A stretch of DNA of 64,000 bases, taken from positions 9,520 through 73,519 of the forward strand of contig DASYUI010000015.1 in NCBI GenBank assembly GCA_036001425.1. The letters run 5' to 3'. Positions 1 to 64,000 of the stretch are shown in pieces; within the stretch, counting starts at the first letter, position 1, and each line of letters opens with the position of its first letter. Source of the DNA: Actinomycetota bacterium. GTDB lineage: Bacteria; Actinomycetota; UBA4738; CALAEC01. The notes beneath the pieces are model-generated. The model did no database searches, had not been told where the DNA came from, and saw only the letters and a list, made by a program, of their open reading frames with translations. The position numbers and the translations under genes were made by a program.

Positions 1-583
1 CAGGGAAGGTCTCGCGCTCGATGGAAACCGCCACACCCTCGGGGACGTCGTCGAGCGCCCCCGGCTCGAGCACGTACGTCCCCGCGTTGATCGTCCCGGG
101 GACCGGGTCGGGGGGCTTCTCTCGGAAAGCCAGGACCCTGCCACCTTCCTCCCGGTCCACCAGGCCGTATGGCCTGGCGTCCTGCACCGGCGCCAGGGCG
201 ATCGTGGCCACGGCCTCCTGCTCGTGGTGGAAGGCCACCAGGGCCGACAGGTCGAGATCGGTGAGCACGTCCCCGTTCAGCACCAGGAACGTCCCGTCCA
301 GCAAGCCTCGAGCGCCCACCACGGCCCCACAGGTACCCAGGGGCTCCGGCTCGGTGATCCAGGTGATCCGGGGGAGTCCGCTCCGCTCATCGAGGAACGA
401 CTGGAACTCCCGCTCCAGGTACGGGGACGAGAGGACCGCCTCCTCGACGTCGTACCTGGCGAGGTGGTCGAGGACGTGGTGGAGGAAGGGCCGGTTCATG
501 AAGGGGATGAGCGGCTTGGGGACCGTCTCGGTGAGCGGGCGGAGGCGGGTGCCCTCGCCGCCCACCAGAACCACGGCCTTCAC
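1..583 (-). CDS. NDP-sugar pyrophosphorylase, mannose-1-phosphate guanylyltransferase-like (3' end outside window)
   Basis: Own translation of the minus strand from GTG at 583 gives VKAVVLVGGEGTRLRPLTETVPKPLIPFMNRP..., the GGxGTRLxPLT nucleotidyltransferase signature. The frame is open to position 1. GTGA overlap with the stop of the upstream GT2 gene. The 21..665 (+) ORF in the track is its antisense artefact. Confidence 0.8.
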   Translation of the reverse strand, partial: MKAVVLVGGEGTRLRPLTETVPKPLIPFMNRPFLHHVLDHLARYDVEEAVLSSPYLEREFQSFLDERSGLPRITWITEPEPLGTCGAVVGARGLLDGTFLVLNGDVLTDLDLSALVAFHHEQEAVATIALAPVQDARPYGLVDREEGGRVLAFREKPPDPVPGTINAGTYVLEPGALDDVPEGVAVSIERETFP

Positions 584-1455
584 GTGCCACTCCCCCGCGC
601 GTGGGCCCGCGCCCGAACGGCCAGCCAAGTCCGCAGCCATAGCGCCAGCCGAACCAGCGGCTTGAGGAGGACCAGGGGGCCTCGGGCAACGTGGCGGTCG
701 AAGTACCGGTAGATGCTCCGGGAGTGCTCCACGGCCATGCGCCTCGGCATGGTCCGGGAGGACACCCCGATCTCGTGGACCACCTCGACCTCGGGTGAGA
801 ACAGCACCGTCCAGCCCGCTTTCCGCAGCCGGGTGCACAGGTCCACGTCCTCGACGTACATGAAGTACCTCTCGTCGAACCCGCCGACATCGTCGTACGC
901 TTCCCGCCGCAGCAGCATGGCGGACCCGGAGATCCACTCCACCTCCCGTTCGGTGGCCCGGTCCCATCCGGCCATGGTGTATGAGCGCGTGAATGGGTTG
1001 TTGGGGAGGACCGGCCCCAGGAACGCGTGGCCCATCGACTCGAGGAGTCCGGGCACCTTTCGGGCCGAGGGCTGCACCGTGCCATCGGGGTTGCGGACCA
1101 GGAGCCCGATGGCACCGGCACGAGGGCGCTCCCCGGCGACCTTCAGGAGCGCAGCCAAGGTCCCGCCGCTGATCTCGGCGTCGGGGTTCAGCAGCAAGGC
1201 GTAGGGGGCCGCGGTCTCCCGGACCCCCTGGTTGGCCGCCGCAGCGAACCCTCGGTTCACCGGATTCTCGAGGATCCGGACGGCCGGGTGCTCCGCCGCG
1301 AGACGACCCGCGCTGCCGTCCCGCGACGCGTTGTCCACCACCACGATCTCGAGCGCCAGGTCCCCCGCGGCAAGGTACACGGACGCCACGCACTGGGGGA
1401 GGAAGTCCCCCGAGTTGTGGTTCACCACCACGACGGCGAGATCGCTTCTCTCCAT
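580..1455 (-). CDS. family 2 glycosyltransferase
   Basis: 291 aa. N-terminus LAVVVVNHNSGDFLPQCVASV...VVVDNASRDGS is the typical GT2 (GT-A) start, followed by a DxD-type region (YVEDVDL). Confidence 0.85.
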   Translation of the reverse strand: MERSDLAVVVVNHNSGDFLPQCVASVYLAAGDLALEIVVVDNASRDGSAGRLAAEHPAVRILENPVNRGFAAAANQGVRETAAPYALLLNPDAEISGGTLAALLKVAGERPRAGAIGLLVRNPDGTVQPSARKVPGLLESMGHAFLGPVLPNNPFTRSYTMAGWDRATEREVEWISGSAMLLRREAYDDVGGFDERYFMYVEDVDLCTRLRKAGWTVLFSPEVEVVHEIGVSSRTMPRRMAVEHSRSIYRYFDRHVARGPLVLLKPLVRLALWLRTWLAVRARAHARGSGT

Positions 1456-1995
1456 CTACGCGTGGGGGGTCCTGGAGATGAACACGATGCCCGAGATGAT
1501 CAGGAACACGCCGGCCCAGCGGAGGCCCGGGACCTCCGTCTTCAGGATGAACCGGTCGAAGAGCAGGATCAGCACGTAGGTCAGGGCGGCGAACGGATAG
1601 GCGAACGAGAGCGACACCCGCGACAGCACGATCAGCCAGAAGACGGCGGACACACCGAAGAGGATGAGCCCACCCCACACCGCGGGCTGCCGGGCCACTC
1701 GGAGCACGGTCTGGAGCGGCTCCTGGAGGTCGGTGATGCGGATCGCTCCGACCCTCGTCATGCCGTACTTCAAGGTGAGTTGCGCCGCGGCGGCCAGTGC
1801 CACGGACAGCACGATCACGCCGATCAACATGAGCTTGGCCCTCCTCGTTCGGGGTGGCGCGTGGCTGTGCGGCCGGTAGTCGAAATCCAGCGCCGTGCGC
1901 TCCGGCAGCTCGTGACGCTCTTGTGGCTCATGGGGATCATGGGTCGCGTGGACCTCATGGGGCTCATGGGCCTCGTCCCTCTCGACCCTGCTCAC
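1456..1995 (-). CDS. small EamA/SMR-like membrane protein (ArnE/ArnF-type flippase-like) with His-rich N-terminal tail
   Basis: The C-terminal ~125 aa form four hydrophobic helices (LMLIGVIVLSVALAAAAQ..., WGGLILFGVSAVFWLIVL..., FAALTYVLILLF..., WAGVFLIISGIVFI). GTGA overlap with the GT4 stop at 1992-1995 supports the long start. An internal Met is an alternative start. Confidence 0.6.
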   Translation of the reverse strand: MSRVERDEAHEPHEVHATHDPHEPQERHELPERTALDFDYRPHSHAPPRTRRAKLMLIGVIVLSVALAAAAQLTLKYGMTRVGAIRITDLQEPLQTVLRVARQPAVWGGLILFGVSAVFWLIVLSRVSLSFAYPFAALTYVLILLFDRFILKTEVPGLRWAGVFLIISGIVFISRTPHA

Positions 1996-3026
1996 GGCGC
2001 CACCTCGCGGCGATCGGCCCCTCCCTGGACCCCTTCGGCGCGCCGGGCGATGGTGCGGAGGGCACGGGCCAGCGCCCGGTCGTCCCGCACCACGACGTCA
2101 CGCTCGGAAGCCTGCTCGGGCAGCCCCCCAATGGCCGACACAACGGCGGGGGTCCCGATGGCCTGGGCCCGGGCGAGCGCCCCCGACGACCACGACCGCC
2201 GGTACGGAAGGACTACCGCGTCGGCGGCGGCGATCCACGCGTCGAACTCCTCGTCATCGACGAACCGATCGACGAGCTCGAACCCGGGAGTGGTACCGGC
2301 CAGCAGGCGCAGGCTCGCCGCATAGGCCAGGTTCTCAGGAGTCGCGTCGCGCACCGACCCCACGACGTACAGACGGCCGGTCCCCACGGCCCGGAACGCG
2401 TCGACCGCCCGCTGGTGGGCCTTGTGGGGCTGGAGGAAGCCCGGCGAGACGAACACCACCTCGCGTTGGGGGATCCCCAGGCGTCGCCGTGCGTCCTCCC
2501 GCGTGAACGCCCCTCGGAGCACCACCCCGTCCACGTGGCGGATGAGGCGTGCCCGAACCCGCACCCGGTACTGCCGCTCCAGCGCCTCCCGTTCGGACCG
2601 CGTATGGAACAGCAGGACCGGCGCGGCCCGAAACGCCGCGGCCAGCAGGACCTCGTCGGGCCGCCACCAGCGTGGTTGGTCGGCTTCGTGAATGAGAATC
2701 TCCGTCCGGCGCCGCCGGAGACATAGCCACAGCAGCGCTTTTGAGGTCGCGATCTTGGAAAGCGGCGCCCGGGGACGGTAGTAGAGCGCGGGCTGGAAAT
2801 GGACCACGATCCGGTCGAACCGGCGGCCCAGTCTGGCAGCGGCCAGGAAGGGACGGCCGCCGAAGAAGGGCACCTGCACGTCACCATCGCCGTCGGGGGG
2901 CGAGATCACGGTGACCTGATGGCCCTCCACACGAAGCCGCTCCACGTGGGCCCGGGCGTACCTCCCGATGCCGCAGTGCCGCGGCGGGTAGGACGAGACC
3001 ACGAGCACCCTGCTCACCCTATTCAC
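1992..3026 (-). CDS. GT4 (group 1) glycosyltransferase
   Basis: 344 aa. RVLVVSSYPPRHCGIGRYA... is a GT-B N-terminus, and the C-terminal half is E-x7-E-like. The start could instead be the GTG 12 nt downstream. Confidence 0.85.
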   Translation of the reverse strand: MNRVSRVLVVSSYPPRHCGIGRYARAHVERLRVEGHQVTVISPPDGDGDVQVPFFGGRPFLAAARLGRRFDRIVVHFQPALYYRPRAPLSKIATSKALLWLCLRRRRTEILIHEADQPRWWRPDEVLLAAAFRAAPVLLFHTRSEREALERQYRVRVRARLIRHVDGVVLRGAFTREDARRRLGIPQREVVFVSPGFLQPHKAHQRAVDAFRAVGTGRLYVVGSVRDATPENLAYAASLRLLAGTTPGFELVDRFVDDEEFDAWIAAADAVVLPYRRSWSSGALARAQAIGTPAVVSAIGGLPEQASERDVVVRDDRALARALRTIARRAEGVQGGADRREVAP

Positions 3027-3028
3027 TC

Positions 3029-3128
3029 TCCTCAGTCCGGTGCCTTCGGCAGCGTCCTTCGGCCGGGGGAATGCAGCAGCCTGATCCGCTCCGCTTCGCT
3101 CCGCGGGGCTGCTTCCCCCCGGACCCCC
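3029..3128 (-). repeat. modular intergenic hairpin repeat, copy 1 (modules A-C-D)
   Basis: In element orientation it reads TGA|GGGGGTCCGGGGGG AAGCAGCCCCGCGGAGCGAAGCGGAGCGGATCAGGCTGCTGCATTCCCCC GGCCGAAGGACGCTGCCGAAGGCACCGGACTGAGGAGAG. It starts directly after the wzt stop at 3129-3131. Confidence 0.85.
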
Positions 3129-4313
3129 TCACAGCTCCTCCACGCGCAGCTTGGCCGGGACCCATACCTGTCCCTCGATCCCCGCGCTGTCGTCCACGTC
3201 GAACGCGTACCGCTGGTCGTGCCAGTCGTACACCTTATCCAGCCCTCGGGAGTGCACACCGACGGTGAGGTGGTACCGCCCGCTCACGAAGGGCATGGTT
3301 GCCAGCTCGAAGGTCACCCGGAGCGTGCCCTCCACTCTTCCCAGCGCGTGCTCCAACCAGTCCGTCCCGACCTTGTACGCGAGCCGATCACGGGCGTCGT
3401 ACAGCGCCGCCGAGACCACTGGATCGTCGACGGGCCGGTTGGCCTTGAGGTCGACCTGGATCGAAAGGGGCTTCGCCGGGCGGACCCTCTTGACCGGCCT
3501 GCCCTCCGAGTCGAGGAGAGCCACCCCCAGGACCTCGATGTCCTGCGTTGCCTCCCCCCGGACGAACGGGGCTCGCTCCTGGAGGAGCACCACCCGGAAC
3601 TCGCGAAGGACGTCCCGGACATCACCGGAGGCCCGGATTCGACCTCCGTCGAGCATCACCGCCCGGTCGCATATCTCCCGGACCCGCTCCACGGCGTGCG
3701 TGACGAGGACGATGGTCCGTCCCTCTTCCTGGAACCGGCGCACCCGAGCGATGCACTTGCGCTGGAACGCCTCGTCCCCAACGGCCAGCACCTCGTCCAC
3801 GAGCAGGATCTCCGGGTCCACGTGCACGGCCACGGCGAACCCGAGGCGGACGAACATCCCCGAGGAGTAGTGCTTCACCTGGTTGTCGATGAATGGCTCG
3901 AGCTCGGCGAATCCCACGATGTCGTCGAAGCGACGGTCGGTTTCCCTCTTGGAGAGGCCCAGGATCGACGCGTTGAGGTACACGTTCTCTCGGCCGGTGA
4001 GCTCGGGATGGAAGCCCGCGCCGAGCTCGAGGAGTGCGGCGATCCGGCCCCGGGTGGTCACCCGCCCGGCGGTTGGCCGGAGGATGCCGCCGATGATCTT
4101 GAGGAGCGTGGTCTTCCCCGATCCGTTGGCGCCGATCAATCCAACGGTCTCCCCCTCCCCCACGTCGAAGGCAACGTCGCGCAGGGCCCAGAACTCCTCG
4201 GCGCGCGTCCGGCGCAACCGAAGCACCCGCTCCTTCAGGCTCGACGCGCGCTCGTGGTAGAGCCGGAATCGCTTGGATACGGCGTCGATGGATATGGCCG
4301 GCGCGGCCGCCAC
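3129..4313 (-). CDS. wzt: polysaccharide ABC exporter ATP-binding protein with C-terminal carbohydrate-binding (Wzt_C-like) domain
   Basis: 394 aa. Walker A GANGSGKTT, ABC signature YSSGM, Walker B LLVDEVL. An extra ~150 aa beta-rich C-terminal domain matches Wzt/TagH-type exporters. Confidence 0.9.
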   Translation of the reverse strand: MAAAPAISIDAVSKRFRLYHERASSLKERVLRLRRTRAEEFWALRDVAFDVGEGETVGLIGANGSGKTTLLKIIGGILRPTAGRVTTRGRIAALLELGAGFHPELTGRENVYLNASILGLSKRETDRRFDDIVGFAELEPFIDNQVKHYSSGMFVRLGFAVAVHVDPEILLVDEVLAVGDEAFQRKCIARVRRFQEEGRTIVLVTHAVERVREICDRAVMLDGGRIRASGDVRDVLREFRVVLLQERAPFVRGEATQDIEVLGVALLDSEGRPVKRVRPAKPLSIQVDLKANRPVDDPVVSAALYDARDRLAYKVGTDWLEHALGRVEGTLRVTFELATMPFVSGRYHLTVGVHSRGLDKVYDWHDQRYAFDVDDSAGIEGQVWVPAKLRVEEL

Positions 4314-5201
4314 CTAGAGCTCCTCCGCGAAGTCGCCCGACATCCGGTAGAAGGCCCGCCACGTGACGTAGAGCAACAGGATGGAGACAGCGCCGAGCGC
4401 CCCGAGTCGCCCGGCGTACCAGGCGATCCCGGGGTCGGGCAGCTCGGACAAGGCTTCCGCAGAGGAACCGCCGTAGAGCGCGCGCTGGAACGCCAGGACC
4501 ACGTTGGCCAGGGGGTTCAGCAGGTACAGCTGGAGGGCCCGGGCCCCCAGGTTCTCCGCCACGACCTTTGGGCCCTGATACACGATGGGCGTCACCCAGA
4601 ACCAAGCCAGGAGCGCCAGGTCCACGAGATGGTGGGTATCGCGGTACCGGACGTTGAACGCCGACGTCGACAGGCCCACGGCGGTGAGGAACAGGAGCAG
4701 GACGACCAGGGCAAGCGGAACCAACACCAGCGCCGGCCCCAGGAACGGGTACGTGAACACGAGCAGCGCGGCGACCAGGACGAGCGACTGGTAGCCGAAG
4801 TTCACGACCGCGGCACCGATCGCCGAAAGCGGAAGGATCTCCCGAGGGAAGGCCACCTTCGTCACCAACGGACCGTTCGCCACCACCGATCCGGTGGCCC
4901 CCTGGAGCCCCGTGGCGAAGAGGGTCCAGGGCACGATGCCGGCGAGCAGATACACCACGAAGTTCGAGATCCCGCTCCTGAGGAAGAACGTGAACACCAC
5001 ATAGAAGACGGCCAGGTACAGGACGGGGTTCAGCATCGACCAGGCCACGCCGAGGACCGACGACTTGTACTTGACCTTGGTCTCCTTGCGGATCAGGTTG
5101 ACCAGCACTTCCCGGTGATGGAAGAGCTCCCGGAGGCGCCGCCCGACCCGTAGGCGGGGCGGCTCGCTCGTCCGGACCAGGAGCTCCGTTTCGGTGTTCA
5201 T
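4314..5201 (-). CDS. wzm: ABC-2 type polysaccharide exporter permease
   Basis: 295 aa. The KYKSSVLGVAWSMLNP motif is typical of Wzm/TagG ABC-2 permeases. Six hydrophobic segments. Abuts the wzt start. Confidence 0.9.
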   Translation of the reverse strand: MNTETELLVRTSEPPRLRVGRRLRELFHHREVLVNLIRKETKVKYKSSVLGVAWSMLNPVLYLAVFYVVFTFFLRSGISNFVVYLLAGIVPWTLFATGLQGATGSVVANGPLVTKVAFPREILPLSAIGAAVVNFGYQSLVLVAALLVFTYPFLGPALVLVPLALVVLLLFLTAVGLSTSAFNVRYRDTHHLVDLALLAWFWVTPIVYQGPKVVAENLGARALQLYLLNPLANVVLAFQRALYGGSSAEALSELPDPGIAWYAGRLGALGAVSILLLYVTWRAFYRMSGDFAEEL

Positions 5202-6031
5202 CGGACCCGCTGCAGCATCGCCCGGAGGGCCTCGTCGAGGCTCGGCAGGGAAGTCACCCCGGAGACGGGAACGATCTCACTGGCCAGGGCGGAGTTGCGA
5301 GGCCGGCGCGCCGGAAGCGCCAGATCGTCCGACTTCTGCTCGGTGAGCTCGCCCCGAAGGCCGCCGAGGTCGCGAGCCCGAGCGAGCAGGTCGAACCACG
5401 TGGTCGGCTCGGGCCCGGCGAGGTGCACGACCCCGCGCAGGCCGGAGGATAGGAGAGCCACGAGTCCGTCGACCAGGTGCGGTACGTAGGTCGGGGTCCC
5501 GGTGCGGTCCACGATCCCGCCTACCGACTCGCCCGCGGACAGTCGTCCCAGGGATCTCGAGAAGAAGTCGTCACCCGCCCCGAATAGCCACCCCGTTCGG
5601 ACGACGAGATGCTCCGGCGTCCGCAAGCGGACCTCGTCCTCTCCGGCCAGCTTGCTCTTCCCATACGCGGAGAGGGGATTCGGCGGGTCCGACTCCACGT
5701 ACGGTTCCTCCTTCTCACCGTCGAACACGTAGTCGGTGGACGTGTACACGATGAGCGCCCCGGATTCTCGGGCGGCGTCGGCGACGTTGGCGGTTCCGTG
5801 CGCGTTCACGGCGAACGCGAGGTCGGGATGTTCCTCGCAGGCGTCCACCGCCGTCATCGCCCCGAGGTGCACGACCACATCGGGTCTGGCCTCGCGGATG
5901 CTCGCGAGCACCTCTTCTCGTTCCTCGACGGGAAGCTCGTCGTGCCCGAAGCCGATGACGTCGTGGTTCGCGGCGTGCTCCACGAGGGCGCGGCCCACGC
6001 CACCCCCGGCCCCGGTGACGACGATCCTCAT
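5198..6031 (-). CDS. rmlD: dTDP-4-dehydrorhamnose reductase
   Basis: Trimmed to ATG at 6031 (MRIVVTGAGGGVGRAL...), with catalytic YGKSK. The upstream 46 codons of the 5198..6169 track ORF are read-through of repeat copy 2. Confidence 0.85.
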   Translation of the reverse strand: MRIVVTGAGGGVGRALVEHAANHDVIGFGHDELPVEEREEVLASIREARPDVVVHLGAMTAVDACEEHPDLAFAVNAHGTANVADAARESGALIVYTSTDYVFDGEKEEPYVESDPPNPLSAYGKSKLAGEDEVRLRTPEHLVVRTGWLFGAGDDFFSRSLGRLSAGESVGGIVDRTGTPTYVPHLVDGLVALLSSGLRGVVHLAGPEPTTWFDLLARARDLGGLRGELTEQKSDDLALPARRPRNSALASEIVPVSGVTSLPSLDEALRAMLQRVR

Positions 6032-6048
6032 CCGTGCTCCTCGACTTT

Positions 6049-6235
6049 CCCCCTGGACCCCCTCATCCCTTCTCCTCAGTCCGCTGCCTTTGGCAGCGTC
6101 CTTCGACCAGGGGGAATGCAGCAGCCTTATTCCGCTCGGCTTCGCCTCGCGGGGCTGCTGGCACCCCACGGATCTCGCTCGCTACGCTCGCTGCGATCCG
6201 CGGGGACCCCGCGACTTCCCCCCTGGACCCCCTCA
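6049..6235 (-). repeat. modular intergenic hairpin repeat, copy 2 (A-B-C-D plus a second partial A)
   Basis: Full-length copy between the rmlB stop (6233-6235) and the rmlD start. Flanked by a 24-nt direct repeat CGACTT(T/C)CCCCCTGGACCCCCTCA at 6042-6065 and 6212-6235. Confidence 0.85.
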
Positions 6236-7231
6236 CCGGGACACCTCGCGCGGCGGGGTGACGATGGGACCGGCGTGTGCACCACGGAGCCAATCGAGAT
6301 GATCCCGGTACCACTCGATCGTTCGGGCCAGTCCCTCCTGGAAGGGGATCTGCGGACGCCAGCCCAGGGCTTGGACTCGGTCGGACGTCACCCCGTAGCG
6401 GAAGTCGTGCCCCGGGCGGTCCGGGACGAACGAGATCAGTGACTCGGGCGCCCCGGCCAGGCGGCAGATCGTCCGGGCCAGCTCGAGGTTGGAGAGCTCG
6501 TGTCCAGCGCCGACGTTGTAGACGATCCCGGGTTCCCCGCGATCGAGCACCAGGAGCGCGGCGCGGACCCAGTCCCGCACATGGAGGAACTCCCGGCGTT
6601 GCTCTCCGTGGCCGTACACGGGGATCGGACGGCCCTCGAGGGCCGCCATCGTGTACGTGGGGACGACCCGTTCGATCTGCCGAGGTCCGTAGGCATTGGT
6701 TCCCCTCAGCACCGTCACGTTCGCGCCGTAGGTAACGACGTACGCCTGGCACAGCAGATCGGCCGCAGCCTTGCTCGCGGCGTACGGGCTGCGAGGCGCG
6801 AGGGCGTGGTCCTCGTCGAACACCCCGCCGGCGGGATCGCCCGCTCCGTACACCTCATCGGTAGAGATCATCAGCATCCGCGTTCCCGAATCCCGGCACG
6901 TCTCCAGCACGGCCTGTGTCCCCATCACGTTGACCGTGAGAAACTCCCTGGGCTCGGCGATGCTCCGGTCCACGTGGGACTCGGCGGCGGCATGGATCAC
7001 CGCGTCGGCCGTCTCGACGAGCTCGCGCACCGCGCCGGCGTCGAGGATGTCCCCCACCACGAGCCGGAATCGCGGGTCCTCTTCATGCTCCTCGAGGTTC
7101 GCCCGGCTCCCGCCGGTGGACAGCCGGTCGAGGACCGTCACTCGCGTGCCCGGTTCCTCCAGAAGGCGATCGACCAGGTGAGAGCCGATGAATCCCGCCC
7201 CCCCGGTGACGAGCACGTGGCGCTCGGTCAC
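6233..7231 (-). CDS. rmlB: dTDP-glucose 4,6-dehydratase
   Basis: Trimmed to GTG at 7231 (VTERHVLVTGGAGFIGSH...), with catalytic YAASKAA. GTGA overlap with the rmlC stop. Confidence 0.9.
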   Translation of the reverse strand: MTERHVLVTGGAGFIGSHLVDRLLEEPGTRVTVLDRLSTGGSRANLEEHEEDPRFRLVVGDILDAGAVRELVETADAVIHAAAESHVDRSIAEPREFLTVNVMGTQAVLETCRDSGTRMLMISTDEVYGAGDPAGGVFDEDHALAPRSPYAASKAAADLLCQAYVVTYGANVTVLRGTNAYGPRQIERVVPTYTMAALEGRPIPVYGHGEQRREFLHVRDWVRAALLVLDRGEPGIVYNVGAGHELSNLELARTICRLAGAPESLISFVPDRPGHDFRYGVTSDRVQALGWRPQIPFQEGLARTIEWYRDHLDWLRGAHAGPIVTPPREVSR

Positions 7232-7692
7232 TTGAAGGCGACGTCCCAGCCGTAGGGGATGTCGGGGGTGTTCCACGCCGCCCGGTACTCGTCCGGGGCC
7301 TCGCGGTTGTAGGGCTCGGTGGGGATGTTCACCACGATCGACTCGTCCTCGGAGATGCACTTCCACCCGTGATAGACGCCCGCGGGAACCCGGATCAGCC
7401 TCGCGTTGTGATCTCCGATGAAGTACTCGGTCAACGTGCCCTTCGTCGGGGAGTCGTCTCGCGCGTCGTACAGCACCAGCTTCACCATGCCCTTCACGCA
7501 GCAGAAGTTGTCGTCCTGGACCTTGTGAAGGTGCCAGGCCTTGACCACGCCCGGATAGGTCGTGCTGATGTAGACCTGTCCGAACTTCTCGAATCCCTCC
7601 TCGTCGGCGCGGAGGATCTCCATCAATCGTCCCCGCTCGTCGGGGATGACCGCGAGGTCCTTCACCCAGACGCCGTCGATCTCGTCTGCCAC
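7228..7692 (-). CDS. rmlC: dTDP-4-dehydrorhamnose 3,5-epimerase family (short cupin form)
   Basis: 154 aa cupin (DERGRLMEI..., KAWHLH..., GVYHGW). Lies between rmlA and rmlB. Strong SD GAGGAAGGA 6 nt before the GTG at 7692. Confidence 0.75.
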   Translation of the reverse strand: MADEIDGVWVKDLAVIPDERGRLMEILRADEEGFEKFGQVYISTTYPGVVKAWHLHKVQDDNFCCVKGMVKLVLYDARDDSPTKGTLTEYFIGDHNARLIRVPAGVYHGWKCISEDESIVVNIPTEPYNREAPDEYRAAWNTPDIPYGWDVAFK

Positions 7693-7724
7693 CGGTGGTC
7701 CTTCCTCGGGTTGCTCGGCCGAGT

Positions 7725-8786
7725 CTAGAACACCTCGACCTGGCTCTGGTCGCCGAGCATCAGCCGGTACATGGCCGGGCGTTCCTTACCCCTGCGGACC
7801 TCGACGTCCTTGCCGAGGAGCGACTGGGCCATCCCGCGGACGTCCTCGACCCGGCATCGCTCCATCACGATCGAGTCCTCGACCTGGCTGCCCTCGATGC
7901 GGCAGCCGAAGTAGATGGAGGCGTTCGGGCCAATCACCGAGTCCTCCACGATGGAGTCCTCGCCAACGATTGCCGGCCCCCGGACGACCGACCGCGTCAC
8001 CTTGGCCCCTCGCTCCACCACAACCTGGCCCACGAGGCGAGACGATTCGTCGACGTCCCCATCGACGCGGGACTCGAGAACCGAGAGCATCATCCGGTTC
8101 GCCTCGAGGAGGTCCTCGAGCCTTCCGGTGTCCTTCCACCATCCGCTCACCATCTCAGCGCGCACGGCGCGACCCTGGTCGATGAGGTACTGGATGGAGT
8201 CGGTGATCTCGAGCTCCCCTCGCCAAGAGGGCCGGACGGAAGCCACGGCCTCGTGGACGCTCGTATCGAAGAGGTAGACACCGACCAGCGCCAGGTCGGA
8301 GATGCGCTCCTTCGGCTTCTCGACGAGGCGAACGACCCGGTCTTCCTCGAGGACCGCCACGCCGAATCGCTCGGGCTCCGGCACCGCAGCCAGGAAGATC
8401 TGCGCGTTGGGCCTGTGGCGGTCGAACTCCTCCACGAAGCGGGTGATGCCCTCGAGGAGCACGTTGTCACCGAGGTACATCACGAAGTCGTCGTCTCCGA
8501 GGAACTCGCGGGAGACCAGCACCGCATGCGCCAGACCCAGCGGAGCCTCCTGACGGATGTACGTGACTTCGAGACCCCACGCCGAGCCGTCCCCGACCGC
8601 TGTCTCGATCTCCTTGGCCGTGGATCCGACGACCATCCCCACCTTGCGGATACCGGCCGCGGCGATGGACTCGAGGCCGTAGAAGAGGATGGGCTTATTG
8701 GCCACCGGGATGAGCTGCTTCGAGCTCGTGTGGGTGATCGGCCGGAGCCGGGTTCCCTCTCCACCCGAGAGGACCAACGCTTTCAC
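7725..8786 (-). CDS. rmlA: glucose-1-phosphate thymidylyltransferase (long form with C-terminal left-handed beta-helix)
   Basis: 353 aa. MKALVLSGGEGTRLRPITHTSSKQLIPVANKP nucleotidyltransferase signature. The C-terminal ~110 aa show hexapeptide-repeat character. Confidence 0.85.
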   Translation of the reverse strand: MKALVLSGGEGTRLRPITHTSSKQLIPVANKPILFYGLESIAAAGIRKVGMVVGSTAKEIETAVGDGSAWGLEVTYIRQEAPLGLAHAVLVSREFLGDDDFVMYLGDNVLLEGITRFVEEFDRHRPNAQIFLAAVPEPERFGVAVLEEDRVVRLVEKPKERISDLALVGVYLFDTSVHEAVASVRPSWRGELEITDSIQYLIDQGRAVRAEMVSGWWKDTGRLEDLLEANRMMLSVLESRVDGDVDESSRLVGQVVVERGAKVTRSVVRGPAIVGEDSIVEDSVIGPNASIYFGCRIEGSQVEDSIVMERCRVEDVRGMAQSLLGKDVEVRRGKERPAMYRLMLGDQSQVEVF

Positions 8787-10180
8787 GACGACGGCCCCTT
8801 CTTATCGGGGGCGATCACGAGGGCCACATCGGCGCCGGCGAGCAGTCTGGCCCGGGCCTCGCGCTGCGGCAGATCGGGGAAGTATCCCGACAAGGTCTGG
8901 GCCCGGTTCTCAGCGCGGGCGCGGAAGAGTATCGCGTTCTCGTCGAGGGCACGCGGGGCCTGGCGGATCCCCAGAACGATGAAGCCCGCCCGGCGCAATC
9001 GGCTTTCCGCCTCCGCGGCAGCTTCCGGCGCGCCCGCGTCGAGCACCCACACCTCGATCACGCCCGGGGAGACGTCGGTGAGGGCCTGCACGATCCCCAG
9101 CCCTCTGAGGGGCCTCCCGAGATCGAGGGCTCGGAAGAGGTTCCGTGTCTCGGGTTGCTCCGCGATGACGTATGAGACGCCGTCGATGTCCCGGGGCACA
9201 GATGGCACGACCCGTAGGTCCACGGTCCTCGCACCGGTGGGATCAAGCTGAGCCAGCTCCCGGAGCTTTCCCCCCAGGAACAGGATCTCGGCTCCGGAAA
9301 GCCCCTTGTCCGTGGTGACGTTCTCGGTGGCCAACCGGACCAGGCTGGGCAGGCGAACCAGGGAATTCACGGAGAGCAGCCTGTTGAGGAGGGCCCGGAT
9401 GAACTGCTGCTGGCGGGCGATGCGCGCGAAGTCGGGGATGATGTCCCCCTCGACGTGACGGGCCCGCACGAACGCCAGGGCCGTGTCCCCGTCGAACCGG
9501 TAGCACCCCGCCTTGGGGATGCGGAGCTCCGCGAGCTCGTCGAACATCGGGCGGTCCACGCAGATACGCACACGGCCCAGGGCGTTCACCAGCCGCTCGA
9601 AACCGACGAAGTCCACCTCGAGGTAGTGGTGGATGTCCAGGCCCGTGAACCGCTGGATGGTCCGAACCATGAGCCGCGGCCCACCCAAGTGAAAGGCCTC
9701 GTTGATCTTGCCCTCGCCGTGCCCGGGGATCTCCACCCTGAGATCTCTTGGGAAGTGCACCAGGACAGCCTTGTTCCTCGCCGGGTCGAAGTGGGCGAGG
9801 ATGATCGTGTCCGACCTCTCCCCCTCCACGTCCTCGGGCCCGCCCTTGGTGGCCTGCTCCTCCTCCGACAGTCGGGCCCGGCTGTCGCTTCCCAGGACCA
9901 GCACGTTCATGGGCTTGCCCGGGGCGGGCGGCGGCCCCGTGCCTGCGTCGACCCGAGTGACGTTCTGCTCGACGTATTTGACGAGCCAGATCCCGGCCAC
10001 CGCGCCCACGGCCAGGAGCGCCGCCAGCGTGCCGGCCACGGCGAACCCCACCTGTCGGAGGATGAACCGCCGCCGAGACGGGGGGCCCTCGCCTCCGTCT
10101 CCACGTCCCCTCCTCGGTGTCAGCGAGCGCTCCGGCGTCGCCGCCCGGGTGGCTTCGGCCGTAGGCTTAGGGTCGGTCAT
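8783..10180 (-). CDS. LytR-CpsA-Psr (LCP) family cell-wall glycopolymer ligase with C-terminal LytR_C-like domain
   Basis: 465 aa with an N-terminal TM helix. LCP core NVLVLGSDSR...RSDTIILAHFDP...FPRDLRVEIPG...INEAF. GTGA overlap with the rmlA start. Confidence 0.85.
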   Translation of the reverse strand: MTDPKPTAEATRAATPERSLTPRRGRGDGGEGPPSRRRFILRQVGFAVAGTLAALLAVGAVAGIWLVKYVEQNVTRVDAGTGPPPAPGKPMNVLVLGSDSRARLSEEEQATKGGPEDVEGERSDTIILAHFDPARNKAVLVHFPRDLRVEIPGHGEGKINEAFHLGGPRLMVRTIQRFTGLDIHHYLEVDFVGFERLVNALGRVRICVDRPMFDELAELRIPKAGCYRFDGDTALAFVRARHVEGDIIPDFARIARQQQFIRALLNRLLSVNSLVRLPSLVRLATENVTTDKGLSGAEILFLGGKLRELAQLDPTGARTVDLRVVPSVPRDIDGVSYVIAEQPETRNLFRALDLGRPLRGLGIVQALTDVSPGVIEVWVLDAGAPEAAAEAESRLRRAGFIVLGIRQAPRALDENAILFRARAENRAQTLSGYFPDLPQREARARLLAGADVALVIAPDKKGPSS

Positions 10181-10245
10181 GATCGAAGCAAGGTTACCGG
10201 GTACCGGGTCCAGGCGGTGACGACAGGCACGAACGGGGCGCCGGG

Positions 10246-12189
10246 ATGACCCAGACCCCGACAGTGTGGCGCCCCAGTCACGACTACCTCGAGCGGGCCA
10301 ACGTGACCAGGTTCATGCGGGCTCACGGCATCGAGACGTACGAGGACCTGATCCGCCGGTCGCGGGAGGACATCGAGTGGTTCTGGGCCGCGGTCGTCGA
10401 GGATCTCGGCATCGAGTTCTTCACGCCGTGGGAACGGGTCCTCGACACCAGCGACGGGATCCCCTGGGCGAAGTGGTTCGTCGGCGGCACCACCAACCTC
10501 GCCCACAACTGCGTGGACAAGTGGGCCGAGCGGACACCGGACGCGGTAGCGGTCATCTGGGAGGGAGAGGACGGGGCGGTTCGGCGCGTGACCTACGTGG
10601 AGCTCCGGGAGATGGCCGACCGGCTTGCCGCCGGGCTTCGCTCGCTGGGCGTGGGCCGCGGCGATGCGGTGGGCATCTTCTTGCCCATGGCTCCGGAGAC
10701 CGTGGCCGCCACCCTAGCCACTGCGAAGCTCGGCGCGGTCTACCTCCCGATCTTTTCGGGGTACGCGCCCGATGCGGTGGCGGCCCGGCTCGCCGACGCC
10801 GACGCCAAGGTGCTCCTCACGGCCGATGGGTTCCTTCGGCGGGGCCAGGCGGTACGGATGAAGGAGGTCGCCGATGCGGCGGCCGACCAGGTGTCGTCGG
10901 TGAAGCACGTCGTGACGTGGCGGCGCCTCGGCCGCGGCGACGTTCCGTCCGGCGAGCGCGACGTTGACTGGGAGGAGCTGTGCGCAGGACAGCCCGGCCG
11001 GTTCGAGACCGTTCCGCTCGACACCGAGCATCCCCTGTTCGTCGCGTACACGAGCGGGACGACCGGCCGGCCGAAAGGCTCGGTCCATGTCCACGGGGGG
11101 TTCACGGTGAAGATCGCGGAGGAGGTCGCGTACCAGACGGACCTCCACCGGGGCGAGATCCTCTTCTGGGTCACGGACCTGGGGTGGATCATGGGCCCGT
11201 GGGAGATCGTGGGCGCCGGCGCGCTCGGCGCCGCGGTCTTCCTCTACGAAGGTGCGCCCAACCATCCCGAGCCCGACCGCATCTGGTCCATCGTCGAACG
11301 ACACGGGATCACGACCCTCGGCGTCTCCCCCACCCTGATCCGGGCGCTCATCCCGGCCGGTGACGAGTGGGTCGAAAAGCACGACCTTTCCTCGCTCCGC
11401 ATCATCGGCTCGACCGGCGAGCCCTGGAATCCCGAACCGTACCTGTGGCTGTTCGAGAAGGTCGGCGGGGGCCGGTGCCCGATCATCAACATCTCCGGAG
11501 GAACGGAGGTGGGCGCGTGCTTTCTGTCCCCGCTCCCGATCACGGACCTGAAGCCGTGCACGTTGCGAGGGCCCGCCCTGGGGATGGCCGTGGAGGTATG
11601 GGGCCCCGACGGGACACCGGTGCCCCGGGGCGAGGTCGGCGAGCTCGTGTGCACCAAGCCGTGGCCCGCCATGACCCGAGGGATCTGGCGCGACCCCGAC
11701 CGCTACCTCGAGACCTACTGGTCGCGGTTCCCGGACGTGTGGGTCCACGGCGACTGGGCCTCGATCGACGAGGACGGCTTCTGGTTCCTCCACGGGCGCT
11801 CCGACGACACCATCAAGGTCGCCGGAAAGCGGGTCGGCCCGGCGGAGGTGGAATCCGCACTCGTCGATCACCCCGCGGTGGCCGAGTCCGCCGCTGTCGG
11901 CGTTCCCCACGAGGTCAAGGGCGAGACCATCTGGTGCTTTGTGGTGACCAAGCCCGGCAGCGCCACGGACGACACCCTGGGCGCCGAGCTCAAGCAGGTC
12001 GTCGCCGCCCACCTGGGGAAGGCCTTCACCCCGGCGCGGATCGTGTTCGTCGACGAGCTACCGAGGACCCGCTCCGCGAAGATCCTCCGCCGGGCCATCC
12101 GGGCCACAGTGGCGGGCGAGGACCCCGGTGACCTTTCGAGCCTGGAGAACCCCATCGCGATCGAGAAGATCCGGGCGGCGGTGGACTGA
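10246..12189 (+). CDS. AMP-forming acyl-CoA synthetase, acetyl-CoA synthetase family
   Basis: 647 aa. AMP-binding motif YTSGTTGRPKG. C-terminal PRTRSAKILRR corresponds to the regulatory Lys region of Acs enzymes. Substrate not assignable from sequence alone. Confidence 0.85.
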   Translation: MTQTPTVWRPSHDYLERANVTRFMRAHGIETYEDLIRRSREDIEWFWAAVVEDLGIEFFTPWERVLDTSDGIPWAKWFVGGTTNLAHNCVDKWAERTPDAVAVIWEGEDGAVRRVTYVELREMADRLAAGLRSLGVGRGDAVGIFLPMAPETVAATLATAKLGAVYLPIFSGYAPDAVAARLADADAKVLLTADGFLRRGQAVRMKEVADAAADQVSSVKHVVTWRRLGRGDVPSGERDVDWEELCAGQPGRFETVPLDTEHPLFVAYTSGTTGRPKGSVHVHGGFTVKIAEEVAYQTDLHRGEILFWVTDLGWIMGPWEIVGAGALGAAVFLYEGAPNHPEPDRIWSIVERHGITTLGVSPTLIRALIPAGDEWVEKHDLSSLRIIGSTGEPWNPEPYLWLFEKVGGGRCPIINISGGTEVGACFLSPLPITDLKPCTLRGPALGMAVEVWGPDGTPVPRGEVGELVCTKPWPAMTRGIWRDPDRYLETYWSRFPDVWVHGDWASIDEDGFWFLHGRSDDTIKVAGKRVGPAEVESALVDHPAVAESAAVGVPHEVKGETIWCFVVTKPGSATDDTLGAELKQVVAAHLGKAFTPARIVFVDELPRTRSAKILRRAIRATVAGEDPGDLSSLENPIAIEKIRAAVD

Positions 12190-12199
12190 GAGGAAGGCG

Positions 12200-12616
12200 G
12201 TGGCAGGGGGACGGCGGGAGATCGAGGTCGGCGGGGGCGCGCCGTGGCTCGTGTTCATCGAGCTGGAGGCGGACCGCGAGTACCTCGCTCTCGTCACGTA
12301 CTTCCTCCTGAAGTCCTTGTGGAGGCTTCCCAGGTTCGTGCGGCTCACCCTGGCCGTACGCCGCCAGCTCGCCGATGGGCCGCGAGGCCTGGTCGGCTAC
12401 TCCATGACGGCCAAGCCGCTCCGACGGTTCTGGACCATGTCGGCCTGGGAGAGCGAGAAGGACTTGAGGAGCTTCATCCGCACGCTCCCGCACGCACGGG
12501 CCGTGGTCGAGCTCCCGCAAAGCATGGAGAAGTTCGATGCGCAGCGCTGGCGGGCCAGGGGGAAGGAGCTTCCGCCAACGTGGGAGGAGGCGCTGCGCCA
12601 CCTCCCGGGGGCCTAG
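12200..12616 (+). CDS. small hypothetical protein, DUF3291/ABM-fold-like
   Basis: Trimmed to GTG at 12200, preceded by AGGAAGG. The segment WTMSAWESEKDLRSFIRTLPHARAV resembles DUF3291-type proteins. Assignment from memory only. Confidence 0.4.
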   Translation: MAGGRREIEVGGGAPWLVFIELEADREYLALVTYFLLKSLWRLPRFVRLTLAVRRQLADGPRGLVGYSMTAKPLRRFWTMSAWESEKDLRSFIRTLPHARAVVELPQSMEKFDAQRWRARGKELPPTWEEALRHLPGA

Positions 12617-13308
12617 CCGGTGACGAACCGCGCGTACAGCGACTCGGCCCGGGCCCGCGCCCCGGACAGCGCGGGATGCCGGTACCGCTCGCGGAGCTCG
12701 TCCTTGAGCCGAAGGCGGCGCTCCGAGGGCCGGGGGACGATCCGCTCGAAACGCTCTCCCGGAGGATCACGCGTGAGGTAGTCCTCTTCGATCTCGGCCA
12801 TGACCCGGGCCGCGTTTTCCTCGGTGTGCTCGAATCGAACGAAGCTCGTGCTGTAGCGTTGGTTGATCCGATCGATCACCTTCCCGAAGTCTTCGATCGC
12901 TTCGTCGAACGTGGCCGTCACGAACCGGTCCCGGGCCGGCAGGAGCGGACGGTAGAAGCGGTCGAACCCCGTCAACGCCTGGGAGATCGGGATCTCCGGG
13001 TTCCGGATCACGAGCGAGAGGACCGAGTCCTCCGGCCTTCGGATGAGGAGGAGCGCGGGAATCTCCCACCGGACCGCCACCATCACCTGGGCGGGGGCGT
13101 GCACATGGTGCGCCACCTTGACCGGCCGTCCCTGGGCCCGCCGGAAGGCCGCCACCGCGAAAGAAGAACCCGTACGGGGGAACCCTTCGATCACGATCTC
13201 GGTATCCCGGGACACGACTTCGCCGTGTCCCCTCCGGAGCCGGGCGACGGGAAGGGCCAGGGGCGGGTATCGGGCGACGAGGGTCTTCAGGTGGTAGAGG
13301 ACTCCCAT
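12613..13308 (-). CDS. sulfotransferase-family-like protein
   Basis: 231 aa. IEGFPRTGSSF resembles the 5'-PSB loop (PKxGTT/PRSGSS) of PAPS-dependent sulfotransferases. No other diagnostic motif checked. Confidence 0.45.
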   Translation of the reverse strand: MGVLYHLKTLVARYPPLALPVARLRRGHGEVVSRDTEIVIEGFPRTGSSFAVAAFRRAQGRPVKVAHHVHAPAQVMVAVRWEIPALLLIRRPEDSVLSLVIRNPEIPISQALTGFDRFYRPLLPARDRFVTATFDEAIEDFGKVIDRINQRYSTSFVRFEHTEENAARVMAEIEEDYLTRDPPGERFERIVPRPSERRLRLKDELRERYRHPALSGARARAESLYARFVTG

Positions 13309-13327
13309 GTCCCCGGCCGCGGCCCGC

Positions 13328-13852
13328 TCAGGACCCGCCCTCGCCCGCGGGGGCCCGGGCCTGGTCGATGGCCCGCTTCCGGGCCAGCCGGGCCTCGCGG
13401 CGGAGCCCCGCCTCCTTCTGGCGCTGCCGCTCCTCGTCCGTCTCGGCCAGAAGCGGCGGCACCGGACGGGGCTTCCCCTGGTCGTCGATGGCCACGAACA
13501 CCAGGTACGCGCTGGAGGTGTGGACCTTCCGTCCTGTGGCCACGTTCTCCGCCTCGACGCGCACGCCCACCTCCATCGACGTGTGAAACGCCTCGTTCAC
13601 CGACGCCTTCACCGTGACGACCTCGCCGAGGTAGACGGGCTCAATGAACGTCATCTCGTCCATGGCCGCGGTGACGGCGAGTCCACCGCAGTGCTTGGCT
13701 GCCGCCAGGCCTGCAGCGGTGTCGACCATCTTCATGATGGAGCCGCCGTGGACATTCCCGGCGATGTTGGAGTCCGTCACTTCCATCTGCCGGGACAGGG
13801 TCACGTGAGAAGCCGAGGGCGGCTTGGGCGTGAGGTCGGGGTCCATGGCCAC
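13328..13852 (-). CDS. acyl-CoA thioesterase (hotdog fold, YciA/BFIT-like)
   Basis: 174 aa. NIAGNVHGGSIMKMVDTAAGLAA...MDEMTFIEPVYLGEVV is the typical acyl-CoA hydrolase hotdog core. Confidence 0.8.
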   Translation of the reverse strand: MAMDPDLTPKPPSASHVTLSRQMEVTDSNIAGNVHGGSIMKMVDTAAGLAAAKHCGGLAVTAAMDEMTFIEPVYLGEVVTVKASVNEAFHTSMEVGVRVEAENVATGRKVHTSSAYLVFVAIDDQGKPRPVPPLLAETDEERQRQKEAGLRREARLARKRAIDQARAPAGEGGS

Positions 13853-13889
13853 CTCGAGGCTATCAGGGCCTCTGGGTAGAGGACACTGA

Positions 13890-13919
13890 TTGACCCGCTC
13901 CGGGCGGACGGCTCATACT
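13890..13919 (+). promoter_or_regulatory. candidate sigma-70-type promoter for the phosphoesterase gene
   Basis: TTGACC (13890-13895), an 18-nt spacer, then CATACT (13914-13919), ~35 nt upstream of the GTG at 13954. Pattern match only. Confidence 0.3.
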
Positions 13920-13953
13920 GGCCCACCCGCCAGCTACAGGGAAGACGACGACC

Positions 13954-15477
13954 GTGCCGGACGATCCCCCCGAGAGGCCGCCCCGATCCCAGCGGGGCCG
14001 CCATCGGGACGACGCTCCCCATCGGCCGCCCCTGCCCTCCACGCGGGGGCGACACCGCAAACAGAGCCGGTACCGGCGGGGCTCCATCCTCATCCTCCTG
14101 GCCGCGGTCGCCGTGGTCCTGGCGTGGCCGCTCCGGCCGGACGGCGCCCGGGCACCGCAGCCCACCGAGCCGGACTCTGCGGCGGACGATCGGAGTCCGG
14201 ACGGCCCGGAACCATCGGTCGCCCCGACGGAGGGCCCGATCCCGATCAAACACATCATCTTCATGATCAAGGAGAACCGGTCCTTCGATAACTACTTCGG
14301 GCGATACCCGGGTGCCCATGGAGCCACGACCGGAAAGACCATCGACGACAGAGTCGTCCCGCTACGCACAGCGCCGGACATCTATCCGCACGACATCGCT
14401 CACGGCTTCGCCGCCGGCCTCTTCGCCATCAACGGCGGGAAGATGAACGGCTTCGATACCATCCTCTACGGTGACGACTTGACGGGATACACGCAGTTCG
14501 GGCAGGAGGGCATCCCCAACTACTGGCGGTACGCTGATCGATTCGTTCTGTCGGACCACTTCTTCACCTCCATGTACGGCCCGACCTTCCCGGAGCACCT
14601 CTACACAGTGGCCGCTGACGCGAGGGACATCGTCGACAACAAGAAGACGGTCGATCATCCCGGCAACTACTGCGACGACCCCTTCGAATACACGACACAC
14701 TTTCAGGACGGCCTGATCGAGAGAGAGATCCGCCACATCATGCGGGTCGAGGAACGTCCGATGGGACAGTTTCCCTATCTGCTCGCGGAGATCGCGCCAT
14801 TCTGGGAGACCATCCGTACCTGTCTCGACATGAAGGTTCTCCCCGACCAACTCGAGAAGAAAGGGATCAGCTGGAGGTACTACGCGGAGACGGACCAGTG
14901 GATGAACGCGCTCCAGGCCGTGCGCCACGTGCGGTTCGGACCGATGTGGCGGAAGGTACAGTCGCCCGAGCGGTTCCTCATGGACGTGAAGAGGGGGCGG
15001 CTCCCCAAGGTCTCCTGGCTCGTCCCGCCCGAGTCTCACAACGAACACCCTGGTGGCGGACGCAGCGTCTGCGCCGGGGAGAACTGGACCGTGCAGCAGA
15101 TCAACTCCGTTATGAGGAGCAAGGTCTGGAAGAGCACGGCCATCGTGATCGTCTGGGACGACTTCGGCGGCTTCTACGACCACATGAAGCCGCCCCACTA
15201 CGACATCATGGGGCTCGGGCCGCGGACGCCGGCCCTGATCATCTCTCCCTGGACGAGGCAGGGGGACAATCCGCGGGGCGGTTTCATCGACCACACCACA
15301 TATGAGTTCTCGTCGGTGCTGGCGTTCATCGAGGAGGTGTTCGAGCTACACCCGATGACGAAGCGGGACGCTCAAGCCGACCCGCTATCGGGAGCGTTCG
15401 ACTTCGACTCCCCGCCGCGGCTGAAGAAACTCGTGCTTCCCCTGCGGGACGACTGTCCGTACGGGCTGCCGTACTGA
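13954..15477 (+). CDS. phosphoesterase family protein (phospholipase C / AcpA acid phosphatase family), membrane-anchored
   Basis: 507 aa. Basic N-terminus plus a TM helix, then [23 protein letters not shown], the hallmark start of the PF04185 phosphoesterase family. Confidence 0.8.
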
Positions 15478-15486
15478 GGAAGCGGC

Positions 15487-16647
15487 TCAGTCGCCGAGCG
15501 AGCCGAGCAGCTGTCGGGCGATGACCACCCGCTGGATCTGGTTCGTGCCCTCGTAGATCTGGGTGATCTTTGCGTCGCGCATCATCCGCTCCACGCCGTA
15601 CTCGCGCATGTAGCCGTAGCCACCGAGGATCTGCACAGCGTCCGTGGTGACCTTCATGGCGGTGTCGGACGCGAAGCACTTGGCCACCGCGGCGAAGTAC
15701 GTCATCTTCGGGTCCTGGGCGTCGCAGAGGCTGGCCGCCTTGTAGGTGACGAGCCGAGCCGCCTCGATCTCCATGGCCATGTCGGCCAGCATGAACTGGA
15801 TCCCCTGGAACGAGCCGATCTTCTGGCCGAACTGCTCGCGTTCCTGCGCGTAGCCGGCCGCCGCGTCGAAGGCGCCCTGGGCGATCCCCAGGGCCTGGGC
15901 GGCAATGGTCGGACGGGAATAGTCCAGGGTGCGCATGGCGTAGGAGAAGCCCTTGCCCGCCTCACCGATCAGACGCTCCTCGGGGACCAACACACTTTCT
16001 AGATATACCTCCCGTGTGGGCGAGCCCCGGATGCCCATCTTCTTCTCGGACTTGCCCACGGAGAACCCCTCGTCATCGGCGTACACGACGAACGCCGAGA
16101 TGCCCTTCGAGCCGAGCTCGGGATCCTCCGTCGCGAACACCGTGTAGCGATCGGAGGCCCCGGCTCCGGTGATGAACCGCTTCGTCCCGGAGAGGCGGAA
16201 GCCATCATCCACCTTCTCGTAGCGGGTTCGCATCGAGCCGGCATCGGAGCCGGCGCCCGGCTCGGTGAGGGCGTACGACATCTGGTGCTCGCCCCGGGAG
16301 ATGCTCCCGAACAGGTCTCCCTTGAGGTCGTCGGACCCCGCGAGCAGGAGGGGGATGGCTCCCAGCCGGTTCACCAGCGGGATGAGGGACGCCGACGCCG
16401 ACACACGGGAGATCTCCTCGACCATGACCGCCACCGTCAGTGACCCGCCACCGGCGCCACCGAATTCTTCCGGGTATCCGACCGCCATGAGCTCGTTCTC
16501 GACAAAGAGCTTGTGGACGTCCCAGGGGAATTCGTCCTGCTCGTCGATCTCAGCGGCTCGCGGAGCGACCTTCTCCTCGCACAGTTCCCGGACGGCCTTG
16601 CGGAACGTCTCCAGATCCTCCGGGAGGGCGAAGGGCTGCTCGCTCAC
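15487..16647 (-). CDS. acyl-CoA dehydrogenase
   Basis: Trimmed to GTG at 16647 (VSEQPFALPEDLETFRKAV...). The upstream part of the 658-aa track ORF overlaps the thiolase gene. C-terminal QILGGYGYMREYGVERMMRDAKITQIYEGTNQIQ is a classic ACAD signature. Confidence 0.9.
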   Translation of the reverse strand: MSEQPFALPEDLETFRKAVRELCEEKVAPRAAEIDEQDEFPWDVHKLFVENELMAVGYPEEFGGAGGGSLTVAVMVEEISRVSASASLIPLVNRLGAIPLLLAGSDDLKGDLFGSISRGEHQMSYALTEPGAGSDAGSMRTRYEKVDDGFRLSGTKRFITGAGASDRYTVFATEDPELGSKGISAFVVYADDEGFSVGKSEKKMGIRGSPTREVYLESVLVPEERLIGEAGKGFSYAMRTLDYSRPTIAAQALGIAQGAFDAAAGYAQEREQFGQKIGSFQGIQFMLADMAMEIEAARLVTYKAASLCDAQDPKMTYFAAVAKCFASDTAMKVTTDAVQILGGYGYMREYGVERMMRDAKITQIYEGTNQIQRVVIARQLLGSLGD

Positions 16648-16664
16648 GAACCCGCTCCTCGGGA

Positions 16665-17849
16665 TCAGGTGGGCCGGCGGACGATCAGGGCATCGCCCTG
16701 TCCGCCCCCACCACACAGAGCGGCGCCGCCGAGGTCCACGCCGCGACGGCGCATCTCGTAGGCGAGGGTGAGGACCAACCGGGCGCCGGTCATCCCGATG
16801 GGGTGCCCCAGCGCCACGGCGCCGCCGTTCACGTTGACGATCTCCTCGTCGAGGCCGAGCATCCGGCTCGCGTGGAGCGACACCGACGCGAACGCCTCGT
16901 TGATCTCGACGAGCCCGAGGTCCGACGCGGAGGCCCCCGCCTTCTTCAGCGCCCGTTCCATGGCGATGGCCGGGACGGTGTGGAGGTAGGGGAACCGCTC
17001 GGCGCTCATCCCGTGCGCCACGATCTCGACGATCGGTTCGATGCCCAGCGCCTCGGCCCGCTCCCGGCTCATCACCACGACCGCCGCTCCGCCGTCGGAG
17101 ATCTGAGAAGCGTTCCCTGCCGTGATGGTCCCATCGTCGCCGAACGCAGGCTTGAGCCTGGACAGGGACTCCGCAGTGGTGTCGGGACGGATCCCCTCGT
17201 CGCGCTCGACGCGGGCGGGGTCGCCCTTGGGCCGCGGCGCCTCGACGGCAACGCTCTCCTCCGCGAGCCGACCCTCTTCCCACGCCGCGTGGGCCCGCTG
17301 GTGCGAGCGCGCCGCCCAGGCGTCCTGCTCCTCGCGACCGATGCCCAGCTCGTTGTTCACCTCGTCCGAGGACGCTCCCATCGACTCGCCGGTGAACGTG
17401 GAATGCAGCCCGTCGTAGAGCATGGCGTCCACGATCTCGGTGTTCCCGAGCCGCGCTCCCCACCTGGCATTGGGGAGGAGGTAGGGGGCGTCGCTCATCG
17501 ACTCGAACCCACCTGCCACCGCCACCTCGATCTCCCCCGCTCTGATCAGCTGGTCGGCCAAGGCGATCGCGTTCAGGCCGGAGAGGCAGACCTTGTTGAT
17601 CGTGACCGCCGGGACCTCCTTGGGGATCCCGGCCTTGATGGCCGCCTGGCGAGCCGTGATCTGGCCGGCCCCGGCCTGGATCACGTGGCCCATGAGCACG
17701 TAGTCGACCTGGTCGCGAGGGACGGCAACACGGGCCAGGGCCTCACGGATGGCGGCGGCCCCGAGGTCGACCGCCGGAACGTCCCGGAAGCCGCCGCCGA
17801 ACCTGCCGATCGGCGTCCGGGCCCCGGCCACGATGACGGAGGTGCTCAC
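16665..17849 (-). CDS. acetyl-CoA C-acetyltransferase (degradative/biosynthetic thiolase)
   Basis: 394 aa with all canonical catalytic residues: NKVCLSGL (nucleophile Cys), GHPIGMTGARL (His), ALCGGGGQG (second Cys). Confidence 0.9.
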   Translation of the reverse strand: MSTSVIVAGARTPIGRFGGGFRDVPAVDLGAAAIREALARVAVPRDQVDYVLMGHVIQAGAGQITARQAAIKAGIPKEVPAVTINKVCLSGLNAIALADQLIRAGEIEVAVAGGFESMSDAPYLLPNARWGARLGNTEIVDAMLYDGLHSTFTGESMGASSDEVNNELGIGREEQDAWAARSHQRAHAAWEEGRLAEESVAVEAPRPKGDPARVERDEGIRPDTTAESLSRLKPAFGDDGTITAGNASQISDGGAAVVVMSRERAEALGIEPIVEIVAHGMSAERFPYLHTVPAIAMERALKKAGASASDLGLVEINEAFASVSLHASRMLGLDEEIVNVNGGAVALGHPIGMTGARLVLTLAYEMRRRGVDLGGAALCGGGGQGDALIVRRPT

Positions 17850-17945
17850 GACGGCTCCCTTCGCGGGTGACGTGCCTTCTACGAGACCATTCTACCGGCG
17901 GTCCGGGGACCGCCCGCCGGCGGCAGCGGTTTCGTGTCGGTCCCG

Positions 17946-19898
17946 CTAGCTGCGGCGGTCGAGAGCCGACCGGATGACCTTCGTGATCTCGTCGCCCACG
18001 AGCTCGTCGCGCTGCTGCAGCGCGTCCCGAAGAGCCTCCAGGACGTCGCGATTAGCCTCCAGGATGGCCATCGCCCGCTGCTTCTGGGTGGCCAGCAGCT
18101 CCTCGACCCGCTGCTTCCCCCCGCTGTCGCCGAGGACCTTCCCGGCGAGGTTCCGCATGGACACCGGGCCGTCCACCACGGCCTCATAGGAGATCAGCGA
18201 GCCGGCCATCCCGAACGCCCCCACCATGGCCGCGGCCAGCTCGGTGGCTCCTGCCAGGTCCGAGGCCGGCCCGGTTCCCGACTCCCCCAGGAACATCTCC
18301 TCGGCGGCCATCCCGCCCAACGAGATAGCGATCAATCCCTCGAGCTCGCTCCGTGACTTGGTGAACCGCTCCTCGAGATCGCCGTGGGCCAGGAGCCCCA
18401 GGGACCGCTGGCGCTTGATGATCGACAGCACCTCCAGGCGCCGCCTGGTCCCCGCGAAATACGCCACCGTGGCGTGTCCCGCCTCGTGGGTGGCCACCGA
18501 TGTTCGCTCATCCTCGGTGTACGACACCGGTTGCTTGAGGCCCGTCTCCTCCGCCAGCTTGGCCTCGTACACATCTGTCACCGTCATCCGGTCACGGCCG
18601 TTTCGCAGCGCCACGAGCAGCGCCTCATCGAAGAGGTGCTCGATCATCACGGGCGTGTACCCGAATGTGTCGTGGGCCAGTCGCTCCCGAACGTCCTCGT
18701 CGTCGAAGATCGGTTCGTGAGCCTTCCGCTCCAGGAAGAAATCGACCAGGTCGCGCCGGCCCTTCTTGGTGGGGGGGTCGAAGTACAGACGCCGGTCGAA
18801 CCGCCCCGGGCGCATCAACGCGGCATCGAGCGAGTCGGCCCGGTTCGTTGCCGCGATCAGGAGCACGTTGTGGTACTGCGGCTTCCCCGTCTCGATCCTC
18901 CGCCCTGCCGGTAGGTAGCCGTTGATCCACTCGACGATCCGATTGCGCATCTGCTGGCCCCACGGTGGCTGGTCGAACGACTGCATCTGGATCAGGAGCT
19001 CGTTCACCATGCCGCCCGTGCCGGGCGAGATCATGTTCGACACGAACCTCCCCAGCCCGGTTGGGGCGGGGGCAGCCTGGAGCGACCCGCGGTCCTGGCC
19101 GATGGCATCGAGCTCCTCGATGAACCCAATGGCTCCCCCCTCCCGTCGGGCCGCCTTCCGTAACCTCTTGAAGAACGACCTGATCTTCGTGTTGGTCATC
19201 CCGAACCACATCGACTGGAACGCGGGGGCCGACACGAACAGGAAGGGGACCCCGGCTTGCTTGGCCATGGCCTTCGCCAAGAATGTCTTGCCAGTACCCG
19301 GGGGACCCTCGAACAGCACGCCCCGGCGCGGCGTCCCGCCCATCCGCTCGCGGAACGTGGAGTAGCCCAAGAAAACGTTGAGGGTCCGGACCACCTCGTC
19401 GACCAAGCCGTCCAGACCCTTGATCTCGTCCAGCCCAACCTCGATATGTTCGGGGCGGATGAGCACGTGGGGCGAACGGCCGCTCCCCATCGGGAGCAGC
19501 ATCACCAACACCAGAACGAAGACCAGGAGGAAACCCGGTACCCAGATCACCCAGTCGTGAGGGAGGCTCGGCAGTCCGATTGGGTTGCCGGTGAAATACC
19601 GGTACCAGAGGAACCCGTCGACGAGCCCGATCCACAGCCCGAGCCGGAAGAGCTTTCGGCGGCGAGTGCGCTCTCGGATCCGGGCGACGTCGGCCCGTCC
19701 GGCCTGCATCAGCTTGGACTGTCCGAGTACCGCCGCGACCTCGTTCGTGGCCACGGACGCGTCGTTGACGGCCTTGTAGGCCGCGTTCCCGCGCCGTCTC
19801 ACGATGTCAGGTTTCCCTTTCGCTCCGGACCAGCCAAAGCGCCCCCGTGATGATTGACCATTGGACAACAAACCCGCCGATTTGCCAAGTCGGAACAT
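17946..19898 (-). CDS. FtsH-like AAA+ / M41 zinc metalloprotease paralog
   Basis: Trimmed to ATG at 19898 (650 aa). Two TM helices. Walker A GPPGTGKT, Walker B GFIEELD, sensor ATNR, M41 zinc site HEAGHA. The rest of the 1052-aa track ORF is read-through. The start could be further downstream. Confidence 0.8.
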   Translation of the reverse strand: MFRLGKSAGLLSNGQSSRGRFGWSGAKGKPDIVRRRGNAAYKAVNDASVATNEVAAVLGQSKLMQAGRADVARIRERTRRRKLFRLGLWIGLVDGFLWYRYFTGNPIGLPSLPHDWVIWVPGFLLVFVLVLVMLLPMGSGRSPHVLIRPEHIEVGLDEIKGLDGLVDEVVRTLNVFLGYSTFRERMGGTPRRGVLFEGPPGTGKTFLAKAMAKQAGVPFLFVSAPAFQSMWFGMTNTKIRSFFKRLRKAARREGGAIGFIEELDAIGQDRGSLQAAPAPTGLGRFVSNMISPGTGGMVNELLIQMQSFDQPPWGQQMRNRIVEWINGYLPAGRRIETGKPQYHNVLLIAATNRADSLDAALMRPGRFDRRLYFDPPTKKGRRDLVDFFLERKAHEPIFDDEDVRERLAHDTFGYTPVMIEHLFDEALLVALRNGRDRMTVTDVYEAKLAEETGLKQPVSYTEDERTSVATHEAGHATVAYFAGTRRRLEVLSIIKRQRSLGLLAHGDLEERFTKSRSELEGLIAISLGGMAAEEMFLGESGTGPASDLAGATELAAAMVGAFGMAGSLISYEAVVDGPVSMRNLAGKVLGDSGGKQRVEELLATQKQRAMAILEANRDVLEALRDALQQRDELVGDEITKVIRSALDRRS

Positions 19899-20003
19899 GC
19901 TGAGAGAACCCCCGCAGATGTGCGGAGGGAATGGGGGCAACCGGGGGCTTCGATGCCGATGTGGCATCCGGCGACTTTTGTGATAAGAGAGAACAACGGT
20001 CCC

Positions 20004-20405
20004 ATGCCGAGAAAGAAGCATCCTCCCGTTGATCGAGAGGCCGCTCGGACCATCGGAGGCCTGCTCCGCGGGCTCCGAAAGGCGTCGGGCTACCGCGCAG
20101 TGAAGGACGCCGCGGTGGCTCCGGGCTGCCCGGCCGCCCAACAGACCATCTACGCCTACGAGCGCGGCGGCCTGGTCCCCAGCCTCCAGCAGTTCCTGCA
20201 GCTGGTGGAGTTCTACTCCCTGAAATCCACCAAGGCGCCTGACCTGGACCAGGACAGGGTTCGGTACATGGGGGTGGCCGCGGTGCACGCAGCGCTCGCT
20301 TCGCCCGCCTACCACGTGCGGGAGGCGCTGTCCCTGGTGGAGCGACTCCAGCCGGCGCCGGCCCCGGGACGACGCAGAAGAGCGGCCGCCCCGCGGAAGT
20401 CGTAG
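20004..20405 (+). CDS. XRE-type helix-turn-helix protein (putative regulator)
   Basis: Trimmed to ATG at 20004 (MPRKKHPPVDREAARTIGGLLRGLRKASGYRAVKDAA...QQTIYAYERGG), which has an HTH_XRE-like layout. Divergent from the FtsH-like gene. Confidence 0.5.
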   Translation: MPRKKHPPVDREAARTIGGLLRGLRKASGYRAVKDAAVAPGCPAAQQTIYAYERGGLVPSLQQFLQLVEFYSLKSTKAPDLDQDRVRYMGVAAVHAALASPAYHVREALSLVERLQPAPAPGRRRRAAAPRKS

Positions 20406-20465
20406 GGGGCGCCTACTCGAACTGCGCTTCCTCGGTGGAGCCCTCCAGGGCCTCCGACGGGCCGG

Positions 20466-20471
20466 TAATCT
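20466..20471 (+). promoter_or_regulatory. candidate -10 box (TAATCT) giving a leaderless mce transcript
   Basis: TAnnnT hexamer 6 nt upstream of the GTG at 20478, with no SD in between. Pattern only. Confidence 0.25.
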
Positions 20472-20477
20472 GCCCCC

Positions 20478-20921
20478 GTGCTCGAGGACATCGACCACGT
20501 GGGCATCGCCGTCCTGGACCTCGCGGCTACGGTTGAGCGCTACCGGAAGGCCTTCGGCATCGAGCCGGTTCACTGGGAGACCGTGGCAGACCAGGGAGTG
20601 GAGGAAGTCCTGTTCCAGGCGGGGAGGTCCTTCATCCAGCTGCTGGGGGCCCTGGGGCCCGACACTCCCGTCGGCCGGTTCCTGGACAAGCGAGGCGAGA
20701 GCCTCCACCACGTCGGCTACCGGGTCCGGGACGTGGCCGCAGCGCTGGCTCGGCTCAAGGAGCTCGGGGTACCGCTGGTGGACGAGACCCCCCGCCCGGG
20801 GTCTCGAGGGACCACGGTCGCGTTCGTCCATCCCAAGGGGATGGGCGGGGTGCTCGTGGAGCTGGTCCAGCAGGGGGTCCAGGGGGGCAGCAGCCCCGCG
20901 AGGCGAAGCCGAGCGGAATAA
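20478..20921 (+). CDS. mce: methylmalonyl-CoA epimerase (VOC/glyoxalase fold), C-terminal 15 aa encoded by repeat copy 3
   Basis: 147 aa. IDHVGIAVLDL...ESLHHVGYRV...GGVLVELVQ is the typical epimerase pattern. The ORF has no stop before module A and ends at a TAA inside module C. Confidence 0.85.
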   Translation: MLEDIDHVGIAVLDLAATVERYRKAFGIEPVHWETVADQGVEEVLFQAGRSFIQLLGALGPDTPVGRFLDKRGESLHHVGYRVRDVAAALARLKELGVPLVDETPRPGSRGTTVAFVHPKGMGGVLVELVQQGVQGGSSPARRSRAE

Positions 20922-20985
20922 GGCTGCTGCGTTCCCCCCTGGCCGAAGGATGCTGCCGAAGGCAGCTGACTGAGGAAGGAGAACG
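20873..20985 (+). repeat. modular intergenic hairpin repeat, copy 3 (A-C-D)
   Basis: GGGGGTCCAGGGGGG CAGCAGCCCCGCGAGGCGAAGCCGAGCGGAATAAGGCTGCTGCGTTCCCCCCTGG CCGAAGGATGCTGCCGAAGGCAGCTGACTGAGGAAGGAGAA. Confidence 0.85.
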
Positions 20986-20991
20986 AAGGGT

Positions 20992-22269
20992 CTACGGACC
21001 GGGAGCCAGTCTGACTTCCCTGACGCCCCACAGGCTCCAGTCCGGGTAGTTGCCGGCCGCCACGAAATGGACGTAGTTCCGCTGGCCGTCCCGGACCCAT
21101 TCATCCGGAAGCTCCACCGTCCGGCGCCGGCTCCACGAGAGGTTCGCGGTCTCGCCCAGCTCCCTCACCAAGTGCCAGTTGATCCACAGCGACACTTCGC
21201 CGGCCTGGACGTCGAAGACCTCGAATCTCACCCGCCATGCGCCGGATCTCCCGCCGAATTTGTAGAACACCTCCTTGGGGTGGGTCCGGTCCCCTGTGGG
21301 GAGGCGGCCCAAGGCCGTCGCCGTGCCGACCGGAACGGGGAGGGCCGGAGACTGTCGCGGGTTCACGGGAACGGAAGCCAGCGGCGTCCAGTCCTCCGCG
21401 CTGCTGGTCGCATAGTCGTACAGGCTCGCCCCGAGGACCCCGTGCTCTCGGACCGCGCGGACGAACGCCTCCACTTCGGGTCCGTCGGCGGACGAGGCGA
21501 TCCCCCCGGCAACGTGGATCGGAACCGAGGGCCTGCCCGTCTCTTCCCGGATGATCTCGATGTTGCGGCGCGTGTACTGATGAGCGCCCGTGGCGCTGTC
21601 CGTCCGGTTGGTGAAGTAGCCCATCGGGACGAAGACGTCGTAGATCTCCCCGAGCTCGAAGTAGGGGAACCCCGGCCAGGAGTTGGGGAACAGCTCCAGG
21701 TCTCGCGGCGCGGGGATGATGGCTCCCAGGGGATAGGAGGAGCCCGCTAGGTCCCGGATGCGGCGGGAAAGCCGGAGCACGCGGTCATTCCGCTCCGTGA
21801 CGTCCTTCACCTCCCGCGACTCGATGTCCAGGCCGAAGGAGTCGAACGCCTCCCCGTTCGCCGTCCTGAAATTGATGGCGGCCCTGGAGCGCCGGTAGTC
21901 ACGGCGGAGGTTGGCGAAGCCCGGGAGGTACCACCCCACCACCCGCATCCCCGCGACGTGTGCGGCCTGGATGAATCGCTCCATCATGTCCGGCCGGAAG
22001 AGGGCGTAGTCCCGACGATAGTTCGACGTCTCCAGGAAGAGCGTGCGGATCCCGAGCGCCTGCATGGCCTGGACGGTTCCCTCCGGGTCATCCCATTGCG
22101 CCCCGTCGAACACGTCCACCCAGGAGCCGAGGCCGCGGTACGCGGCGACCCTGGGCCGGGGAGCCGACACGGCGCCGGGGAGGGCGAGCGGGGACGTGAG
22201 GAGGGCGAACACGACGACGGTAGCCGTGCGCAAAGCTCGCCGCTTTCCCTTGGAGTCCACCGATGCCAA
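20992..22269 (-). CDS. secreted hypothetical protein, TIM-barrel glycoside-hydrolase-like
   Basis: 425 aa with a signal peptide (TTG start, SD AGGAGAGGA). RGLGSWVDVFD...RTLFLETSN...GWYLPGF... resembles the putative glycosyl hydrolase (GHL/DUF4015-type) families. Weak, memory-based assignment. Confidence 0.4.
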   Translation of the reverse strand: MASVDSKGKRRALRTATVVVFALLTSPLALPGAVSAPRPRVAAYRGLGSWVDVFDGAQWDDPEGTVQAMQALGIRTLFLETSNYRRDYALFRPDMMERFIQAAHVAGMRVVGWYLPGFANLRRDYRRSRAAINFRTANGEAFDSFGLDIESREVKDVTERNDRVLRLSRRIRDLAGSSYPLGAIIPAPRDLELFPNSWPGFPYFELGEIYDVFVPMGYFTNRTDSATGAHQYTRRNIEIIREETGRPSVPIHVAGGIASSADGPEVEAFVRAVREHGVLGASLYDYATSSAEDWTPLASVPVNPRQSPALPVPVGTATALGRLPTGDRTHPKEVFYKFGGRSGAWRVRFEVFDVQAGEVSLWINWHLVRELGETANLSWSRRRTVELPDEWVRDGQRNYVHFVAAGNYPDWSLWGVREVRLAPGP

Positions 22270-22351
22270 GAACGTCCTCTCCTGCGCACACCTATTGTCT
22301 CACCGCGTGCATCGCTTCCGGCGGCCGGGTTCAAGAAGTTCTCGGAACCCC

Positions 22352-23728
22352 TTAACCCGCGCAGCCGGCGGCGCGGCCGAGCCGGCGAAGCCCCTCACGG
22401 TCCCCCGGGCCCCACCGCGCCCGACCCTTCGAAGGAACGGGGGACATCGCCTCCCGGGTATCCCTCACGTCCTCCAGGCCCGCCAGGTGTCCGAGCTGAT
22501 GGAGGAGCACGTCACCCCAGGTTCGCCCGGGCCCGAAGCCCCCGGGAAGCCTGACGTCCTCGTTGAACAGGAGGATCCCCCCTGCGAGCGTCTCCTTCCC
22601 CCGATCGAGCACCGCCCTGGTGTAGCCGAACCGCTCGGGCCATCGCTCTCCGAAGTTTCTGGGGGTCCAGGCCACGTCGATCACGGTCCCCTCCTCCGCG
22701 CGATCGCGCACCTCCTGAGGATCCCAGCTGAGAGGGTCGCGGTAGAGACCGATGAAGACCACATGGAATCCGGTGGCCTGGGCGAGCTCGGCGAACGCCC
22801 GATGAACATCGGGGATCGCATCCGGTGGTGAACCGACCCACGAGATTCGGTAGAAGAACGGCCGGCACGGGTCGAACCGGCGGACTTGCCCGTCGACCCT
22901 CCTCAACCGGAATGTGCCTGCTTCAGCTGACGCCGCATCGCTGGACGGAAGGTCGGGCGTCTTCACGCAACGAGCTCGGCGGCCGAGGGATGCCAGCCCT
23001 CCGCGGTCGCCTCTGCCGAGCACCGCGGGACCCGGAGCCACCTCGCGGTTCATGAGCTGCGTGGGATCGTCCACGTGAGCCAGTCCCAACACGTGGGAGA
23101 GCTCGTGAAGCTGAACTTCGCCGAGGGTGAACCCGTAGCCGAATCCCGGTACCAAGAACTCGTCTTCGTCGACGATCACCGTCCCAGTGACCCGGACGGG
23201 AAGGAGATCCTCGTTGACCAGGAAGACGGATTCGGCGACCGCGATGCTGTCCTCGGACTGCCCGGGCAGCCTGCCCCAGGCGATGAGGATCGGGGCCCAC
23301 CGCTGTCCGTACCGCTCGGGTTGATACGCGTCCCGCACCTCCGTCACCGGCTCATCGGTGAGCCCGTCGTAATGGAACGTGAGGCCGGACACCTCGGCGA
23401 TCCTCCGCACGGCCTCCTGGATGTCCTCGAGCGCTCCCGGAGGGGCTCCATCGTCGTTGACGACGTAGTGGATCGGCTGGCACGGGTTGAACCCCACCGT
23501 GGCGCCGGTAAGTGGGTCGAGATAGTCCAACTGGTAGGACGCCGCCGACCCTCCGGGTTCGAGGTTGAAGGGCCCGCCCCCTCCCGGAGACCGCACGACG
23601 GCGATGCCCACCTGGAGGAGCACGAGCGCGACGACCACCACCAGGGCCTTGACCGGCGTCGGCCGGGCCCAGGACCCACGGCCTCCCCGTAACGGTCCCG
23701 TCTGGTCCGGAGACTCGGGGTCGCTCAC
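22352..23728 (-). CDS. membrane-anchored tandem metzincin-like protein (active-looking domain 1, E-to-Q domain 2)
   Basis: 458 aa. HELSHVLGLAH at nt 23075-23107 is a full HExxHxxGxxH motif. A second homologous domain carries HQLGHLAGLED at nt 22469-22501. Both domains end in ...GDRxGLxxLGRxAxC. Confidence 0.7.
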   Translation of the reverse strand: MSDPESPDQTGPLRGGRGSWARPTPVKALVVVVALVLLQVGIAVVRSPGGGGPFNLEPGGSAASYQLDYLDPLTGATVGFNPCQPIHYVVNDDGAPPGALEDIQEAVRRIAEVSGLTFHYDGLTDEPVTEVRDAYQPERYGQRWAPILIAWGRLPGQSEDSIAVAESVFLVNEDLLPVRVTGTVIVDEDEFLVPGFGYGFTLGEVQLHELSHVLGLAHVDDPTQLMNREVAPGPAVLGRGDRGGLASLGRRARCVKTPDLPSSDAASAEAGTFRLRRVDGQVRRFDPCRPFFYRISWVGSPPDAIPDVHRAFAELAQATGFHVVFIGLYRDPLSWDPQEVRDRAEEGTVIDVAWTPRNFGERWPERFGYTRAVLDRGKETLAGGILLFNEDVRLPGGFGPGRTWGDVLLHQLGHLAGLEDVRDTREAMSPVPSKGRARWGPGDREGLRRLGRAAGCAG

Positions 23729-23835
23729 TGGCTCGTCCTCATTGTTCCACGAGCCCTGCGGAGCGAGGGTGGCCCGACGATCGGCCGCTTCGGTGCGGGT
23801 AGGCTAGCGACGACACAAGAGAAAGGAGTCCTTCC

Positions 23836-24261
23836 ATGCTCACCTACAACTCGGACGACGGGAAGGCCGCCATGATCCGCCTGGAGGAGGGCGAGGACCT
23901 CTACGACGGCGTCAGCCAAGGCGTTCGCGACCTCGGGATCGAAGCCGCCACCGTGCAAGCGATCGGGGGCCTCACCCACGCCAAGTTCGCCTACTACAAC
24001 CAGGAGAAGGGGGAGTACGAGGAGCACGAGTTCCCCGGCGGCTGGGAGATCGCCTCCTGCCTCGGGAACGTCTCGATCAAGGATGGGGAGCCGTTCCTGC
24101 ACGCCCACCTCGTGGTGAGCGGGTCGGACGGCAAGGCCCTCGGCGGGCACCTCCTTCCGGGCTCGAAGGTCTTCCTCGCCGAGGTCTACGTGAGGGCGCT
24201 CGGCGGCGAGGCTCCGGTCCGAAAGCTGGACGAAACCCTGGGCCTCTCGGTCTGGTCCTAA
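23836..24261 (+). CDS. PPC (DUF296) domain protein
   Basis: 141 aa. ...GGLTHAKFAYYNQEKGEYEEHEF...LGNVS...GEPFLHAHLVVSGSDGKALGGHL is the PPC/DUF296 pattern. SD GAAAGGAG upstream. Confidence 0.65.
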   Translation: MLTYNSDDGKAAMIRLEEGEDLYDGVSQGVRDLGIEAATVQAIGGLTHAKFAYYNQEKGEYEEHEFPGGWEIASCLGNVSIKDGEPFLHAHLVVSGSDGKALGGHLLPGSKVFLAEVYVRALGGEAPVRKLDETLGLSVWS

Positions 24262-24262
24262 C

Positions 24263-24375
24263 GGGGGTCCAGGGGGCGAGCAGCCCCGCGAAGCGCAGCG
24301 CAGCGGACCAGGCTGCTCGAGTCCCCCTGGCCGAAGCGCCTCGCCGAAGGCGAGGGGCTGAGGAAGATGAAGGAG
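24263..24375 (+). repeat. modular intergenic hairpin repeat, copy 4 (A-C-D)
   Basis: Starts 1 nt after the TAA at 24259-24261: GGGGGTCCAGGGGG CGAGCAGCCCCGCGAAGCGCAGCGCAGCGGACCAGGCTGCTCGAGTCCCCCTGG CCGAAGCGCCTCGCCGAAGGCGAGGGGCTGAGGAAGATGAAGGAG. Confidence 0.85.
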
Positions 24376-24390
24376 ACCCTCTCGCGCGAT

Positions 24391-24396
24391 TAGACT
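24391..24396 (+). promoter_or_regulatory. candidate -10 box (TAGACT) upstream of pccB
   Basis: TAGACT 9 nt upstream of the ATG at 24406, with no SD at proper spacing. The identical hexamer occurs upstream of sdhC. Confidence 0.25.
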
Positions 24397-24405
24397 CGCC
24401 TCGCC

Positions 24406-25995
24406 ATGGCCAAGAAGGCGGATCAGCAGACCGAGGCGGCCCAGCGGGCCGTCCACATGAAGATCGACGACCTCCGCAAGCGTGCAGGACAGGCCCGGGC
24501 AGCGGGGGGCGAGGAGGGCGTCGAGCGCCAACACGCTCGGGGGAAGCTCACCGCCCGGGAGAGGATCGACCTCCTGCTGGACCCCGACTCCTTCGTGGAA
24601 ACTGACCAGCTTGCCCGGCATCGGGTCCACGGGTTCGGCATGGAACGGACCCGCCCGTACGGCGACGCCGTGGTCACCGGGTACGGGACCATCGACGGCC
24701 GGAAGGTGTTCGTGTTCTCCCAGGACTTCACGGTATTCGGCGGCTCTCTGGGAGAGACGGTCTCCGAGAAGATCTGCAAGATCATGGACCTGGCGATCTC
24801 CACCGGCGCCCCGGTGATCGGCATCAACGACTCCGGCGGGGCGCGGATCCAGGAGGGAGCCGCTTCCCTCGCCGGGTACGGCTACATCTTCGACCGCAAC
24901 GTGCGAGCCTCCGGCGTCATCCCGCAGATCAGCGTGATCATGGGTCCGTGCGCCGGCGGCGCCGTCTACTCCCCGGCCATCACCGACTTCGTGTTCATGG
25001 TCGAGGAGACGTCGTACATGTTCATCACCGGTCCCGACGTTATCAAGACCGTCACCGGCGAGGATGTCACGTTCGAGGAGCTCGGCGGGGCGCAGACCCA
25101 CGCCATCCGTTCGGGCATCTCCTCGTTCATGGCCCCGAACGAAGAGGAGTGCCTCCAGCGGGTGCGGTATTTGCTCTCGTTCCTGCCGCTCAACAACATG
25201 GAGGACCCGCCGCAGTACGGCCTCGCCGACGATCCGCTGCGGCGGTGCGAGGAGCTCCGCGATATCGTTCCCGACTCGCCGCGCGAGGCCTACGACATGA
25301 AGGACGTCATCGGATCCGTCGTCGACAACGACGAGTTCCTGGAGGTCTTCCCGAGGTGGGCCCGGAACATCGTGGTCGGGTTCGCCCGCCTGGACGGTCG
25401 ATCGGTGGGGATCGTGGCCAATCAGCCCAACCAGCTCGCCGGCACCCTGGACATCGAATCCTCGGAGAAGGCGGCGCGATTCGTGCGGTTCTGCGACGCG
25501 TTCAACGTTCCGCTGCTGGCGTTCGTGGACGTGCCCGGATTCCTTCCCGGCGCCGCCCAGGAGTACGGCGGCATCATCCGCCACGGCGCCAAATTGCTGT
25601 ATGCGTTCACCGAAGCCACCGTGCCGCGGATGACGGTGATCACTCGCAAGGCGTACGGGGGCGCCTACCTGGTGATGAACTCGAAGCACATCCGGGCCGA
25701 CGTGTCGTTCGCCTGGCCGACCGCCGAGATCGCCGTGATGGGACCGGAGGGGGCGGTGAACATCGTGTTCCGCAAGGACATCCAGGGAGCCGAGAACCCC
25801 GACGCCCGCCGGAAGGAGCTCATCGCGGAGTACGAGGAGAAGTTCGCCAACCCGTACATCGCCGCGGAGCGAGGGTTCATCGACGAGGTGATCGATCCGG
25901 CCGAGACGCGCATCCGCCTGATCCAGGCCCTTCGGATGCTCGGCACCAAGCGCGAGGCGCTGCCGCCTCGCAAGCACGGCAACATGCCGTTGTAG
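24406..25995 (+). CDS. pccB: acyl-CoA carboxylase carboxyltransferase (propionyl-CoA carboxylase beta / 12S-type) subunit
   Basis: 529 aa. [15 protein letters not shown]..., [11 protein letters not shown]..., [12 protein letters not shown]..., [13 protein letters not shown] are the canonical PccB/AccD5 family blocks. Confidence 0.9.
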
Positions 25996-26003
25996 GAGGA
26001 GAG

Positions 26004-26252
26004 ATGCCGCGGTTCGAGCTTCCGCCCGACCTCACGCCGGAAGAGGAGCGCATCGTGCTCGCCGCGCTGGAACACGCATTGAAGGCGGGGGCGACCAGGC
26101 GCTCACCGTGGGTGCTGGCGGGGCGGGTGGAGAACCTCCGTACCGGAGTGCTCCAAGCGCGACGCTACACCGACCGGGCGTGGACCTTGCGGGCGGAACC
26201 GTGGGCCCGCCGGTCCACATGGACACTTCGCGGCCGCGGCGACGCCAAGTGA
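26004..26252 (+). CDS. acyl-CoA carboxylase epsilon-subunit-like small protein
   Basis: 82 aa. ATG at 26004 preceded by AGGAGGA. Position directly after pccB and the small Arg/Trp-rich composition fit actinobacterial AccE/PccE. Little sequence-level support. Confidence 0.5.
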   Translation: MPRFELPPDLTPEEERIVLAALEHALKAGATRRSPWVLAGRVENLRTGVLQARRYTDRAWTLRAEPWARRSTWTLRGRGDAK

Positions 26253-26512
26253 GCGATCCCGAGTTCTCGGCGCCGCTGGGTGCCCGATGGATTCCCGTGG
26301 CCGAGTTCAGTCGCGAGCAGGAGGCGCGTCTGCTGGCCGGCCGACTCGAGTCCGAGGGTATCGAGGTGAGGATGTATCCGGAGTGGCAGGGCGGTCCCTA
26401 TGGGGAGACCATCCACCTGCCGGTCTCGGTCCTGGTCCTGGAGCATCGCTTCCTGGAGGCTCGAGCGATCGTCGAGGAGATCCAGCAGACGGACCTTGAG
26501 GAGACGGAGTAG
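26249..26512 (+). CDS. DUF2007-like small protein
   Basis: 87 aa. GTGA overlap with the previous stop. WIPVAEFSREQEARLLAGRLESEGIEV... matches the putative signal-transducing DUF2007 fold pattern (from memory). Confidence 0.5.
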   Translation: MSDPEFSAPLGARWIPVAEFSREQEARLLAGRLESEGIEVRMYPEWQGGPYGETIHLPVSVLVLEHRFLEARAIVEEIQQTDLEETE

Positions 26513-26821
26513 GTGGCTGCCGCGAGGACGCCGAACCGAGGGCCAGCGCCGACCCCTGAGCAGCTCGACGCCCGATTGAGCCAGGAAGGGCTGTCGCGAC
26601 CACGGTGGTGGTCGAATGCCCCGGGCGACACCTACGGCTGGCACGATCACCCCTACCACAAGGTGCTGTTCTGTTCCCAGGGCAGCATCGTCTTTCACAC
26701 GCGCCAAGGCGACGTAGAGCTCCACCCGGGCGACCGCTTGGACATCGAGCCCGGAACCGAACATGCTGCGACCGTGGGCCCTGAGGGAGTGGCCTGCGTC
26801 GAGGCGCCGAAGTCGCGATGA
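26513..26821 (+). CDS. cupin domain protein
   Basis: 102 aa. GWHDHPYHKVLFCSQGSIVFH...GDRLDIEPGTEHAA carries the two cupin motifs. Confidence 0.6.
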   Translation: MAAARTPNRGPAPTPEQLDARLSQEGLSRPRWWSNAPGDTYGWHDHPYHKVLFCSQGSIVFHTRQGDVELHPGDRLDIEPGTEHAATVGPEGVACVEAPKSR

Positions 26822-27939
26822 CCTCCGTCGCGTTCCACGTCGACCAGGTCTTCTACGATGCCCCGGGCGGCATCGGCACGTACGTCCGGGAGCTAGTCCC
26901 CGCTCTCTCGTCGGCGGACGGCGCTCCCGATGTCACGCTGTTCCACGCTGCGTTTCCGGGCCGGCGCGGAGAGCCGTGGATGGATCGGTTCCCCACCCGA
27001 GAGCTCCCTCATGGGATCCAGCGGCTGTACCCGGAGTGGGCGCTCCTCGGACGCCCACCGCTGCCCGACGACCTGGGGGGCATGGATCTGGTGCACGCGC
27101 CATCGCCGGTTGCGCTCCCGCCGCCCGGACCCGGCCAGCGGCTCGTCGTCACCGTGCACGACCTGGCCTTCCGGGTCTACCCGCGGCTCTTCCCCGCAGT
27201 CTGGCGAAACCTGTTCCGGGCCGGCGTTCGGCGTGCGGCCAGGAACGCGGACGCTCTCATCACGGTTTCGGAGCACACCGCGCGGGACCTGGTGCGGTTC
27301 ACCCGCGCCGACCCGAACCGGGTTCACGTCGTGCCGCTGGCCGCTGCGTTGCCCGACGCCGGCGCCGACCCGGGGGACGTCGTCGACCGGTTGAAGGTGC
27401 CGCGTCCCTACCTCCTCTTCGTGGGGGTCCTGGAACCGAGGAAGAACCTCGTCCGGCTGGTGCGGGCGTACCGCCGCGCGGCGCTCGCCGGAGGGCTCCA
27501 CCATGCCCTGGTGCTGGCGGGACCCATGGGGTGGCACGCCCGGCCCTTGCTCCGGGAGGTTGCCACGCCCGGGCCCGGGGAAGTCGTACTGACCGGGCGG
27601 GTGGGGGCCCGGGAGCTCGACGCTCTGTACCGTGGAGCTTCGGCGTTCGCCTATCCGTCGCTCTATGAGGGGTTCGGTCTGCCCGTTCTCGAGGCCATGG
27701 TCCGGGGTGTACCCGTGGTCACCTCGGCGATCTCCTCGCTCCCGGAGGTCACCGGAGACGCCGCCTTGCTGGTCGAGCCCCGCTCCACCGGCCAGCTCGC
27801 CGAGGCCATCGAGCGGGTCCTGGCGGAGGAGGACCTCGCCGCGCGGCTCTCGGCGGCGGGGCGGGCCCGGGCCAGCGCCTTCTCATGGGAGCGCACGGCC
27901 CGCATGACCCTCCAGGTCTACGAGAAGGTGGTGGGGTGA
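26818..27939 (+). CDS. GT4 (group 1) glycosyltransferase
   Basis: 373 aa. C-terminal ...AFAYPSLYEGFGLPVLEAMVRGVPVVTS... is the GT4 E-x7-E region. ATGA overlap with the cupin stop. Confidence 0.85.
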   Translation: MTSVAFHVDQVFYDAPGGIGTYVRELVPALSSADGAPDVTLFHAAFPGRRGEPWMDRFPTRELPHGIQRLYPEWALLGRPPLPDDLGGMDLVHAPSPVALPPPGPGQRLVVTVHDLAFRVYPRLFPAVWRNLFRAGVRRAARNADALITVSEHTARDLVRFTRADPNRVHVVPLAAALPDAGADPGDVVDRLKVPRPYLLFVGVLEPRKNLVRLVRAYRRAALAGGLHHALVLAGPMGWHARPLLREVATPGPGEVVLTGRVGARELDALYRGASAFAYPSLYEGFGLPVLEAMVRGVPVVTSAISSLPEVTGDAALLVEPRSTGQLAEAIERVLAEEDLAARLSAAGRARASAFSWERTARMTLQVYEKVVG

Positions 27940-28898
27940 AGATCTCGTTGGTGGCCACGGTGAAGGACGCCGGCGAGCACGTCGGCGACTTCCTGGACTC
28001 CGTGCGGGCGCAGATACGGCCGCCCGATGAAGTGGTGATCGTGGACGGGGGCTCCAGCGACGGGACGCTGGAGACACTCCGGTCGGCCACCGACTTCACG
28101 TTCATCGAGGCGCCCGGGGCGAACATCGCGCAGGGGAGGAACATCGCGATCCGGGCCACCGCCCACGACGTGATCGCCGTCTCGGACGCCGACTGCGTCC
28201 TCGGTCCCGACTGGCTGGCGCACCTCGAGAGAGCCATCGAGAACGGCGCCGACGTGGCGATGGGCTTCTATCGGCCGGTCGCCCGGTCGTTCTTCGAGGT
28301 CTGCTCCGCTGCGGTATCGGTGAGGGACGAGGACGAGGTCGACCCGGAGCGATTCATGCCGTCGTCTCGGTCGGTGGCGTTTCGGCGAGAAGCCTTCGAG
28401 CGCGCGGGCGGCTACCCCGAGTGGCTCGAGATCGGCGAGGACATGTACCTGAACCACCGGTTCCGTGAGCTCGACGCGCGGATGGAGTTCGTACCCCGGT
28501 CCGTGGCCTATTGGCGGATCCGGCCGACCCTGCTCGCGATGTGGCGCCAGTACTTCCGTTACGCCGAGGGGGACGGCCTGGCGGGGATGCATCCCGAGCG
28601 GCACGCGCTCCGGTTCGGCGCGTATGGGCTTCTCGCGGGGGCTCTGGTGGCCCGACGGCGCGGCCCGCTCGCCCTGCTGGCGACGGCGGGCGTCCTCTAC
28701 GCTCGCCGCCCGCTTCGCCGGGCGTTCCGCGCGCTTGGCGGCCGCCCGATGGAGCGTGCCGCGGCGCTCGTCGCCGTCCCCGCCCTCATGGCTGTGGCCG
28801 ACGGGGCCAGAATGGCCGGGTACATCAGGGGACTGCGGCGTCGCGTGACGGGCGAGGTGCCGGCCGATTCGGTTCCTCGTGCCGACCCTCCGCGGTGA
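27936..28898 (+). CDS. family 2 glycosyltransferase with hydrophobic C-terminal region
   Basis: Trimmed to GTG at 27936 (VKISLVATVKDAGEHVGDFLDSV...VVIVDGGSSDGT...SDADC). GTGA overlap with the GT4 stop. Confidence 0.75.
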   Translation: MKISLVATVKDAGEHVGDFLDSVRAQIRPPDEVVIVDGGSSDGTLETLRSATDFTFIEAPGANIAQGRNIAIRATAHDVIAVSDADCVLGPDWLAHLERAIENGADVAMGFYRPVARSFFEVCSAAVSVRDEDEVDPERFMPSSRSVAFRREAFERAGGYPEWLEIGEDMYLNHRFRELDARMEFVPRSVAYWRIRPTLLAMWRQYFRYAEGDGLAGMHPERHALRFGAYGLLAGALVARRRGPLALLATAGVLYARRPLRRAFRALGGRPMERAAALVAVPALMAVADGARMAGYIRGLRRRVTGEVPADSVPRADPPR

Positions 28899-29998
28899 AC
28901 GACGCCCTCTCCGCGTTCCGCACCCTGTTTCCCGCGCTCGAGCGGTGGGTGTGGCTGAACACGCCAACCGTCCCGCCCGCGGCCCGTCCCGTGCTCGAGG
29001 CCTTGAGACGCGTGGAGGACGAGTGGGAGGCGGGGGACTTCTCCTGGCAGGCCTGGGAAGCCGAGGCGTACGCCACTCGAGACCAGTTCGCCCGTCTCGT
29101 CGGAGCCGCCGATGGAACGGTGGCCTTGGAGTCATCGATGGCCGAGTGCGCAGCCACCGTGGCCGCGTCGCTTCCCCCGGGCAAGGTCGTCGTCGGGGAA
29201 CGCGAGTTCCGCAGCAACCTCGCCCCGTGGCTGGCGCTGCGCCGGCGCGGATTCGACGTGGCCGAGGTCCCCGCGAAGGACGGCGTCGTCCGAACCGAGG
29301 CTCTGGCCGATGCAGTTGACCAAGGGACGGTGCTCCTTGCCGTGAGCGAGGTGCAGTCGTCCAACGGCTTCAGGGTCCGCCTTGCGGAACTCGCGCAGCG
29401 GTGCCGGGAGCACGACGCACGGCTGTTCGTCAACGCCACGCAGTCGGCCGGCGCGCTCCGCCTCGACGTGGAGGAGCTCGGTATCGACTACCTGGCGTGT
29501 CACGGCTACAAGTGGCTGCTCGCGCCGAGGGGAGCGGCGTGGCTCTACGTTCGCCCCGACCGCCTCGATGAGCTGCGACCCCTGGCGCCCAGCTGGCATT
29601 CCGTCCCCCATCCCTACGAGGACTACTACGGAGAGGCGCCGCTCGCCGAGGACGCGCGAAAGCTCGACACGTCCTGGGCGTGGTTCTCGTTCGCGGGCGC
29701 GCGGGCCGCGCTCGAACTCCATCTGTCCCTCGATCGCGCCGCGGTCGAGCAGCGGTGCCTCGGGCTCGCCGCAGCCTTCCGGGAGGAAGCGTCGCGCCGC
29801 GGCTTCGACCTGGTTCCGGAGGACGCCCCGAGCCAGATCATCGCCGGCCGCCTACCCGACGCCGACGCGGTCCGGGCGCGGCTGAAGGAACGCCGGGTCC
29901 TCGCTGCGGTCCGCGGAGGGTTCCTCCGCCTCGGGTTCCACGCCTTCAACAACGAGGACGACGTATCCGAGGCGCTCGACGCGCTCGGGCGGCCCTAG
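28895..29998 (+). CDS. class V aminotransferase / cysteine desulfurase-like PLP enzyme
   Basis: Trimmed to GTG at 28895 (GTGA overlap). ...VSEVQSSNGFRV...NATQSAG...ACHGYKWLLAPRG has the PLP-Lys context of class V fold-type I enzymes. Confidence 0.75.
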   Translation: MNDALSAFRTLFPALERWVWLNTPTVPPAARPVLEALRRVEDEWEAGDFSWQAWEAEAYATRDQFARLVGAADGTVALESSMAECAATVAASLPPGKVVVGEREFRSNLAPWLALRRRGFDVAEVPAKDGVVRTEALADAVDQGTVLLAVSEVQSSNGFRVRLAELAQRCREHDARLFVNATQSAGALRLDVEELGIDYLACHGYKWLLAPRGAAWLYVRPDRLDELRPLAPSWHSVPHPYEDYYGEAPLAEDARKLDTSWAWFSFAGARAALELHLSLDRAAVEQRCLGLAAAFREEASRRGFDLVPEDAPSQIIAGRLPDADAVRARLKERRVLAAVRGGFLRLGFHAFNNEDDVSEALDALGRP

Positions 29999-30020
29999 TC
30001 CGTCGCGCTGCTTTGGTCGG

Positions 30021-30869
30021 CTACTCGAGCTGCAGGCGCAGCAGGCGGGAGGCATTCCCGCGGAGGATGTTCTCCCGGGCCTCGTCCGAGTACCCCAGCT
30101 CCTCGAACTCCTTGAACCACCGGTCCAGGTCGATGAAGGGATAGTCGCTTCCGAACAGGGTCCGCTGGTTGAGCCGCTTCCCCGCCTCGCGAACGACCTC
30201 CGCCGGCAGGTACTGTGGCGCCCAGCCCGACAGCTCGATCCACACGTTGAACTTGTGGAGGGCGATGGCCAGGCATTCGAGGAACCACGGCCATCCGAAG
30301 TGCGCCGCCACGAAGGTGATGCTAGGGAAGTCCGCCGCCACCGAGTCCAGGAACTTCGGGTGGGAGTACCGGATCTTCGTCCCGCCGGCGCCGGGCGTCC
30401 CCGCCCCGATGCCGCACGTCCCGGAGTGGAACAGCAATACTAGCCGGACCTCCTGGACCCGCTCCCACAGCGGGTAGAACTGCTCGTCCGCGGGGTCGAA
30501 GGCCTGCATGGTGGGGTGGAACTTCAACCCCTTCAGCCCGAGGTCGGCTGCCCGCTGGATCTCGTCGAGGGCCCGCGGAGAATGCGGGTCCGCCGAGCCG
30601 AACCCCATCAGCACACCGGGGTAGCGGTCGGACAGCGTGGCCATGAAGTCGTTGCCGAGCCACGGGCGGCCCGAGGACGTCCGATCGTCCCAGTCGAGGA
30701 CCACGCCGAGGACGTCCCGCTCGGCGTATTCCTCCGCCACCTGATCCAGCGTCTTCCGCTCCACCTCTCGGCGGAAGTACTTCTCGGTTGCCTCGAGGTG
30801 AGGCCCGATGGCGCTCGCCAGCCACTCCTCGATGGGGAGGTGCACGTGCAGGTCCACGGCCCTGGGCAT
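30021..30869 (-). CDS. amidohydrolase family 2 (ACMSD-like metal-dependent hydrolase/decarboxylase)
   Basis: Trimmed to ATG at 30869 (MPRAVDLHVHLP...GLKFHP...LLFHSG...AAHFGWPW...GSDYPF), the His/Asp ligand pattern of PF04909. Confidence 0.8.
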   Translation of the reverse strand: MPRAVDLHVHLPIEEWLASAIGPHLEATEKYFRREVERKTLDQVAEEYAERDVLGVVLDWDDRTSSGRPWLGNDFMATLSDRYPGVLMGFGSADPHSPRALDEIQRAADLGLKGLKFHPTMQAFDPADEQFYPLWERVQEVRLVLLFHSGTCGIGAGTPGAGGTKIRYSHPKFLDSVAADFPSITFVAAHFGWPWFLECLAIALHKFNVWIELSGWAPQYLPAEVVREAGKRLNQRTLFGSDYPFIDLDRWFKEFEELGYSDEARENILRGNASRLLRLQLE

Positions 30870-30871
30870 CG

Positions 30872-31741
30872 CTAGCCCTTCTCCGTGTAGTCGAAGAAGC
30901 CGCGGCCGGACTTCCGGCCCAGCCGGCCTGCCTCGACCATCCGCTTGAGGAGCGGTGGCGGGGCGTACTCGGGGATCTTGAACTCCTCGTACAGGATCTC
31001 CGCGATGAACAGGGTGGTGTCGAGGCCGACGAAGTCGAGGAGCTCCAGCGGGCCCATCGGGTGGCTGAGCCCCAGCTTCACCGCGGCGTCGATGTCCTCC
31101 GCGCTGGCGAATCCCTCTTCCAGCATGCGCACCGCGCCGTTCAGGTACGGGATCAGCAGGAGGTTGACGATGAACCCGGCCCGGTCCTTCGACAGGACGG
31201 TCACCTTGCCCAGGCGCTCGGCGAACACCTGCGCGAACTCGACCGTCTCGTCGGACGTGGTCAGGGCCCGCACCAGCTCGATGAGCTTCATCACCGGGGG
31301 CGGGTTGAAGAAGTGCATGCCGATGACCTTGCCGGGGCGGCCCGTCGCCGCCCCGAGCTTCACGATGGGGATCGAGGACGTGTTGCTCGCCAGGATCACC
31401 TCGTCCCGGGTCACCCGATCGAGGGTCCGGAACACCTCCAGCTTCGCGTCGAGGTTCTCCACTACCGCCTCGATCGCCAGGTCGGCGTCGGAGAGGGCCT
31501 CGAAGTCGGTGGTCCCGGCGATCCTCCCCAGGGCGGCCTCGCCGTCTTCGGGAGAGAGCTTCCCGCGCTCGACCGCCTTGCCCACCGACCGTTCGATCCG
31601 TTGGCGGCCGCCGGTCACGAACTCGTCGGTGGCCTCGACGTAGGTGACGTCGATATCGGCCCGGGCGCACACTTCCACGATGCCCGAGCCCATGATCCCG
31701 CAGCCGATCACGCCCACTTTCCTCACGTCCCCGGGCTTCAT
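30872..31741 (-). CDS. hbd: 3-hydroxybutyryl-CoA dehydrogenase
   Basis: Trimmed to ATG at 31741 (MKPGDVRKVGVIGCGIMGSGI...ASNTSS...GMHFFNPPPVMKLIE...DRAGFIVNLLLIPY...). Confidence 0.9.
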   Translation of the reverse strand: MKPGDVRKVGVIGCGIMGSGIVEVCARADIDVTYVEATDEFVTGGRQRIERSVGKAVERGKLSPEDGEAALGRIAGTTDFEALSDADLAIEAVVENLDAKLEVFRTLDRVTRDEVILASNTSSIPIVKLGAATGRPGKVIGMHFFNPPPVMKLIELVRALTTSDETVEFAQVFAERLGKVTVLSKDRAGFIVNLLLIPYLNGAVRMLEEGFASAEDIDAAVKLGLSHPMGPLELLDFVGLDTTLFIAEILYEEFKIPEYAPPPLLKRMVEAGRLGRKSGRGFFDYTEKG

Positions 31742-31952
31742 GGGGACCACCCTAGCCGGGCCCCGCGGGAGGCGCCAAAGACGGCGATCGTTCCTCTGCC
31801 GGATGTCCCCCTCAAACCCGCCCCCCGATCGGCCGATAGACCTGAGGGGGGTCCGGGGAGAGTAGCTCGCCCGGAGTAGTCGAAGTGTTGAGCGGGAGAG
31901 CGAGCGGTCCCCCCGGAGAGACGGGAAACCAGCGGTTGGAGGCGCCCCCGGC

Positions 31953-34647
31953 ATGCGGCAGATGCATAGTGGAATCACGGCCCAGGCGGGCGGAGACCCC
32001 GTCCGCTCCCGCCTGCCCTCGCGCTCGCCGGACGGCGCGGTCTGGGACATCGCCCGGCTCCTCGTGTCGGAGAGCTCTCCGGACCGCGTGTTGGAAGCTC
32101 TGGCCAATACCCTCGACGAGCTGGTCCCCTACGACGCCCTGACCGTCTTCCAGGCCGACCTCCCCCTCCGCGTGCTTCGCCCCGTCCTGTGCCGAGACGC
32201 GTACGCGGCGGAGATCCTGGCCCTGGAGTCGATCGGCTTCGGCGAGGGCATCGCCGGAAGGGCAGTGGAGGATGGGGAACCCGCCCTGGTGAACGACGCC
32301 CATCTCGACGAGCGGGCTCTCCCGATCCCGGGAACTCCCGACGAGCCGGAGTCACTGATCGCCATCCCCCTGATCTCGCGGAGCGAGCCCAAGGGGGCCC
32401 TGTGCCTGTACCGCCTCGGGGAGTCGAACCACTTCACCGGGGAGGAGTTCGACCTGGCGATCCGGTTCGGACAGCTCGCCGCCCTCGCCCTGGACAACGC
32501 CCAGATCCGGTCGCGGCTCGAGGCCGAGGTGGTCACCGACCATCTCACCGGCCTCCACAACCACCGCTATTTCCACGAGCGGCTCAGCGAGGAGGTCCGG
32601 CGGGCCAGCCGGCAGCGGGCCGGGGTGGGGCTCCTCATCTACGACATCGACGACTTCAAGCGGGTGAACGACATCCACGGCCACCTTGCGGGCGACCAGG
32701 TCCTCCAGGCGCTGGCTGGAGTGTCCCGGGGGACCGCCCGGGCCGAGGACGTGTTGTGCCGCATCGGGGGCGAGGAGTTCGCGGTCATCCTTCCGGGTGC
32801 CGGCCTCGATGAGACCCTGGCCTTGGCGGAGCGGCTCCGGAACGCCGTCGCCGCGGCCGTGTTTCCGACCGAGGGGCGCCTCACCGTGAGCGTGGGGGTG
32901 GCCGTGACACCGGCCCACTCCTCCAGCCCCCGCGACCTCATCGCCTGCGCCGACCTGGCCCTCCTCGACGCGAAGGCGACGGGAAAGAACCGGGTCTGCG
33001 CGTTTGGCCACTGGGCGGAGGACGGCAATGCATCCGGCATCCCCGACCGAGGCGAGCTTCGATCAGTGGCACACCTGCGCCTGCTCCAAAGCCTGGCGGC
33101 CAAGCTCAATCGCTTGCACGACGTCCGGGCGATCGCCGAAGCGATCACGGTCGAGCTGCGGAGCCTGATCGACTACCACAACTGCCGCATCCACCTGCTC
33201 CAGCAGAGAGCTGCTGCTTCCGATCGCCTTTCGGGGAGAGCTCACGGAGTACCGGGGCGAGACGTTCGAGGCCCTGATCACCCAGGTTGGCGAGGGCATC
33301 ACCGGTTGGGTGGCCCAGCATGGACAGCCGTACTACTCGCCCAACACGGCCGACGACGCCATCGCGGTGCCGATCGCCGGAACGCCGGACGTGGACGAGT
33401 CCCTGCTCGTCGTCCCGCTCCGCCACGGCGATCGGGTGGTGGGGACCATCGCCTTGTCGAAGCTCGGGATCGACCAGTTCGACCAGGACGACATGCGCCT
33501 CCTCGAGGTGCTGGCATCCCACGCGGCGGTGGCGCTGGAGAACGCCCGTCTCCTCCAGATGGAACGGGAGTCTGCGGAGATCTCCGGGGCCCTCCTCGAG
33601 CTCTCCGAGGTGATGACCCGGGCCCGGAGCACCGAGGCCGTCCTCGACGACGCGCTCGCGGCCATCCCGCCCCTGCTCCACTGCGAGGAGGTCCAGGCCT
33701 GGGTCCGCGACGACGCCACCGGGGACTTCCGGATGGCCCGGTCCCGGGGGATGCCCCAGGACGTGCGAGACCGGCTCCGCGCCCTGGTGATCCCGGGGTG
33801 GGTGGGCAGCCAGCTGTTGGCCTCGGCCGAGGCGCCCTTCGTGGTGCCCGTGGACGTGATGGAGGGGCTTCCGCGGGAGTTCCCCATCTCGGAGCGCTCC
33901 CGGCCCGTCCTCTGCGCCCCCCTGCGGTGGGAGCCCGACGGCCTGGCCATCATCGCCGTCGTCGCCGGCGACGCGGACCGGACGTTCTCCCAGCGTGACC
34001 TGCGGCTCGCCGGAGGGCTGGCCGACATCGCGTCGCTGGCTCTGGGCAACGCCGGACGATTCACCGAACTGGAGCGGGCCTACGTCTCCACGATCGAGGC
34101 CCTGGCCAACGCGCTCGAGGCCAAGGATGAGTACACCGGGGACCACGCCAGGGCCCTCGCCGAGATGGCGATGGCGGTGGGCACCGAGCTCGGCCTGTCG
34201 GGCGACCGGCTCAAGATGCTGGAGCTGGCCGCCCTGTTCCACGACATCGGGAAGATCGGCGTTCCGAGCGAGATCATCCGAAAGCCCGGACCGCTGACGG
34301 CCGGGGAGCGGACCATCGTCCGGCGCCATCCCGAGATCGGCGAGCAGATCCTGGCTCCGGTCCCCTTCCTCCAGCCGATCCGGCGCATGGTCAGGGCGTG
34401 CCACGAGCGGTGGGACGGGAAGGGCTATCCGGACGGACTGCTGGGCGACGGTATCCCCCTCGAGGCTCGGATCGTGTTCGTCTGCGACGCCTATCACGCC
34501 ATGACCACGGACCGGCCCTACCGCTCCGCCCTTCCCCCGGGCGAGGCGGTCCGCCGCCTCCGCCGGGCGGCGGGGAAGCAGTTCGATCCCCACGTCGTGG
34601 AAGCATTCGTCGGGCTCCACGCGCGCGGGGGCATCCACCAACACTAG
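31953..34647 (+). pseudogene. GAF-GGDEF-GAF-GAF-HD-GYP c-di-GMP turnover protein, reading frame broken near 33207
   Basis: Frame 0 (31953-) encodes GAF plus GGDEF (RAEDVLCRIGGEEF; GGEEF at 32766-32780) and runs into a GAF start ...DYHNCRIHLLQQ. The GAF continues in the +1 frame as RELLLPIAFRGELTEYRGETFEALITQVGEGITGWVAQHGQPYY..., then a further GAF and HD-GYP (HDIGKIGVP, GKGYPDGL) to 34647. This could be a real indel or a sequencing error. Confidence 0.75.
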
Positions 34648-34694
34648 GATCTGGTACCCGCCGTCGCGTGTTACCGCGCTGGCTGGAACCGGAG

Positions 34695-35843
34695 CTAGAA
34701 GCCCCGGCCGCCGACCCCGCAGACCTCGTTGAGATAGAGGTACGGGCTCACGGCGGAACCGCCGCCCGGGTGGTACTCGAAGTGGTCGTGGGGCGGCGTG
34801 GTGGCCGCGTTTCCGGTCTGCCCGACGTAGCCGATGAGCTGGCCCTTGGTGACGTGCTGGCCGTTCACCCCGGCGAACCGGGACAGGTGGGCGTTGTACA
34901 CGTAGTCGGCGTTCGCGTCCGCGTCCACGTAAACGGACAGGCCACCAAGCCCGCCGGAGCCCTCCCGAGCGGTCCCGTTGAACGGCGCCCGGATGGGCGT
35001 CCCGGACGGGGCGAAGATGTCGTTCCCCTGATGGGTGTGGCCCACCCGAGGGAACCCGAAGTCCTCGATGTAGGACCGGGGCGCGTCGACGGGGCACCAG
35101 AAGAACGGGCCGTCCGCCGACAGGGGCGGGCCGATGTTCCCTACCCCCAGGGTCGCCGCGAGCTCACGCCGGCGACGGTCCTCGAGCACGCTGAGGACCT
35201 TCTTGGCCTCGGCGAACTTGTCGGCGATCTGGTCCTCCACACGCACCTGCGCCGCGAACTTCTTCTGGAGGTCCACGTTCTGGTCGGCCAGCTCGCGCCG
35301 GACGTCCCTCTCCTCGCCCTGGTAGCCCTTCAGGTCCACCTCGTGCTCCCGGAGCTGCTCCCGCTCCAGGTCGATGGCGATCGAGACGTCCGAGTCCTGC
35401 CGTGCCAGGACGTCGAGGAACGTGACGCGGTCTGACATCTCCGTCAGCGACTCCGCTCCCAGGATGGCCTCGAGGATGGCGGCTGGCCCCGTCACGTACG
35501 CGGCCCGGGCCCGCTCGTCCAGCCGGCCCTGGAGGGTTTCGATGTCGCGGGTCTGGCGGGCGATCCGCCGGTCCACGGTCGCCCGGCGTTCCCGAAGTTG
35601 CTCCAGATGGACTTGGGCCTGAGCGATCTGGGTGTTCAGGGCGGTGATGCTAGCCCGGATGGCATCGAGCTTGTGCCGCTCACGCTTGAGCTCGCGCTTG
35701 ATCTGCTTGACCTTGCGCTCGGCCCGACGGATCTGCTCGACCGTGGTCTTGGCCGACCCCGGCGCCACCTGGGCCAGCACGAGAAGCGCCGCCCCCATGG
35801 CGAGGGCGCGCTGGAGCGGACCGAGCCTTGATCCCCGGCTCAT
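34695..35843 (-). CDS. M23 family metallopeptidase with N-terminal coiled coil (EnvC-like)
   Basis: Signal peptide, ~230 aa of heptad-like coiled coil, then HTHQGNDIFAP...GQTGNAATTPPHDHFE (M23 HxxxD/HxH). I prefer the ATG at 35843; the TTG at 35861 is possible. Confidence 0.8.
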   Translation of the reverse strand: MSRGSRLGPLQRALAMGAALLVLAQVAPGSAKTTVEQIRRAERKVKQIKRELKRERHKLDAIRASITALNTQIAQAQVHLEQLRERRATVDRRIARQTRDIETLQGRLDERARAAYVTGPAAILEAILGAESLTEMSDRVTFLDVLARQDSDVSIAIDLEREQLREHEVDLKGYQGEERDVRRELADQNVDLQKKFAAQVRVEDQIADKFAEAKKVLSVLEDRRRRELAATLGVGNIGPPLSADGPFFWCPVDAPRSYIEDFGFPRVGHTHQGNDIFAPSGTPIRAPFNGTAREGSGGLGGLSVYVDADANADYVYNAHLSRFAGVNGQHVTKGQLIGYVGQTGNAATTPPHDHFEYHPGGGSAVSPYLYLNEVCGVGGRGF

Positions 35844-35946
35844 GCTGGTCACTATCGGCAATCCCTACCGGAACACTGAAGAAAAAGTCAACCGTCGTGA
35901 CCAGATTGACGACCTCCGGGCGCCGCTTCAAGCACCTTGGCGTTGA

Positions 35947-36014
35947 GGCCCGGCGAGGGCGCCTCGCTCGCCCGGGCCACACCCCTCGCCCCCGCTCGGC
36001 ACCCTCGCCGGGCC
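35947..36014. other. long perfect inverted repeat (13-bp arms, 42-nt spacer) in the ACAD/M23 intergenic region
   Basis: GGCCCGGCGAGGG at 35947-35959 and its exact reverse complement CCCTCGCCGGGCC at 36002-36014. Confidence 0.6.
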
Positions 36015-36138
36015 AACCTGAGCCCATGAGCGGACCGAGGGCTCCCGAGGGCTGGGCGAGGGGAAGGGGCTGGGGCCCGAGGGAGCCCCGAGGGCCGCCC
36101 AACGCCGGAAGGCGTTCTCGCCGGCCCACCAAGTCAGG

Positions 36139-37299
36139 CTACAGCTCGGTGCCGGGGAGCCCGAGGTCGCGGGCGATGAGGATGCGCTGGATCTCGCTGG
36201 TCCCCTCCCCGATCTCCAGCACCTTCGAGTCCCGGTAGAACCGGGCCACGGGGAACTCCTCGATGAATCCGTACCCCCCGTGGACCTGGACCGCTTCCCG
36301 CGCGCAGGTCACGGCGACCTCGCTGGCGTAGAGCTTGGCCAGGGCCGCCTCGGCCTTGTAGGGGCGCCCCTGGTCCTTGAGCCACGCCGCCCGGTAGGTG
36401 GCCAGGCGGGCCGTCTCCACCGCCACCCGCATGTCGGCGACCTTGAACTGGATGGCTTGGAACTCGCCGATCGAGCGGCCGAACGCCTCCCGCTGCATCG
36501 CGTACTTCAGACTCTCGTCCAGACAGCCCCGGGAAAGACCCACCGCCAGTGCAGCGATGGCGATCCGCCCGTCATCGAGCGTCTGGAGGAACTGGGCGTA
36601 GCCCTTCCCCCGCTCGCCGAGAAGGTTCCCCTCGGGAACGCGACAGTCGCTGAAGGACAGCTCGTGGGTGTCGCTGGCCCGCCATCCGACCTTCCGATAG
36701 GACTTCCCCACCTTGAACCCGGGCGTGTCGGTCGGAAGGATGATGGTCGAGATCTCCTTCTCCCCGTCGCCGGCGCCCGTGACGGCGGTGATGGTGACCA
36801 TCTTGGAGATGGGGGTCCCGGAGTTGGTGATGAGGGCCTTCGACCCGTTGATCACCCATTCTCCGCCGTCGAGCTTCGCTGAGGTCCTCGTGGCGGCGGC
36901 GTCGGAGCCTCCTCCGGGCTCGGTGAGCCCGAAGGCTCCGAGAATCTCCCCCCGGCACATCGGCACGAGCCACCGCTGCTTCTGCTCCTCGGTCCCGAAG
37001 TGAAAGATCGGAGTGGCTCCCAGGCCCACGGCGGCCTCCAAGGTGATGGCGATGGAGGAGTCCACCCGGGCCAGCTCCTCGATCGCCAGGCAGAAGGTCA
37101 AGAAGTCGGCGCCCTGGCCCCCGTACTCCTCCGGGAACGGGACGCCGAACAGCCCCAGCTCGCCCATCTGCTTCACGACGTCCATGGGGAGCTCTTCCTT
37201 GCGGTCCATCTCCTCGGCTCGAGGAGCGACGACCTCCTCAGCGAATTCCCGGACCGCCTGACGGAACTCGTCTTGCTCCGGGCTGAGGTCGAAGTCCAT
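36139..37299 (-). CDS. acyl-CoA dehydrogenase
   Basis: 386 aa. ...LTEPGGGSDAA..., C-terminal QVHGGYGFIEEFPVARFYRDSKVLEIGEGTSEIQ. Confidence 0.9.
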   Translation of the reverse strand: MDFDLSPEQDEFRQAVREFAEEVVAPRAEEMDRKEELPMDVVKQMGELGLFGVPFPEEYGGQGADFLTFCLAIEELARVDSSIAITLEAAVGLGATPIFHFGTEEQKQRWLVPMCRGEILGAFGLTEPGGGSDAAATRTSAKLDGGEWVINGSKALITNSGTPISKMVTITAVTGAGDGEKEISTIILPTDTPGFKVGKSYRKVGWRASDTHELSFSDCRVPEGNLLGERGKGYAQFLQTLDDGRIAIAALAVGLSRGCLDESLKYAMQREAFGRSIGEFQAIQFKVADMRVAVETARLATYRAAWLKDQGRPYKAEAALAKLYASEVAVTCAREAVQVHGGYGFIEEFPVARFYRDSKVLEIGEGTSEIQRILIARDLGLPGTEL

Positions 37300-37356
37300 T
37301 GTCCTGGTTAACCTCCGGGGCAGCCCGAGTCTACGGCACGTGCGGTTAGGACCCGG

Positions 37357-37641
37357 TCACGACTTCCGGGGGAGCCGGCGATAGATGTCCTTACGATGTC
37401 CAACGGAAGTGACCTTCACCAAGCGAATCTTGTCAGCCAGGTCATAGACGACTCGATACTCCCCAACTCGTATTCGATACGCGGCCCCCGAGACGCCCAG
37501 CTTCTCGCAACCGGGCGGACGGGGATCGTGAGAGAGCTGATCGATTTCCTTGGCTACCCTTTCTCGAGCCTCCCTCGAGAGCTTGGCCAGGGCTTTCGCT
37601 GCACGCTTGGAGATTTCGATTTCGTAGCGGGCGCGAGCCAA
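37357..37641 (-). CDS. relE: RelE/ParE family type II toxin
   Basis: 94 aa. ...YRIRVGEYRVVYDLADKIRLVKVTSVGHRKDIY is the characteristic RelE/ParE C-terminal half. Lies 6 nt after the antitoxin gene. Confidence 0.75.
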   Translation of the reverse strand: MARARYEIEISKRAAKALAKLSREARERVAKEIDQLSHDPRPPGCEKLGVSGAAYRIRVGEYRVVYDLADKIRLVKVTSVGHRKDIYRRLPRKS

Positions 37642-37647
37642 GACGTC

Positions 37648-37959
37648 TCACATCAGGCCAAGGTCGGCCTTGAGCTTCTCCCAGGGGATGGGCTCGTCAC
37701 TGCCCGCCTCGCGCGCCTGGCGGTACTCGTAGACGGAAATCTGGTCCTCGAGGTCCGCGATCCTTTCGACGAGAGCCTCCAGCTCCTCAACCGGCAGGAG
37801 TACCGCAAGAGGCCTGGCATGGCGCATGAGCAGAACCCGGCGGTTCTCTTCGTTGACGAGCCGTAGGAGCTCGTACCAATGGGCCCGGGCCTCGCTAAGG
37901 GAGACCCAGATCTCGTCCTGATCGCTGTGAAGGATCGAGAGAGGCATCTCAGAATTCAC
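37648..37959 (-). CDS. phd: Phd/YefM family antitoxin
   Basis: 103 aa. VSLSEARAHWYELLRLVNEENRRVLLMRHARPLAVLLPVEELEAL is the typical Phd/YefM N-terminal domain. Confidence 0.7.
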   Translation of the reverse strand: MNSEMPLSILHSDQDEIWVSLSEARAHWYELLRLVNEENRRVLLMRHARPLAVLLPVEELEALVERIADLEDQISVYEYRQAREAGSDEPIPWEKLKADLGLM

Positions 37960-37982
37960 CCGGTCGCATCATACCCAATAAT

Positions 37983-38024
37983 CGGCCGGAAACAAGTCCT
38001 TCTTAAGAGCCTCTATTCCGGCCG
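37983..38024 (-). terminator. hairpin after the cyclase gene (9-bp stem), possible terminator
   Basis: CGGCCGGAA at 37983-37991 pairs with TTCCGGCCG at 38016-38024, immediately downstream of the stop at 38028-38030. On the minus strand it is followed by a T-containing tract and a TATGAT box (37968-37973) 8 nt before the phd GTG. Confidence 0.4.
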
Positions 38025-38027
38025 GAT

Positions 38028-41000
38028 TCAGGGTACTCCCACGAGGGCAGTGCGCACCTGATCGGGCTCGACGAAGGCGCGCCGGTAGCCGATGCGCTCC
38101 AGCCGCTGCTGCGCCTCGTTCATGGCGCCGTCTCCACCCACCGCGTCCGGGCCGAAGAAGGTGCCCGTCCACCACGTGGACAGGTCGCGAGAGATCGAGT
38201 CGCCCTGCTTCCGCTCGATCTCCAAGGCCTCGGTGGCCAGCTCTCGCGCCGTCTCCTCGTCGCCGTCGGCTACCCCCACCAGCGCCCGGGCCCACAACAC
38301 CGCGGTGCGGTCCCCCGGCCCCTCGTACGCCGGCGGAAGCGACGGGTCCTCGATCAGCTGGCGGGCCTCGGTGAGGTTCCCCCGCATCAGGAGGACGGTG
38401 GCCAGCTCCGACGCCGTCCAGGCCACCAGTACGCGGTCACCCAGCTGCCGACAGAGCTCCAACGACTCCCGGAGGTCCCGCTCCGCCTCGGCCAGGCGCC
38501 CAGACAACCGGTGGGTCGAGCCCCGATCGCCGAGGGCGGATGCCAACTCCCACCGAGCGCCGAGGTCGCGGTAGGTCCGGACTGCCTCGTCGGAGGCGGC
38601 GAAGGCCTCCTCCAGCCGCCACATCGCCCGGAGGGGGCTGGCCCGCCGCTCGTTCGCCGTGGCGATGGTGAAGGGGTCCCTCATCTCCCGTCCCAGGGCC
38701 AGGGCCTGGTCGGCGACCTCCAGGGCGGCGGCCGGCCCCTTCCGCCCGGAGATCGAGGCCAGGGCGACGAGGGCACGGGCCTCCGCCCACCGGTCTCCCT
38801 TCGGGTTCTCCCGAGCGATCTGGAGCGCTTCCTCGAACGCCGCTCGGGCCCCTTCGAGGTCGTCTCGCCAGTACGGCACCCAGCCCGCCATGAGCAGGGT
38901 CCGGGCCATCGCCCACTCGTCCCCGAGCTCTCGGGCGGCCTCGAGCGCCTGATCGAACAGCTCACCGGCCCCGTCGGGGTCCCCCCGGATGTTGAGGAGG
39001 ATGTCGGCCAGGAATCGCAGCGCCATCGCCCTCGTCCCCGCGTCGTCTCCGCCGACCTCCAGGGCCCGCCGCAGGCTCTCCTCCGCGGGGTCGTACTCGC
39101 CCAGCCAGTACCTGCTCTCCCCCATCCCGGCCAGGATCCGGGACTCCTCGGTTCCCCAGGCATCTTCGGCTCCTGCCATGGCAAGCGCCCGTTCGTACAG
39201 GTCGATGGCCGCCCGGGCCTCCATCCGCCACCGAGCCAGGTCCCCGGCTCGCCGGAGGGCGGCCACCGCCCGCCGACGCGGCTCGGGGTCCGCGGGGTCC
39301 AGGTCGAGGGCCGCTCTCGCAGCCTCCTCGAGGTGATAGGCGATCTGGCGAGCGTGCTCGGTGGCGCCGAGGGAACCGAGTCCCTCCGCGAGGCGCTCGT
39401 GGAGACGCCGCCGATCCCGCTTGGCCAGTGACTCGTAGGCCACGTCGCGAAGCAGCTCGTGGCGGAACCGCCACCGCCCCGGCCGGTCCTCGTCTCGGAC
39501 GATGACCTCCTCGTCCGCGAGCTTCCGCAGCACCTCGGGGTCCACCTCCGTGACCAGCGCCAGCCGGGACTCGTGGAACGCGCTCCCCGGAAACACCGAG
39601 GCGATCCGGAAGAGGTTCCGCGCGGTCTCCGGGAGGTGGTCGAGGCGCGAGGCCACCACCGCCTGGACGGTCGGGGGCAACATGCCGTCGGTACGCGGTC
39701 CGTGCGGGACCTCCGTGCGTTCGTGAAGCAGCATGCCGGTCGTCTCGACGATGAAGAACGGGTTCCCTCCCGCCTGCCGCGCCACCCGGTCGGCCGTCTC
39801 CTCATCGAGGGACTCCCCCGCGGCCTTGGCCAGCTCCTTGGCGTCCTCCAGGCCGAGCGCCTCGAGCCGGATGGTGAGGGCGTCCGCGTGGGCGGACGCC
39901 CACTGCGGCCTGCTTCCCAGCGGCTCCTCTCGACCAACCGCCACCACCAGGACGGGCAGGCGGCGAACCTCGCGAAGCACTTCTTCCATCATCTCGAACA
40001 GAGCGGGCCGGCCCAGGTGGAGATCCTCCAAGACGACCACGACCGGGCCCGAATGGGCCATGGCGCCGAGGAATGCGGCCAGGCCCGCCCGGATCTCGGC
40101 GCTGCGGTAGGGGGTCTGCTGGCGGCTGTCCTCCCCCAGACCGAGGAGGAGCCCGAGCCGGGCGGCCACCTGCTCCACCTCGGAGGGATCGCAGCACCCC
40201 GCCACGAGCTCTTCGAGCAGCCCACGGAGCTTCTCCTGGTCGGGTTCCGCTTCGACGCCCAGCCTTCGGCGGATCATGTCGGCCAGGGCCGCGAACGACG
40301 GTTCCTCGTGGAATTCGCTGTCCCGCCCGATCAGGACCTCGGTTCCTTCCGGGAGCCCGGCCAGAAGTTCCTCGACCAGTCGGCCCTTCCCGATCCCCCG
40401 CTCGCCGAGGATCGTGACCAGGTGCGCCCGGGAGGTCTCGCGAGCGCGCTCGAACGTCCCGGTGAGGAGGGCCATCTCCCTGCGCCGGCCGACCAGGGGG
40501 ATGGTTCGCCGGGAGGACCGAGGGGTCAGGGAGCGAACCGGCCGAGCCACCACCGGCTCTTCGAACCCCTTGGCCTCGAAGTCATGGGGCTCTCCGAACT
40601 CCGCCGAGTGCCTGGTCAGCTGCCACGTCGTGTCGCCCACGAGCACCTCGCCCGGGTCGGCGACCTGCTGGAGGCGGGCGGCGAGGTTGACCGTGGATCC
40701 CGAGACCAGGAACTCACCCGCCAGCGAGGCGCCCGTGACCACAGGTCCGGTGTTGACTCCCACCCGGACCGCCAGCGGCTCGGGAAGGCCCACGCGTTCG
40801 CCCAACCGGGCGGTGCGATCCCTGATCGAGAGCCCGGCGCGGACCGCGCGCAGGGCGTCGTCCTCGTGCGCGAAGGGCAACCCGAACACGGCCATCACCG
40901 CGTCGCCGACGAACTTCTCGGTCTGCCCCCGGAGCGCCTCCACCTCGTCCGAGGCCGAGCGATAGAACTCCGCGAGCACTTCCCGGAACCGCTCCGGGTC

Positions 41001-41261
41001 CAGGCTCGCTGCGAGCTCGGTGGAGCGGGACAGGTCGGCGAACAGCACCGTCACCACCTTGCGCTCCTCGCCGAGCCCCTCGGGCACGACCGGCCAGCCG
41101 CACGACGGGCAGAACCGGGCGTCCTCGGGAAGCGGGGAGCGGCAGCGGCCGCACACCGGCTGGCTCACGTTCAGAGCATACGGGACACGAAGCCGACCGG
41201 GCGGACGCGAAAAGCCAGGCCAGTCCGGTCCTTGACGCTGATCCACTGGATATGCCAGCAT
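38028..41261 (-). CDS. zinc-ribbon / class III adenylate-guanylate cyclase / AAA(STAND-like) NTPase / TPR multidomain protein
   Basis: 1077 aa. CGRCRSPLPEDARFCPSCG ribbon. Cyclase core VTVLFADLSRST...KFVGDAVMAVFG...VRVGVNTGPVV...GSTVNLAARL. P-loop-like GERGIGKGR (nt 40380-40406). The C-terminal ~450 aa are TPR-like. Start uncertain (41261 or a downstream GTG). Confidence 0.85.
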   Translation of the reverse strand: MLAYPVDQRQGPDWPGFSRPPGRLRVPYALNVSQPVCGRCRSPLPEDARFCPSCGWPVVPEGLGEERKVVTVLFADLSRSTELAASLDPERFREVLAEFYRSASDEVEALRGQTEKFVGDAVMAVFGLPFAHEDDALRAVRAGLSIRDRTARLGERVGLPEPLAVRVGVNTGPVVTGASLAGEFLVSGSTVNLAARLQQVADPGEVLVGDTTWQLTRHSAEFGEPHDFEAKGFEEPVVARPVRSLTPRSSRRTIPLVGRRREMALLTGTFERARETSRAHLVTILGERGIGKGRLVEELLAGLPEGTEVLIGRDSEFHEEPSFAALADMIRRRLGVEAEPDQEKLRGLLEELVAGCCDPSEVEQVAARLGLLLGLGEDSRQQTPYRSAEIRAGLAAFLGAMAHSGPVVVVLEDLHLGRPALFEMMEEVLREVRRLPVLVVAVGREEPLGSRPQWASAHADALTIRLEALGLEDAKELAKAAGESLDEETADRVARQAGGNPFFIVETTGMLLHERTEVPHGPRTDGMLPPTVQAVVASRLDHLPETARNLFRIASVFPGSAFHESRLALVTEVDPEVLRKLADEEVIVRDEDRPGRWRFRHELLRDVAYESLAKRDRRRLHERLAEGLGSLGATEHARQIAYHLEEAARAALDLDPADPEPRRRAVAALRRAGDLARWRMEARAAIDLYERALAMAGAEDAWGTEESRILAGMGESRYWLGEYDPAEESLRRALEVGGDDAGTRAMALRFLADILLNIRGDPDGAGELFDQALEAARELGDEWAMARTLLMAGWVPYWRDDLEGARAAFEEALQIARENPKGDRWAEARALVALASISGRKGPAAALEVADQALALGREMRDPFTIATANERRASPLRAMWRLEEAFAASDEAVRTYRDLGARWELASALGDRGSTHRLSGRLAEAERDLRESLELCRQLGDRVLVAWTASELATVLLMRGNLTEARQLIEDPSLPPAYEGPGDRTAVLWARALVGVADGDEETARELATEALEIERKQGDSISRDLSTWWTGTFFGPDAVGGDGAMNEAQQRLERIGYRRAFVEPDQVRTALVGVP

Positions 41262-41267
41262 ACCTAT

Positions 41268-41525
41268 GTGAAGCGCACCACGGTGAAGCTGCCAGAGGAA
41301 TTCGACGCTCGGTTGCGTAAGGAGGCGGAGCTCCGGCAGACCACCGTGAGCGCCCTGGTCAGGGAGGCGATCGAGCAGTTCCTCGTGGGCCGTCCGCGTC
41401 GGCGTCGACGGCTACCCTTCACGGGATTGTTTGCCAGCGGATACACGGACACTAGTGAACGGGTCGACGAAATCCTCGCCGAGATCTTCGAGGATCAGTT
41501 CGGACGCGGTCGTCCTCGACACTAG
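41268..41525 (+). CDS. vapB: ribbon-helix-helix (CopG/VapB-type) antitoxin
   Basis: Only the last 85 codons of the 688-aa antisense track ORF. VKRTTVKLPEEFDARLRKEAELRQTTVSALVREAIEQFL is a canonical RHH. Start GTG at 41268 or 41283. Confidence 0.6.
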   Translation: MKRTTVKLPEEFDARLRKEAELRQTTVSALVREAIEQFLVGRPRRRRRLPFTGLFASGYTDTSERVDEILAEIFEDQFGRGRPRH

Positions 41526-41916
41526 CGTCCTGTACGCCGACGCGGACCGCTCCGACACCCATCATGTCCGTTGCCGCCGGCTGCTGGAGAGAACCCCTGG
41601 GCCGTTGCTGGTGCCCACGCTCGTCGTGGGAGAGATCACCTACCTGCTGGCACGCCGGCACGGGCCACATGCGGAGGCCGTCTTCCTGGCATCGCTGGCG
41701 GCAGCGGAGCTCCTGGTCGAGCATCCAACGCAGCGGGACATGGTACGGATAGCTCAGCTGGTGTGGACGTACAAAGACCTCCCACTGGGAACCGTGGACG
41801 CGTCGATCGTGGCTCTGGCCGAGCGGTTGAAGGTGGCGACCATCGCCACATTGGATCGGCTCCATTTCTCGGTCGTTCGGCCCCGACACGTGGCTGCCTT
41901 TGAACTCGTCCCGTAG
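41455..41916 (+). CDS. vapC: PIN domain toxin
   Basis: VVLDTSVLYADAD...VGEITYLL...GTVDASIVALAERL...IATLD carries the PIN acidic residues. Start uncertain (TTG 41431 or GTG 41455). Overlaps the vapB end. Confidence 0.7.
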   Translation: MNGSTKSSPRSSRISSDAVVLDTSVLYADADRSDTHHVRCRRLLERTPGPLLVPTLVVGEITYLLARRHGPHAEAVFLASLAAAELLVEHPTQRDMVRIAQLVWTYKDLPLGTVDASIVALAERLKVATIATLDRLHFSVVRPRHVAAFELVP

Positions 41917-41990
41917 GTAGTGAGATGACCGACGGCAGGGCGCGCCCGGCTTGAGGATCGGACGGTTGAGGGCCCCCCAGTGATGGCCAT

Positions 41991-42461
41991 TCACCCGGCT
42001 GGAACCGGGCGAAAGCCCTTGATGTCGAGGATCGATCCGGTTCGGTACCGCTTCTGCTTGAGCACCGCCTCGACCACCTGGCCGATCTCCAGGGTGTCCG
42101 CGTCGAGGAGGAAGTGCGCGAGCACGGTGTCGGCTCCCTCCAGGCGCACCAGCCCCAGGACCACCGGCTCGTCGAGAGGCTCGCCCTCCACCCCCACGTA
42201 CCCCACCGTGAAGGACTCCACCCTCCCCCGGGGTCCCACCACCGTGTCCGGGTCCAGTCGCGAGAAGCACCGCTCACAGAACAGCCGGGCCGGGCAATAC
42301 GTGAGGCCGCAGGACTCGCACCGCGAGGCGAGGAACTCTCCTCGCTCCTTGAGCGCCCGGAAGAACGCCTCGCCCGCCACACCGGGCGTGTACCGGTGGG
42401 CGACGGGGATCTGCCCCTCCCACAGGCGGACGTCCCTGGGGTCGCTGATCTTCTCGAGCAC
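41991..42461 (-). CDS. DUF35 (zinc ribbon + OB fold) protein, copy 2
   Basis: Trimmed to GTG at 42461 (1-nt overlap with the upstream TAG). CESCGLTYCPARLFCERC ribbon followed by OB-fold-like ...VESFTVGYV...GLVRLEG.... Confidence 0.8.
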   Translation of the reverse strand: MLEKISDPRDVRLWEGQIPVAHRYTPGVAGEAFFRALKERGEFLASRCESCGLTYCPARLFCERCFSRLDPDTVVGPRGRVESFTVGYVGVEGEPLDEPVVLGLVRLEGADTVLAHFLLDADTLEIGQVVEAVLKQKRYRTGSILDIKGFRPVPAG

Positions 42462-43093
42462 TATTTGATCCTCGAAGCGGCCTTGCGAGGCCGGGTCGAC
42501 TTCCGCGCCGGCCGCCCCCGCGTGCTCTGCAGCTTCGGATCCCGAGGCCGGAAGTACTCGATATCGAGGATGGAGCCCTCTCGTTCGGACTGCGGCCTCC
42601 ACACCGCCTCGACCTCCAGCCCTATGCGCACGGCGTCCGGATCGACCTCGCCGAGCTTGTGCATGATGCCGATGCCCGGGGAAGCACCGTCGATCTCGAT
42701 GACCGCCGGCAGCTCGGGGACCTTCAGCGGCTGCATGTCCCAGGAGACCCAGCAGATCGAGAAGGTGTTCACCCTGCCGGTGTCTTCCACCTGGACCCAG
42801 CGATCGGTGGGACGGAAGCACTGCTCGCAGAACATCCGGGGGGGCACGAGGACCCGGCGGCACCCGCGGCACTCCCGGGCCAGCACCCGTCCTTCACGCA
42901 GCCCCGCCAGGAACCGGCCCACGGCGATGCCGGTGTCCCATCCGTAGCGGGCGTCGACGGCGAAGTCGACCGCGCCGAGGGCGTCGCGGAACTCCTGCTC
43001 GCGAAGGGGCTGCGGGCCCAGGAGGCGCGAAGGCTCGGTCGCCCTGGCGGCCTGCGACGAACGGGGAACCGGTCGCAGCTTCCTTCTGGCCAC
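42461..43093 (-). CDS. DUF35 (zinc ribbon + OB fold) protein, copy 1, with basic C-terminal tail
   Basis: Trimmed to GTG at 43093 (SD GGGGAGG, 2 nt after the thiolase-like TAG). CRGCRRVLVPPRMFCEQC ribbon. Tail PRDPKLQSTRGRPARKSTRPRKAASRIK. Confidence 0.8.
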   Translation of the reverse strand: MARRKLRPVPRSSQAARATEPSRLLGPQPLREQEFRDALGAVDFAVDARYGWDTGIAVGRFLAGLREGRVLARECRGCRRVLVPPRMFCEQCFRPTDRWVQVEDTGRVNTFSICWVSWDMQPLKVPELPAVIEIDGASPGIGIMHKLGEVDPDAVRIGLEVEAVWRPQSEREGSILDIEYFRPRDPKLQSTRGRPARKSTRPRKAASRIK

Positions 43094-43095
43094 CG

Positions 43096-44259
43096 CTACC
43101 TCCCCATGACGACCACTGTTCCCACCTGCATGAGGTCGCCCCACGCCTGGGCCACGCCCCTCCGGGGATCGCCGGGCACCTGCCGGTCCCCGGCCTCTCC
43201 GCGCAGCTGCCAGAAGAGCTCGGCGATCTTCATGAGCCCCGCCGCGGCGATCGGGTTGCCCACGCCGAGCAGACCTCCCGATGGGCACGACGGCAGATCG
43301 CCGTCGCGGTCGAGCACGCCGTCGCGCATGGCTTCGGGCGCCTTCCCCTTGTCGAAGAGGAGCAACCCCTCCAGGTGATGGAGCTCCTTGTAGTCGAACG
43401 GGTCGTATGGCTCCGCGACGTGGATCTCCTTACGCGGCTCCCGGATCCCGGCCATGTCGTACGCCATCCGGGCCGCGTACTCCACGTAGTCGGGGTAGTA
43501 GAGGTCGCGGTTCGTCCAGTAGGCGGTGTCGAGGTGCCAGCCCACGCCGTCGATCCACACCGGCCGGTCGGTCAGCCGCTTCGCAACGTGCTCGGCGGCG
43601 AGGACCACCGCGACCGCTCCGTCGCTCACGGGAGAGACGTCGAGGCGCTGCACCGGCCAGGCCAGCACCTCGGAGTTGAGGACGTCGTCGACGGTGATGT
43701 CCGCCTGCCCGAGGAGGGCCGCCGGATGGCCGGCGGCGTTTCGCTTGTTCTTGACCGAGACCGCTGCGACGTCGCGCTTGTCGAGACCGTGCACCGACAT
43801 GTACCGGTTCATCTCCAGGGCGAAGATCCACAGGAGGTTCGGGCCCAGCGGCCGTTCCAGGATGCTGTCGAAGATGGTGATGAACGCCCCCTGCGCGTGT
43901 GGCATCGTGGACGACATCTTCTCCTCCGCCACGACGAGGGCCACGTCGAACATGCCCGAGGCAACGAGATACCAGCCCTGGATGGTGACGAACACGCCGG
44001 TCCCGCCACCGACGTACGTGCGGAAGAACGGCTTGCCGTAGGCCCCACTCCCGTCCGAGAGGTACTCGCCCTTCATGTGGACCCCGTCGAACGCGTCCGG
44101 GGCTGTGCCCAGAGCGACCGCGTCGACGTCGGCCAGGGTCAGGGAGGCGGAGTCAAGGGCCGCCCGCGCGGCCTCCCAGGACAGCTCCTTGCCGGTCTCC
44201 TGGGCCCGGCGGACGAACCTCGTCATCCCCGCCCCGACCACGGCCACCCGCTGCCCCAT
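43096..44259 (-). CDS. thiolase-fold protein lacking canonical Cys/His/Cys residues (SCP-x/Ltp-like), copy 2
   Basis: 387 aa. MGQRVAVVGAGMTRF... thiolase-like N-terminus. The nucleophile region reads YVGGGTGVF (no Cys). GGLLGVGNPIAAAG stands where thiolases have GHP. The only Cys is in LPSCPSGG. Confidence 0.85.
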   Translation of the reverse strand: MGQRVAVVGAGMTRFVRRAQETGKELSWEAARAALDSASLTLADVDAVALGTAPDAFDGVHMKGEYLSDGSGAYGKPFFRTYVGGGTGVFVTIQGWYLVASGMFDVALVVAEEKMSSTMPHAQGAFITIFDSILERPLGPNLLWIFALEMNRYMSVHGLDKRDVAAVSVKNKRNAAGHPAALLGQADITVDDVLNSEVLAWPVQRLDVSPVSDGAVAVVLAAEHVAKRLTDRPVWIDGVGWHLDTAYWTNRDLYYPDYVEYAARMAYDMAGIREPRKEIHVAEPYDPFDYKELHHLEGLLLFDKGKAPEAMRDGVLDRDGDLPSCPSGGLLGVGNPIAAAGLMKIAELFWQLRGEAGDRQVPGDPRRGVAQAWGDLMQVGTVVVMGR

Positions 44260-44639
44260 CAGGAATGGTCTTCCGCGTGTCGGGGAAAGTGCTCGATCAG
44301 CTCGACGCGGTTGCCGTCTGGGTCACGGAAGGTGGCGAACCGCGCGAAGCCCTCGACCTCTCCGGAATGCTCGTCGAAGGCGACGCCCTTCTCCTGCATC
44401 GTCCGCCGCGCGAGATCCAGGTCCTCCACACGGAACATGACGGCTGCCCCGCCCGATCCCATCGGGTGACCCTCCACCGCGCCGTGCAGGGCGAATCGAA
44501 CGGGCTCGGTGGCGAACTCCGCCCACTGAGGCCCGTCCTGGCGCACAAGCCTCAACCCGACGACGTCGCGATAGAAGGCCACCGCACGATCCATGTCCGC
44601 GGTCCAGTAGTAGACGTAGTCGATGGGCCCCACGTCCAT
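44259..44639 (-). CDS. VOC (glyoxalase/bleomycin resistance/dioxygenase) family protein
   Basis: Trimmed to ATG at 44639 (126 aa; MDVGPIDYVYYWTADMDRAVAFYRDVVGL...FRDPDGNRVELIE). TGATG overlaps at both ends. Confidence 0.8.
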   Translation of the reverse strand: MDVGPIDYVYYWTADMDRAVAFYRDVVGLRLVRQDGPQWAEFATEPVRFALHGAVEGHPMGSGGAAVMFRVEDLDLARRTMQEKGVAFDEHSGEVEGFARFATFRDPDGNRVELIEHFPRHAEDHS

Positions 44640-45805
44640 CACGTCATCACCTCGTCGGAGGCGAACACCGCGACGGCGGCGCTCGTGGTGGGAACGCCCC
44701 GCCACGACTGGGCCACCGCCACGCCGGCGTCCTCCACCTGCCGCTCGCCGGCCTCTTCCCGCAGCTGGAGGACGCATTCCATCGCCTTGGCCAGCCCGTT
44801 GGCCTCGAACAGGTTCCCCTGGCCGAGCGATCCGCCGGACACGTTCACCGGCAGCTCGCCGTCGCGGCCGAAGTACCCTTCCTCGAGCATGGGCCCGGCC
44901 GCTCCGGGACGGGAGAGCCGAAGGGCCTCGATCGACATCAGCTCGCGGTACGAGTACAGGTCGTCCACCTCGGCCAGATCCACGTCACGAGGTGGGGAAG
45001 AGACGCCGGCCAGGTGGTAGGCGCGGTCCGCGGCCGCTCGTACGTAGTCCGCGGCTCCCCACTGCCGGCTCTCCAGGCTCGGGCTTCCCGACGACCACCC
45101 GACCCCAACGATCCACACCGGCAGGTCCGTGAGGTCCCGGGCCCGGTCCTCGTCCGCGAGCACCAACACGATGGCACCGTCGGCCCGTTCCGAGACGTCG
45201 AGACGCTTCAACGGCCACCACAGCGGATCGGATTCAGCCACGTCCTCCGCGGCGACCTCGGTCGGATACGCGGCTCGCGGGTTGTCCAGGGCGTTCCTGC
45301 GATTCTTCTCGACCACGAGTGCGCACTGTTCCTCGGTGCTCCCCGAGGTTTCGAGATAGGACGTCATCTCCAGCCCCGCCACCGCGAGCGGCGACACATC
45401 GAGCGGACGGTTGAGCACCGGGTCCAGCGCGAACTGGTGGATGTGACCCAGCGTGACGATGTCCGACGCTTTGCTGTGGCCTTCGACCACCACGACCCCC
45501 GCCGCTCCGGAACGGATCAACATGACCGCCGTGGCGATCCCATACAGACCATCCCCGGAAACGGTGTGGACGGGCCGCAGTGCCGCTCCCAGTTGGTCGG
45601 GCACGTATTCGTCGAAGATCGAGGTGCCCTCCCAGAAGTCCTCCGAGACCGCGACGAAGGAGTCCACGTCTCGCCGGGGATCGATCCTGGCGTCGTCGTA
45701 GGCCCGAAGCGCAGCCTCGAAGGTCTGCTCCTTGTACGAGAGGCCTGCGGTGATGGGGGCGAATCCAGCGTGCCCCACCCCGACGATGGCGACACGGTCA
45801 CCCAT
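44639..45805 (-). CDS. thiolase-fold protein lacking canonical Cys/His/Cys residues, copy 1
   Basis: 388 aa. MGDRVAIVGVGHAGF.... The nucleophile region reads HTVSGDGLYG (no Cys). GGSLGQGNLFEANG replaces the GHP block. No C-terminal CxG Cys. Confidence 0.85.
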   Translation of the reverse strand: MGDRVAIVGVGHAGFAPITAGLSYKEQTFEAALRAYDDARIDPRRDVDSFVAVSEDFWEGTSIFDEYVPDQLGAALRPVHTVSGDGLYGIATAVMLIRSGAAGVVVVEGHSKASDIVTLGHIHQFALDPVLNRPLDVSPLAVAGLEMTSYLETSGSTEEQCALVVEKNRRNALDNPRAAYPTEVAAEDVAESDPLWWPLKRLDVSERADGAIVLVLADEDRARDLTDLPVWIVGVGWSSGSPSLESRQWGAADYVRAAADRAYHLAGVSSPPRDVDLAEVDDLYSYRELMSIEALRLSRPGAAGPMLEEGYFGRDGELPVNVSGGSLGQGNLFEANGLAKAMECVLQLREEAGERQVEDAGVAVAQSWRGVPTTSAAVAVFASDEVMT

Positions 45806-45810
45806 GTTCC

Positions 45811-45919
45811 CTCTTCCTTATCTGCTTCCTCAGCCCCTCGCCTTCGGCGAGGCGCTTCGGCCAGGGGGAATGCAGCAGCCTGATCCGCTCCGCGGGGCTG
45901 CTGCCCCCCTGGACCCCCT
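45811..45919 (-). repeat. modular intergenic hairpin repeat, copy 5 (A-short C-D)
   Basis: In element orientation: GGGGGTCCAGGGGGG CAGCAGCCCCGCGGAGCGGATCAGGCTGCTGCATTCCCCCTGG CCGAAGCGCCTCGCCGAAGGCGAGGGGCTGAGGAAGCAGATAAGGAAGAGGG, then the ATG at 45805. Module A starts 14 nt after the GNAT TAG (45934-45936; spacer 45920-45933). Confidence 0.85.
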
Positions 45920-45933
45920 GGAGCGGCGGCAGT

Positions 45934-46563
45934 CTAGCAGAGCTCGATCGGGCCCTCGCCGCGAGCGAGCCTCTGGACCAGCTCCCCGAGCGGCGTTCCC
46001 TCGATCTGCTTGGCACGCGCCGTCACGTCCACTTCCACCCGCAGGAGCCTCGGGGAATCGTGGGTCAGCCTGGCCCCGACAGCCTGCGCGACCTCACGCA
46101 TCTGGCGGTTGTCCTCGAGCACGTAGCCGCGCAAGATCTGGATCCCGTTCGGCAGCGCCGCCGCTCCCAGTGCCTCGAGGAGAAGGGTCCCGATTCCCCG
46201 CCCCTGATACTCGTCCACCACCGTGACGGCGGCCTCCGCCACCTCCGGCTCCTCCTCCAGTCGCACGTACCGGGACACCCCCGCACCTGGGTTCCCCGGC
46301 TCGTCGGCCAGCAACGCGACCCAGGCGAAGTGGTTCATGTAGTCCAGCTCGGTGAGGTGTCGGATCATCTCGTCGTCGAGCTCCGCTATCGGAGTCATGA
46401 ACCGGCGATATCGGGACGCGGCCGAAAGCCGCCGGAACCCCTCCACGATGGCCTGCCGGTCTTCCGGAACGAGCGGCCGGAGCCGGACGCGGGTGCCGTC
46501 GCGCACCGGCACGATCGCCGTCCGTCGCGAAACGAACTCGGGATCGACGGCCACCCGGCTCAT
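45934..46563 (-). CDS. GNAT family N-acetyltransferase
   Basis: 209 aa. ...VTVVDEYQGRGIGTLLLEAL... is the Q/RxxGxG/A acetyl-CoA binding motif. Confidence 0.8.
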   Translation of the reverse strand: MSRVAVDPEFVSRRTAIVPVRDGTRVRLRPLVPEDRQAIVEGFRRLSAASRYRRFMTPIAELDDEMIRHLTELDYMNHFAWVALLADEPGNPGAGVSRYVRLEEEPEVAEAAVTVVDEYQGRGIGTLLLEALGAAALPNGIQILRGYVLEDNRQMREVAQAVGARLTHDSPRLLRVEVDVTARAKQIEGTPLGELVQRLARGEGPIELC

Positions 46564-46569
46564 CGCCGA

Positions 46570-47352
46570 CTAGTCCAGATGGGCGATCTCACCGAAGCCA
46601 ACCGTCTTCTTGCCTCCATCCACGTCGAGGACGAGCCCTCCGCGATCGTCCAGGTCCACCGCCTTGCCCACGACCGTCGTGCCGTCGAGGACGGTCGCCC
46701 GGACGCGCCGTCCCAGCGTCGCGCACACGGGCCGGTACCGGCCGACGACGGAGCGGGCGAACCCATCCTGCGCCGGCCGGTAGGTGCCGCGGAAGCCCGA
46801 GAGGAACGCGGCGAGGAGGTCGATCGGTTCGGTAGAGCCACCCTCCATCGCCAGGGACGTAGCCGTCCCCCGGACCTGCTCGGGGAAGTCCTCGAGCCCC
46901 ATGGAGACGTTCACGCCCACACCGAGCACAAGGAACTCGACCCCCTTGCCCTTCAGCGCCGTCTCGGTGAGGATCCCGCCGACCTTGCGCCGCCCCGCGA
47001 TGAGGTCGTTGGGCCACTCGGAGACGACCTCGACGCCCGCCACGTTTCGGCAGGCGGCCGCCATCTCCGATGCGGCCAGCAGGGAGACCACCGCGGCGTC
47101 GTCGGGCGGGAGCATGGGGTGAAGCACCACCGAGAACAGAAGCGACCGGCCCGGCGCGGACATCCACCGCCGGCCCATCCGGCCGCGGCCGGCCGTCTGG
47201 TGGCCGGCGCCAACCAGCGTCCACTCCGGGGCTCCCGCCTCCGCCAGCGCGCGGGCCTCCAGGTTGGTGGATCCCGTCTCCTCGAGGAACATCGGAGGCA
47301 CACGGATCCCGGACGCGCGGACGGCCCGTTCCAGGCCATCCTGACCCAACAC
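46570..47352 (-). CDS. birA: biotin--[acetyl-CoA-carboxylase] ligase (group I, no HTH)
   Basis: Trimmed to GTG at 47352 (260 aa). GHQTAGRGRMGRRW is the BPL GRGRxGRxW signature, followed by ...KWPNDL-like EWPNDLI. Confidence 0.8.
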   Translation of the reverse strand: MLGQDGLERAVRASGIRVPPMFLEETGSTNLEARALAEAGAPEWTLVGAGHQTAGRGRMGRRWMSAPGRSLLFSVVLHPMLPPDDAAVVSLLAASEMAAACRNVAGVEVVSEWPNDLIAGRRKVGGILTETALKGKGVEFLVLGVGVNVSMGLEDFPEQVRGTATSLAMEGGSTEPIDLLAAFLSGFRGTYRPAQDGFARSVVGRYRPVCATLGRRVRATVLDGTTVVGKAVDLDDRGGLVLDVDGGKKTVGFGEIAHLD

Positions 47353-47400
47353 GTTGTCCTTCCGCCGGGGAGGTTCGATTATGCCCCTGGAGGGAGCCGC

Positions 47401-49149
47401 GTGGCGAAGGTCCGGGTGCTGGTGGCGAACAGAGGCGAGATCGCCGTCCGGGTGATCCGGACGTGCCGGGAGCTGGGCATCCCCACCGTCGCCGTGTACT
47501 CGGACGCCGACCGCGACGCTCTCCACGTCGAGTTGGCCGACCGGGCGTACCGGATCGGGCCTCCCCCGCCCACACAGTCGTACCTGAACGTGAAAGCGAT
47601 CCTCGAGGTTGCTGCCAAGGGTAAAGCCACCGCCGTCCATCCAGGGTACGGGTTCCTCGCCGAGAACCCCGACTTCGCCCGGGCCTGTGCCGGTGCCGGG
47701 CTCACATTCATCGGCCCCACGCCGGAGGCCATGGAGATCATGGGGGACAAGGCCGCCGCTCGCCGAACGGCCGAGCGCATCGGCGTCCCGGTCATCCCCG
47801 GGATCTCCGATCCGGTCGGGCCCGAGGAGGCGCTGAAGATCGCCGGTCGCATCGGCTACCCCCTGGCGGTCAAGGCGGCGTTCGGAGGCGGAGGCCGCGG
47901 GATGCAGCTGGTGGAGGGTCCGGATCTGCTGGAAGAGGCCGTCGAGCGGTCGGCGCGCGAGGCGCAGTCGTACTTCGGGCGACCCGAGGTGTACCTCGAG
48001 CGGTACATCACGCGCGCCCACCACGTCGAGGCCCAGATCATCGCGGATAGGCATGGGAACTTCTTGTCCCTCGGCGAGCGGGACTGCACCCTCCAACGGC
48101 GCTATCAGAAGCTCGTCGAGGAGAGCCCCTCCCCCGTGGTCGACGCCGACCTGCGGACGCGCATCGGCGAGGCCGCACTGGCCGTGGCCAAGGAGGCGGG
48201 GTACGTGAACGCGGGGACCGTCGAGTTCCTCGTGGACGACGACCGCTCCTTCTACTTCCTGGAGATGAACACGCGTCTCCAGGTGGAGCACCCGGTCACC
48301 GAGATGGTGGCGGGAGTGGACATGGTCCGGCTCCAGATCGACGTGGCGATGGGCGAGAAGGTGGACCTGGCACCCAGCCTGCGAGGCCACGCCATCGAGT
48401 GCCGGATCAACGCGGAGGACCCGGCACGCGACTTCATCCCGGCACCGGGGCTGATCACTCGGTTCCGTCCCCCCACCGGCCCGTTCGTTCGCGTCGATGC
48501 GGGGATCACCGAGGGACGGGTCATACCGGGTGACTACGACTCGCTGTTCTGCAAGCTCGTCGTGTGGGGAGAGAACCGCGAACAGGCCCGGCGCCGGATG
48601 CTCCGGGCCCTCGACGAGTTCGAAGTCGAAGGCGTCCCCACGACGATCCCCTTCTACCGATGGGTGCTCGACACCCTGACGTTCGTCGAGGCCAGTCACA
48701 CCACCAAGTGGGTAGAGCGCGCGCTGCATGACGGGCAGTTCCCTGCGCCGGCGTTCGGCGAAGCGAAGGCCGCGGCCGAGCCGCTACCGGCGGGAGCCGG
48801 GCCGGCGTCGGCCGCCTCCCGAGTGGTGGTCGAGGTGAACGGGCGGCGAATCCCGGTTCGTGTGTGGGGGGAGGATCTCCCATCCGCCCCAGCCCCTCCC
48901 ACCGGGGACACCCACGGGATCCACGCGCACGGAGCGGATTCTGTGGCGGCCCCCATGCAGGGCACGATCCTCAAGGTCATGGTGGAGGAGGGGCAGGAGA
49001 TCCGGTCCGGTGACGTGATCTGCGTCCTCGAGGCGATGAAGATGGAGAACCACGTGACGGCCACCCACGATGGACGGGTGCAGCAGGTGGCGGTCAAGGC
49101 CGGCGACGTCGTGGAGACGGGCCAGATCCTCGTGACCCTCGGCGATTAG
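47401..49149 (+). CDS. accA: acyl-CoA carboxylase alpha subunit (biotin carboxylase + BCCP)
   Basis: Trimmed to GTG at 47401 (SD GGAGGGA). VLVANRGEIAVRVIRT..., ATP-grasp blocks, and C-terminal biotinylation motif EAMKMEN. Divergent from birA. Confidence 0.9.
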   Translation: MAKVRVLVANRGEIAVRVIRTCRELGIPTVAVYSDADRDALHVELADRAYRIGPPPPTQSYLNVKAILEVAAKGKATAVHPGYGFLAENPDFARACAGAGLTFIGPTPEAMEIMGDKAAARRTAERIGVPVIPGISDPVGPEEALKIAGRIGYPLAVKAAFGGGGRGMQLVEGPDLLEEAVERSAREAQSYFGRPEVYLERYITRAHHVEAQIIADRHGNFLSLGERDCTLQRRYQKLVEESPSPVVDADLRTRIGEAALAVAKEAGYVNAGTVEFLVDDDRSFYFLEMNTRLQVEHPVTEMVAGVDMVRLQIDVAMGEKVDLAPSLRGHAIECRINAEDPARDFIPAPGLITRFRPPTGPFVRVDAGITEGRVIPGDYDSLFCKLVVWGENREQARRRMLRALDEFEVEGVPTTIPFYRWVLDTLTFVEASHTTKWVERALHDGQFPAPAFGEAKAAAEPLPAGAGPASAASRVVVEVNGRRIPVRVWGEDLPSAPAPPTGDTHGIHAHGADSVAAPMQGTILKVMVEEGQEIRSGDVICVLEAMKMENHVTATHDGRVQQVAVKAGDVVETGQILVTLGD

Positions 49150-49318
49150 GGGGTCCAAGGGGGAAGCAGCGGGGCCCCCGCGGATCGCAGCGAGCGGAGC
49201 GAGCGAGATCCGTGGGGTGCCAAGCAGCCCCGCGAGGCGGAGCCGAGCGGATCAGGCTGTTTCATTTCCCCTGGCCGAAGCGCTTGCCGGAGGCGAGGGG
49301 CTGAGGATGGGAAAAGAG
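49150..49318 (+). repeat. modular intergenic hairpin repeat, copy 6 (A-B-C-D)
   Basis: Begins directly after the accA TAG (49147-49149): GGGGGTCCAAGGGGG..CCCCCGCGGATCGCAGCGAGCGGAGCGAGCGAGATCCGTGGGG..AGCAGCCCCGCGAGGCGGAGCCGAGCGGATCAGGCTG..CCCCTGGCCGAAGCGCTTGCCGGAGGCGAGGGGCTGAGGATGGG. Confidence 0.85.
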
Positions 49319-49343
49319 AGCGAGCTGGCCGAGGCGCGCTGGG

Positions 49344-49745
49344 TCAGCGAGATGGAGGCCCCACCGACGGAAGGAACCGGCCGATGAGCGCTCGGCGCTG
49401 GGACACCGCCCGGTACAGCGAACCGGATGCTCCGCGAGCTCGCTCCGACCGGCCCAGGAATCGGCCCGCCCCTCTGAGCGGGGGCAGGAGCTCCAGGAGC
49501 GGGCCGATGGCGTCCGGTCCCGACAGCACCCGCCCGTCGCGGTACAGGTGGAACGCGCCGTACCGCTCCTGCTTGGAGAGCCGGCCGAGGTGGCGGTCGG
49601 CATCGGCCGAGTCGAGGGTGGCCGTCCGCAGGCGCTTCCGCGTGTCGGCTGCGAGGACGAGTCGTACGGTGAGCCGACAGACCTTGCACTCCCCGTCGTA
49701 GAACACGATCGGGCTCTCGGGGGCGCGGCGCCGGAGGGGGCTCAC
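49344..49745 (-). CDS. DCC-family thiol-disulfide oxidoreductase (DUF393)
   Basis: Trimmed to GTG at 49745 (GTGA overlap). IVFYDGECKVCRLTVRLV is the DCC1-like CxxC N-terminus. Confidence 0.7.
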   Translation of the reverse strand: MSPLRRRAPESPIVFYDGECKVCRLTVRLVLAADTRKRLRTATLDSADADRHLGRLSKQERYGAFHLYRDGRVLSGPDAIGPLLELLPPLRGAGRFLGRSERARGASGSLYRAVSQRRALIGRFLPSVGPPSR

Positions 49746-50437
49746 CCCTTCGGGGGGCGGGCCCAGTCGTCGCGACCCACGAGGCGGACACCCGCGTCCC
49801 GGATGCCGTAGCGGCGGTTCACCGAAACCAGGACGGCGGTGAGCGGCTCCAGGATCCGCGCCATGGACAGGGCGCCGCAGTCGACCCACCGGAGGCCCTC
49901 GATCCTGTCCACGAGCCCGCCGATCTCCGCCTTGGCCTCGGTGTCATCGCCGCACAGTAGGACGTCGCCTGCTGGGGTCCGGTCCAGGTCCTGGAGGACC
50001 TCGGCGCTCACCGAATGGAACCCCGATACCAGGCGGGTCTTCTTCGGAAGGAGACCCTTGGCCTGCTCGGCGGCCGAGCCCGCCCAGGGGCGGAGGACCT
50101 GCCAGGCCCGGCCGCCCACGGCGGTCGCCAGCGGCGTGGTGGTGTCGCACACGACCGCCCGCTCGGGGACGTGGTCGGCGATGGACCGGTAGATGTCGGC
50201 CTGGCCGCCGTAGGGGACGGTCACGAACACGACGTCGGCCGCCGCCACCGCCTGCGTGTTCTCGGCCCCGCCCAGGGTGGTGCCCCCTTCGGGGATCAGC
50301 TCGTTTCCCCGGCGGGCCGCTTCCTCTCCCCGCTCCTCCGACCGCGAGCCGATGATCACCTCCTCGCCGGCCCGGGCGAGGTGGAGGGCCAGCCCGAACC
50401 CGAGATCGCCGGTGCCCCCGACGATGGCGATGGTCAC
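49742..50437 (-). CDS. npdG: F420-dependent NADP oxidoreductase (NpdG/Fno-like)
   Basis: 231 aa. MTIAIVGGTGDLGFGLALHLARAGEEVIIGSR... Rossmann start and the overall pattern of NADPH-dependent F420 reductases. Confidence 0.8.
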   Translation of the reverse strand: MTIAIVGGTGDLGFGLALHLARAGEEVIIGSRSEERGEEAARRGNELIPEGGTTLGGAENTQAVAAADVVFVTVPYGGQADIYRSIADHVPERAVVCDTTTPLATAVGGRAWQVLRPWAGSAAEQAKGLLPKKTRLVSGFHSVSAEVLQDLDRTPAGDVLLCGDDTEAKAEIGGLVDRIEGLRWVDCGALSMARILEPLTAVLVSVNRRYGIRDAGVRLVGRDDWARPPKG

Positions 50438-50477
50438 GGGACGACCCGGTCGCCGGCGTGAAAGGAGGAACGAGCGC

Positions 50478-52061
<1,584 letters not shown>

Positions 52062-52131
52062 GACCGCCTAAGCGTACCGCCTCGCGCCGCCGTAAGGATT
52101 CGGTAATCCGCCCCTGCTACGTTGCGCAGCC

Positions 52132-52563
52132 GTGCCTGACGTGGTGCTTCCGGTGCTGAACGAGGCCGCTGCGCTCCCCCGGGTGCTGGGGCGGATGCTG
52201 GAGGGGTACCGGCCTATCGTGGTGGACAACGGCTCCGCCGACGGATCTTCCCGGATCGCAGAGGAGCTTGGCGCGCGGGTGGTTCGGAAGCCGGTCCGCG
52301 GCTTCGGCGCCGCCTGCTACGCGGGGCTCGAGGCGGCCAGCGACGAGGTCGTGCGCTTCATGGACTGCGACGGGTCGCTCCACCCCGGCGACCTCCCCCT
52401 CGTGGCGGGCCCCGTCCTCGCCGCTCAAGCGGACCTGGTCCTCGGGGAGCGGGTGCCCGACCGCGGTGCCTGGCCATATCACGCGCGGTTGGCCAATCGA
52501 CTCCTCGCGCGGGAGGTCCGGCGACGCACGGGAATCCACCTGCGGGACGTGGGACCGATGCGA
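52132..52563 (+). pseudogene. family 2 glycosyltransferase, 5' fragment (similarity ends at ~52563)
   Basis: VVLPVLNEAAALPRVL...IVVDNGSADGS...FMDCDGSLHP...LRDVGPMR is GT2-like. After 52563 the same frame gives low-complexity sequence to 52971. Confidence 0.55.
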
Positions 52564-53524
52564 GAACGACACGGGTACGGCGGTCCTGCTGCGGGCCCTT
52601 CACAGAGCGCGGTTCCGCGGGCGACTGGTCCTGGCGAGCAGCATGGTGGTGTACGGGGAAGGCGCGTACCGCTGCCCCGAGCACGGATCTGTCCGCCCCG
52701 GCCCCCGCGACCCGGCCCGGCTGGCGGCGGGCCTGTTCGACTCTGCCTGTCCGGCCTGCGGTTGGGACCTGGAGCCGGAGCCGGTCGGCGAAGAGGCCCC
52801 CCTCGATCCGCGAAACGTCTACAGCGCGACGAAGACGATGCAGGAGCACCTGTGCCGCGCGTTCGCCCGCGAGCACGGCGTCGGCCTCACGATCCTCCGA
52901 TACCACAACCTGTACGGGTCTCGGATGCCTCGGGATACGCCCTACGCCGGAGTAGCGAGCATCTTCCGTAGCGCCCTGGAGGCGGGCCGGGCCCCGGACG
53001 TCTACGAGGACGGCCGGCAGCTACGCGACTTCGTGCACGTCCGGGACGTGGCCCGGGCGAACGTCCTGGCCCTCATGTCTGAAGACGCCTCCGGCACGTT
53101 CAATGTGGCCAGCGGGCACCCGCGGACGGTCGGGGAGCTGGCTCACACTTTGGCAGATGCCATCCCCGGGGGCCCTCGCCCTCGGGTCACCGGACGCTAC
53201 CGACTGGGCGACGTCCAGCACGTCTTCGCATCTACGGAGCGGATCCGGCGATCGCTCGGATTCACGGCAACGGTCCCTTTCGCCGATGGCGTTGCCGAGC
53301 TCGCTCGGGCGTCCTTGCGCGCCCCGGCGCTACCCCGGGCTCCTGCGAATCGCGCGCCAGAAGCGGCGCGGTGCTCTAGGACCCTTCCTGGACCTGATAG
53401 ATCTCGTCGGCGACCATACCGTGGGCTTCCCTGTGGACGGTCGCCGCGGTCTCCGCGTCTGGAGCCTCGACCAGGCAGAAGATCTTGCCGGCGCTGTCGT
53501 CGACCCAGTACTTCATGTACTTGA
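52562..53524 (+). pseudogene. NAD-dependent epimerase/dehydratase (extended SDR), 3' fragment lacking the Rossmann GxxGxxG start
   Basis: In the +1 frame relative to the GT2 fragment. (E)NDTGTAVLLRAL...RLVLASSMVVYGEG...NVYSATK...ILRYHNLYG...DFVHVRDVA. Recognisable similarity ends ~53326, but the frame stays open to 53524, overlapping the convergent gene. Confidence 0.55.
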
Positions 53525-53630
53525 CGCCGTACTTGTCCTGAGTCTGGACGTCCTTCGCGTGGGCCTGGGCGACGTCGCTCGCCGTGGCTCCCTCGGGCAT
53601 TTGCTGGTGTACGTCCAAGAACAGCGGCAT
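53376..53630 (-). CDS. DUF4242-like small protein
   Basis: Trimmed to ATG at 53630 with a strong SD (GGAGGAGG). MPLFLDVHQQMPEGATASDVAQAHAKDVQTQDKYGVKYMKYWVDDSAGKIFCLVEAPD is typical of DUF4242/SCO4226-like proteins (from memory). Confidence 0.6.
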   Translation of the reverse strand: MPLFLDVHQQMPEGATASDVAQAHAKDVQTQDKYGVKYMKYWVDDSAGKIFCLVEAPDAETAATVHREAHGMVADEIYQVQEGS

Positions 53631-53741
53631 ACGGCCACCTCCTCCGGGGCGTGGAGCCCCGACCCTGCTCCCGGCGGGCACCGCCACGCTAGCACCGTGG
53701 AAGAGCCCGGGGAAGCGGGACCGGGGACCGCCCTCCGGCGC

Positions 53742-53747
53742 TAGACT
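53742..53747 (+). promoter_or_regulatory. candidate -10 box (TAGACT) upstream of sdhC
   Basis: TAGACT 12 nt upstream of the TTG at 53760, in the divergent intergenic region. Pattern only. Confidence 0.25.
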
Positions 53748-53759
53748 GGATGCGATCCC

Positions 53760-54161
53760 TTGAAGCGGACCTCCGAGTTCGGAAGCCTGTACAAGGGTCG
53801 GGAGGGCCAGTGGTCCTGGATCGCCCACCGGGTGACCGGGGTCGGCATCCTGGCCTTTCTCTTCGTTCACATCGTCGACACCGCGCTGGTGGCATGGGGC
53901 CCGAGCGCCTACAACAAGGTCGTCGCGGTCTATCACCATCCGATCATCCAGATGATGGAGCTCGGCCTGGTGGGGGCGGTCATCTACCACGCGCTCAACG
54001 GGATCCGCATCATGATCATCGACTTCTGGCCGAGAGCCTCCCTCTACCAGGCTCGCCTGTTCTGGGGGACGGCAACCCTCTTTGCCGCGGCGATGGTCCC
54101 CGTCACCTGGCTGATGGGGACCCGGATCGTGCAGGCCATCCTGAACGAGGGTCTGTTCTGA
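53760..54161 (+). CDS. sdhC: succinate dehydrogenase cytochrome b subunit
   Basis: 133 aa with three TM helices. [21 protein letters not shown] heme-His context. First gene of the cluster. Confidence 0.8.
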
Positions 54162-54580
54162 TGGCGGTGGAAGCCCGTCGGGCCGCCCCCGAGAGGCACC
54201 CTCCGGGGCCGCGCCCCCGCCCCGCCGGGCTCGAGCTGTGGACATGGTTGTTCATGCGCCTGTCGGGGATCGTTCTCCTCTTCCTGGCGGTCGGGCACGT
54301 CCTGATCATGCACGTGATGGAGGACGGCGTGCAGCGAGTCAACTTCGATTTCGTCGCGGAGCGGTGGTCCGGCGGGTTCTGGCGGACCTGGGACTGGCTT
54401 ATGCTCTCGCTCGCCCTCCTGCACGGCCTGGCGGGCCTGCGGGTCATCATCATGGACTACGTCCGGCGGCCCGGCTGGCGACTCGCGTGGAACTCGTTCT
54501 TCGGGGTCATGGGGGTGACCTTGTTCGCCCTGGGCACGATCATCGTCTTCACCTTCGATCCATCCCAGTTCCGTTTCTGA
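54161..54580 (+). CDS. sdhD: succinate dehydrogenase hydrophobic membrane anchor subunit
   Basis: 139 aa. ATG at 54161 in a TGATG overlap with the sdhC stop. [23 protein letters not shown]... three TM helices. Confidence 0.75.
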
Positions 54581-56313
54581 TGACGCAGGTCCACACCTAC
54601 GACGCGGTGATCGTCGGGGCGGGCGGTGCCGGGCTCCGCGCCGCCATCGAGGCCTCTGATCGGGTCCGCACCGCGGTGATCTCCAAGCTCTACCCGACGC
54701 GATCGCACACCGGGACGGCGCAGGGAGGGATGTGCGCGGCGCTGGGCAACGTCGAGGAAGACTCTCCGGAATGGCACACCTTCGACACCGTGAAGGGAGG
54801 GGACTACCTCGTGGATCAGCCCGCCGCGGACGTGATGTGCCGGGAGGCCATCGACGCGGTCATCGAGCTCGAGCACTGGGGCTTCCCCTTCAACCGCACG
54901 CCTGAGGGGAAGATCGACCAGCGCCGGTTCGGCGGGCACACCCGCAACCACGGTGAGGCGCCGGTCCGACGGGCCTGTTACGCGGCCGACCGGACCGGAC
55001 ACATGATCCTTCAGACCCTGTACCAGCAGTGCATCAAGCGCGACGTCCGGTTCTTCAACGAGTTCTACGTGCTCGATCTCGTCCTCGAGGATGGCCGGGC
55101 CGCCGGAGTAGTCGCCTACGAGCTGGCTACCGGGGAGCTGCACGTGTTCCGGGCCAAGGCCGTCCTCTTCGCGACGGGAGGCTACGGAAAGATCTTCAAG
55201 ATCACCTCCAACGCCCACACCCTCACCGGCGACGGCCTCGGCGTGTGCTATCGGCGGGGCATCCCCCTCGAGGACATGGAGTTCTTCCAGTTCCACCCGA
55301 CCGGCATCTACAAGATGGGGATCCTCATCTCCGAGGCCGTGCGGGGCGAGGGTGGCATCCTCCTCAACGGCGAGGAGGAGCGGTTCATGGAGCGTTACGC
55401 CCCGACGATCAAGGACCTGGCCCCCCGTGACATGATCGCCCGGGCCATATACCACGAGATCCACGAGGGCCGCGGGGTTGGAGGCAAGGACTACGTGCAC
55501 CTCGACGTCCGCCACCTGGACCCAGAGATCATCGAGAAGAAGCTGCCCGACGTCACCGAGTTCGCCCGGATCTATCTGGGGGTGGAGCCCCTCCGGGAGC
55601 CGATCCCCATCCAGCCCACGGCGCACTACGGGATGGGGGGGATCCCCACCGATGTGGACGGCCGGGTGGTGCTCGGAGAGGCCGAGAAGCCAGTGCCCGG
55701 GCTCTACGCCGGCGGAGAGTGCGCGTGCGTCTCGGTGCATGGGGCCAACCGACTCGGGACGAACTCACTCCTCGATATCGTGGTGTTCGGCAAGCGAGGC
55801 GGGCGGCATATGGCGGAGTACGCTCAGCAGGCTGGCCTGGCGCAGTTCCCCACGGACCCGGAGCGGCCCACGGGCGAGCTGCTCCACCGGCTCTTGGGCT
55901 CCACAGGAACCGAACGCGTCCCGGAGATCCGGGAGGAGTTGCAGGAGAACATGTCTGACCTGGCGGGGGTGGTGCGCACCGAGGAGAGCGGGCGGAAGAT
56001 GCAGGATATCCTCGACTCCTTGCGAGAGCGGTACGGGCGGGCCGTGGTCCAGGACAAGGGCAAGGTGTACAACACCGACCTCATGGAAGCCGTGGAGCTG
56101 GAGTTCCTCCTCGACTGCGCGGACACTCTGGTGGCCGCGGCTCTGGCCCGGGAAGAGAGCCGGGGGGGGCACTACCGGGAGGACCATCCCCTACGGGACG
56201 ACGATCACTGGCTCCGACACTCCCTGGCCTATCGCGAGCCGGACGGGTCCGTGCGCCTGGAGTACAAGCCGGTGAAGCTCGGCGCGTACGTGCCCATGGA
56301 GCGGAAGTACTGA
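54580..56313 (+). CDS. sdhA: succinate dehydrogenase flavoprotein subunit
   Basis: 577 aa. ATG at 54580 in a TGATG overlap. [16 protein letters not shown]..., SHTGTAQGG (FAD-His), HPTGIY..., [24 protein letters not shown]. Confidence 0.9.
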
Positions 56314-58022
56314 TGGAGACGATCGCTCACGACATCGTCATCGTGGGGGGTGGGGGTGCGGGTCTCCGGGCGGCCATCGCTGCCGCAGAGGTCTCGGATG
56401 CGCTGAGCATCGCCCTGGTGTCCAAGGTCTACCCGATGCGCAGCCACACCGTGTCAGCCGAGGGGGGTGCGGGAGCGGTCGTCCGGGAGGACGATAGCCT
56501 CGACCTCCACGCCTTCGACACCATCCGCGGAAGCGACTGGCTCGCTGACCAGGACGCAGTGGAGGCCTTCGTCTCCGAGTGCTTTCCGGAGATGATCCGG
56601 CTGGAGCACTGGGGATGTCCGTGGAGCCGGGAACCGGACGGGCGGCTGGCCGTCCGACCCTTCGGCGGGATGAGCGTGCCCAGAACGCTGTTCGCTGCCG
56701 ACAAAACCGGGTTCCACATGCTCCACGCCCTCTTCCAGACCTCCCTGAAGTACGAGCGGATCACCCGCTACGACGAGTTCTTCGTAACGAAGCTCCTGAT
56801 CGAGGACGGCCGGTGCGCGGGTGTGGCCGCCATGGATCTTCGGGACACCGAGGTCAGGTGCATCACCGGGAAGGCCGTCATCCTATGCACCGGTGGCGCC
56901 GGGCGCACCTACTCCTTCACCACCAACGGGGCCATCAAGACGGGCGACGGGATGGCGCTGGCCTACCGGGCGGGCGTCCCCCTCAAGGACATGGAGTTCG
57001 TTCAGTACCATCCGACCGGCCTCCCCGGGACAGGGATCCTCATCACCGAGGCCGCCCGGGGGGAGGGCGGGTACCTGCTGAACAAGGAGGAGAGGCGGTT
57101 CCTCGAGGACTACATCCCGTCGAAGATGGAGCTGGGGCCCCGGGACATCCTGTCCCGGGCGATCATGCAGGAGATCGAGAAGGGCCAGGCGTTCGAAGGG
57201 CCGCATGGGGAGTACGTGCACCTCGACGTCCGCCACCTCGGCGAGGAGACGATCGACAGGAACCTGCCGTTCGTCCGGGAGCTGGCCCGGAACTATGTGG
57301 GGATCGACCCGGTCCACGAGCCCATCCCGGTGCGGCCGGTGGTCCACTACTGGATGGGCGGCATCGACACCGACATCCTGGGCCGGACCCGGCTCCCTGG
57401 CCTGTACGCGGCGGGGGAGGCCGCCTGCGTCAGCATCAACGGCGCCAACCGGCTGGGCTCGAACTCCCTCAGCGAGTGCCTGGTGTTTGGGGCGAGGGCG
57501 GGGAGGCAGGCCGCGGAGGACGCTCTCGACGCAACCGGACCCACGCGGGGTCCCCTCGCGAAGCTCGCCCAGGCCGAACAGGACCGGCTGGTCGGGGACT
57601 ATCTGGACAAGACGGGAGGCCGGGAACGGATCGGCGCGATCCGCCGGGACCTCCAGGCCGCCATGGAGAAGGGAGCCGGCATCTTCCGGACCGAGGAGTC
57701 GCTGAAGGACGCAGTCGAGGAGATCCGCGGACTCCGGGGGCGGTACCGGGACCTGAGCCTCGACGATCACGACCGAGCCTTCAACACCGAGCTGGTGGCG
57801 GCCCTCGAGCTCGGTAACATGCTCGACGTGGCCGAGGCGGTGGTCGCGTCAGGCCTCGAGCGGCGGGAGTCGCGGGGATCCCACACCCGGTCGGATTACC
57901 CCTCCCGCGATGACGATCGGTTCCTGAAGCACAGCCTGGCCTTCGCCACCTCGGAGGGCCCCCGGATCGAGTACGGGGACGTGACGATCACCCGGTGGCC
58001 GCCGGCGGAGCGAGAGTACTAA
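56313..58022 (+). CDS. frdA: fumarate reductase flavoprotein subunit
   Basis: 569 aa. [71 protein letters not shown] and [18 protein letters not shown] closely track E. coli FrdA as I recall it. ATG is in a TGATG overlap with the sdhA stop. Confidence 0.85.
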
Positions 58023-58188
58023 GGGGTCCAGGGGGAAAGTGCCGGGGTCCCCGCGGATCGCAGCGAGCGAAGCGAGCGAGATCCGCGGGGTGTCCAGCAG
58101 CCCCGCGAGGCGAAGCCGAGCGGGTCAAGTCTGCTGCATTCCCCCTGGCCGAAGCGCCTCGCCGAAGGCGAGGGGCTGAGGAAGGAGA
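58023..58188 (+). repeat. modular intergenic hairpin repeat, copy 7 (A-B-C-D), inside the frd cassette
   Basis: Starts directly after the frdA TAA (58020-58022) and ends ~15 nt before the frdBC ATG. Used as the reference copy for module definitions. Confidence 0.85.
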
Positions 58189-58203
58189 ATAGGAGCGTCG
58201 GAC

Positions 58204-59358
58204 ATGGCCGAAGAGAGGATGGCGCTGAAGGTGGCCCGGTGGCGGCCGGGACACGTTCCCGTTCCCTACTACGACGAGTACGAGGTCCCCTACCGCGAGG
58301 ACATGGTGGTCCTCGACGCGCTGAACCACATCAAGGACGACATCGACGGGAGCCTGGCCTACCGTTGGTCGTGCCGGATGGGTGTGTGCGGCTCTTGCGG
58401 GATGATGGTGAACGGGGAGCCCCGGCTCACCTGCGCCACGTTCCTTAGAGAGTTCCGCCCGGAACCGGTTGTCGTCGAGCCCCTCCAGCACTTTCCTGTG
58501 GTCCGCGACCTGGTCGTGGACATGAGCGACTTCATGGAGAAGCTGAAAGAGGTCAAGCCCTGGATCATCCGGGAGGACGAGAAGCCCGCCGAGGAGGGCG
58601 AATACCTCCAGACCCCCGAGGAGATCGATGTCTACAAGCAGTTCAGCATGTGCATCAACTGCATGCTCTGCTACTCCGCCTGCCCCGTGTACGGCCAGGA
58701 CCCAGACTTCCTGGGCCCCGCGGCGATCGCCCTGGCCCACCGGTACAACTTGGACTCCAGGGACCAAGGACGGGCAGAGCGAAAGGACGTCCTGGAGGTC
58801 GACTGGGGCATCTGGGACTGCACGTTCGTTGGGGAGTGCACGGTCGTGTGCCCCAAGGACGTCGACCCGGCGGGGGCGATCCAGCGCTCCAAGGTCGCCG
58901 CGGCCACGGGGATGCTCCGCTCGGTGGTGTGGCCGTTCTCGGGGCCGAAGGTGCGGACCGGTGCGGGCCGGCGGTACCCCGTCCACGTCCCCAAGATGCC
59001 CCGGGCCTGGTGGCTCAAGACCGCCCCATATCGGCGGTTCGTCGCCCGGGAGCTCACGTCGGTGTTCGTGGCGGCCTGGTCCGTGATCCTCCTGTTGTTC
59101 CTGTTCGCACTGTCCCGTGGGCCCGAGGCCTACGAGGCGTTCCTCCGGTGGCTCGGCCTGCCCGCGATCATCGCCCTCTCCGCCGTCACCCTGGGGGCGG
59201 TGGTGTACCACACGGGCACCTGGTTACGCCTGACGGCGCACGTGCTGGCGGTTCGCTTCCTGGGGAAGGCCGTGCCGGGCCCCATCAAGGTGGGGGCGCT
59301 CGTCGTCGCCTTGATCGTGGCCTCCGCCGTGGTCGCCTACTTCCACGTCTGGTGGTAG
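58204..59358 (+). CDS. frdBC: fumarate reductase iron-sulfur subunit fused to membrane anchor subunit C
   Basis: 384 aa uninterrupted ORF. Residues 1-~240 are FrdB-like ([44 protein letters not shown]). Residues ~258-384 are FrdC-like ([29 protein letters not shown]...YHTGTWLRL...HVWW, against E. coli [28 protein letters not shown]...LHTKTWFEL...ALYW). Confidence 0.85.
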
Positions 59359-59360
59359 CC

Positions 59361-59747
59361 ATGGCCAAGCCGAAGCAGCGGGAGAATAGGGGCCCGCTCC
59401 CGTCGCCGGAGCTCGCCTTCTGGTCGCTCTTCTCGGCGGGCGGGATGGTGGCCGCGTTCCTCTTCCCCGTCCACATCGCGATCCTGGGGATCGCTTACGG
59501 CCTCGGATGGCTTCCCGATGACGCCTTGTCCTACGAGCGGGTCCTCGACCTGGTCCGCCACCCCCTGGCCAAGCTCTACCTCGGGGTCCTAGTCAGCCTC
59601 CCGCTGTTCCACTGGGCCCACCGGTTCCGGTTCACCATCCACCACGAGCTCGGGATCCACGGCGGAAAGCTGCACATCGCCGCGGCCTGCTACGGGACCG
59701 CCGTGGTTGGTACGGCCCTCACGATCTGGGTGCTCGTTCGCATCTGA
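59361..59747 (+). CDS. frdD: fumarate reductase membrane anchor subunit D
   Basis: 128 aa. ...FWSLFSAGGMVAAFLFPVHI...DALSYERVL... matches E. coli FrdD ([20 protein letters not shown]...DALSYERVL) from memory. Confidence 0.8.
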   Translation: MAKPKQRENRGPLPSPELAFWSLFSAGGMVAAFLFPVHIAILGIAYGLGWLPDDALSYERVLDLVRHPLAKLYLGVLVSLPLFHWAHRFRFTIHHELGIHGGKLHIAAACYGTAVVGTALTIWVLVRI

Positions 59748-59827
59748 CCCAGGGTGGTTCTTCGGTGCTGCGTCCGGCAGACGGTTCCAAGATCGGGCGG
59801 CGCGCGCCACGATATCATCGGTCGCCG

Positions 59828-60526
59828 ATGGAATTGACGCTGCGCATCCGCCGGTACAACCCCGAGGTGAGCGCCGACCCCTGGTGGGACGAGTTCACCG
59901 TGGAGATGGAGCCCTCCGACCGGCTCCTCGACGCCCTCCACGAGGTCAAGTGGCGCCACGACGGCACGCTGGCCCTCAGGCGGTCGTGCGCACACGGCGT
60001 CTGTGGCTCGGACGCCATACTGGTCAACGGGAGGAACGACCTGGCGTGCAAGGTCCTGGTGAAGGACGTCGCACCGAAGGTGACCGTCGAGCCGATCCGG
60101 GGGCTCCCGGTGAAGAAGGACCTGATCGTGGACATGGAGCCCTTCTTCGAGGGCTACCGGGCTGTGCTCCCGTACCTCGTCAACGACGAGGATGCCGGTG
60201 ACCGCGAACGGATCCAGAGCCCAGAGGAGCGGGAGCGATTCGATGACACCACGAAGTGCATCCTGTGCGCGGCGTGCACCACGTCGTGCCCGATCTTCTG
60301 GGGAGACGGCCAGTACATCGGCCCGGCCGCGATCGTCAACGCCCACCGATTCATCTTCGACTCGAGGGATCAGGGAGCGAAGGAACGCCTCCGAGTGCTA
60401 TCGGAGAAGACCGGGGTGTTCCGGTGCCGGACCACGTTCAACTGCACGGAGGCCTGCCCTCGCGGTATCAAGGTCACCCAGGCCATCCAAGAGGTGAAGC
60501 GGGCCATCCTCTTCGAGCGTATGTGA
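59828..60526 (+). CDS. sdhB: succinate dehydrogenase iron-sulfur subunit
   Basis: Trimmed to ATG at 59828 (MELTLRIRRYNPEV...RRSCAHGVCGSDAILVNG...CILCAACTTSCP...CTEACPRGI). This aligns with the E. coli SdhB start MRLEFSIYRYNPDV. Confidence 0.85.
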   Translation: MELTLRIRRYNPEVSADPWWDEFTVEMEPSDRLLDALHEVKWRHDGTLALRRSCAHGVCGSDAILVNGRNDLACKVLVKDVAPKVTVEPIRGLPVKKDLIVDMEPFFEGYRAVLPYLVNDEDAGDRERIQSPEERERFDDTTKCILCAACTTSCPIFWGDGQYIGPAAIVNAHRFIFDSRDQGAKERLRVLSEKTGVFRCRTTFNCTEACPRGIKVTQAIQEVKRAILFERM

Positions 60527-60527
60527 C

Positions 60528-61016
60528 CTACTCGGCGACGCGCTCGGTCCCGCTCTCGCGCCGACGCCGGTCCGTGTCTCGGAACGTGAGGAACGAGAAC
60601 TTGCCGGTCGCCTCCAGCACGCCGAACTTGACCTCGCGCAGGTCGGCGATGCCTTGCTCGCGTGCAGCGTCCGTCAGCTCGTCCACCGTGACCCGTTCGA
60701 TCCGGAGGGCCTCCTGCTGGATGCGGCCGTCCCGGATCACGATCACCGGAGCGCCCTCCACCGCCCTCCGGGTCGTGGTCCACCGAAAGCTCACGTAGGA
60801 CCACACCAGGATCCAGAAGCCCAGTGTCCCGATGGCCAGGAACGCGCCGGTGACCGACATGTCCTCCTGGGTGGCGCCCTGCTGGACCAGGTCGCCCATC
60901 GTGACCAACAACACGAGCTCGAACGCGCTCATCTGCGAGAGCTCCCGCTTGCCCATCACCCTGACCAGGAACCAGATCAGGAAGTAGATCGCTGAGGATC
61001 GGATGACGATCTCCAT
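60528..61016 (-). CDS. DUF421 (YetF-like) membrane protein
   Basis: 162 aa. IYFLIWFLVRVMGKRELSQMSAFELVLLVTMGD is the characteristic DUF421 N-terminus. Confidence 0.7.
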   Translation of the reverse strand: MEIVIRSSAIYFLIWFLVRVMGKRELSQMSAFELVLLVTMGDLVQQGATQEDMSVTGAFLAIGTLGFWILVWSYVSFRWTTTRRAVEGAPVIVIRDGRIQQEALRIERVTVDELTDAAREQGIADLREVKFGVLEATGKFSFLTFRDTDRRRRESGTERVAE

Positions 61017-61547
61017 CTACGGCACCACCCTTGTCGTATAGGCGACGGTCACGACGGGGACGTCGTCGACGAGCACCGAGGTCTCGCCCAACTGGCTGAG
61101 GTGCTCGGTCGGCTCGAGCCTCCCATCGAACGACACCCGGAGTGTGTCGCCGGGTGGTGGATCGAACTCCCAGATCACCACGTCCGGCGTTCCGGTGGTC
61201 GCGGACGGCTCCGGATGGGCCGCGTTGTAGTCGAAGAGCGTCAGGTATCGCCGGCTGGTGGCGATCCGGATCGGTCCGTCGAACCCACCCGACCGTTGAA
61301 CCTCGATGGACCACGGCGTGGACAGGCCCGGCCGACTCACCTTCGCGTACGCGACAGAGAGGCGATAGCCTCCTCCAGAGCTCGTCACGACGCCGAACCG
61401 CACTCCCAACAGATTTGCTCCCGCGAGCACCAGGACACCGACCAGCGCCGCCAGCCCAACCCGCCGTCCCGCCCGGGCCCGCCTCAGCCGGTCGAGATCG
61501 ACCGCCCGTGGGCTGGTGGGAAACTCCTTCAGGTCTTCCGACCCCAT
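61017..61547 (-). CDS. membrane-anchored hypothetical protein
   Basis: 176 aa with one TM helix (VGLAALVGVLVLAGANLLGV). No recognisable motif. Abuts the DUF421 gene start. Confidence 0.4.
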   Translation of the reverse strand: MGSEDLKEFPTSPRAVDLDRLRRARAGRRVGLAALVGVLVLAGANLLGVRFGVVTSSGGGYRLSVAYAKVSRPGLSTPWSIEVQRSGGFDGPIRIATSRRYLTLFDYNAAHPEPSATTGTPDVVIWEFDPPPGDTLRVSFDGRLEPTEHLSQLGETSVLVDDVPVVTVAYTTRVVP

Positions 61548-61649
61548 CGGTCCCTCCTTTCGTCACCACCGGGCGCATTGTGCCTCGCCGCGACACCGTT
61601 TCGCGGCAACTTCGCAGGGTAGATACGAAATAAGGAAAGGAGGGCCCAC

Positions 61650-61988
61650 ATGCCACAGCGTGCATGGACCAACAATCGAGAGCGGCAGTACGAGCACATC
61701 AAGGAGAGCGCCAAGGATCGCGGCGTCGGAACCAAGCGGGCCAAGGAGATCGCGGCGCGCACCGTGAACAAGGAGCGGGCCCGCTCCGGCGAGGCCACGC
61801 AGCGCTCCAGGAGCTCGACCCGCGACATCTCTTCGGGCCGCCGTGGGGGGCTGCGCTCGGGGACCAGCGGCCCGCGGGGCCGGACCAGGGAGCAGCTCTA
61901 CAACGAGGCCAAGAACCTGGGCATCGAAGGCCGCTCGAAGATGAACAAGCGGCAGCTCCAGGCCGCCGTCAACAGGAAGAAGGGCTAG
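61650..61988 (+). CDS. small basic protein with Rho_N/SAP-like C-terminal motif
   Basis: 112 aa. Strong SD AAGGAAAGGAGGG. C-terminal REQLYNEAKNLGIEGRSKMNKRQLQAAV resembles the Rho termination factor N-terminal (SAP-like) motif. Confidence 0.5.
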   Translation: MPQRAWTNNRERQYEHIKESAKDRGVGTKRAKEIAARTVNKERARSGEATQRSRSSTRDISSGRRGGLRSGTSGPRGRTREQLYNEAKNLGIEGRSKMNKRQLQAAVNRKKG

Positions 61989-62584
61989 GGCCGGAAGGAC
62001 CGTACGGGGGAGTACCGGCTGTCCGCGGTCCCCTCCTGCGAGCGCGCTCGGAAGGAGTAGAGGACGCCGTCACGGACCCGGACGGGGTTGCGGTTCCTGC
62101 CGAAGACCCCGCTCAGCGTGGTCGTGTCGGTCCTCCAGTTTCGCCAGTCGCCCGACCCGACCCGGAACTGGACGTCGTAGACGCTGCCCGTCTCCGAAGC
62201 CGCTGAAGCCCACCGGACAGTGAAGGGGAGCCCGTCCGGCGCACGGTTGAGCCTCACCGGGATCCGCACGAGGCCGTCCATCCCGCCGAACTCGCTGCCG
62301 TGAACCTCGCAGTAATAGTGGAAGGTTCCGGCGGAGAAGACGACATCGTAGGTGAACGCCGCGCTGGTGGGATCACCGTTGCGGAAGAGGAGGCCGTCCT
62401 CTCGAACATTGTGGTTGTTGCTGTTCGTCCCGTCGCTGAACCAGCGAACGGTGTCCCCTACCTGGTTCCCCACGACGTCTGGCGCGAAGAAATCGTCGTG
62501 GACATCGATGTCCATCCTTCCCGCCTGGGCCGCGCTGGGAAACAGCATGCCGATGGCGAGCACCAGCGGAACGAGCCTTGCCAT
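61985..62584 (-). CDS. secreted cupredoxin (plastocyanin/azurin-like) + beta-sandwich domain protein, paralog 1
   Basis: 199 aa with a signal peptide. NHNV...FHYYCEVHGSEFGGMDG supplies His/Cys/His/Met type-1 copper ligands. The C-terminal ~95 aa are FN3-like. Confidence 0.65.
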   Translation of the reverse strand: MARLVPLVLAIGMLFPSAAQAGRMDIDVHDDFFAPDVVGNQVGDTVRWFSDGTNSNNHNVREDGLLFRNGDPTSAAFTYDVVFSAGTFHYYCEVHGSEFGGMDGLVRIPVRLNRAPDGLPFTVRWASAASETGSVYDVQFRVGSGDWRNWRTDTTTLSGVFGRNRNPVRVRDGVLYSFRARSQEGTADSRYSPVRSFRP

Positions 62585-62600
62585 TCGCTCTCCTTTTCAG

Positions 62601-63215
62601 TCAGGTTCTGTACGAGGCCACCGGGGACCAGCCGCTCGTATTCGGGCCCTCCTGCGAGCGGGCCCGGAGCGAGTACCGGACATCATCGCGAACCCGAACC
62701 GGCTTCGCGTCCTTTCCGAACACGCCCTTGTTGTTCGTCGTGTCCGCCTTCCAGGTTCGCCATTCCCCGCGTCCGACCCGGAACTGCACGTCATAGGCCG
62801 TTCCGGTCTCCGACGCGCTCGTGGCCCATCGAACCGTGAATGACAAGCCGGTGGGTGCGCGATCGATGGTTACAGGAACGCGGACGAATCCGTCCATGTT
62901 GTCCGGCGTTCCGGGGACCGGCCCCCCGTGCGTCCGGCAGAAGAAGTGGAACGTGCCCGCCGAGAACACCACCGTGTAGTCGATCGGACCGTCGGTCGGT
63001 GGCCCGCTCTCGAAAAGCCACCCGTTCTCTCGTACGTTGTGTACACCGATCGAGTCGGGAGCTCGGTACCACCGGACCGAACCTCCGACGGCGACTCGCC
63101 TGGCGTCCGGCGAGAAGTAGTTGTCGTGGATGGCGATATCCGCCGTCCCGCCCATCGCCGGGGCGGCCACCAGCAGGGCCACGCCTACCACCAGCACGGC
63201 GACCCGCCGGATCAT
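62601..63215 (-). CDS. secreted cupredoxin + beta-sandwich domain protein, paralog 2
   Basis: 204 aa, collinear with paralog 1 (IAIHDNYFSPD.., VHNVRENGWLF.., FHFFCRTHGGPVPGTPDNMDG.., YDVQFRVG.GEWR.W). Confidence 0.65.
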   Translation of the reverse strand: MIRRVAVLVVGVALLVAAPAMGGTADIAIHDNYFSPDARRVAVGGSVRWYRAPDSIGVHNVRENGWLFESGPPTDGPIDYTVVFSAGTFHFFCRTHGGPVPGTPDNMDGFVRVPVTIDRAPTGLSFTVRWATSASETGTAYDVQFRVGRGEWRTWKADTTNNKGVFGKDAKPVRVRDDVRYSLRARSQEGPNTSGWSPVASYRT

Positions 63216-63362
63216 CCTCTTCCCGCCCCTTTCCCTCGGCGCGCCAAATTAGCAGGGCCGGAGCCCCGCCTGCACTCATTCAGACGACCGAGGGGACGGG
63301 AACGTTCCGCCTTCGCCGGAGACTTCAGGCCCAGCTTCGCCGGCCCCTGCTAGCCTAGCCCT

Positions 63363-64000
63363 GTGCCGCATCGGGTCACGCTCCTCCCCGGGGACGGCAT
63401 CGGCCCGGAGGTCGCCGCGGCGGCCCGCCGCGTGGTCGAGGCCACCGGCGTCGAGGTCGAGTGGGACGTTCAGCTTGCCGGGGCGGCGGTCCTCGACACG
63501 GAAGGCACCCCTCTCCCCGACCGCGTGATCGATTCCATCCGCGACTCCCGGATCGCCCTCAAGGGCCCCATCACCACACCCGTGGGAACGGGCTTTCGGA
63601 GCGTGAACGTTGCGCTTCGCCAGGAGCTCGACCTGTTCGCGGCGGTCCGTCCGTCCCGCGACTTCCGTGGAGTTCCCACGAGATACCCCGGCGTCGACAT
63701 CGTCGTCATCCGCGAGAACACCGAGGATCTGTACCAGGGGGTGGAGTTCCAGCGATCGTCGATGGAGGTGGCCCGGTTGAGCGTTGCGCTGAAGGAGCTG
63801 GCCGGTTTCACGCTCAAGGACGACGCGGGGGTCACGCTCAAACCCATCTCGGTAACCGGCACGCGCCGGATCGTTCGGTTCGCCCTGGAGCATGCGCGGC
63901 GCCACGGACGCAAGCGGATCACGGTGGGTCACAAGGCCAACATCATGAAGTTCTCCGACGGCGTCTTCCTGGCCACGGCTCTGGAGGTGGCCGAGGAGTA
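63363..64000 (+). CDS. isocitrate/isopropylmalate dehydrogenase family protein, IDH-like (3' end outside window)
   Basis: Own translation from GTG at 63363: VPHRVTLLPGDGIGPEVAAAARRVVEATG...ALKGPITTPVGTGFRSVNVALRQELDLFAAVRP...VVIRENTEDLY.... Open to the window end. Not in the ORF track because there is no stop. Confidence 0.8.
   Translation, partial: MPHRVTLLPGDGIGPEVAAAARRVVEATGVEVEWDVQLAGAAVLDTEGTPLPDRVIDSIRDSRIALKGPITTPVGTGFRSVNVALRQELDLFAAVRPSRDFRGVPTRYPGVDIVVIRENTEDLYQGVEFQRSSMEVARLSVALKELAGFTLKDDAGVTLKPISVTGTRRIVRFALEHARRHGRKRITVGHKANIMKFSDGVFLATALEVAEE

Follow-up and report, generated by a model that had tools for sequence, protein, structure and literature searches.

The window, the whole 64-kb stretch of DNA analyzed here, carries seven copies of a structured repeat, three on the minus strand and four on the plus strand. 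An earlier note had located these copies from the sequence alone, and we confirmed all seven at its coordinates by sequence, by a core pattern (7 matches in the window versus 1.6 expected by chance), and with a covariance model, R1. A scan of the window with R1 at E ≤ 1 returned these seven copies and no further family member. The full repeat measures 115 to 175 nt, and the genes flanking the copies are supported as real by Pfam. A search for tRNA and tmRNA genes found none. The copies, together with two related features, are as follows.

3027..3128, minus strand: copy 1, short form (covariance model, 105.9 bits)
6042..6062, minus strand: truncated second head (GGGGGTCCAGGGGGAAAGTCG), directly 3' of copy 2
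6063..6232, minus strand: copy 2, long form with module B (sequence, Pfam, fold, covariance model)
20873..20991, plus strand: copy 3, short form, between convergent genes (sequence, Pfam, fold)
24263..24377, plus strand: copy 4, short form (covariance model, 116.5 bits)
31846..31925, plus strand: related "family 2" element, leader of a GAF-GGDEF gene (ATG 31953)
45806..45919, minus strand: copy 5, short form with a shortened P3 loop (sequence, Pfam, fold, covariance model)
49150..49320, plus strand: copy 6, long form (sequence, Pfam, covariance model)
58023..58195, plus strand: copy 7, long form (sequence, Pfam, fold, covariance model)

Copy 1 occupies the entire spacer between the TGA (3129-3131) of a Wzt-type ABC ATPase gene, which it follows with a 0-nt gap at 3128, and the GTG (3026) of a GT4 glycosyltransferase gene. 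Copy 2 likewise directly follows the TGA (6233-6235) of an RmlB-like dehydratase gene, and the gene on its 3' side is RmlD-like, with its ATG at 6031. The extent of 6049-6235 first assigned to copy 2 needs correction at its 3' part, which belongs to the truncated head at 6042..6062, the remnant of a tandem copy. At copy 3, a glyoxalase/epimerase-family open reading frame (ORF; 20478-20921) overlaps the element by 49 nt, its TAA stop codon falling in the P3 loop, and the convergent minus-strand gene (20992-22269) ends at 20992. Copy 4 lies 1 nt past the TAA (24259-24261) of a PCC-domain gene and precedes a carboxyltransferase gene that starts at 24406. Copy 5 begins 14 nt past the TAG (45934-45936) of a GNAT gene, and its tail reaches the ATG (45805) of a thiolase-like gene. 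Copies 6 and 7 follow with 0-nt gaps the TAG (49147-49149) of a biotin carboxylase/BCCP gene and the TAA (58020-58022) of an FrdA-like gene; the 3' neighbor of copy 6 is a convergent, minus-strand DCC1-like gene, while the tail of copy 7, GAGGAAGGAGAATAGGAG, lies upstream of an FrdB/C fusion gene with its ATG at 58204. Five of the seven copies (1, 2, 4, 6, and 7) therefore start 0 to 1 nt past a stop codon, as originally reported.

The division into modules A to D, with module B only in copies 2, 6, and 7, also held, except that module A, although real, is not a standalone unit. It is the 5' strand of a stem, P1, whose other strand is CCCCCTGG, located after module C. P1 encloses hairpin P3 (module C) and, in the three long copies, hairpin P2 (module B) as well. 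The P1 domain is followed on its 3' side by hairpin P4 (module D) and then by a purine-rich tail. Copy 7 serves as the exemplar, and all of its parts lie on the plus strand.

58028..58035, plus strand: P1 5' strand CCAGGGGG, inside module A
58049..58090, plus strand: optional hairpin P2 (module B), stem CCCCGCGGATC/GATCCGCGGGG, GCGAAGC apex
58095..58136, plus strand: hairpin P3 (module C), near-invariant core
58141..58148, plus strand: P1 3' strand CCCCCTGG, C-rich and anti-Shine-Dalgarno-like
58149..58181, plus strand: hairpin P4 (module D), GNA triloop
58178..58195, plus strand: purine-rich tail, the Shine-Dalgarno (SD) region of the downstream gene

The predicted fold has 34 pairs, with 96.5% of cells paired across 88 copies, and 18 of these pairs show changes on both sides. 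None of 500 shuffles did as well, and slid controls collapsed. Predicted hairpins of the copies range from -52 to -99 kcal/mol, with z-scores of -2.3 to -4.6. P4 varies freely in sequence, with compensatory changes that preserve pairing; these substitutions are incompatible with a conserved peptide, and thus the element holds no conserved ORF. The hairpin apices are all C-GNA-G triloops, many of them GCGAAGC, a type of motif that forms an unusually stable DNA mini-hairpin. The P1 inverted repeat closes only the first ~70 nt, conserved P4 and tail run ~45 nt further, and the element has no sharply defined ends.

Beyond the window, we found the family at about 71 non-redundant sites in several uncultured Actinomycetota metagenome-assembled genomes and in soil metagenomes, placing it in an uncultured soil and groundwater Actinomycetota lineage, to which it is specific. 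Copies are denser in the window (7 per 64 kb) than in the other loci (about one extra copy per 60 kb). Viral contigs gave no matches to the repeat. A check of Rfam, one of those proposed with the original description, matched no known family: the whole window had no hits at gathering thresholds, and two copies searched at E ≤ 10 had best sub-threshold values of E = 0.13 to 0.14, to unrelated families. The sole match in a literature search for the element sequence was an unrelated human paper. With neither an Rfam nor a literature match, this structured repeat is previously undescribed. Plasmid BLAST returned only 37-nt matches between the (GCGA)n-like apex of module B and a Natronococcus palindromic repeat, which we judged a low-complexity coincidence. 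A hammerhead ribozyme was rejected as well; CUGAGGA resembles CUGANGA, but the motifs flank the hairpin in the wrong order and Rfam gives no match.

All seven copies had been described as pointing the same way as the upstream gene, with a chance of 1 in 128. For copies 3 and 6, however, the flanking genes converge, which makes co-orientation automatic either way, and so the window evidence is 5/5, or about 1 in 32. The bias itself holds across the family: between co-directional genes, 28 copies are sense and 2 antisense by strict ORF calls, in gene contexts assigned flank by flank with a home-made coding-potential caller and at sites that are not fully independent, some being orthologous. Placement is extragenic, mainly between unidirectional and convergent ORFs, with about one fifth of the sites that have a callable downstream gene at convergent gene ends. 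Operon sites include rpsS-rplV, rpsQ-rplN, and rplN-rplX, and the family also occurs just upstream of tuf. Since the window copies switch strand along the 64 kb, each following local transcription, replication direction cannot account for the orientation bias, and we ruled it out as the cause.

The position of the 3' end is more regular than that of the 5' end. The distance from the end of P4 to the downstream start codon has a median of 17.5 nt, with 43 of 52 copies within 6 to 35 nt, and several copies (loci L020, L013, L009, and L011) follow a divergent gene and are located within a 5' leader. At filled rpsS-rplV sites, the 5' end falls 4 to 35 nt past the stop codon and the 3' tail abuts the ATG. 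The downstream start codon is thus a firmer anchor than the upstream stop, which argues against the stop-codon targeting proposed in the earlier note. At the empty rplN-rplX junction, the SD lies within the 3' end of rplN; at the filled junction, this rplN-internal SD is ~200 nt off, and the element tail offers GAGAAGAGG before the ATG. The tail is therefore the predicted SD of the next gene.

Other features also point to a sense transcript. Stems read on the sense strand contain 38 G-U pairs versus 17 A-C mismatches, and rare stop-creating core variants occur in copies entered by an upstream ORF, in the matching frame. Together with the sense bias and the SD tail, these features support the part of the proposed RNA-level action in which the element belongs to the mRNA in one orientation. 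The attenuator part was not supported, given the copies in essential operons and the lack of any T-run after the hairpins at the seven copies; copies 5 to 7 also gave no terminator call. An intrinsic terminator is a GC-rich hairpin with a U-tract after it, whereas the tail here is purine-rich and has no U-tract.

The suggested comparison of orthologous intergenic regions revealed presence/absence differences at four ribosomal protein junctions (rpsS-rplV, rpsQ-rplN, rplN-rplX, and rpsH-rplF), each occupied in some genomes and empty in others. At one orthologous spacer, the window and locus L020 are reciprocal in presence and absence. Tandem and truncated copies were observed, and extra heads occur in the 3' flank of 14 of 86 copies versus 5 of 86 in a control region. 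These sequence comparisons indicate that the element moves, or at the least has been gained and lost, as the mobility part of the earlier proposal would have it. No target-site duplication was visible in five empty-versus-filled comparisons, made between diverged genomes in which duplications of 1 to 2 bp are possible. This result is compatible with a REP/RAYT- or IS200/IS605-like route. We rejected a "TGAGG" duplication, in which stop codon and SD would be doubled at both ends, because the 3' ends of other subfamilies read CATCGGGAAGA or CCGACGA and TGAGG is missing from many 5' flanks. A crude HUH-motif scan (P[NDES]H.H.., six frames) of 735 kb of sampled loci, as opposed to whole genomes, gave one spurious match, and no transposase or other mobilizing gene was found in this sample. 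The family 2 element shares the GGGGGGTCCGGGG head and the ..GCGGTCCCCCCGGAG closing strand but has a different interior, and the orthologous spacer of L020 lacks it. GTAGC is carried by both related families, 2 and 3.

The P1/P3 core is nearly invariant across genomes, and in 13 of 15 pairs of orthologous sites it is more conserved than the flanking protein-coding DNA. This exceeds the conservation of a decaying selfish repeat and points to a partner that acts in trans or to some function for the host.

On balance, we think it fairly probable that the element is a non-autonomous, modular REP/MITE-like mobile repeat, co-transcribed in host operons and tolerated there because it brings its own SD and no terminator. 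Each copy would be transcribed in one orientation as part of the host mRNA and would fold into a self-contained domain in which P1 encloses P3 (and, in long forms, P2). Hairpin P4 would come next, with the purine-rich tail serving as the SD site for the next gene. Having its own ribosome-binding site and no terminator, the element could occupy very short stop-to-start spacers, even in ribosomal protein operons. Reversed copies would delete the downstream ribosome-binding site and expose C/U-rich loops, and selection would purge them, yielding both the orientation bias and the apparent association with stop codons. An enzyme that acts in trans and does not duplicate its target may drive the spread. 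Between cistrons, the folded RNA may also mark a boundary for mRNA stability or processing, and a role as a 3'-end stabilizer or processing site is plausible.

A possible but rather doubtful alternative is that the repeat is a host cis-regulatory RNA module whose P1/P3 core is recognized by a dedicated RNase or RNA-binding protein (an RNase III-type cut of the ~21-bp P1+P3 helix being one example). Many unrelated cistrons, among them ribosomal protein, EF-Tu, and metabolic genes, would then belong to one posttranscriptional regulon or share standardized boundaries, with mobility only the origin of the module. This would suit a near-identical core that beats flanking coding DNA in conservation while P4 drifts with compensation, and an element found consistently just 5' of the SD. 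In silico, blocking the 5' G-rich strand of P1 lets the C-rich strand pair with the SD and lowers its accessibility from 0.63 to 0.50. This modest alternative pairing fits regulation, but the predicted switch is weak, and we set aside a ribosome-operated SD switch, retaining it merely as a lead. Also against such a module, no candidate partner was identified, copy density varies widely between the window and other loci, and junction occupancy differs between related genomes, so that no gene strictly requires the element.

A domesticated, lineage-wide "intercistronic cassette" is a speculative and improbable extension. Here, a mobile RNA module would establish a standard boundary wherever it inserts between cistrons: the upstream message would gain a structured 3' cap, a dedicated RNase or RNA-binding protein would find its recognition core, and the SD would travel with the module. 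Possibly, a ribosome terminating at the adjacent stop would open P1 as a switch, with the C-rich strand masking the SD. If true, the cassette would be a new genome-wide form of posttranscriptional control, spread by transposition.

We regard a purely DNA-level function as unlikely. The hairpins would be substrates of a Y1/HUH enzyme (RAYT or IS200/IS605 type) or a BIME-like site for a nucleoid protein or topoisomerase, with the RNA properties incidental. The triloop apices, filled sites without target duplication, head-to-tail tandems with extra heads in 3' flanks, and a REP-like GTAG tag beside the stem in related families and five copies (PMC3733652) are consistent with such substrates. However, in a single 64-kb window, copies on either strand are oriented with the transcription around them, which is not expected from a pure DNA or replication process, and the SD tail, G-U excess, and frame-matched stop variants point to mRNA selection. 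The 735 kb of sampled loci, a weak negative, showed no RAYT. Finally, a transcription attenuator or U-tract-less terminator that sets expression ratios of neighboring genes would suit very stable GC hairpins right after stop codons and the sites at convergent gene ends, but is highly unlikely, as the terminator scan was empty, no T-run follows any hairpin, an SD and start codon follow immediately, and the occupied sites include junctions of essential co-transcribed genes and the region just 5' of tuf.

The preferred reading, a tolerated mobile repeat, would explain how such an element can colonize the most constrained noncoding DNA of a compact genome, the few bases from stop to start in essential operons. 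It would also offer a natural, portable intercistronic part, a self-folding insulator plus SD, that is attractive for engineering operons in high-GC Actinomycetota. Because the family is lineage specific and junction occupancy varies, it is a potential strain-typing marker. Core conservation above that of ribosomal protein coding sequence hints at a trans-acting partner worth finding.

Among known systems, integron attC sites follow mobile promoterless cassettes and have conserved R''/R' cores (RYYYAAC/GTTRRRY); they do not fit, as the flanks here are housekeeping operons and the consensus has no GTTRRRY core. A DDE-type MITE is defined by terminal inverted repeats at the very ends, which this element does not have, and by a target-site duplication around every copy, of which none was visible in the comparisons above. 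Correia/NEMIS elements of Neisseria, ERIC/IRU of enterobacteria, and BOX of pneumococcus are alike in being ~100 to 170 bp and co-transcribed, with long mRNA hairpins, and the BOX modules A-B-C, the middle one optional or repeated, resemble our optional module B. RNase III cuts Correia hairpins, and ERIC acts in an orientation-dependent way. Unlike the present element, these have terminal inverted repeats and occur in both orientations, with TA target duplications in Correia and ERIC; they share no sequence similarity with it, and none is known to supply a downstream SD. The intercistronic RNase III sites of phage T7 are conserved internal-loop hairpins, in one orientation, immediately before the next ribosome-binding site. 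They match the present element as same-way hairpins between co-transcribed genes just 5' of the ribosome-binding site, but are fixed in the phage genome, whereas our element is dispersed and polymorphic and its cleavage by RNase III hypothetical.

MIRU, like our element, is an Actinomycetota repeat found within operons, gene oriented, and sometimes in tandem. It inserts at start codons, preserving downstream gene expression (PMC12548453). MIRU uses a small internal ORF whose ends overlap the neighboring stop and start codons, so that its translation is coupled to that of the downstream gene, whereas our element has no conserved start codon and instead presents an SD and stable hairpins.

REP/BIME sequences are GTAG- or CGTC-tagged palindromes mobilized by RAYT tyrosine transposases, located mainly between unidirectional and convergent ORFs, and their termini can provide a stop codon (PMC3733652). 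They resemble the present element as high-copy extragenic palindromes in mosaics, mostly 3' of coding regions, without target duplication, and are likewise thought to be transcribed and active as RNA. Genomes with REPs also carry a RAYT (Y1/HUH) gene, which the repeats usually flank. At the tag position, our main family has GCAGCAGCC, with GTAGCAGCC in only 5 of 86 copies (pair 23/69, UG:5). A REP is a single hairpin of 20 to 40 bp, whereas the present element spans 115 to 175 nt with three or four hairpins plus a closing stem. BIMEs and REPINs contain REPs in alternating or inverted orientation, while our element nearly always lies one way to transcription and, unlike REP, ends in an SD.

Reading and aligning all seven stretches of the window confirmed that they belong to one repeat family, family 1, as the earlier note had claimed. 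The head motif, GGGGTCCAGGGGG, has 6 exact occurrences in the window, including a truncated second head at 6049-6061, and is present with one mismatch in copies 1 and 6; the core, GCAGCCCCGCGRRGCG, has 7 matches where chance predicts 1.6. A covariance model scan of the window at E<=1 returned exactly the seven copies and nothing more, and a repeat search of the whole window revealed no other non-coding repeat family. The stop-codon positions reported for the copies were correct, and the flanking ORFs are genuine genes, based on Pfam matches.

Window copies of the element, with strand and neighboring genes (Pfam)
Copy 1 (-): Wzt-type ABC ATPase, then GT4 glycosyltransferase
Copy 2 (-): RmlB-like, then RmlD-like
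Copy 3 (+): glyoxalase/epimerase family gene; convergent gene opposite
Copy 4 (+): PCC-domain gene, then carboxyltransferase
Copy 5 (-): GNAT, then thiolase-like gene
Copy 6 (+): biotin carboxylase/BCCP; convergent DCC1-like gene opposite
Copy 7 (+): FrdA-like, then FrdB/C fusion

Other features of the window
20478-20921 (+): glyoxalase/methylmalonyl-CoA-epimerase-like ORF upstream of copy 3; its own stop is lost, it extends 49 nt into the element, and its last 16 residues are element-encoded (GVQGGSSPARRSRAE)
31846-31925 (+): family-2 element, in the leader of a GAF-GGDEF gene
43096-44259 and 44639-45805 (-): adjacent thiolase-like paralogues downstream of copy 5, with an 88-nt stretch at 70% identity
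46060-49149 (+): ORF of 1029 codons with the biotin carboxylase and BCCP match confined to residues 452-1027; the gene is 582 aa in a metagenome gene call, and the 5' part of the ORF, overlapping the GNAT gene on the opposite strand, is probably non-coding
54238-56313 and 56313-58022 (+): tandem FrdA/SdhA-like flavoprotein paralogues, with a 178-nt stretch at 72% identity
58204-59358: FrdB-FrdC fusion gene 3' of this pair, with Fer2_3, 4Fe-4S domains and Fumarate_red_C

We derived the architecture of the element from folding and alignment of 28 short-form copies. Modules A and C of the earlier description are present, with the refinement that module A (..CCAGGGGG) pairs with CCCCCTGG after module C. 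The resulting stem, P1, encloses P3, the module C hairpin (GCAGCAGCCCCGC...GCGG...GGCTGCTGC), and P2 (module B) as well in long copies 2, 6, and 7, where a three-way junction results. P4 (module D) lies directly 3' of P1 and is followed by a purine-rich tail (GAGGAAGGAGAA and variants). Apical loops are all C-GNA-G triloops, often GCGAAGC. There is no T-run 3' of the element hairpins, and a terminator scan at copies 5-7 made no call. Some copies (L088, L090, L097, L092, L073) carry an extra mini-hairpin, e.g., AGCCCCGAAGGGGCT, between P4 and the start codon, a further optional module with a GAA triloop.

The pairing was evaluated on 88 copies aligned to the model. Standard pairs make up 96.5% of pair cells, and 18 of 34 pairs have changes on both sides. 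None of 500 shuffles matched any pairing measure, and pairing collapsed to 35-48% when the partner was shifted by 1-3 columns. Covariation is found in all 11 pairs of P4 (11/11), and the P1/P3 core is near-invariant, unpaired bases included.

The window is of metagenomic origin: JGI contigs from samples 3300036860 and 3300036861 carry genes identical to its own. Scanning one genome per species for the exact pattern gave 31 loci, 3 of them chance matches; the 28 true copies lie in soil and groundwater MAGs of uncultured Actinomycetota, such as SMAG_U4612, SMAG_U4702, and M3-S bins. The same scan of metagenomes contributed a further 68 loci, from soil assemblies. Searching with R1, the covariance model of family 1, gave 35 and 77 matches, or 90 distinct copies at approximately 71 sites. 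Copy density depends strongly on the genome, at 7 per 64 kb in the window versus about 1 additional copy for every 60 kb in other loci. Viral contigs held no match to the element, and a literature search for its sequence found nothing.

Related repeats share parts of this design. Family 2 has the GGGGGGTCCGGGG head of family 1 and a GCGGTCCCCCCGGAG closing strand around a different, GTAGC-tagged interior; outside the window it occurs in L012 (3598), L016 (7740), and L025 (5317), and L011 has two in tandem (1353/1426). Family 3 consists of short (43-50 nt) tandem hairpins, GGGGTCCGGGGCCTCAAGCAGCGAAGCGGTAGGCCCCGG, with the head and GCGAAGC loop in common with family 1 (L021 4499-4553; L058 1313-1375; L095 3027 and 7474-7539; L004 1229), and one pair in L095 adjoins a tRNA gene. 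A divergent subfamily scores 41-54 bits with R1 and has the interior GTAGCA..CGAGCGAAGCGAG..TGCGGACCCCCTGG (L006 6002-6106; L054 9656-9762; L059 4266-4370; L034 1220-1324; L049 3409-3607, the last comprising two exact copies in tandem at the rplN-rplX junction). A haloarchaeal palindromic repeat, found in 9 places on Natronococcus sp. CG52 plasmid NZ_CP099392.1 (L102), has an apex (GCGGTTCGGAGCGAGCGAAGCGAGCGAGAACCGC) like module B and adjoins a DDE transposase gene; we judged its resemblance a low-complexity coincidence.

To compare orthologous intergenic regions, we used three S10/spc ribosomal operons, with gene identities assigned by Pfam and junctions read from ORF maps and sequences. The same junctions are filled in some genomes and empty in others.

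Ribosomal operon junctions with and without the element
rpsS-rplV: empty in L056 (~10-nt spacer); filled in L049, L054, L022, and L070
rpsQ-rplN: empty in L049; filled in L056, L054, and L091
rplN-rplX: empty in L056 (TAG-CC-ATG); filled in L049 by two tandem copies
rpsH-rplF: empty in L056 and L054; filled in L049/L065

In L014, a further copy directly precedes tuf. The window's divergent spacer 31743-31953 has a family-1 copy in L020 and none in the window, whereas its family-2 element (~31846-31925) is present in the window and absent from L020. No target-site duplication was visible in any empty-versus-filled comparison. Tandem or truncated copies occur at 6042-6062 in the window and in L049, L009, L025, L055, and L057, and an extra head follows the tail in 14/86 copies versus 5/86 in a control region. 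At the empty rplN-rplX junction, the Shine-Dalgarno (SD) sequence, GGAGGTG, falls within the last part of rplN; where the junction is filled, this SD is ~200 nt away and the tail supplies GAGAAGAGG before the ATG, so that sense orientation alone would be tolerable there.

The 3' end of P4 keeps a tight spacing to the start codon downstream, with a median of 17.5 nt and 43/52 copies at 6-35 nt, and thus the tail is the SD region of the downstream gene. The association with upstream stop codons put forward in the earlier note is real, with most stops 0 to 25 nt upstream of the head, but is secondary to the start-codon spacing. Several copies (L020, L013, L009, L011) occupy a 5' leader after a divergent gene.

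Co-orientation with the upstream gene, originally counted as seven of seven, holds in all five informative window cases; copies 3 and 6 are uninformative because they lie between convergent genes, where co-orientation is automatic. Window copies alternate strand, always following local transcription, and therefore replication-strand preference cannot be the cause. Gene contexts outside the window were assigned with our own coding-potential caller, for which the window served as training set, and only sites with a strong ORF on each flank were kept. This yielded 34 callable sites, some not independent of each other: both neighbors were co-directional with the element at 28, only the upstream neighbor at 3 (downstream convergent), and only the downstream neighbor at 1 (upstream divergent), and the element was antisense within a co-directional pair at 2 (L094 clear, L095 weaker). 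The informative comparison, 28 sense versus 2 antisense, extends the orientation bias to the wider sample. In the single clear antisense copy (L094 1986-2102), both neighbors run opposite to the element and one stop abuts the tail end.

Several features point to selection. In 13/15 pairs of orthologous filled sites, the P1/P3 core is closer than flanking coding DNA (L049 versus L054: core, 95.6%; flanks, 80-85%), and P4 diverges faster than the core (78%) yet keeps pairing. On the sense strand, the stems hold 38 G-U pairs versus 17 A-C mismatches, an excess that is only suggestive of sense-strand RNA selection because the copies are related to one another. Rare core variants that create stops fall in copies whose upstream ORF enters the element, and in the same frame: TGA at positions 46-48 (L003, L035, L036), a stop at 47-49 (window copy 3, L048), TAG at 16-18 (L042), and TGA at 30-32 (L100). 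These frame-matched variants indicate that the element is transcribed and, where the upstream stop was displaced, translated in the sense direction. An upstream ORF apparently reads through the entire element in L041, and possibly also in L024, L059, and L034.

Family 1 is a dispersed family, gained and lost, with a conserved multi-hairpin fold, placed in the direction of transcription between a stop codon and the next start codon, with its tail where the downstream SD must lie. It would have spread via a trans-acting enzyme that leaves no duplication; a Y1/HUH single-strand route, suggested by the stable hairpins with GNA triloops and by the GTAG-tagged related families, is attractive but unproven. 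Only insertions compatible with read-through and with translation of the downstream gene would survive selection, while antisense copies would remove the SD, expose C/U-rich loops, and perhaps attract Rho as well. Within the mRNA, P1/P3 forms a self-contained domain that would probably cap the upstream cistron, and P4 probably leaves the SD unpaired (computed SD accessibility, 0.63). RNase III could plausibly cut the ~21-bp P1+P3 helix. A weakly supported putative switch would have the terminating ribosome open P1, after which CCCCCUGG pairs with the SD (computed accessibility, 0.63 to 0.50). The extreme conservation of the core is the main point that such a mobile repeat leaves unexplained, and for this reason we retain a host function for the element as an alternative, though an unlikely one.

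Among known systems, the element is not a classical MITE, since terminal inverted repeats and target duplication are both absent, nor is it an attC site, a terminator, or a member of any Rfam family, Rfam having returned no match. It is closest in its working to REP/BIME elements, with which it shares location, lack of duplication, stop-codon supply, and a probable RNA role (PMC3733652). Unlike them, it is much larger and multi-hairpin, does not alternate in orientation, and in its main family has no GTAG tag. MIRUs are likewise in-operon and gene-oriented, and insert at start codons with expression preserved (PMC12548453); the element resembles them in its setting near start codons but has no coupled ORF. 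It thus belongs to neither group, and we rate it as a kind of co-transcribed intergenic repeat distinguished by a built-in SD, near-strict sense orientation, and a conserved core.

Follow-up and report, generated by a model that had tools for sequence, protein, structure and literature searches.

The closest described system to the locus analysed here is the actinobacterial Ltp3-Ltp4 pair with the double-DUF35 protein Rv3521. Reviews give the pair the role of cleaving C24-branched sterol side chains aldolytically (Wilbrink et al. 2012); this aldol-lyase role is a genetic inference only. In the characterised steroid side-chain retro-aldolases Sal and Ltp2, Gly occupies the nucleophile site, the catalytic Tyr lies in a YDCY or YDHF motif, and Gln352 or Tyr344 follows fifty residues on; the oxyanion hole of Sal is the backbone of Gly391. 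An initial annotation of our locus had cited Ltp2-ChsH2 as a thiolase-fold aldolase with a repurposed, Cys-free active site, and the literature and structure 6OK1 agree, with Gly in place of the nucleophilic Cys. Its wider premise, that DUF35 proteins partner thiolase-fold enzymes, is borne out by BbsAB, PhlACB, the archaeal complex, Sal and Ltp2.

The locus lies in a 64,000-nucleotide stretch of actinobacterial DNA (the window) and comprises the following features.

45806-45933, minus strand: operon leader, with one structured repeat copy of about 100 nt, then a ribosome-binding site
44639-45805, minus strand: A, thiolase-like protein, 388 aa, Pfam Thiolase_C_1
44259-44639, minus strand: VOC protein (glyoxalase/bleomycin-resistance fold), 126 aa, PF00903
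43096-44259, minus strand: B, thiolase-like protein, 387 aa, NCBIfam PRK06065, Thiolase_C_1 and Thiolase_N
42461-43093, minus strand: D1, DUF35 protein (zinc ribbon and OB fold), 210 aa, GTG start
41991-42461, minus strand: D2, second DUF35 protein, 156 aa, GTG start, zf-ChsH2 and OB_ChsH2_C

Coordinates and junction sequence agree with the five tightly coupled minus-strand genes first described. TGATG overlaps at 44639 (A/VOC) and 44259 (VOC/B) give the VOC gene a one-base overlap with its neighbour on either side, D1 and D2 overlap in TAGTG at 42461, and B and D1 are separated by 2 nt (TAG-cg-GTG, 43094-43095). The leader repeat (45825-45917) belongs to a dispersed, structured element of about 100 nt, present in 7 copies in the window by covariance-model search, with two predicted hairpins and compensatory changes at 7 base pairs; the ribosome-binding site GGAAGAGGG follows downstream. 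A copy of the same repeat also fills the A-B gap of a relative, locus L083.

Catalytic sites were placed through HMM alignments to solved thiolases and through alignment with the window's own thiolase (16665-17849), which carries NKVCLSG, GHPIGMTG and ALCGGGG, as noted initially, and also NEAF. Both alignments uphold the loss of the nucleophile Cys (Ser83 in A, Gly85 in B) and the replacement of the GHP His by Asn (Asn331 in A, Asn335 in B). The C-terminal Cys, likewise reported missing, is indeed absent (Trp368 in A and Trp373 in B against ALCGGG), but this is not an informative site: both proteins fall in the SCP2/archaeal-type thiolase branch, and because that branch carries its second catalytic Cys in an HDCF motif, away from the C-terminus, the equivalent motif is the position to read. 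It is DDLY (281-284) in A and YDPF (from Tyr285) in B. A catalytic Cys or His that was present but shifted was found by alignment in neither protein; the sole Cys of B is Cys325.

B is probably the catalytic subunit, as its conservation and its likeness to Sal and Ltp2 suggest. It scores 643.8 bits against PRK06065 (cut-off 455). Its Gly85 pairs with the nucleophile Cys of three thiolases, and alignment with CtSal (9myr_A) pairs Tyr285 with Tyr302, Pro287 with Cys304, Asn335 with Gln352 and Gly374, in the oxyanion-hole loop, with the oxyanion-hole Gly391. Gly85, Tyr285, Asp286, Pro287, Phe288 and Asn335 are invariant in 70/70 B orthologues, as is Gly374. Sal-Shy(DUF35) (9MYR) and Ltp2-ChsH2(DUF35) (6OK1) thus share with B an SCP2-type thiolase fold, Gly for the nucleophilic Cys, a Tyr opening the HDCF-equivalent motif, an amide or Tyr fifty residues after it (Asn335 in B), a backbone Gly oxyanion hole and a DUF35 partner; sequence similarity to B is low, at 97 bits (9myr_A, Sal) and 83 bits (6ok1_A, Ltp2). 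The full catalytic set that defines Ltp2 or Sal is nevertheless present in neither A nor B. Where Sal has its general acid, Cys304, B has Pro287, and where Ltp2 has its own, Tyr344, B has Asn335. B lacks the general acid of either characterised aldolase, which counts against an aldolase reading. Sal and Ltp2 are moreover homodimers whose DUF35 domain comes from a MaoC hydratase, whereas here the DUF35 proteins are separate and no such hydratase lies near; their steroid gene context is also missing.

A is probably a partner or non-canonical subunit, since its catalytic-equivalent sites are more variable than those of B. It matches Thiolase_C_1 at 100.6 bits, and its best NCBIfam match is PRK06066 (490 bits, below the 516-bit cut-off). 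Across 81 orthologues, site 83 is A34/S17/T17/G7/P3/C3 and site 331 is N47/H18/Y8/D6; the invariant parts are Asp281-Asp282 and the segment E55-Q71.

Each DUF35 protein does keep the CxxC...CxxC ribbon originally described (CRGC...CEQC in D1, CESC...CERC in D2), and D1, like D2, matches zf-ChsH2 and OB_ChsH2_C. The Lys/Arg-rich tail is real in D1 (residues about 186-210) but not conserved in relatives; the N-terminal extension of D1 is linker-like. D2 weakly matches the BbsA model in the NCBIfam search. B and D1 share a reading frame, as a B-D1 fusion, in 24/80 loci and two proteins (L017 and P0235) are B-D1-D2 fusions; among the loci examined only B was seen fused to DUF35 units, with no A-DUF35 fusion. 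D1 is thus probably the partner of B. D2 is possibly that of A.

The A-B-D1-D2 module is kept together across hundreds of bacterial and archaeal species. We compared 80 loci, 56 of them informative, that is, with enough sequence. The core is intact in 55/56 (Actinomycetota, Chloroflexota, Bathyarchaeia, Symbiobacterium): B follows A in 55, and D2 lies downstream of D1 in 52, with a second DUF35 ORF there in 3 more. Median identity of B is 78% to Chloroflexota and 71% to Bathyarchaeia orthologues, and across phyla B (71-78%) exceeds A (59%) and both D1 and D2 (46-49%). Conservation elsewhere, then, extends to four genes and not to all five. The VOC protein, proposed as an embedded isomerase or ring-opening partner, is no integral partner: it is confined to the actinobacterial branch (38/80 loci) and is absent from L083 despite an 86%-identical protein A, the A-B gap there being only 106 bp. 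It scores 58.9 bits against PF00903, reaches no NCBIfam cut-off and matches no methylmalonyl-CoA epimerase model; in the PDB it comes closest to glyoxalase I (at most 44 bits), and in a by-eye comparison with that enzyme the first metal-ligand His is apparently Tyr8. The VOC gene is an optional, lineage-specific accessory. Flanking genes vary from phylum to phylum: methylmalonyl-CoA mutase, acyl-CoA carboxylase alpha subunit and BirA in the actinobacterial branch, FabD and FabG in Chloroflexota. Across the compared loci no partner enzyme gene is conserved beside the module. Neither a MaoC-type hydratase gene nor one for steroid catabolism lies nearby. The first reading that the neighbours do not make the substrate evident stands, as no conserved neighbour indicates one.

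The 2+1+2 composition had been thought undescribed, but it has precedents: PRK06066/PRK06065 cover the 2+2 core, and the Ltp3/Ltp4-type module has the same make-up. We take a Tsukamurella plasmid module (locus L082; double-DUF35/PRK07937/PRK08313) to be of Ltp3/Ltp4 type from NCBIfam names, lengths and gene order, not from M. tuberculosis sequences. Like A-B-D1-D2, it has two different adjacent thiolase-like genes and two DUF35 units. Its larger thiolase-like protein (PRK08313) shares the G, Y-x-P-F and N-P signature of B, with Val as the variable residue (Y-V-P-F), and the C-terminal unit of its double-DUF35 protein shares 40% identity with D1. The families differ, however: in the NCBIfam search B matches PRK08313 second best, at 270 bits against a cut-off of 514, and A scores 101 bits against the 419 of PRK07937. 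The DUF35 units are fused in one protein and come first there, whereas they are separate and last here; A retains a segment missing from the Ltp4-type protein; and sterol or beta-oxidation clusters surround the Ltp3/Ltp4-type module, whereas A-B-D1-D2 stands alone.

Complexes in which DUF35 holds a KAS III/HMG-CoA synthase-like and a Cys-containing thiolase-like protein also encode two different thiolase-superfamily proteins in one operon, but with one DUF35 per pair instead of two; here both thiolase-fold proteins are SCP2-thiolase-like without Cys, and there is no KAS III/HMG-CoA synthase-like member. BbsAB benzoylsuccinyl-CoA thiolase (7PXP) and the Saci_1121/1120 ketothiolase-DUF35 likewise combine thiolase-fold and DUF35 subunits, and BbsB ranks among the top PDB hits for B (124 bits); unlike A and B, they are real thiolases with Cys, HDxF and GHP intact. 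The orphan thiolase-like proteins ST0096 (4YZO) and TbSLP (5AB4), of the same fold branch, lack the nucleophilic Cys. In 4YZO the site is Ser, and HDMA and GHP are kept; TbSLP keeps YDCF. Neither is an orthologue of A or B, at 104-127 bits (4YZO) and 24-64 bits (5ab4_A).

The initial annotation proposed a heteromeric complex that forms or cleaves C-C bonds. The Gly/Tyr signature that B has in common with Sal and Ltp2, co-inheritance and the B-D1(-D2) fusions favour this, with the DUF35 proteins as scaffold but without the VOC protein as an integral part, and we give an even chance to A-B-D1-D2 being a heteromeric, cysteine-free, aldolase-like C-C lyase complex of thiolase fold. The locus might instead encode two homodimeric units (A2 with D2, B2 with D1), maybe bridged by DUF35 like those of Phl(A2C2)2B4 or of the archaeal thiolase/HMG-CoA synthase complex, performing two successive steps in their own active sites. 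The thiolase-fold proteins of PhlACB are each homodimeric and bridged by DUF35, the locus has a DUF35 protein for each thiolase-like one, and many polar residues of A are invariant (Asp281, Asp282, His110, Lys112, E55-Q71), perhaps needlessly so in a mere scaffold. This arrangement is possible but doubtful, as the catalytic-equivalent positions of A vary freely and DUF35 is fused only to B. Other enolate chemistry, such as decarboxylation of malonyl-/methylmalonyl-type thioesters in the manner of the type II polyketide synthase chain-length-factor subunit, is unlikely, even though oxyanion-hole Gly374 and Asn335 are kept in B, TbSLP with its YDCF motif slowly decarboxylates malonyl-CoA, and mutase, carboxylase and BirA genes or FabD and FabG lie near. 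Those neighbours are lineage-specific synteny not common to the phyla, CtSal, which of the characterised relatives comes closest at these sites, lacks such activity, and the invariant Tyr at the base position is better suited to hydroxyl deprotonation.

Loss of every canonical catalytic residue in A and B raises the prospect of a catalytically dead pseudo-enzyme that binds acyl-CoA or lipid or scaffolds enzymes. PhlA is a non-catalytic thiolase-fold subunit, and DUF35/thiolase cores recruit further enzymes, as the reductase and dehydratase of the archaeal fatty-acid synthase complex. We regard this as distinctly unlikely: the pocket-equivalent residues of B are all invariant in bacteria and archaea at 71-78% cross-phylum identity, unusual for a pure scaffold, and no partner enzyme gene accompanies the module. 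A thiolase or acyltransferase with an unconventional nucleophile is very improbable. Ser83 of A aligns with the nucleophile Cys, and DpsC is a Ser-His-Asp KAS III-like enzyme, but site 83 is Ala in 34/81 orthologues and Ser in only 17. Cys325 of B, conserved in 63/70 orthologues, is Thr/Ser in 7/70 and stands where the VNPSGG motif has its Asn, ten residues ahead of the GHP site; the activating His is missing from both proteins.

In the C-C lyase complex that we favour, A and B would form one thiolase-type dimer or a separate dimer each, with D1 docking on B and D2 on A or beside D1, in an assembly that may resemble the alpha-beta-beta-alpha arrangement of ShyDUF35-Sal. A would be a diverged partner that keeps the fold, Asp281-Asp282 and the acidic loop 55-71 and shapes or completes the site. 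B would be no thiolase but an aldolase or retro-aldolase acting on a 3-hydroxyacyl thioester. Gly85 in place of the nucleophilic Cys would offer the beta-hydroxyl both space and a backbone NH; the hydroxyl proton would go to Tyr285, and Asn335 and the Gly374 backbone would stabilise the thioester enolate. With neither Cys(+2), as in Sal, nor Tyr(+50), as in Ltp2, the proton donor would have to lie elsewhere; candidates are Asp375, His294/His295, Cys325 and subunit A. Where present, the VOC protein may be a helper, possibly an isomerase or epimerase acting on substrate or product. Cleavage of the C-C bond would yield a carbonyl compound and a shorter acyl-CoA.

The five genes lie in tandem on the minus strand:

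44639-45805, minus strand: A, a thiolase-fold protein by family models (388 aa)
44259-44639, minus strand: VOC, a small VOC/glyoxalase-fold protein by family models, the middle gene between A and B (126 aa)
43096-44259, minus strand: B, a thiolase-fold protein by family models (387 aa)
42461-43093, minus strand: D1, a DUF35 protein with zinc ribbon and OB fold (210 aa)
41991-42461, minus strand: D2, a DUF35 protein with zinc ribbon and OB fold (156 aa)

Re-reading the coordinates and overlaps confirmed the tight junctions reported in the initial annotation. From A to D2 they read TGATG, TGATG, TAG-cg-GTG and TAGTG, and translation of the five genes is therefore probably coupled. A ribosome-binding site (GGAAGAGGG) lies upstream of A; scanning for promoters and terminators gave nothing useful. 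The zinc ribbons proposed for both DUF35 proteins held up as well, with CxxC...CxxC cysteine pairs visible in D1 and D2 and both proteins above both Pfam cut-offs (zf-ChsH2 and OB_ChsH2_C). B belongs to NCBIfam PRK06065 (NF004721), scoring 643.8 bits where the cut-off is 455, and the best full-length match of A, PRK06066 (NF004722), fell slightly below threshold (490.1 bits against 516). Both families are named merely 'thiolase domain-containing protein', with no assigned function, and public sources label A and B as acetyl-CoA acetyltransferases.

We aligned A and B over their full length to solved thiolases and to the window's own thiolase (16665-17849). At the nucleophile site, the Cys shared by 7yvy_A, 7pxp_C and the window's thiolase is matched by Ser83 in A and Gly85 in B. 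The HDCF motif of SCP2/archaeal-type thiolases is replaced by DDLY (281-284) in A and YDPF (285-288) in B, the GHP His by Asn331 and Asn335, and the C-terminal Cys of type-II thiolases by Trp368 and Trp373, respectively. Neither protein thus has the CxS-loop Cys, the HDCF motif or the GHP His of a canonical SCP2/archaeal-type thiolase, and the solved thiolases and the window's thiolase agree in bearing out the earlier reading that the catalytic residues are missing. That reading had also listed the C-terminal Cys, which is indeed absent; however, in the SCP2/archaeal branch, to which both proteins belong, the second Cys lies within HDCF, so this motif is the proper comparison. A shifted catalytic Cys, the outcome that would have undone the claim, was ruled out, the alignments revealing no displaced Cys or His. 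Thr or Ser takes the place of Cys325, the sole Cys of B, in 7 of 70 orthologues, so the catalytic residues of B are not merely shifted, and the two Cys of A (161 and 344) lie away from the catalytic-site positions in sequence. Because these residues are missing, the acetyl-CoA acetyltransferase label is very unlikely to be correct and appears to be a mis-annotation.

A genome scan at one genome per species, using a 7-sequence alignment of A as the query, returned at least 476 relatives, from which 80 loci were kept. Among the 56 of these 80 loci with at least 2.9 kb past A, B was the next gene in 55; D1 and D2 were present in 52 of those 55, and three more had two DUF35 ORFs. Most carriers bore the labels Actinomycetota, Chloroflexota (Anaerolineae among them), Bathyarchaeia or Symbiobacterium thermophilum; other labels accounted for isolated loci. 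The VOC gene was found in 38 of the 80 loci kept from the at least 476 relatives, every one in the actinobacterial branch, and it was missing from a locus whose protein A is 86% identical (L083), where A-B-D1-D2 has a gap of 106 bp between A and B (11168-11273). The conserved unit is therefore four genes, not five, and the VOC protein is an optional addition. Of the five genes, A, B, D1 and D2 are co-inherited but VOC is not, and the idea of VOC as an embedded partner enzyme gives way to a lineage-specific gene.

The VOC protein itself passed the general PF00903 cut-off only. It was not recognisable as glyoxalase I: it scored at most 32 bits against glyoxalase I models with cut-offs of at least 120, and by eye its metal-ligand set appears incomplete, with Tyr8 at the first His position. 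Methylmalonyl-CoA epimerase, an idea taken from the nearby mutase and carboxylase genes, was also rejected, as no epimerase model matched and PDB matches were weak.

Gene fusions bear on how the subunits fit together. B and D1 share one reading frame (fusion of about 565-600 aa) in 24 loci from species-level genomes (L008, L011, L013, L014, L016, L017, L019-L023, L025, L027-L037 and L048), and B-D1-D2 triple fusions occur at L017 (8370-10703) and in a more distant protein, P0235 (731 aa). No A-DUF35 fusion was seen. These fusions argue for D1 binding B, with D2 close by. The overlapping genes, co-inheritance and fusions lend indirect support to a putative heteromeric complex of A and B in which D1 would sit on B and D2 on A. 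Separately, the C-terminus of one A-like protein (P0133, 468 aa) weakly matches VOC proteins, which reflects either a fusion of A with VOC or gene calls that were merged.

Conservation differed between the two thiolase-fold proteins. Median identity of the window proteins to Chloroflexota orthologues was 78% for B, 59% for A, 49% for D1 and 46% for D2, and that of B to Bathyarchaeia orthologues was 71%. Identity of 71–78% in B between bacterial phyla and archaea, in a module inherited whole, points to a constrained function. Six residues of B (Gly85, Tyr285, Asp286, Pro287, Phe288 and Asn335) were invariant in 70 of 70 orthologues, as was the loop Q371-A-W-G374-D375 in all 69 sequences covering it. 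In A, by contrast, the nucleophile-site residue is variable (Ala in 34, Ser in 17, Thr in 17, Gly in 7, Pro in 3 and Cys in 3), as is the GHP-site residue (Asn in 47, His in 18, Tyr in 8 and Asp in 6); Asp281-Asp282 and an acidic segment (E55-Q71) are invariant. Since the sites of B are invariant and their equivalents in A vary, B is likely the catalytic subunit and A a diverged partner subunit.

To our knowledge, steroid side-chain cleavage is so far the only process with known Cys-free thiolase-fold enzymes (Ltp2, Sal and, on genetic evidence, Ltp3/Ltp4). In the retro-aldolases Sal and Ltp2, a Gly replaces the nucleophilic Cys of thiolases and its backbone NH binds the substrate hydroxyl (PMC12329534). 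The catalytic base is the Tyr at the first position of YDCY in Sal or YDHF in Ltp2; the general acid is Cys304 at +2 in Sal, whose +50 residue is Gln352, and Tyr344 at +50 in Ltp2; and the oxyanion hole of Sal, a bile-acid aldolase, includes the backbone of Gly391 (PMC12329534). Alignment of B to CtSal (9myr_A) paired Tyr285 with Tyr302, Pro287 with Cys304 and Asn335 with Gln352, and placed Gly374 on a Gly in the loop expected to contain Gly391. The combination of Gly at the nucleophile site and a first-position Tyr is found in B only, whereas A has Ser83 and Asp281 there and lacks the signature. Both differ from Sal and Ltp2 in having no general acid at either position (Pro287 and Asn335 in B, Leu283 and Asn331 in A). 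The DUF35 domains of those enzymes come from a MaoC hydratase (Shy, ChsH2) encoded among steroid catabolic genes, while in A-B-D1-D2 they are free-standing or fused to B. B thus appears to have the base, Gly, amide and oxyanion hole of a thiolase-fold retro-aldolase, without either known proton donor. Because both donors are missing, we file B as an enzyme that would work like the Sal/Ltp2 aldolases but outside their family.

A closer likeness in composition came from plasmids. Searching a plasmid collection with B gave no orthologue (best match 36% identical) but yielded Ltp3/Ltp4-type comparison loci. On a Tsukamurella plasmid (L082), a 309-aa double-DUF35 protein, a PRK07937 'lipid-transfer protein' and a PRK08313 thiolase-like protein are adjacent; from NCBIfam names, lengths and gene order, we take this trio to correspond to Rv3521-ltp4-ltp3. 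Its larger thiolase-like protein has the signature of B (Gly at the nucleophile site, Y-V-P-F and N-P), and the smaller has HAPF and N-P. The two systems share two unlike Cys-free thiolase-like genes, two DUF35 units and G/YxPF/NP in the larger subunit; PRK08313 is also the second-best NCBIfam match of B, and D1 is 40% identical to one DUF35 unit of L082. They differ in family, with B at 270 bits against the PRK08313 cut-off of 514 and A at 101 bits against the PRK07937 cut-off of 419, and in gene order and context. The earlier statement that the 2+1+2 composition is undescribed was therefore only partly right, since the Ltp3/Ltp4-type module has the same 2+2 make-up. Reviews and transcriptome papers, citing genetic work by Wilbrink et al. 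2012, describe Ltp3 and Ltp4 as aldol-lyases acting on plant sterols, whose C24 branch they remove; our literature search found no biochemical or structural study of either. Another thiolase-like/DUF35 arrangement lies on Rhodococcus qingshengii plasmid pLP1 (L081, 6090-8688). It comprises a DUF35 protein, a PRK08313-like thiolase-like protein (Y-A-P-F, N-P) and a 'hypothetical protein' of 304 aa that resembles a degenerate thiolase-N domain; the surrounding cluster also encodes two MaoC-type proteins, a CoA-transferase and acyl-CoA dehydrogenases.

We then considered the gene neighbourhood. Operon neighbours in the window encode a GNAT protein, BirA, an acyl-CoA carboxylase alpha subunit, an F420-type NADP reductase and methylmalonyl-CoA mutase, and further neighbours include an acyl-CoA dehydrogenase, a VapBC pair on the opposite strand and a cyclase-AAA-TPR protein:

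41271-41525, plus strand: ribbon-helix-helix antitoxin of the VapBC-type pair
41431-41916, plus strand: PIN-domain toxin of the VapBC-type pair
38028-41261, minus strand: putative regulator (1077 aa)

The VapBC-type pair sits between the end of D2 and the putative regulator gene and is missing in L083. The 1077-aa protein combines a zinc ribbon, an adenylate/guanylate cyclase, an AAA ATPase and TPR repeats (domains seen in its L020 orthologue); in 21 actinobacterial loci its gene immediately follows the operon, and the protein could be a regulator. Several neighbours recur in the actinobacterial branch (BirA, mutase, regulator and acyl-CoA dehydrogenase), while the flanks are TatA/C, NusB, Asp23, FabG and FabD in Chloroflexota, ribosomal protein genes at one Bathyarchaeota locus and ABC transporter genes in Symbiobacterium. 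Because the flanking genes differ between phyla, A-B-D1-D2 travels as a self-contained unit. The attempt to read a substrate from the neighbourhood was abandoned, as the flanking genes are shared only among members of one phylum and mostly have housekeeping roles; the earlier remark that the neighbours do not reveal the substrate stands, with no pointer common to phyla. Neither a MaoC hydratase nor a steroid gene was found among the scanned ORFs (about 30-62 kb of the window) and the scanned conserved flanks of related loci. In seven Chloroflexota loci (L044, L050, L054, L055, L056, L060 and L068), A is preceded on its own strand, at a distance of 8-139 bp, by a gene of the HpcH/HpaI-type aldolase/citrate-lyase-beta-like group, which has the malyl-/citramalyl-CoA lyase fold. 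This arrangement may hint at aldol chemistry on acyl-CoA, but it is not conserved elsewhere. Also in the window, a cytochrome-b-type subunit gene (53750-54580) precedes tandem succinate dehydrogenase/fumarate reductase flavoprotein-like genes (54238-56313 and 56313-58022, both plus strand).

A structured repeat, roughly 100 nt long and dispersed over the 64-kb window in seven copies, has one of its copies in the operon leader:

45825-45917, minus strand: repeat copy
3027-3128, minus strand: repeat copy
6071-6174, minus strand: repeat copy
20874-20978, plus strand: repeat copy
24264-24366, plus strand: repeat copy
49207-49309, plus strand: repeat copy
58080-58184, plus strand: repeat copy

It is predicted to form two hairpins, with compensatory changes at 7 base pairs, and its 3' end (CUGAGGAAG) pairs in part within the second hairpin. 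Three copies were checked against ORF starts, and in each a start codon follows the end of the repeat by 0-19 nt (A at 45805, the 3026 ORF and the 58204 ORF); one copy lies between convergent genes. L083 carries copies at 9893-9994 and 11169-11268, the latter filling the 106-bp A-B gap. An Rfam scan of 41-47 kb, a stretch containing only the 45825-45917 copy, gave no match. As ±7 kb around a locus with a 92% identical A (L001) lacks the repeat, its occurrence varies or it is mobile. It may act as a leader element or be a repeat of the MITE/REP kind that brings a ribosome-binding site with it.

The initial annotation had proposed a heteromeric complex that forms or cleaves C-C bonds. The Sal/Ltp2-type G/Y signature in B, co-inheritance and fusions favour this proposal, but VOC drops out as an integral member. 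The assembly would be of the type D1-B-A-D2, in which B would break or make a C-C bond in a 3-hydroxyacyl thioester. Tyr285 would serve as the base, the NH of Gly85 would hold the hydroxyl, and Asn335 and Gly374 would stabilise the enolate; A would complete the dimer and perhaps the pocket, and the VOC protein would be an optional helper. Structure prediction gave a mean pLDDT of 34.7 for B from its single sequence and 36.2 for A with 35 close homologues, both too low for a usable model.

Four other explanations compete with this scheme. A and B might form separate homodimers acting in sequence, or the complex might carry out other enolate chemistry, such as decarboxylation. It might also be a non-catalytic scaffold, or use an unconventional nucleophile. 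Overall, the observation in the initial annotation is confirmed and its interpretation partly supported, and we place A-B-D1-D2, as a variant, with thiolase-fold/DUF35 complexes of the Cys-free aldolase type.

The module is widespread and strongly conserved, and we found no functional study of it in the literature (PRK accessions, 4YZO/7YVY and Rv3521-3523). A bolder reading, which we regard as rather unlikely, is that A-B-D1-D2 is a self-contained, previously unrecognised C-C lyase/synthase of general, non-steroid metabolism in hundreds of species (Actinomycetota, Chloroflexota, Bathyarchaeia and others), with a B active site (Gly85/Tyr285/Asn335/Gly374) new within the thiolase fold, a proton donor unlike that of Sal or Ltp2, and a need for A and two DUF35 proteins. 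The genome assembly of Symbiobacterium thermophilum, a cultured species, carries A-B-D1-D2, so the function is open to experiment. Here the core signature of Sal and Ltp2 occurs outside steroid catabolism, as regards both the organisms and the gene contexts, suggesting a wider scope for Cys-free thiolase-fold chemistry. If the bolder reading were true, such a C-C lyase/synthase of general metabolism could explain a reaction without an assigned enzyme in largely uncultured lineages.

Follow-up and report, generated by a model that had tools for sequence, protein, structure and literature searches.

A fumarate reductase gene block nested between sdhA and sdhB in uncultured soil Actinomycetota: a probable seven-gene operon encoding two ordinary complex II enzymes

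In the textbook models, E. coli and mycobacteria, succinate dehydrogenase and fumarate reductase are encoded in separate, oppositely regulated operons, and the role of the Gln or Glu residue in the flavoprotein motif RSHT..A(Q/E)GG has been assigned by mutagenesis in E. coli. The described enzymes closest to those considered here are M. smegmatis Sdh2 (SdhCDAB, 6LUM), whose M. tuberculosis orthologue is Rv3316-3319, and E. coli FrdABCD (1KF6/1L0V), represented in M. tuberculosis by Rv1552-1555. There is also a precedent for the fusion of two fumarate reductase subunits. In the Mycobacterium bovis lineage, including BCG Moreau, a 10-bp poly-G insertion near the end of frdB results in an in-frame FrdBC fusion, which complemented an frd knockout equally to the M. 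tuberculosis allele (PMC7835394).

The stretch of DNA analysed here (64 kb, referred to as the window) carries seven ORFs on the plus strand, in which the frd genes are nested between sdhA and sdhB. The window is the only part of the genome covered, and further sdh or frd paralogues may lie elsewhere. The cluster consists of the following features:

53631..53759, + strand: divergent intergenic region 5' of sdhC, preceded by a minus-strand gene (53376-53630)
53760..54161, + strand: sdhC, cytochrome b membrane subunit, 133 aa, TTG start (Pfam Sdh_cyt, TIGR02970)
54161..54580, + strand: sdhD, membrane anchor subunit, 139 aa (Pfam Sdh_cyt, TIGR02968)
54580..56313, + strand: sdhA, succinate dehydrogenase flavoprotein, 577 aa (TIGR01816, 6LUM_A)
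56313..58022, + strand: frdA, fumarate reductase flavoprotein, 569 aa (TIGR01176, PRK09231, 1KF6_A)
58023..58203, + strand: frdA-frdBC spacer, 181 nt, with a structured repeat element of ~165 nt
58204..59358, + strand: frdBC, in-frame fusion of FrdB (Fe-S) and FrdC (membrane), 384 aa (PRK12385, Fumarate_red_C)
59361..59747, + strand: frdD, second fumarate reductase membrane anchor, 128 aa (Fumarate_red_D, NF003977)
59748..59827, + strand: frdD-sdhB spacer, 80 nt
59828..60526, + strand: sdhB, succinate dehydrogenase Fe-S subunit, 232 aa, at the 3' end of the cluster (PRK05950, 6LUM_B)

A preliminary description of this DNA had given the same gene order, and all of its coordinates check out, including the TGATG stop/start overlaps at 54159-54163 (sdhC/sdhD), 54578-54582 (sdhD/sdhA) and 56311-56315 (sdhA/frdA) and the 80-nt gap ahead of sdhB. 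Its assignment of each gene to the Sdh or Frd type is borne out by Pfam and NCBIfam profiles. Its count of eight genes, however, has to be reduced to seven, since frdB and frdC are fused. Over all seven genes dN/dS ranges from 0.04 to 0.36, indicating purifying selection (sdhC 0.04-0.12, sdhD 0.13-0.31, sdhA ~0.06, pairwise sdhB 0.06-0.13, frdA ~0.13).

SdhA and SdhB most closely resemble their counterparts in M. smegmatis Sdh2. In the NCBIfam profile search, SdhC (TIGR02970, 74.6 bits) and SdhA (TIGR01816 sdhA_forward, 870 bits) scored above the respective cut-offs, SdhD was slightly under that of TIGR02968 (37.9 against 41.8 bits), and SdhB matched PRK05950 with 335 bits. The best solved structure for SdhA is 6LUM_A (853 bits, compared with 453 bits for E. 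coli FrdA); likewise, SdhB scores 353 bits against 6LUM_B and 160 bits against E. coli FrdB. Like Sdh2, the cluster encodes a pair of small Sdh_cyt membrane subunits with one conserved histidine apiece. His77 of SdhC (within IYHALNGIR) and His88 of SdhD (within LLHGLAGLR) are located in conserved helix motifs and, judged by eye, are candidate haem b ligands. SdhA has the covalent-FAD histidine and the same RSHTG.AQGG motif as Sdh2, the Gln of which aligns with that of E. coli SdhA (RSHTVSAQGG), M. smegmatis Sdh2 and mitochondrial SDHA. SdhB shares the CxxxxCxxD [2Fe-2S] motif, and its cluster ligands are all present (C54, C59, D62 and C74; C144/147/150/154; C200/206/210). Unlike in Sdh2, sdhB is 3.5 kb away from sdhA, SdhB is devoid of the N-terminal extension of about 25 residues (its alignment begins at residue 26 of 6LUM_B), and the sdh genes are predicted to be co-expressed with an frd set. 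The usual contiguous sdhC-sdhD-sdhA-sdhB arrangement is interrupted by frdA, frdBC and frdD, but this is a trait of gene order that has no bearing on the enzyme itself.

The nested genes are of the E. coli fumarate reductase type. The best NCBIfam matches of FrdA are TIGR01176 fum_red_Fp (839 bits) and PRK09231 (828 bits), both below the strict equivalog cut-offs (932.7 for TIGR01176), and among solved structures it scores highest against E. coli QFR (1KF6_A, 636 bits, compared with 500 bits for 6LUM_A). The Glu of its RSHTV.AEGG motif aligns with that of E. coli FrdA (RSHTVAAEGG). FrdBC comprises the Fer2_3, Fer4 and Fumarate_red_C (PF02300, 88 bits) domains, retains all 11 cluster cysteines and scores above the cut-off of PRK12385 (342 bits), with 276 bits against 1KF6_B and 57 bits against 1KF6_C. 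FrdD matches Fumarate_red_D (PF02313, 105 bits) and exceeds the cut-off of the FrdD equivalog NF003977 (86.5 bits). Instead of four separate Frd polypeptides there are three, FrdB and FrdC being joined in a single 384-aa ORF in five assemblies (the window, L001, L003, L004 and L005; L numbers denote loci) and nowhere else. The fusion goes back to an insertion of +1 nt some 15 nt ahead of the old frdB stop. As in M. bovis, a small insertion near the frdB end abolishes the stop and brings FrdC into frame; here, however, the event is an independent one (+1 nt rather than a 10-bp poly-G), and the fusion is fixed in five divergent assemblies under purifying selection. Apart from this fusion, the frd block differs from that of E. 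coli in being embedded in an sdh operon and in apparently having no frd promoter region of its own, with frdA predicted to be coupled to sdhA.

The 181-nt gap between frdA and frdBC, overlooked in the preliminary description, is considerably wider than the 4-26 nt that separate frdA and frdB in relatives. Two more copies of its ~165-nt element are present in the window, near 6166-6203 (minus strand) and 49178-49215 (plus strand). The predicted RNA fold of the element has an energy of -99.4 kcal/mol (z = -4.1). No match was found in Rfam, and the element is absent from all 163 fetched loci, being specific to this genome.

The seven genes share one strand, overlap or nearly abut (the gap between frdBC and frdD is 2 nt) and are bounded on both sides by genes of the opposite strand, a divergent one upstream and a convergent one (60528-61016) that ends 1 nt past sdhB. 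This anatomy agrees with the earlier proposal of one co-regulated unit, and the cluster is very probably a single operon whose expression starts from the divergent region ahead of sdhC. The region 53631..53759 is likely to contain the promoter. The window, L001, L004 and L005 have in common a conserved TAGACT, which in the window lies at 53742-53747, 12 nt ahead of the sdhC TTG; a scan for sigma-70 promoters, not built for high-GC actinobacteria, found nothing. The 181-nt repeat between frdA and frdBC or the 80-nt frdD-sdhB gap could harbour an internal promoter, a terminator or a processing site. Because of the stop/start overlaps and short gaps, both enzymes would be expected to be made together rather than regulated reciprocally as in E. 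coli. Co-transcription, translational coupling and the physiological roles of the two enzymes are what we infer from the sequence.

The nested order is real, and it is conserved among a few related Actinomycetota from soil, all of them uncultured. The same order with homologous junctions is found in three independent assemblies, either intact or truncated at the ends (L003, L005 and L013), and also in L001 and L004, which have an internal deletion from sdhC to sdhA. Protein divergence between the window and L013 is about 20%, and the nested order has been kept throughout. The locus is flanked by methylmalonyl-CoA mutase on one side and TCA-cycle genes on the other, and these flanks are shared (BC, F420 oxidoreductase and MCM on one side; IsoDH, Mdh and CitS on the other). 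Comparison of synteny with relatives, as suggested earlier, revealed four states of the locus in this one conserved neighbourhood: sdhCDAB only, the commonest (L097, L103, L108, L109 and L112); tandem sdhCDAB-frdABCD (L022, L090 and L095); nested (the window and its close relatives); and frd only (L002, L006 and L010). The tandem order also occurs in L101 and L011, which were left out of the neighbourhood comparison. In these five tandem Actinomycetota MAGs the Sdh and Frd proteins are orthologous to those of the window (75-84% identity), and L022, L090 and L095 have matching flanking genes; the difference is that sdhB precedes frdA and both operons are internally canonical. The nested sdh/frd order is unusual; our literature search found no description of it. 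It is not unique, however: several public MAGs carry it, and a different interleaving is seen in L082 (LDXQ01000018, Armatimonadetes/CSP1-3). There, too, frd genes interrupt an sdh operon of the same strand, but this frdABCD-fumC block is inserted between sdhD and sdhA and is accompanied by an apparently frameshifted sdhA, all in an unrelated phylum.

The junctions point to the way in which the nested order may have arisen. In canonical relatives, the sdhB start overlaps sdhA (TGATG), and the protein has an N-terminal extension of 20-45 codons. The nested sdhB genes have no such extension, and the old sdhB start (TGATGGAG) is retained upstream of frdA. L001, L003, L005 and L013 share a 9-codon mini-ORF at the sdhA/frdA junction that terminates on the frdA start; in the first three of these its ATG overlaps the sdhA stop, and in L013 it is located 6 nt further downstream, following a TACTGA duplication. 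Exactly 29 nt between two TGATGGAG repeats are missing from the window, L004 and L007. The sdhA/frdA TGATG overlap, singled out in the preliminary description, is present but secondary, a product of the loss of this mini-ORF stretch. Alignments of the window to L013 (blastn) run continuously through both junctions, and the frdD-sdhB spacer varies between 10 and 84 nt across nested loci. According to the scenario we favour, the nested order derives from an ancestral sdhCDAB locus: the frdABCD block would have come to sit directly behind the two initial codons of the former sdhB, which became the start of a relay mini-ORF in sister loci (deleted in the window), and sdhB would have restarted from a new ATG without its N-terminal extension. 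The frd block does lie precisely at the sdhA/sdhB boundary, as proposed earlier, but the tandem relatives permit a local block swap within a tandem ancestor, which may be the origin of the nested order instead of a fresh insertion.

A fresh insertion, that is, the entry of an frd cassette at the sdhB start of an sdhCDAB-only lineage, independently of the event in the tandem lineage, seems to us the less likely course, yet it deserves serious weight. Such an origin would agree with sdhCDAB alone being the commonest state, with the sdhCDAB-only loci that separate nested from tandem clades in the Sdh tree (support 92% for the tandem clade and 51% for nested loci plus L013), and with L082, which indicates that frd insertion into sdh operons recurs. 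On the other hand, the Frd proteins of Actinomycetota, whether from nested, tandem or frd-only loci, fall into a single clade with 100% support, two near-identical cassettes arriving within 0.7 kb would need a targeting mechanism or strong selection, and the frd block is not flanked by mobility genes or repeats. With sdhCDAB-only loci falling between the nested and tandem Sdh clades, the tree does not distinguish a block swap from an insertion. In the Frd neighbour-joining (NJ) tree, L013 groups weakly with the tandem L022 and L090 (48%) and never with the other nested loci (0%). Since the backbones of both NJ trees are poorly resolved, the case for a single origin of the nested order rests on junction homology.

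The Sdh half of the locus is dispensable in this clade: repeated deletion has been followed by decay of sdhB, with frd always retained. At least five sdh loss events have occurred at the locus in close relatives (L001; L004; L002; L007; L006/L008/L010). L002 has only the last ~33 codons of sdhB, directly behind frdD, and L007 has lost sdhB entirely, with ~30 nt of the sdhA 3' end left; both keep frdABCD. In L001, the count of unique nonsynonymous:synonymous changes in the sdhC remnant is 16:16, compared with 1:9 in intact copies, the lineage-specific count for sdhB is raised to 20:40, compared with 3:25 in the window, and SdhB has lost Cys154 of CxxCxxCxxxCP, a [3Fe-4S] ligand. These losses might suggest that only Frd matters in the genome studied here as well, the Sdh genes contributing nothing and the nested order being a transient stage of decay. 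We find this improbable: the window, L003 and L005 each have an intact set of all four sdh genes, for which dN/dS is 0.04-0.31 and no ligand is missing, and the nested order has outlasted the divergence of the window from L013.

Most likely, the products of the cluster are two distinct complex II enzymes, each of them complete and assembled from its own subunits. One would be a succinate:menaquinone oxidoreductase of the Sdh2 type with haem b, comprising SdhC, SdhD, SdhA and the displaced SdhB; the other would be a quinol:fumarate reductase of the haem-less E. coli type, comprising FrdA, the FrdB-FrdC fusion and FrdD. Mixed complexes, raised as a possibility in the preliminary description, are very unlikely; in these, SdhB would stand in as the Fe-S subunit of FrdA/FrdCD, or FrdBC as that of SdhA. 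What speaks for them is that in L001 and L004, despite the deletion of sdhCDA, sdhB persists as a full-length ORF 10-12 nt behind frdD with low pairwise dN/dS (0.06-0.13). However, the decay of sdhB once sdhCDA is deleted, seen in the altered L001 gene and in the (nearly) complete losses in L002 and L007, argues against such mixing, as do the identity of less than 40% between SdhB and FrdB and the full set of cognate partners encoded for each enzyme. We give just as little credence to an adaptive version, in which SQR and QFR are co-translated as a succinate/fumarate-menaquinone redox buffer and SdhB also enters Frd-anchored complexes; if true, it would mean a natural hybrid complex II hidden by conventional annotation. 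Finally, fusion of separate sdh and frd contigs through paralogous flavoprotein or Fe-S genes during assembly, conceivable given sdhA/frdA stretches of 64-70% nucleotide identity, can practically be dismissed, as the same junction sequences recur across independent samples and assemblers (fully in L003, L005 and L013, partly in L001 and L004), the junctions are intergenic and outside the paralogous regions, and GC content is even throughout.

Taken together, one seven-gene operon for two separate enzymes, in a derived nested order and with a dispensable Sdh half, is the best explanation of the locus, and in our judgement a probable one. In the nested cluster the genes of two ordinary enzymes have been rearranged locally; it is not a new kind of system. 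As an operon variant assembled from known enzymes, it is of evolutionary and regulatory rather than mechanistic interest. There is a caution for annotation: automated pathway calls could take sdhCDA with no sdhB next to it, or an 'orphan' sdhB, for an incomplete enzyme. For the evolution of complex II, the locus offers a natural series (sdhCDAB alone, tandem sdh-frd, nested, nested with sdhCDA deleted, and frd alone with sdh relics), in which SQR has repeatedly been replaced by QFR at a single chromosomal site and a relic sdhB start codon seems to have been reused as a coupling mini-ORF. For the organisms themselves, the hard-wiring of both enzymes into one predicted translationally coupled unit would imply their simultaneous, not alternating, use.

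Seven consecutive ORFs on the + strand of the window, at 53760-60526, encode the subunits of a succinate dehydrogenase (SQR) and a quinol:fumarate reductase (QFR) in the order sdhC-sdhD-sdhA-frdA-frdBC-frdD-sdhB. A check of the ORF coordinates found all seven at the positions given in the preliminary description. Because all seven share one strand and the flanking genes are divergent on one side and convergent on the other, they form a discrete block.

Features of the cluster region
53376-53630, divergent from the cluster: upstream neighbour, SCO4226-like
53760-60526, + strand: sdhC (TTG start), sdhD, sdhA, frdA, fused frdBC, frdD and sdhB, consecutive ORFs
60528-61016, convergent: downstream neighbour, YetF/DUF421, its end 1 nt past the sdhB stop

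The reported TGATG stop/start overlaps at 54159-54163, 54578-54582 and 56311-56315 are all present; the remaining intergenic gaps measure 2 nt (frdBC/frdD), 80 nt (frdD/sdhB) and 181 nt (frdA/frdBC), and GC content is even over the cluster region (64-70%). A longer sdhB reading from a GTG at 59765 was rejected, since the frame of the extension is not conserved in L005 and the distance from frdD to the ATG is only 10-12 nt in L001 and L004 (handles of this kind denote related loci fetched from other assemblies and metagenomes). A promoter/terminator scan returned no promoter-like sites and three terminator-like ones, with no excess over shuffles and none at a gene boundary; an Rfam scan of the whole window gave no matches. 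A GC-rich intergenic repeat of about 165 nt occurs in three copies in the window (about 82% mean column identity), one of which has landed in the operon and separates frdA from frdBC. The fold of this repeat is long and stable (-99 kcal/mol, z = -4.1); it has no Rfam match, is absent from all 163 related loci and looks like a REP- or MITE-like element.

Copies of the repeat
~6020-6260, - strand
~49120-49360, + strand
58023-58203, between frdA and frdBC

The identities of the two enzymes are clear-cut. Pfam and NCBIfam models split the Sdh set cleanly from the Frd set, and comparison with solved structures agrees: SdhA and SdhB score 853 and 353 bits against Mycobacterium smegmatis Sdh2 (6LUM) and 453 and 160 bits against E. 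coli Frd, while FrdA, the FrdB part and the FrdC part score 636, 276 and 57 bits against E. coli QFR (1KF6), with FrdA and FrdB at 500 and 163 bits against 6LUM. In the flavoprotein motif, SdhA has the Gln found in E. coli, M. smegmatis and mitochondrial SDHA, whereas FrdA has the Glu of E. coli FrdA. On the basis of mutagenesis work in E. coli, this residue presumably tracks SQR versus QFR; a literature search found no source for this. The cluster-ligand cysteines are complete in both Fe-S subunits, the [2Fe-2S] motif of SdhB being the Asp variant also present in 6LUM and E. coli SdhB, and SdhC and SdhD each have one His in a conserved helix motif. Judged by these features, both enzymes look complete and functional.

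Relatives were gathered by an FrdBC protein search, which found many in uncultured Actinomycetota, and by contig look-ups, a GTDB scan, a tblastn map and an SdhB metagenome scan.

Related loci by gene order (canonical, sdhB directly after sdhA; tandem, sdhCDAB-frdABCD)
L003, JGI contig: nested order, ~90% amino-acid identity
L005, MAG JBOGWB01: nested order, 90-95% identity
L013, MAG CALAEC01: nested order, contig cuts both ends, 78-83% identity
L001, L004: nested, internal deletion from sdhC into sdhA
L022, L011: canonical tandem sdhCDAB-frdABCD
L090, L095, L101: tandem, added by the metagenome scan
L002, L006, L007, L008, L010: frdABCD alone
L082 (Armatimonadetes/CSP1-3, LDXQ01000018), 1-7958: sdhD-frdA-frdB-frdC-frdD-fumC-sdhA-sdhB, a different interleaving in another phylum

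The interleaving in L082, where fumC encodes a class II fumarase and sdhA is split over two frames near codon 470, is independent of that in the nested clade. The SdhB metagenome scan returned only relatives of at most 84% identity, nearly all with canonical sdhCDAB, and no new nested loci; among the 80 closest metagenome SdhB loci, sdhA lies directly upstream of sdhB in 72 and frdD in none, five having no upstream context on the contig. The class counts across the relatives, together with this predominance of the canonical order, show that the nested order is real, rare and restricted to one lineage. Mis-assembly, a concern of the preliminary description, was rejected, as independent assemblies have both junctions in common. 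The same description knew of no earlier account of this order. Searches of the literature for sdh/frd operons in either interleaved or tandem order indeed returned nothing relevant beyond an FrdBC fusion in M. bovis, although the order itself was already present in public MAG records.

How the nested order arose can be approached through its junctions. In L001, L003, L005 and L013 the sdhA-frdA spacer is homologous and constitutes a 9-codon mini-ORF. Its ATG overlaps the sdhA stop (TGATG) in the first three, as the canonical sdhB start does, and lies 6 nt past that stop in L013, after a TACTGA duplication; in all four it ends in a stop that overlaps the beginning of frdA (TGATG or TAGTG). The mini-ORF is probably a relic of the first codons of the old sdhB, retained as a translational-coupling relay. 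The window, L004 and L007 lack the 29 nt that separate two TGATGGAG direct repeats. This loss yields the direct sdhA/frdA overlap, so that the TGATG singled out in the preliminary description, though present, is a secondary product. At the other junction, the nested sdhB starts at MELTLRIRRYNPE, without the N-terminal extension of 20-45 codons that canonical sdhB has. When the frdD-sdhB spacer was compared, as a possible relic, with the region coding for that extension (20 tests), only the window-L022 pair stood out, scoring 16 versus 9.1 ± 1.7, a value reached in 0.4% of shuffles; in the same 20 tests pairs with L003 and L013 were not elevated, and among those with L005 only L005-L087 was nominally so (2% of shuffles). 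Blastn alignments of the window with L013 run uninterrupted through both junctions; this and the shared mini-ORF favour one origin for the nested order. In neighbour-joining trees the close nested clade and the actinobacterial Frd clade each receive 100% support, but L013 changes place: the Frd tree puts it beside L022/L090 (48%), the Sdh trees beside the nested clade (51-58%). With backbones unresolved, the trees neither confirm nor firmly contradict a single origin, nor do they polarise nested versus tandem. Two routes are conceivable: frdABCD may have moved across sdhB in an ancestor with the tandem order, duplication and loss being one way, or a separate insertion may have placed it in the start of sdhB. 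The earlier characterization of an frd cassette at the sdhA/sdhB boundary is accurate under both routes.

The fused frdBC is common to the window, L001, L003, L004 and L005; no other relative, L013 included, has it. The ancestral frdB ended in a stop that overlapped the start of frdC (GTGA), and an insertion of +1 nt about 15 nt ahead of that stop joined the two genes in one reading frame. In the M. bovis lineage FrdB and FrdC became fused independently, and the fused allele there complemented an frd knockout (PMC7835394). The window and L001 differ unevenly at synonymous sites, with a divergence of 0.12 in frdBC (58204-59358), 0.68 in the adjacent sdhB (59828-60526) and 0.36 in frdA, a pattern suggesting that strains have recently exchanged parts of the operon by homologous recombination.

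Among the relatives, 17 with enough flanking sequence were examined, and in these the neighbourhood is conserved: one flank has biotin carboxylase, an F420-type oxidoreductase and methylmalonyl-CoA mutase; the other has two isocitrate/isopropylmalate-type dehydrogenases, malate dehydrogenase and citrate synthase, joined in some loci by class I fumarase. Four states thus occur at one chromosomal locus, and we infer that the commonest, sdhCDAB, is ancestral. A conserved central-metabolism gene island surrounds the sdh/frd cluster at about 47900-64000 of the window and also in L001-L022 and L087-L112. At 52132-53340 (+) a fragment of a family-2 glycosyltransferase, truncated, passes into another frame, in which an NAD-dependent epimerase is represented by its C-terminal half alone; both are probably pseudogene remnants. 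L003 and L005 lack this ~1.6-kb stretch, which separates the mutase gene from sdhC.

The Sdh half has been lost repeatedly, and frd was retained in every case. Independent deletions removed the window equivalents of ~54043-55868 in L001 and ~53904-55832 in L004, so that the 5' part of sdhC is fused to the final ~150 sdhA codons (L001 5499-6251, L004 7657-8280). In both fusions the reading frame that begins at sdhC remains open as far as the native sdhA stop adjoining frdA, which in L004 needs a 1-nt deletion upstream of the breakpoint, and the 3' breakpoints lie only ~21 nt apart. These features may reflect selection for translation into frdA or a deletion hot spot. All that is left of the sdh genes in L007 is ~30 nt from the 3' end of sdhA, and in L002 the last ~33 sdhB codons, directly behind frdD. 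L006, L008 and L010, which have lost sdhCDAB, cluster with the tandem loci L011, L095 and L101 at 100% support.

Pairwise dN/dS of 0.04-0.36 for all seven genes (window, L001, L003-L005) indicates that the intact nested operons are maintained. On relaxed sdhB selection after loss of sdhCDA, pairwise dN/dS was not discriminating; lineage-specific counts and ligand inspection were more informative. Unique nonsynonymous and synonymous changes number 16:16 in the L001 sdhC remnant versus 1:9, 1:9 and 1:3 in intact copies, a ratio that shows relaxed constraint, and L001 SdhB lacks Cys154, the fourth cysteine of CxxCxxCxxxCP, while that of L004 is still intact. Together with L002 and L007, this decay is the pattern that would be expected if SdhB is useless once SdhCDA is lost. 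The mixed Sdh/Frd complexes envisaged earlier fare poorly, as the loss of Cys154 in L001, and likewise L002 and L007, argue against SdhB serving Frd.

Taken from the anatomy of the cluster and the comparative data, the proposal is that the seven genes would be transcribed as one polycistronic message from a single promoter in 53631-53759, of which a TAGACT conserved in four loci, 12 nt ahead of the TTG start, is a weak indication. The overlaps and short gaps would couple translation from sdhC through frdA, and of frdBC to frdD. Two enzymes would assemble separately, an SQR of the Sdh2 type and a QFR resembling that of E. coli but with its B and C subunits fused. In E. coli, SQR and QFR are reciprocally regulated, whereas co-expression is proposed for the nested cluster. 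Since sdh has been lost repeatedly, the data suggest that QFR can cover succinate oxidation in organisms of this clade. Both enzymes are of well-known kinds and their nested arrangement is moderately interesting, its relevance being to operon evolution and to the regulation of complex II enzymes.
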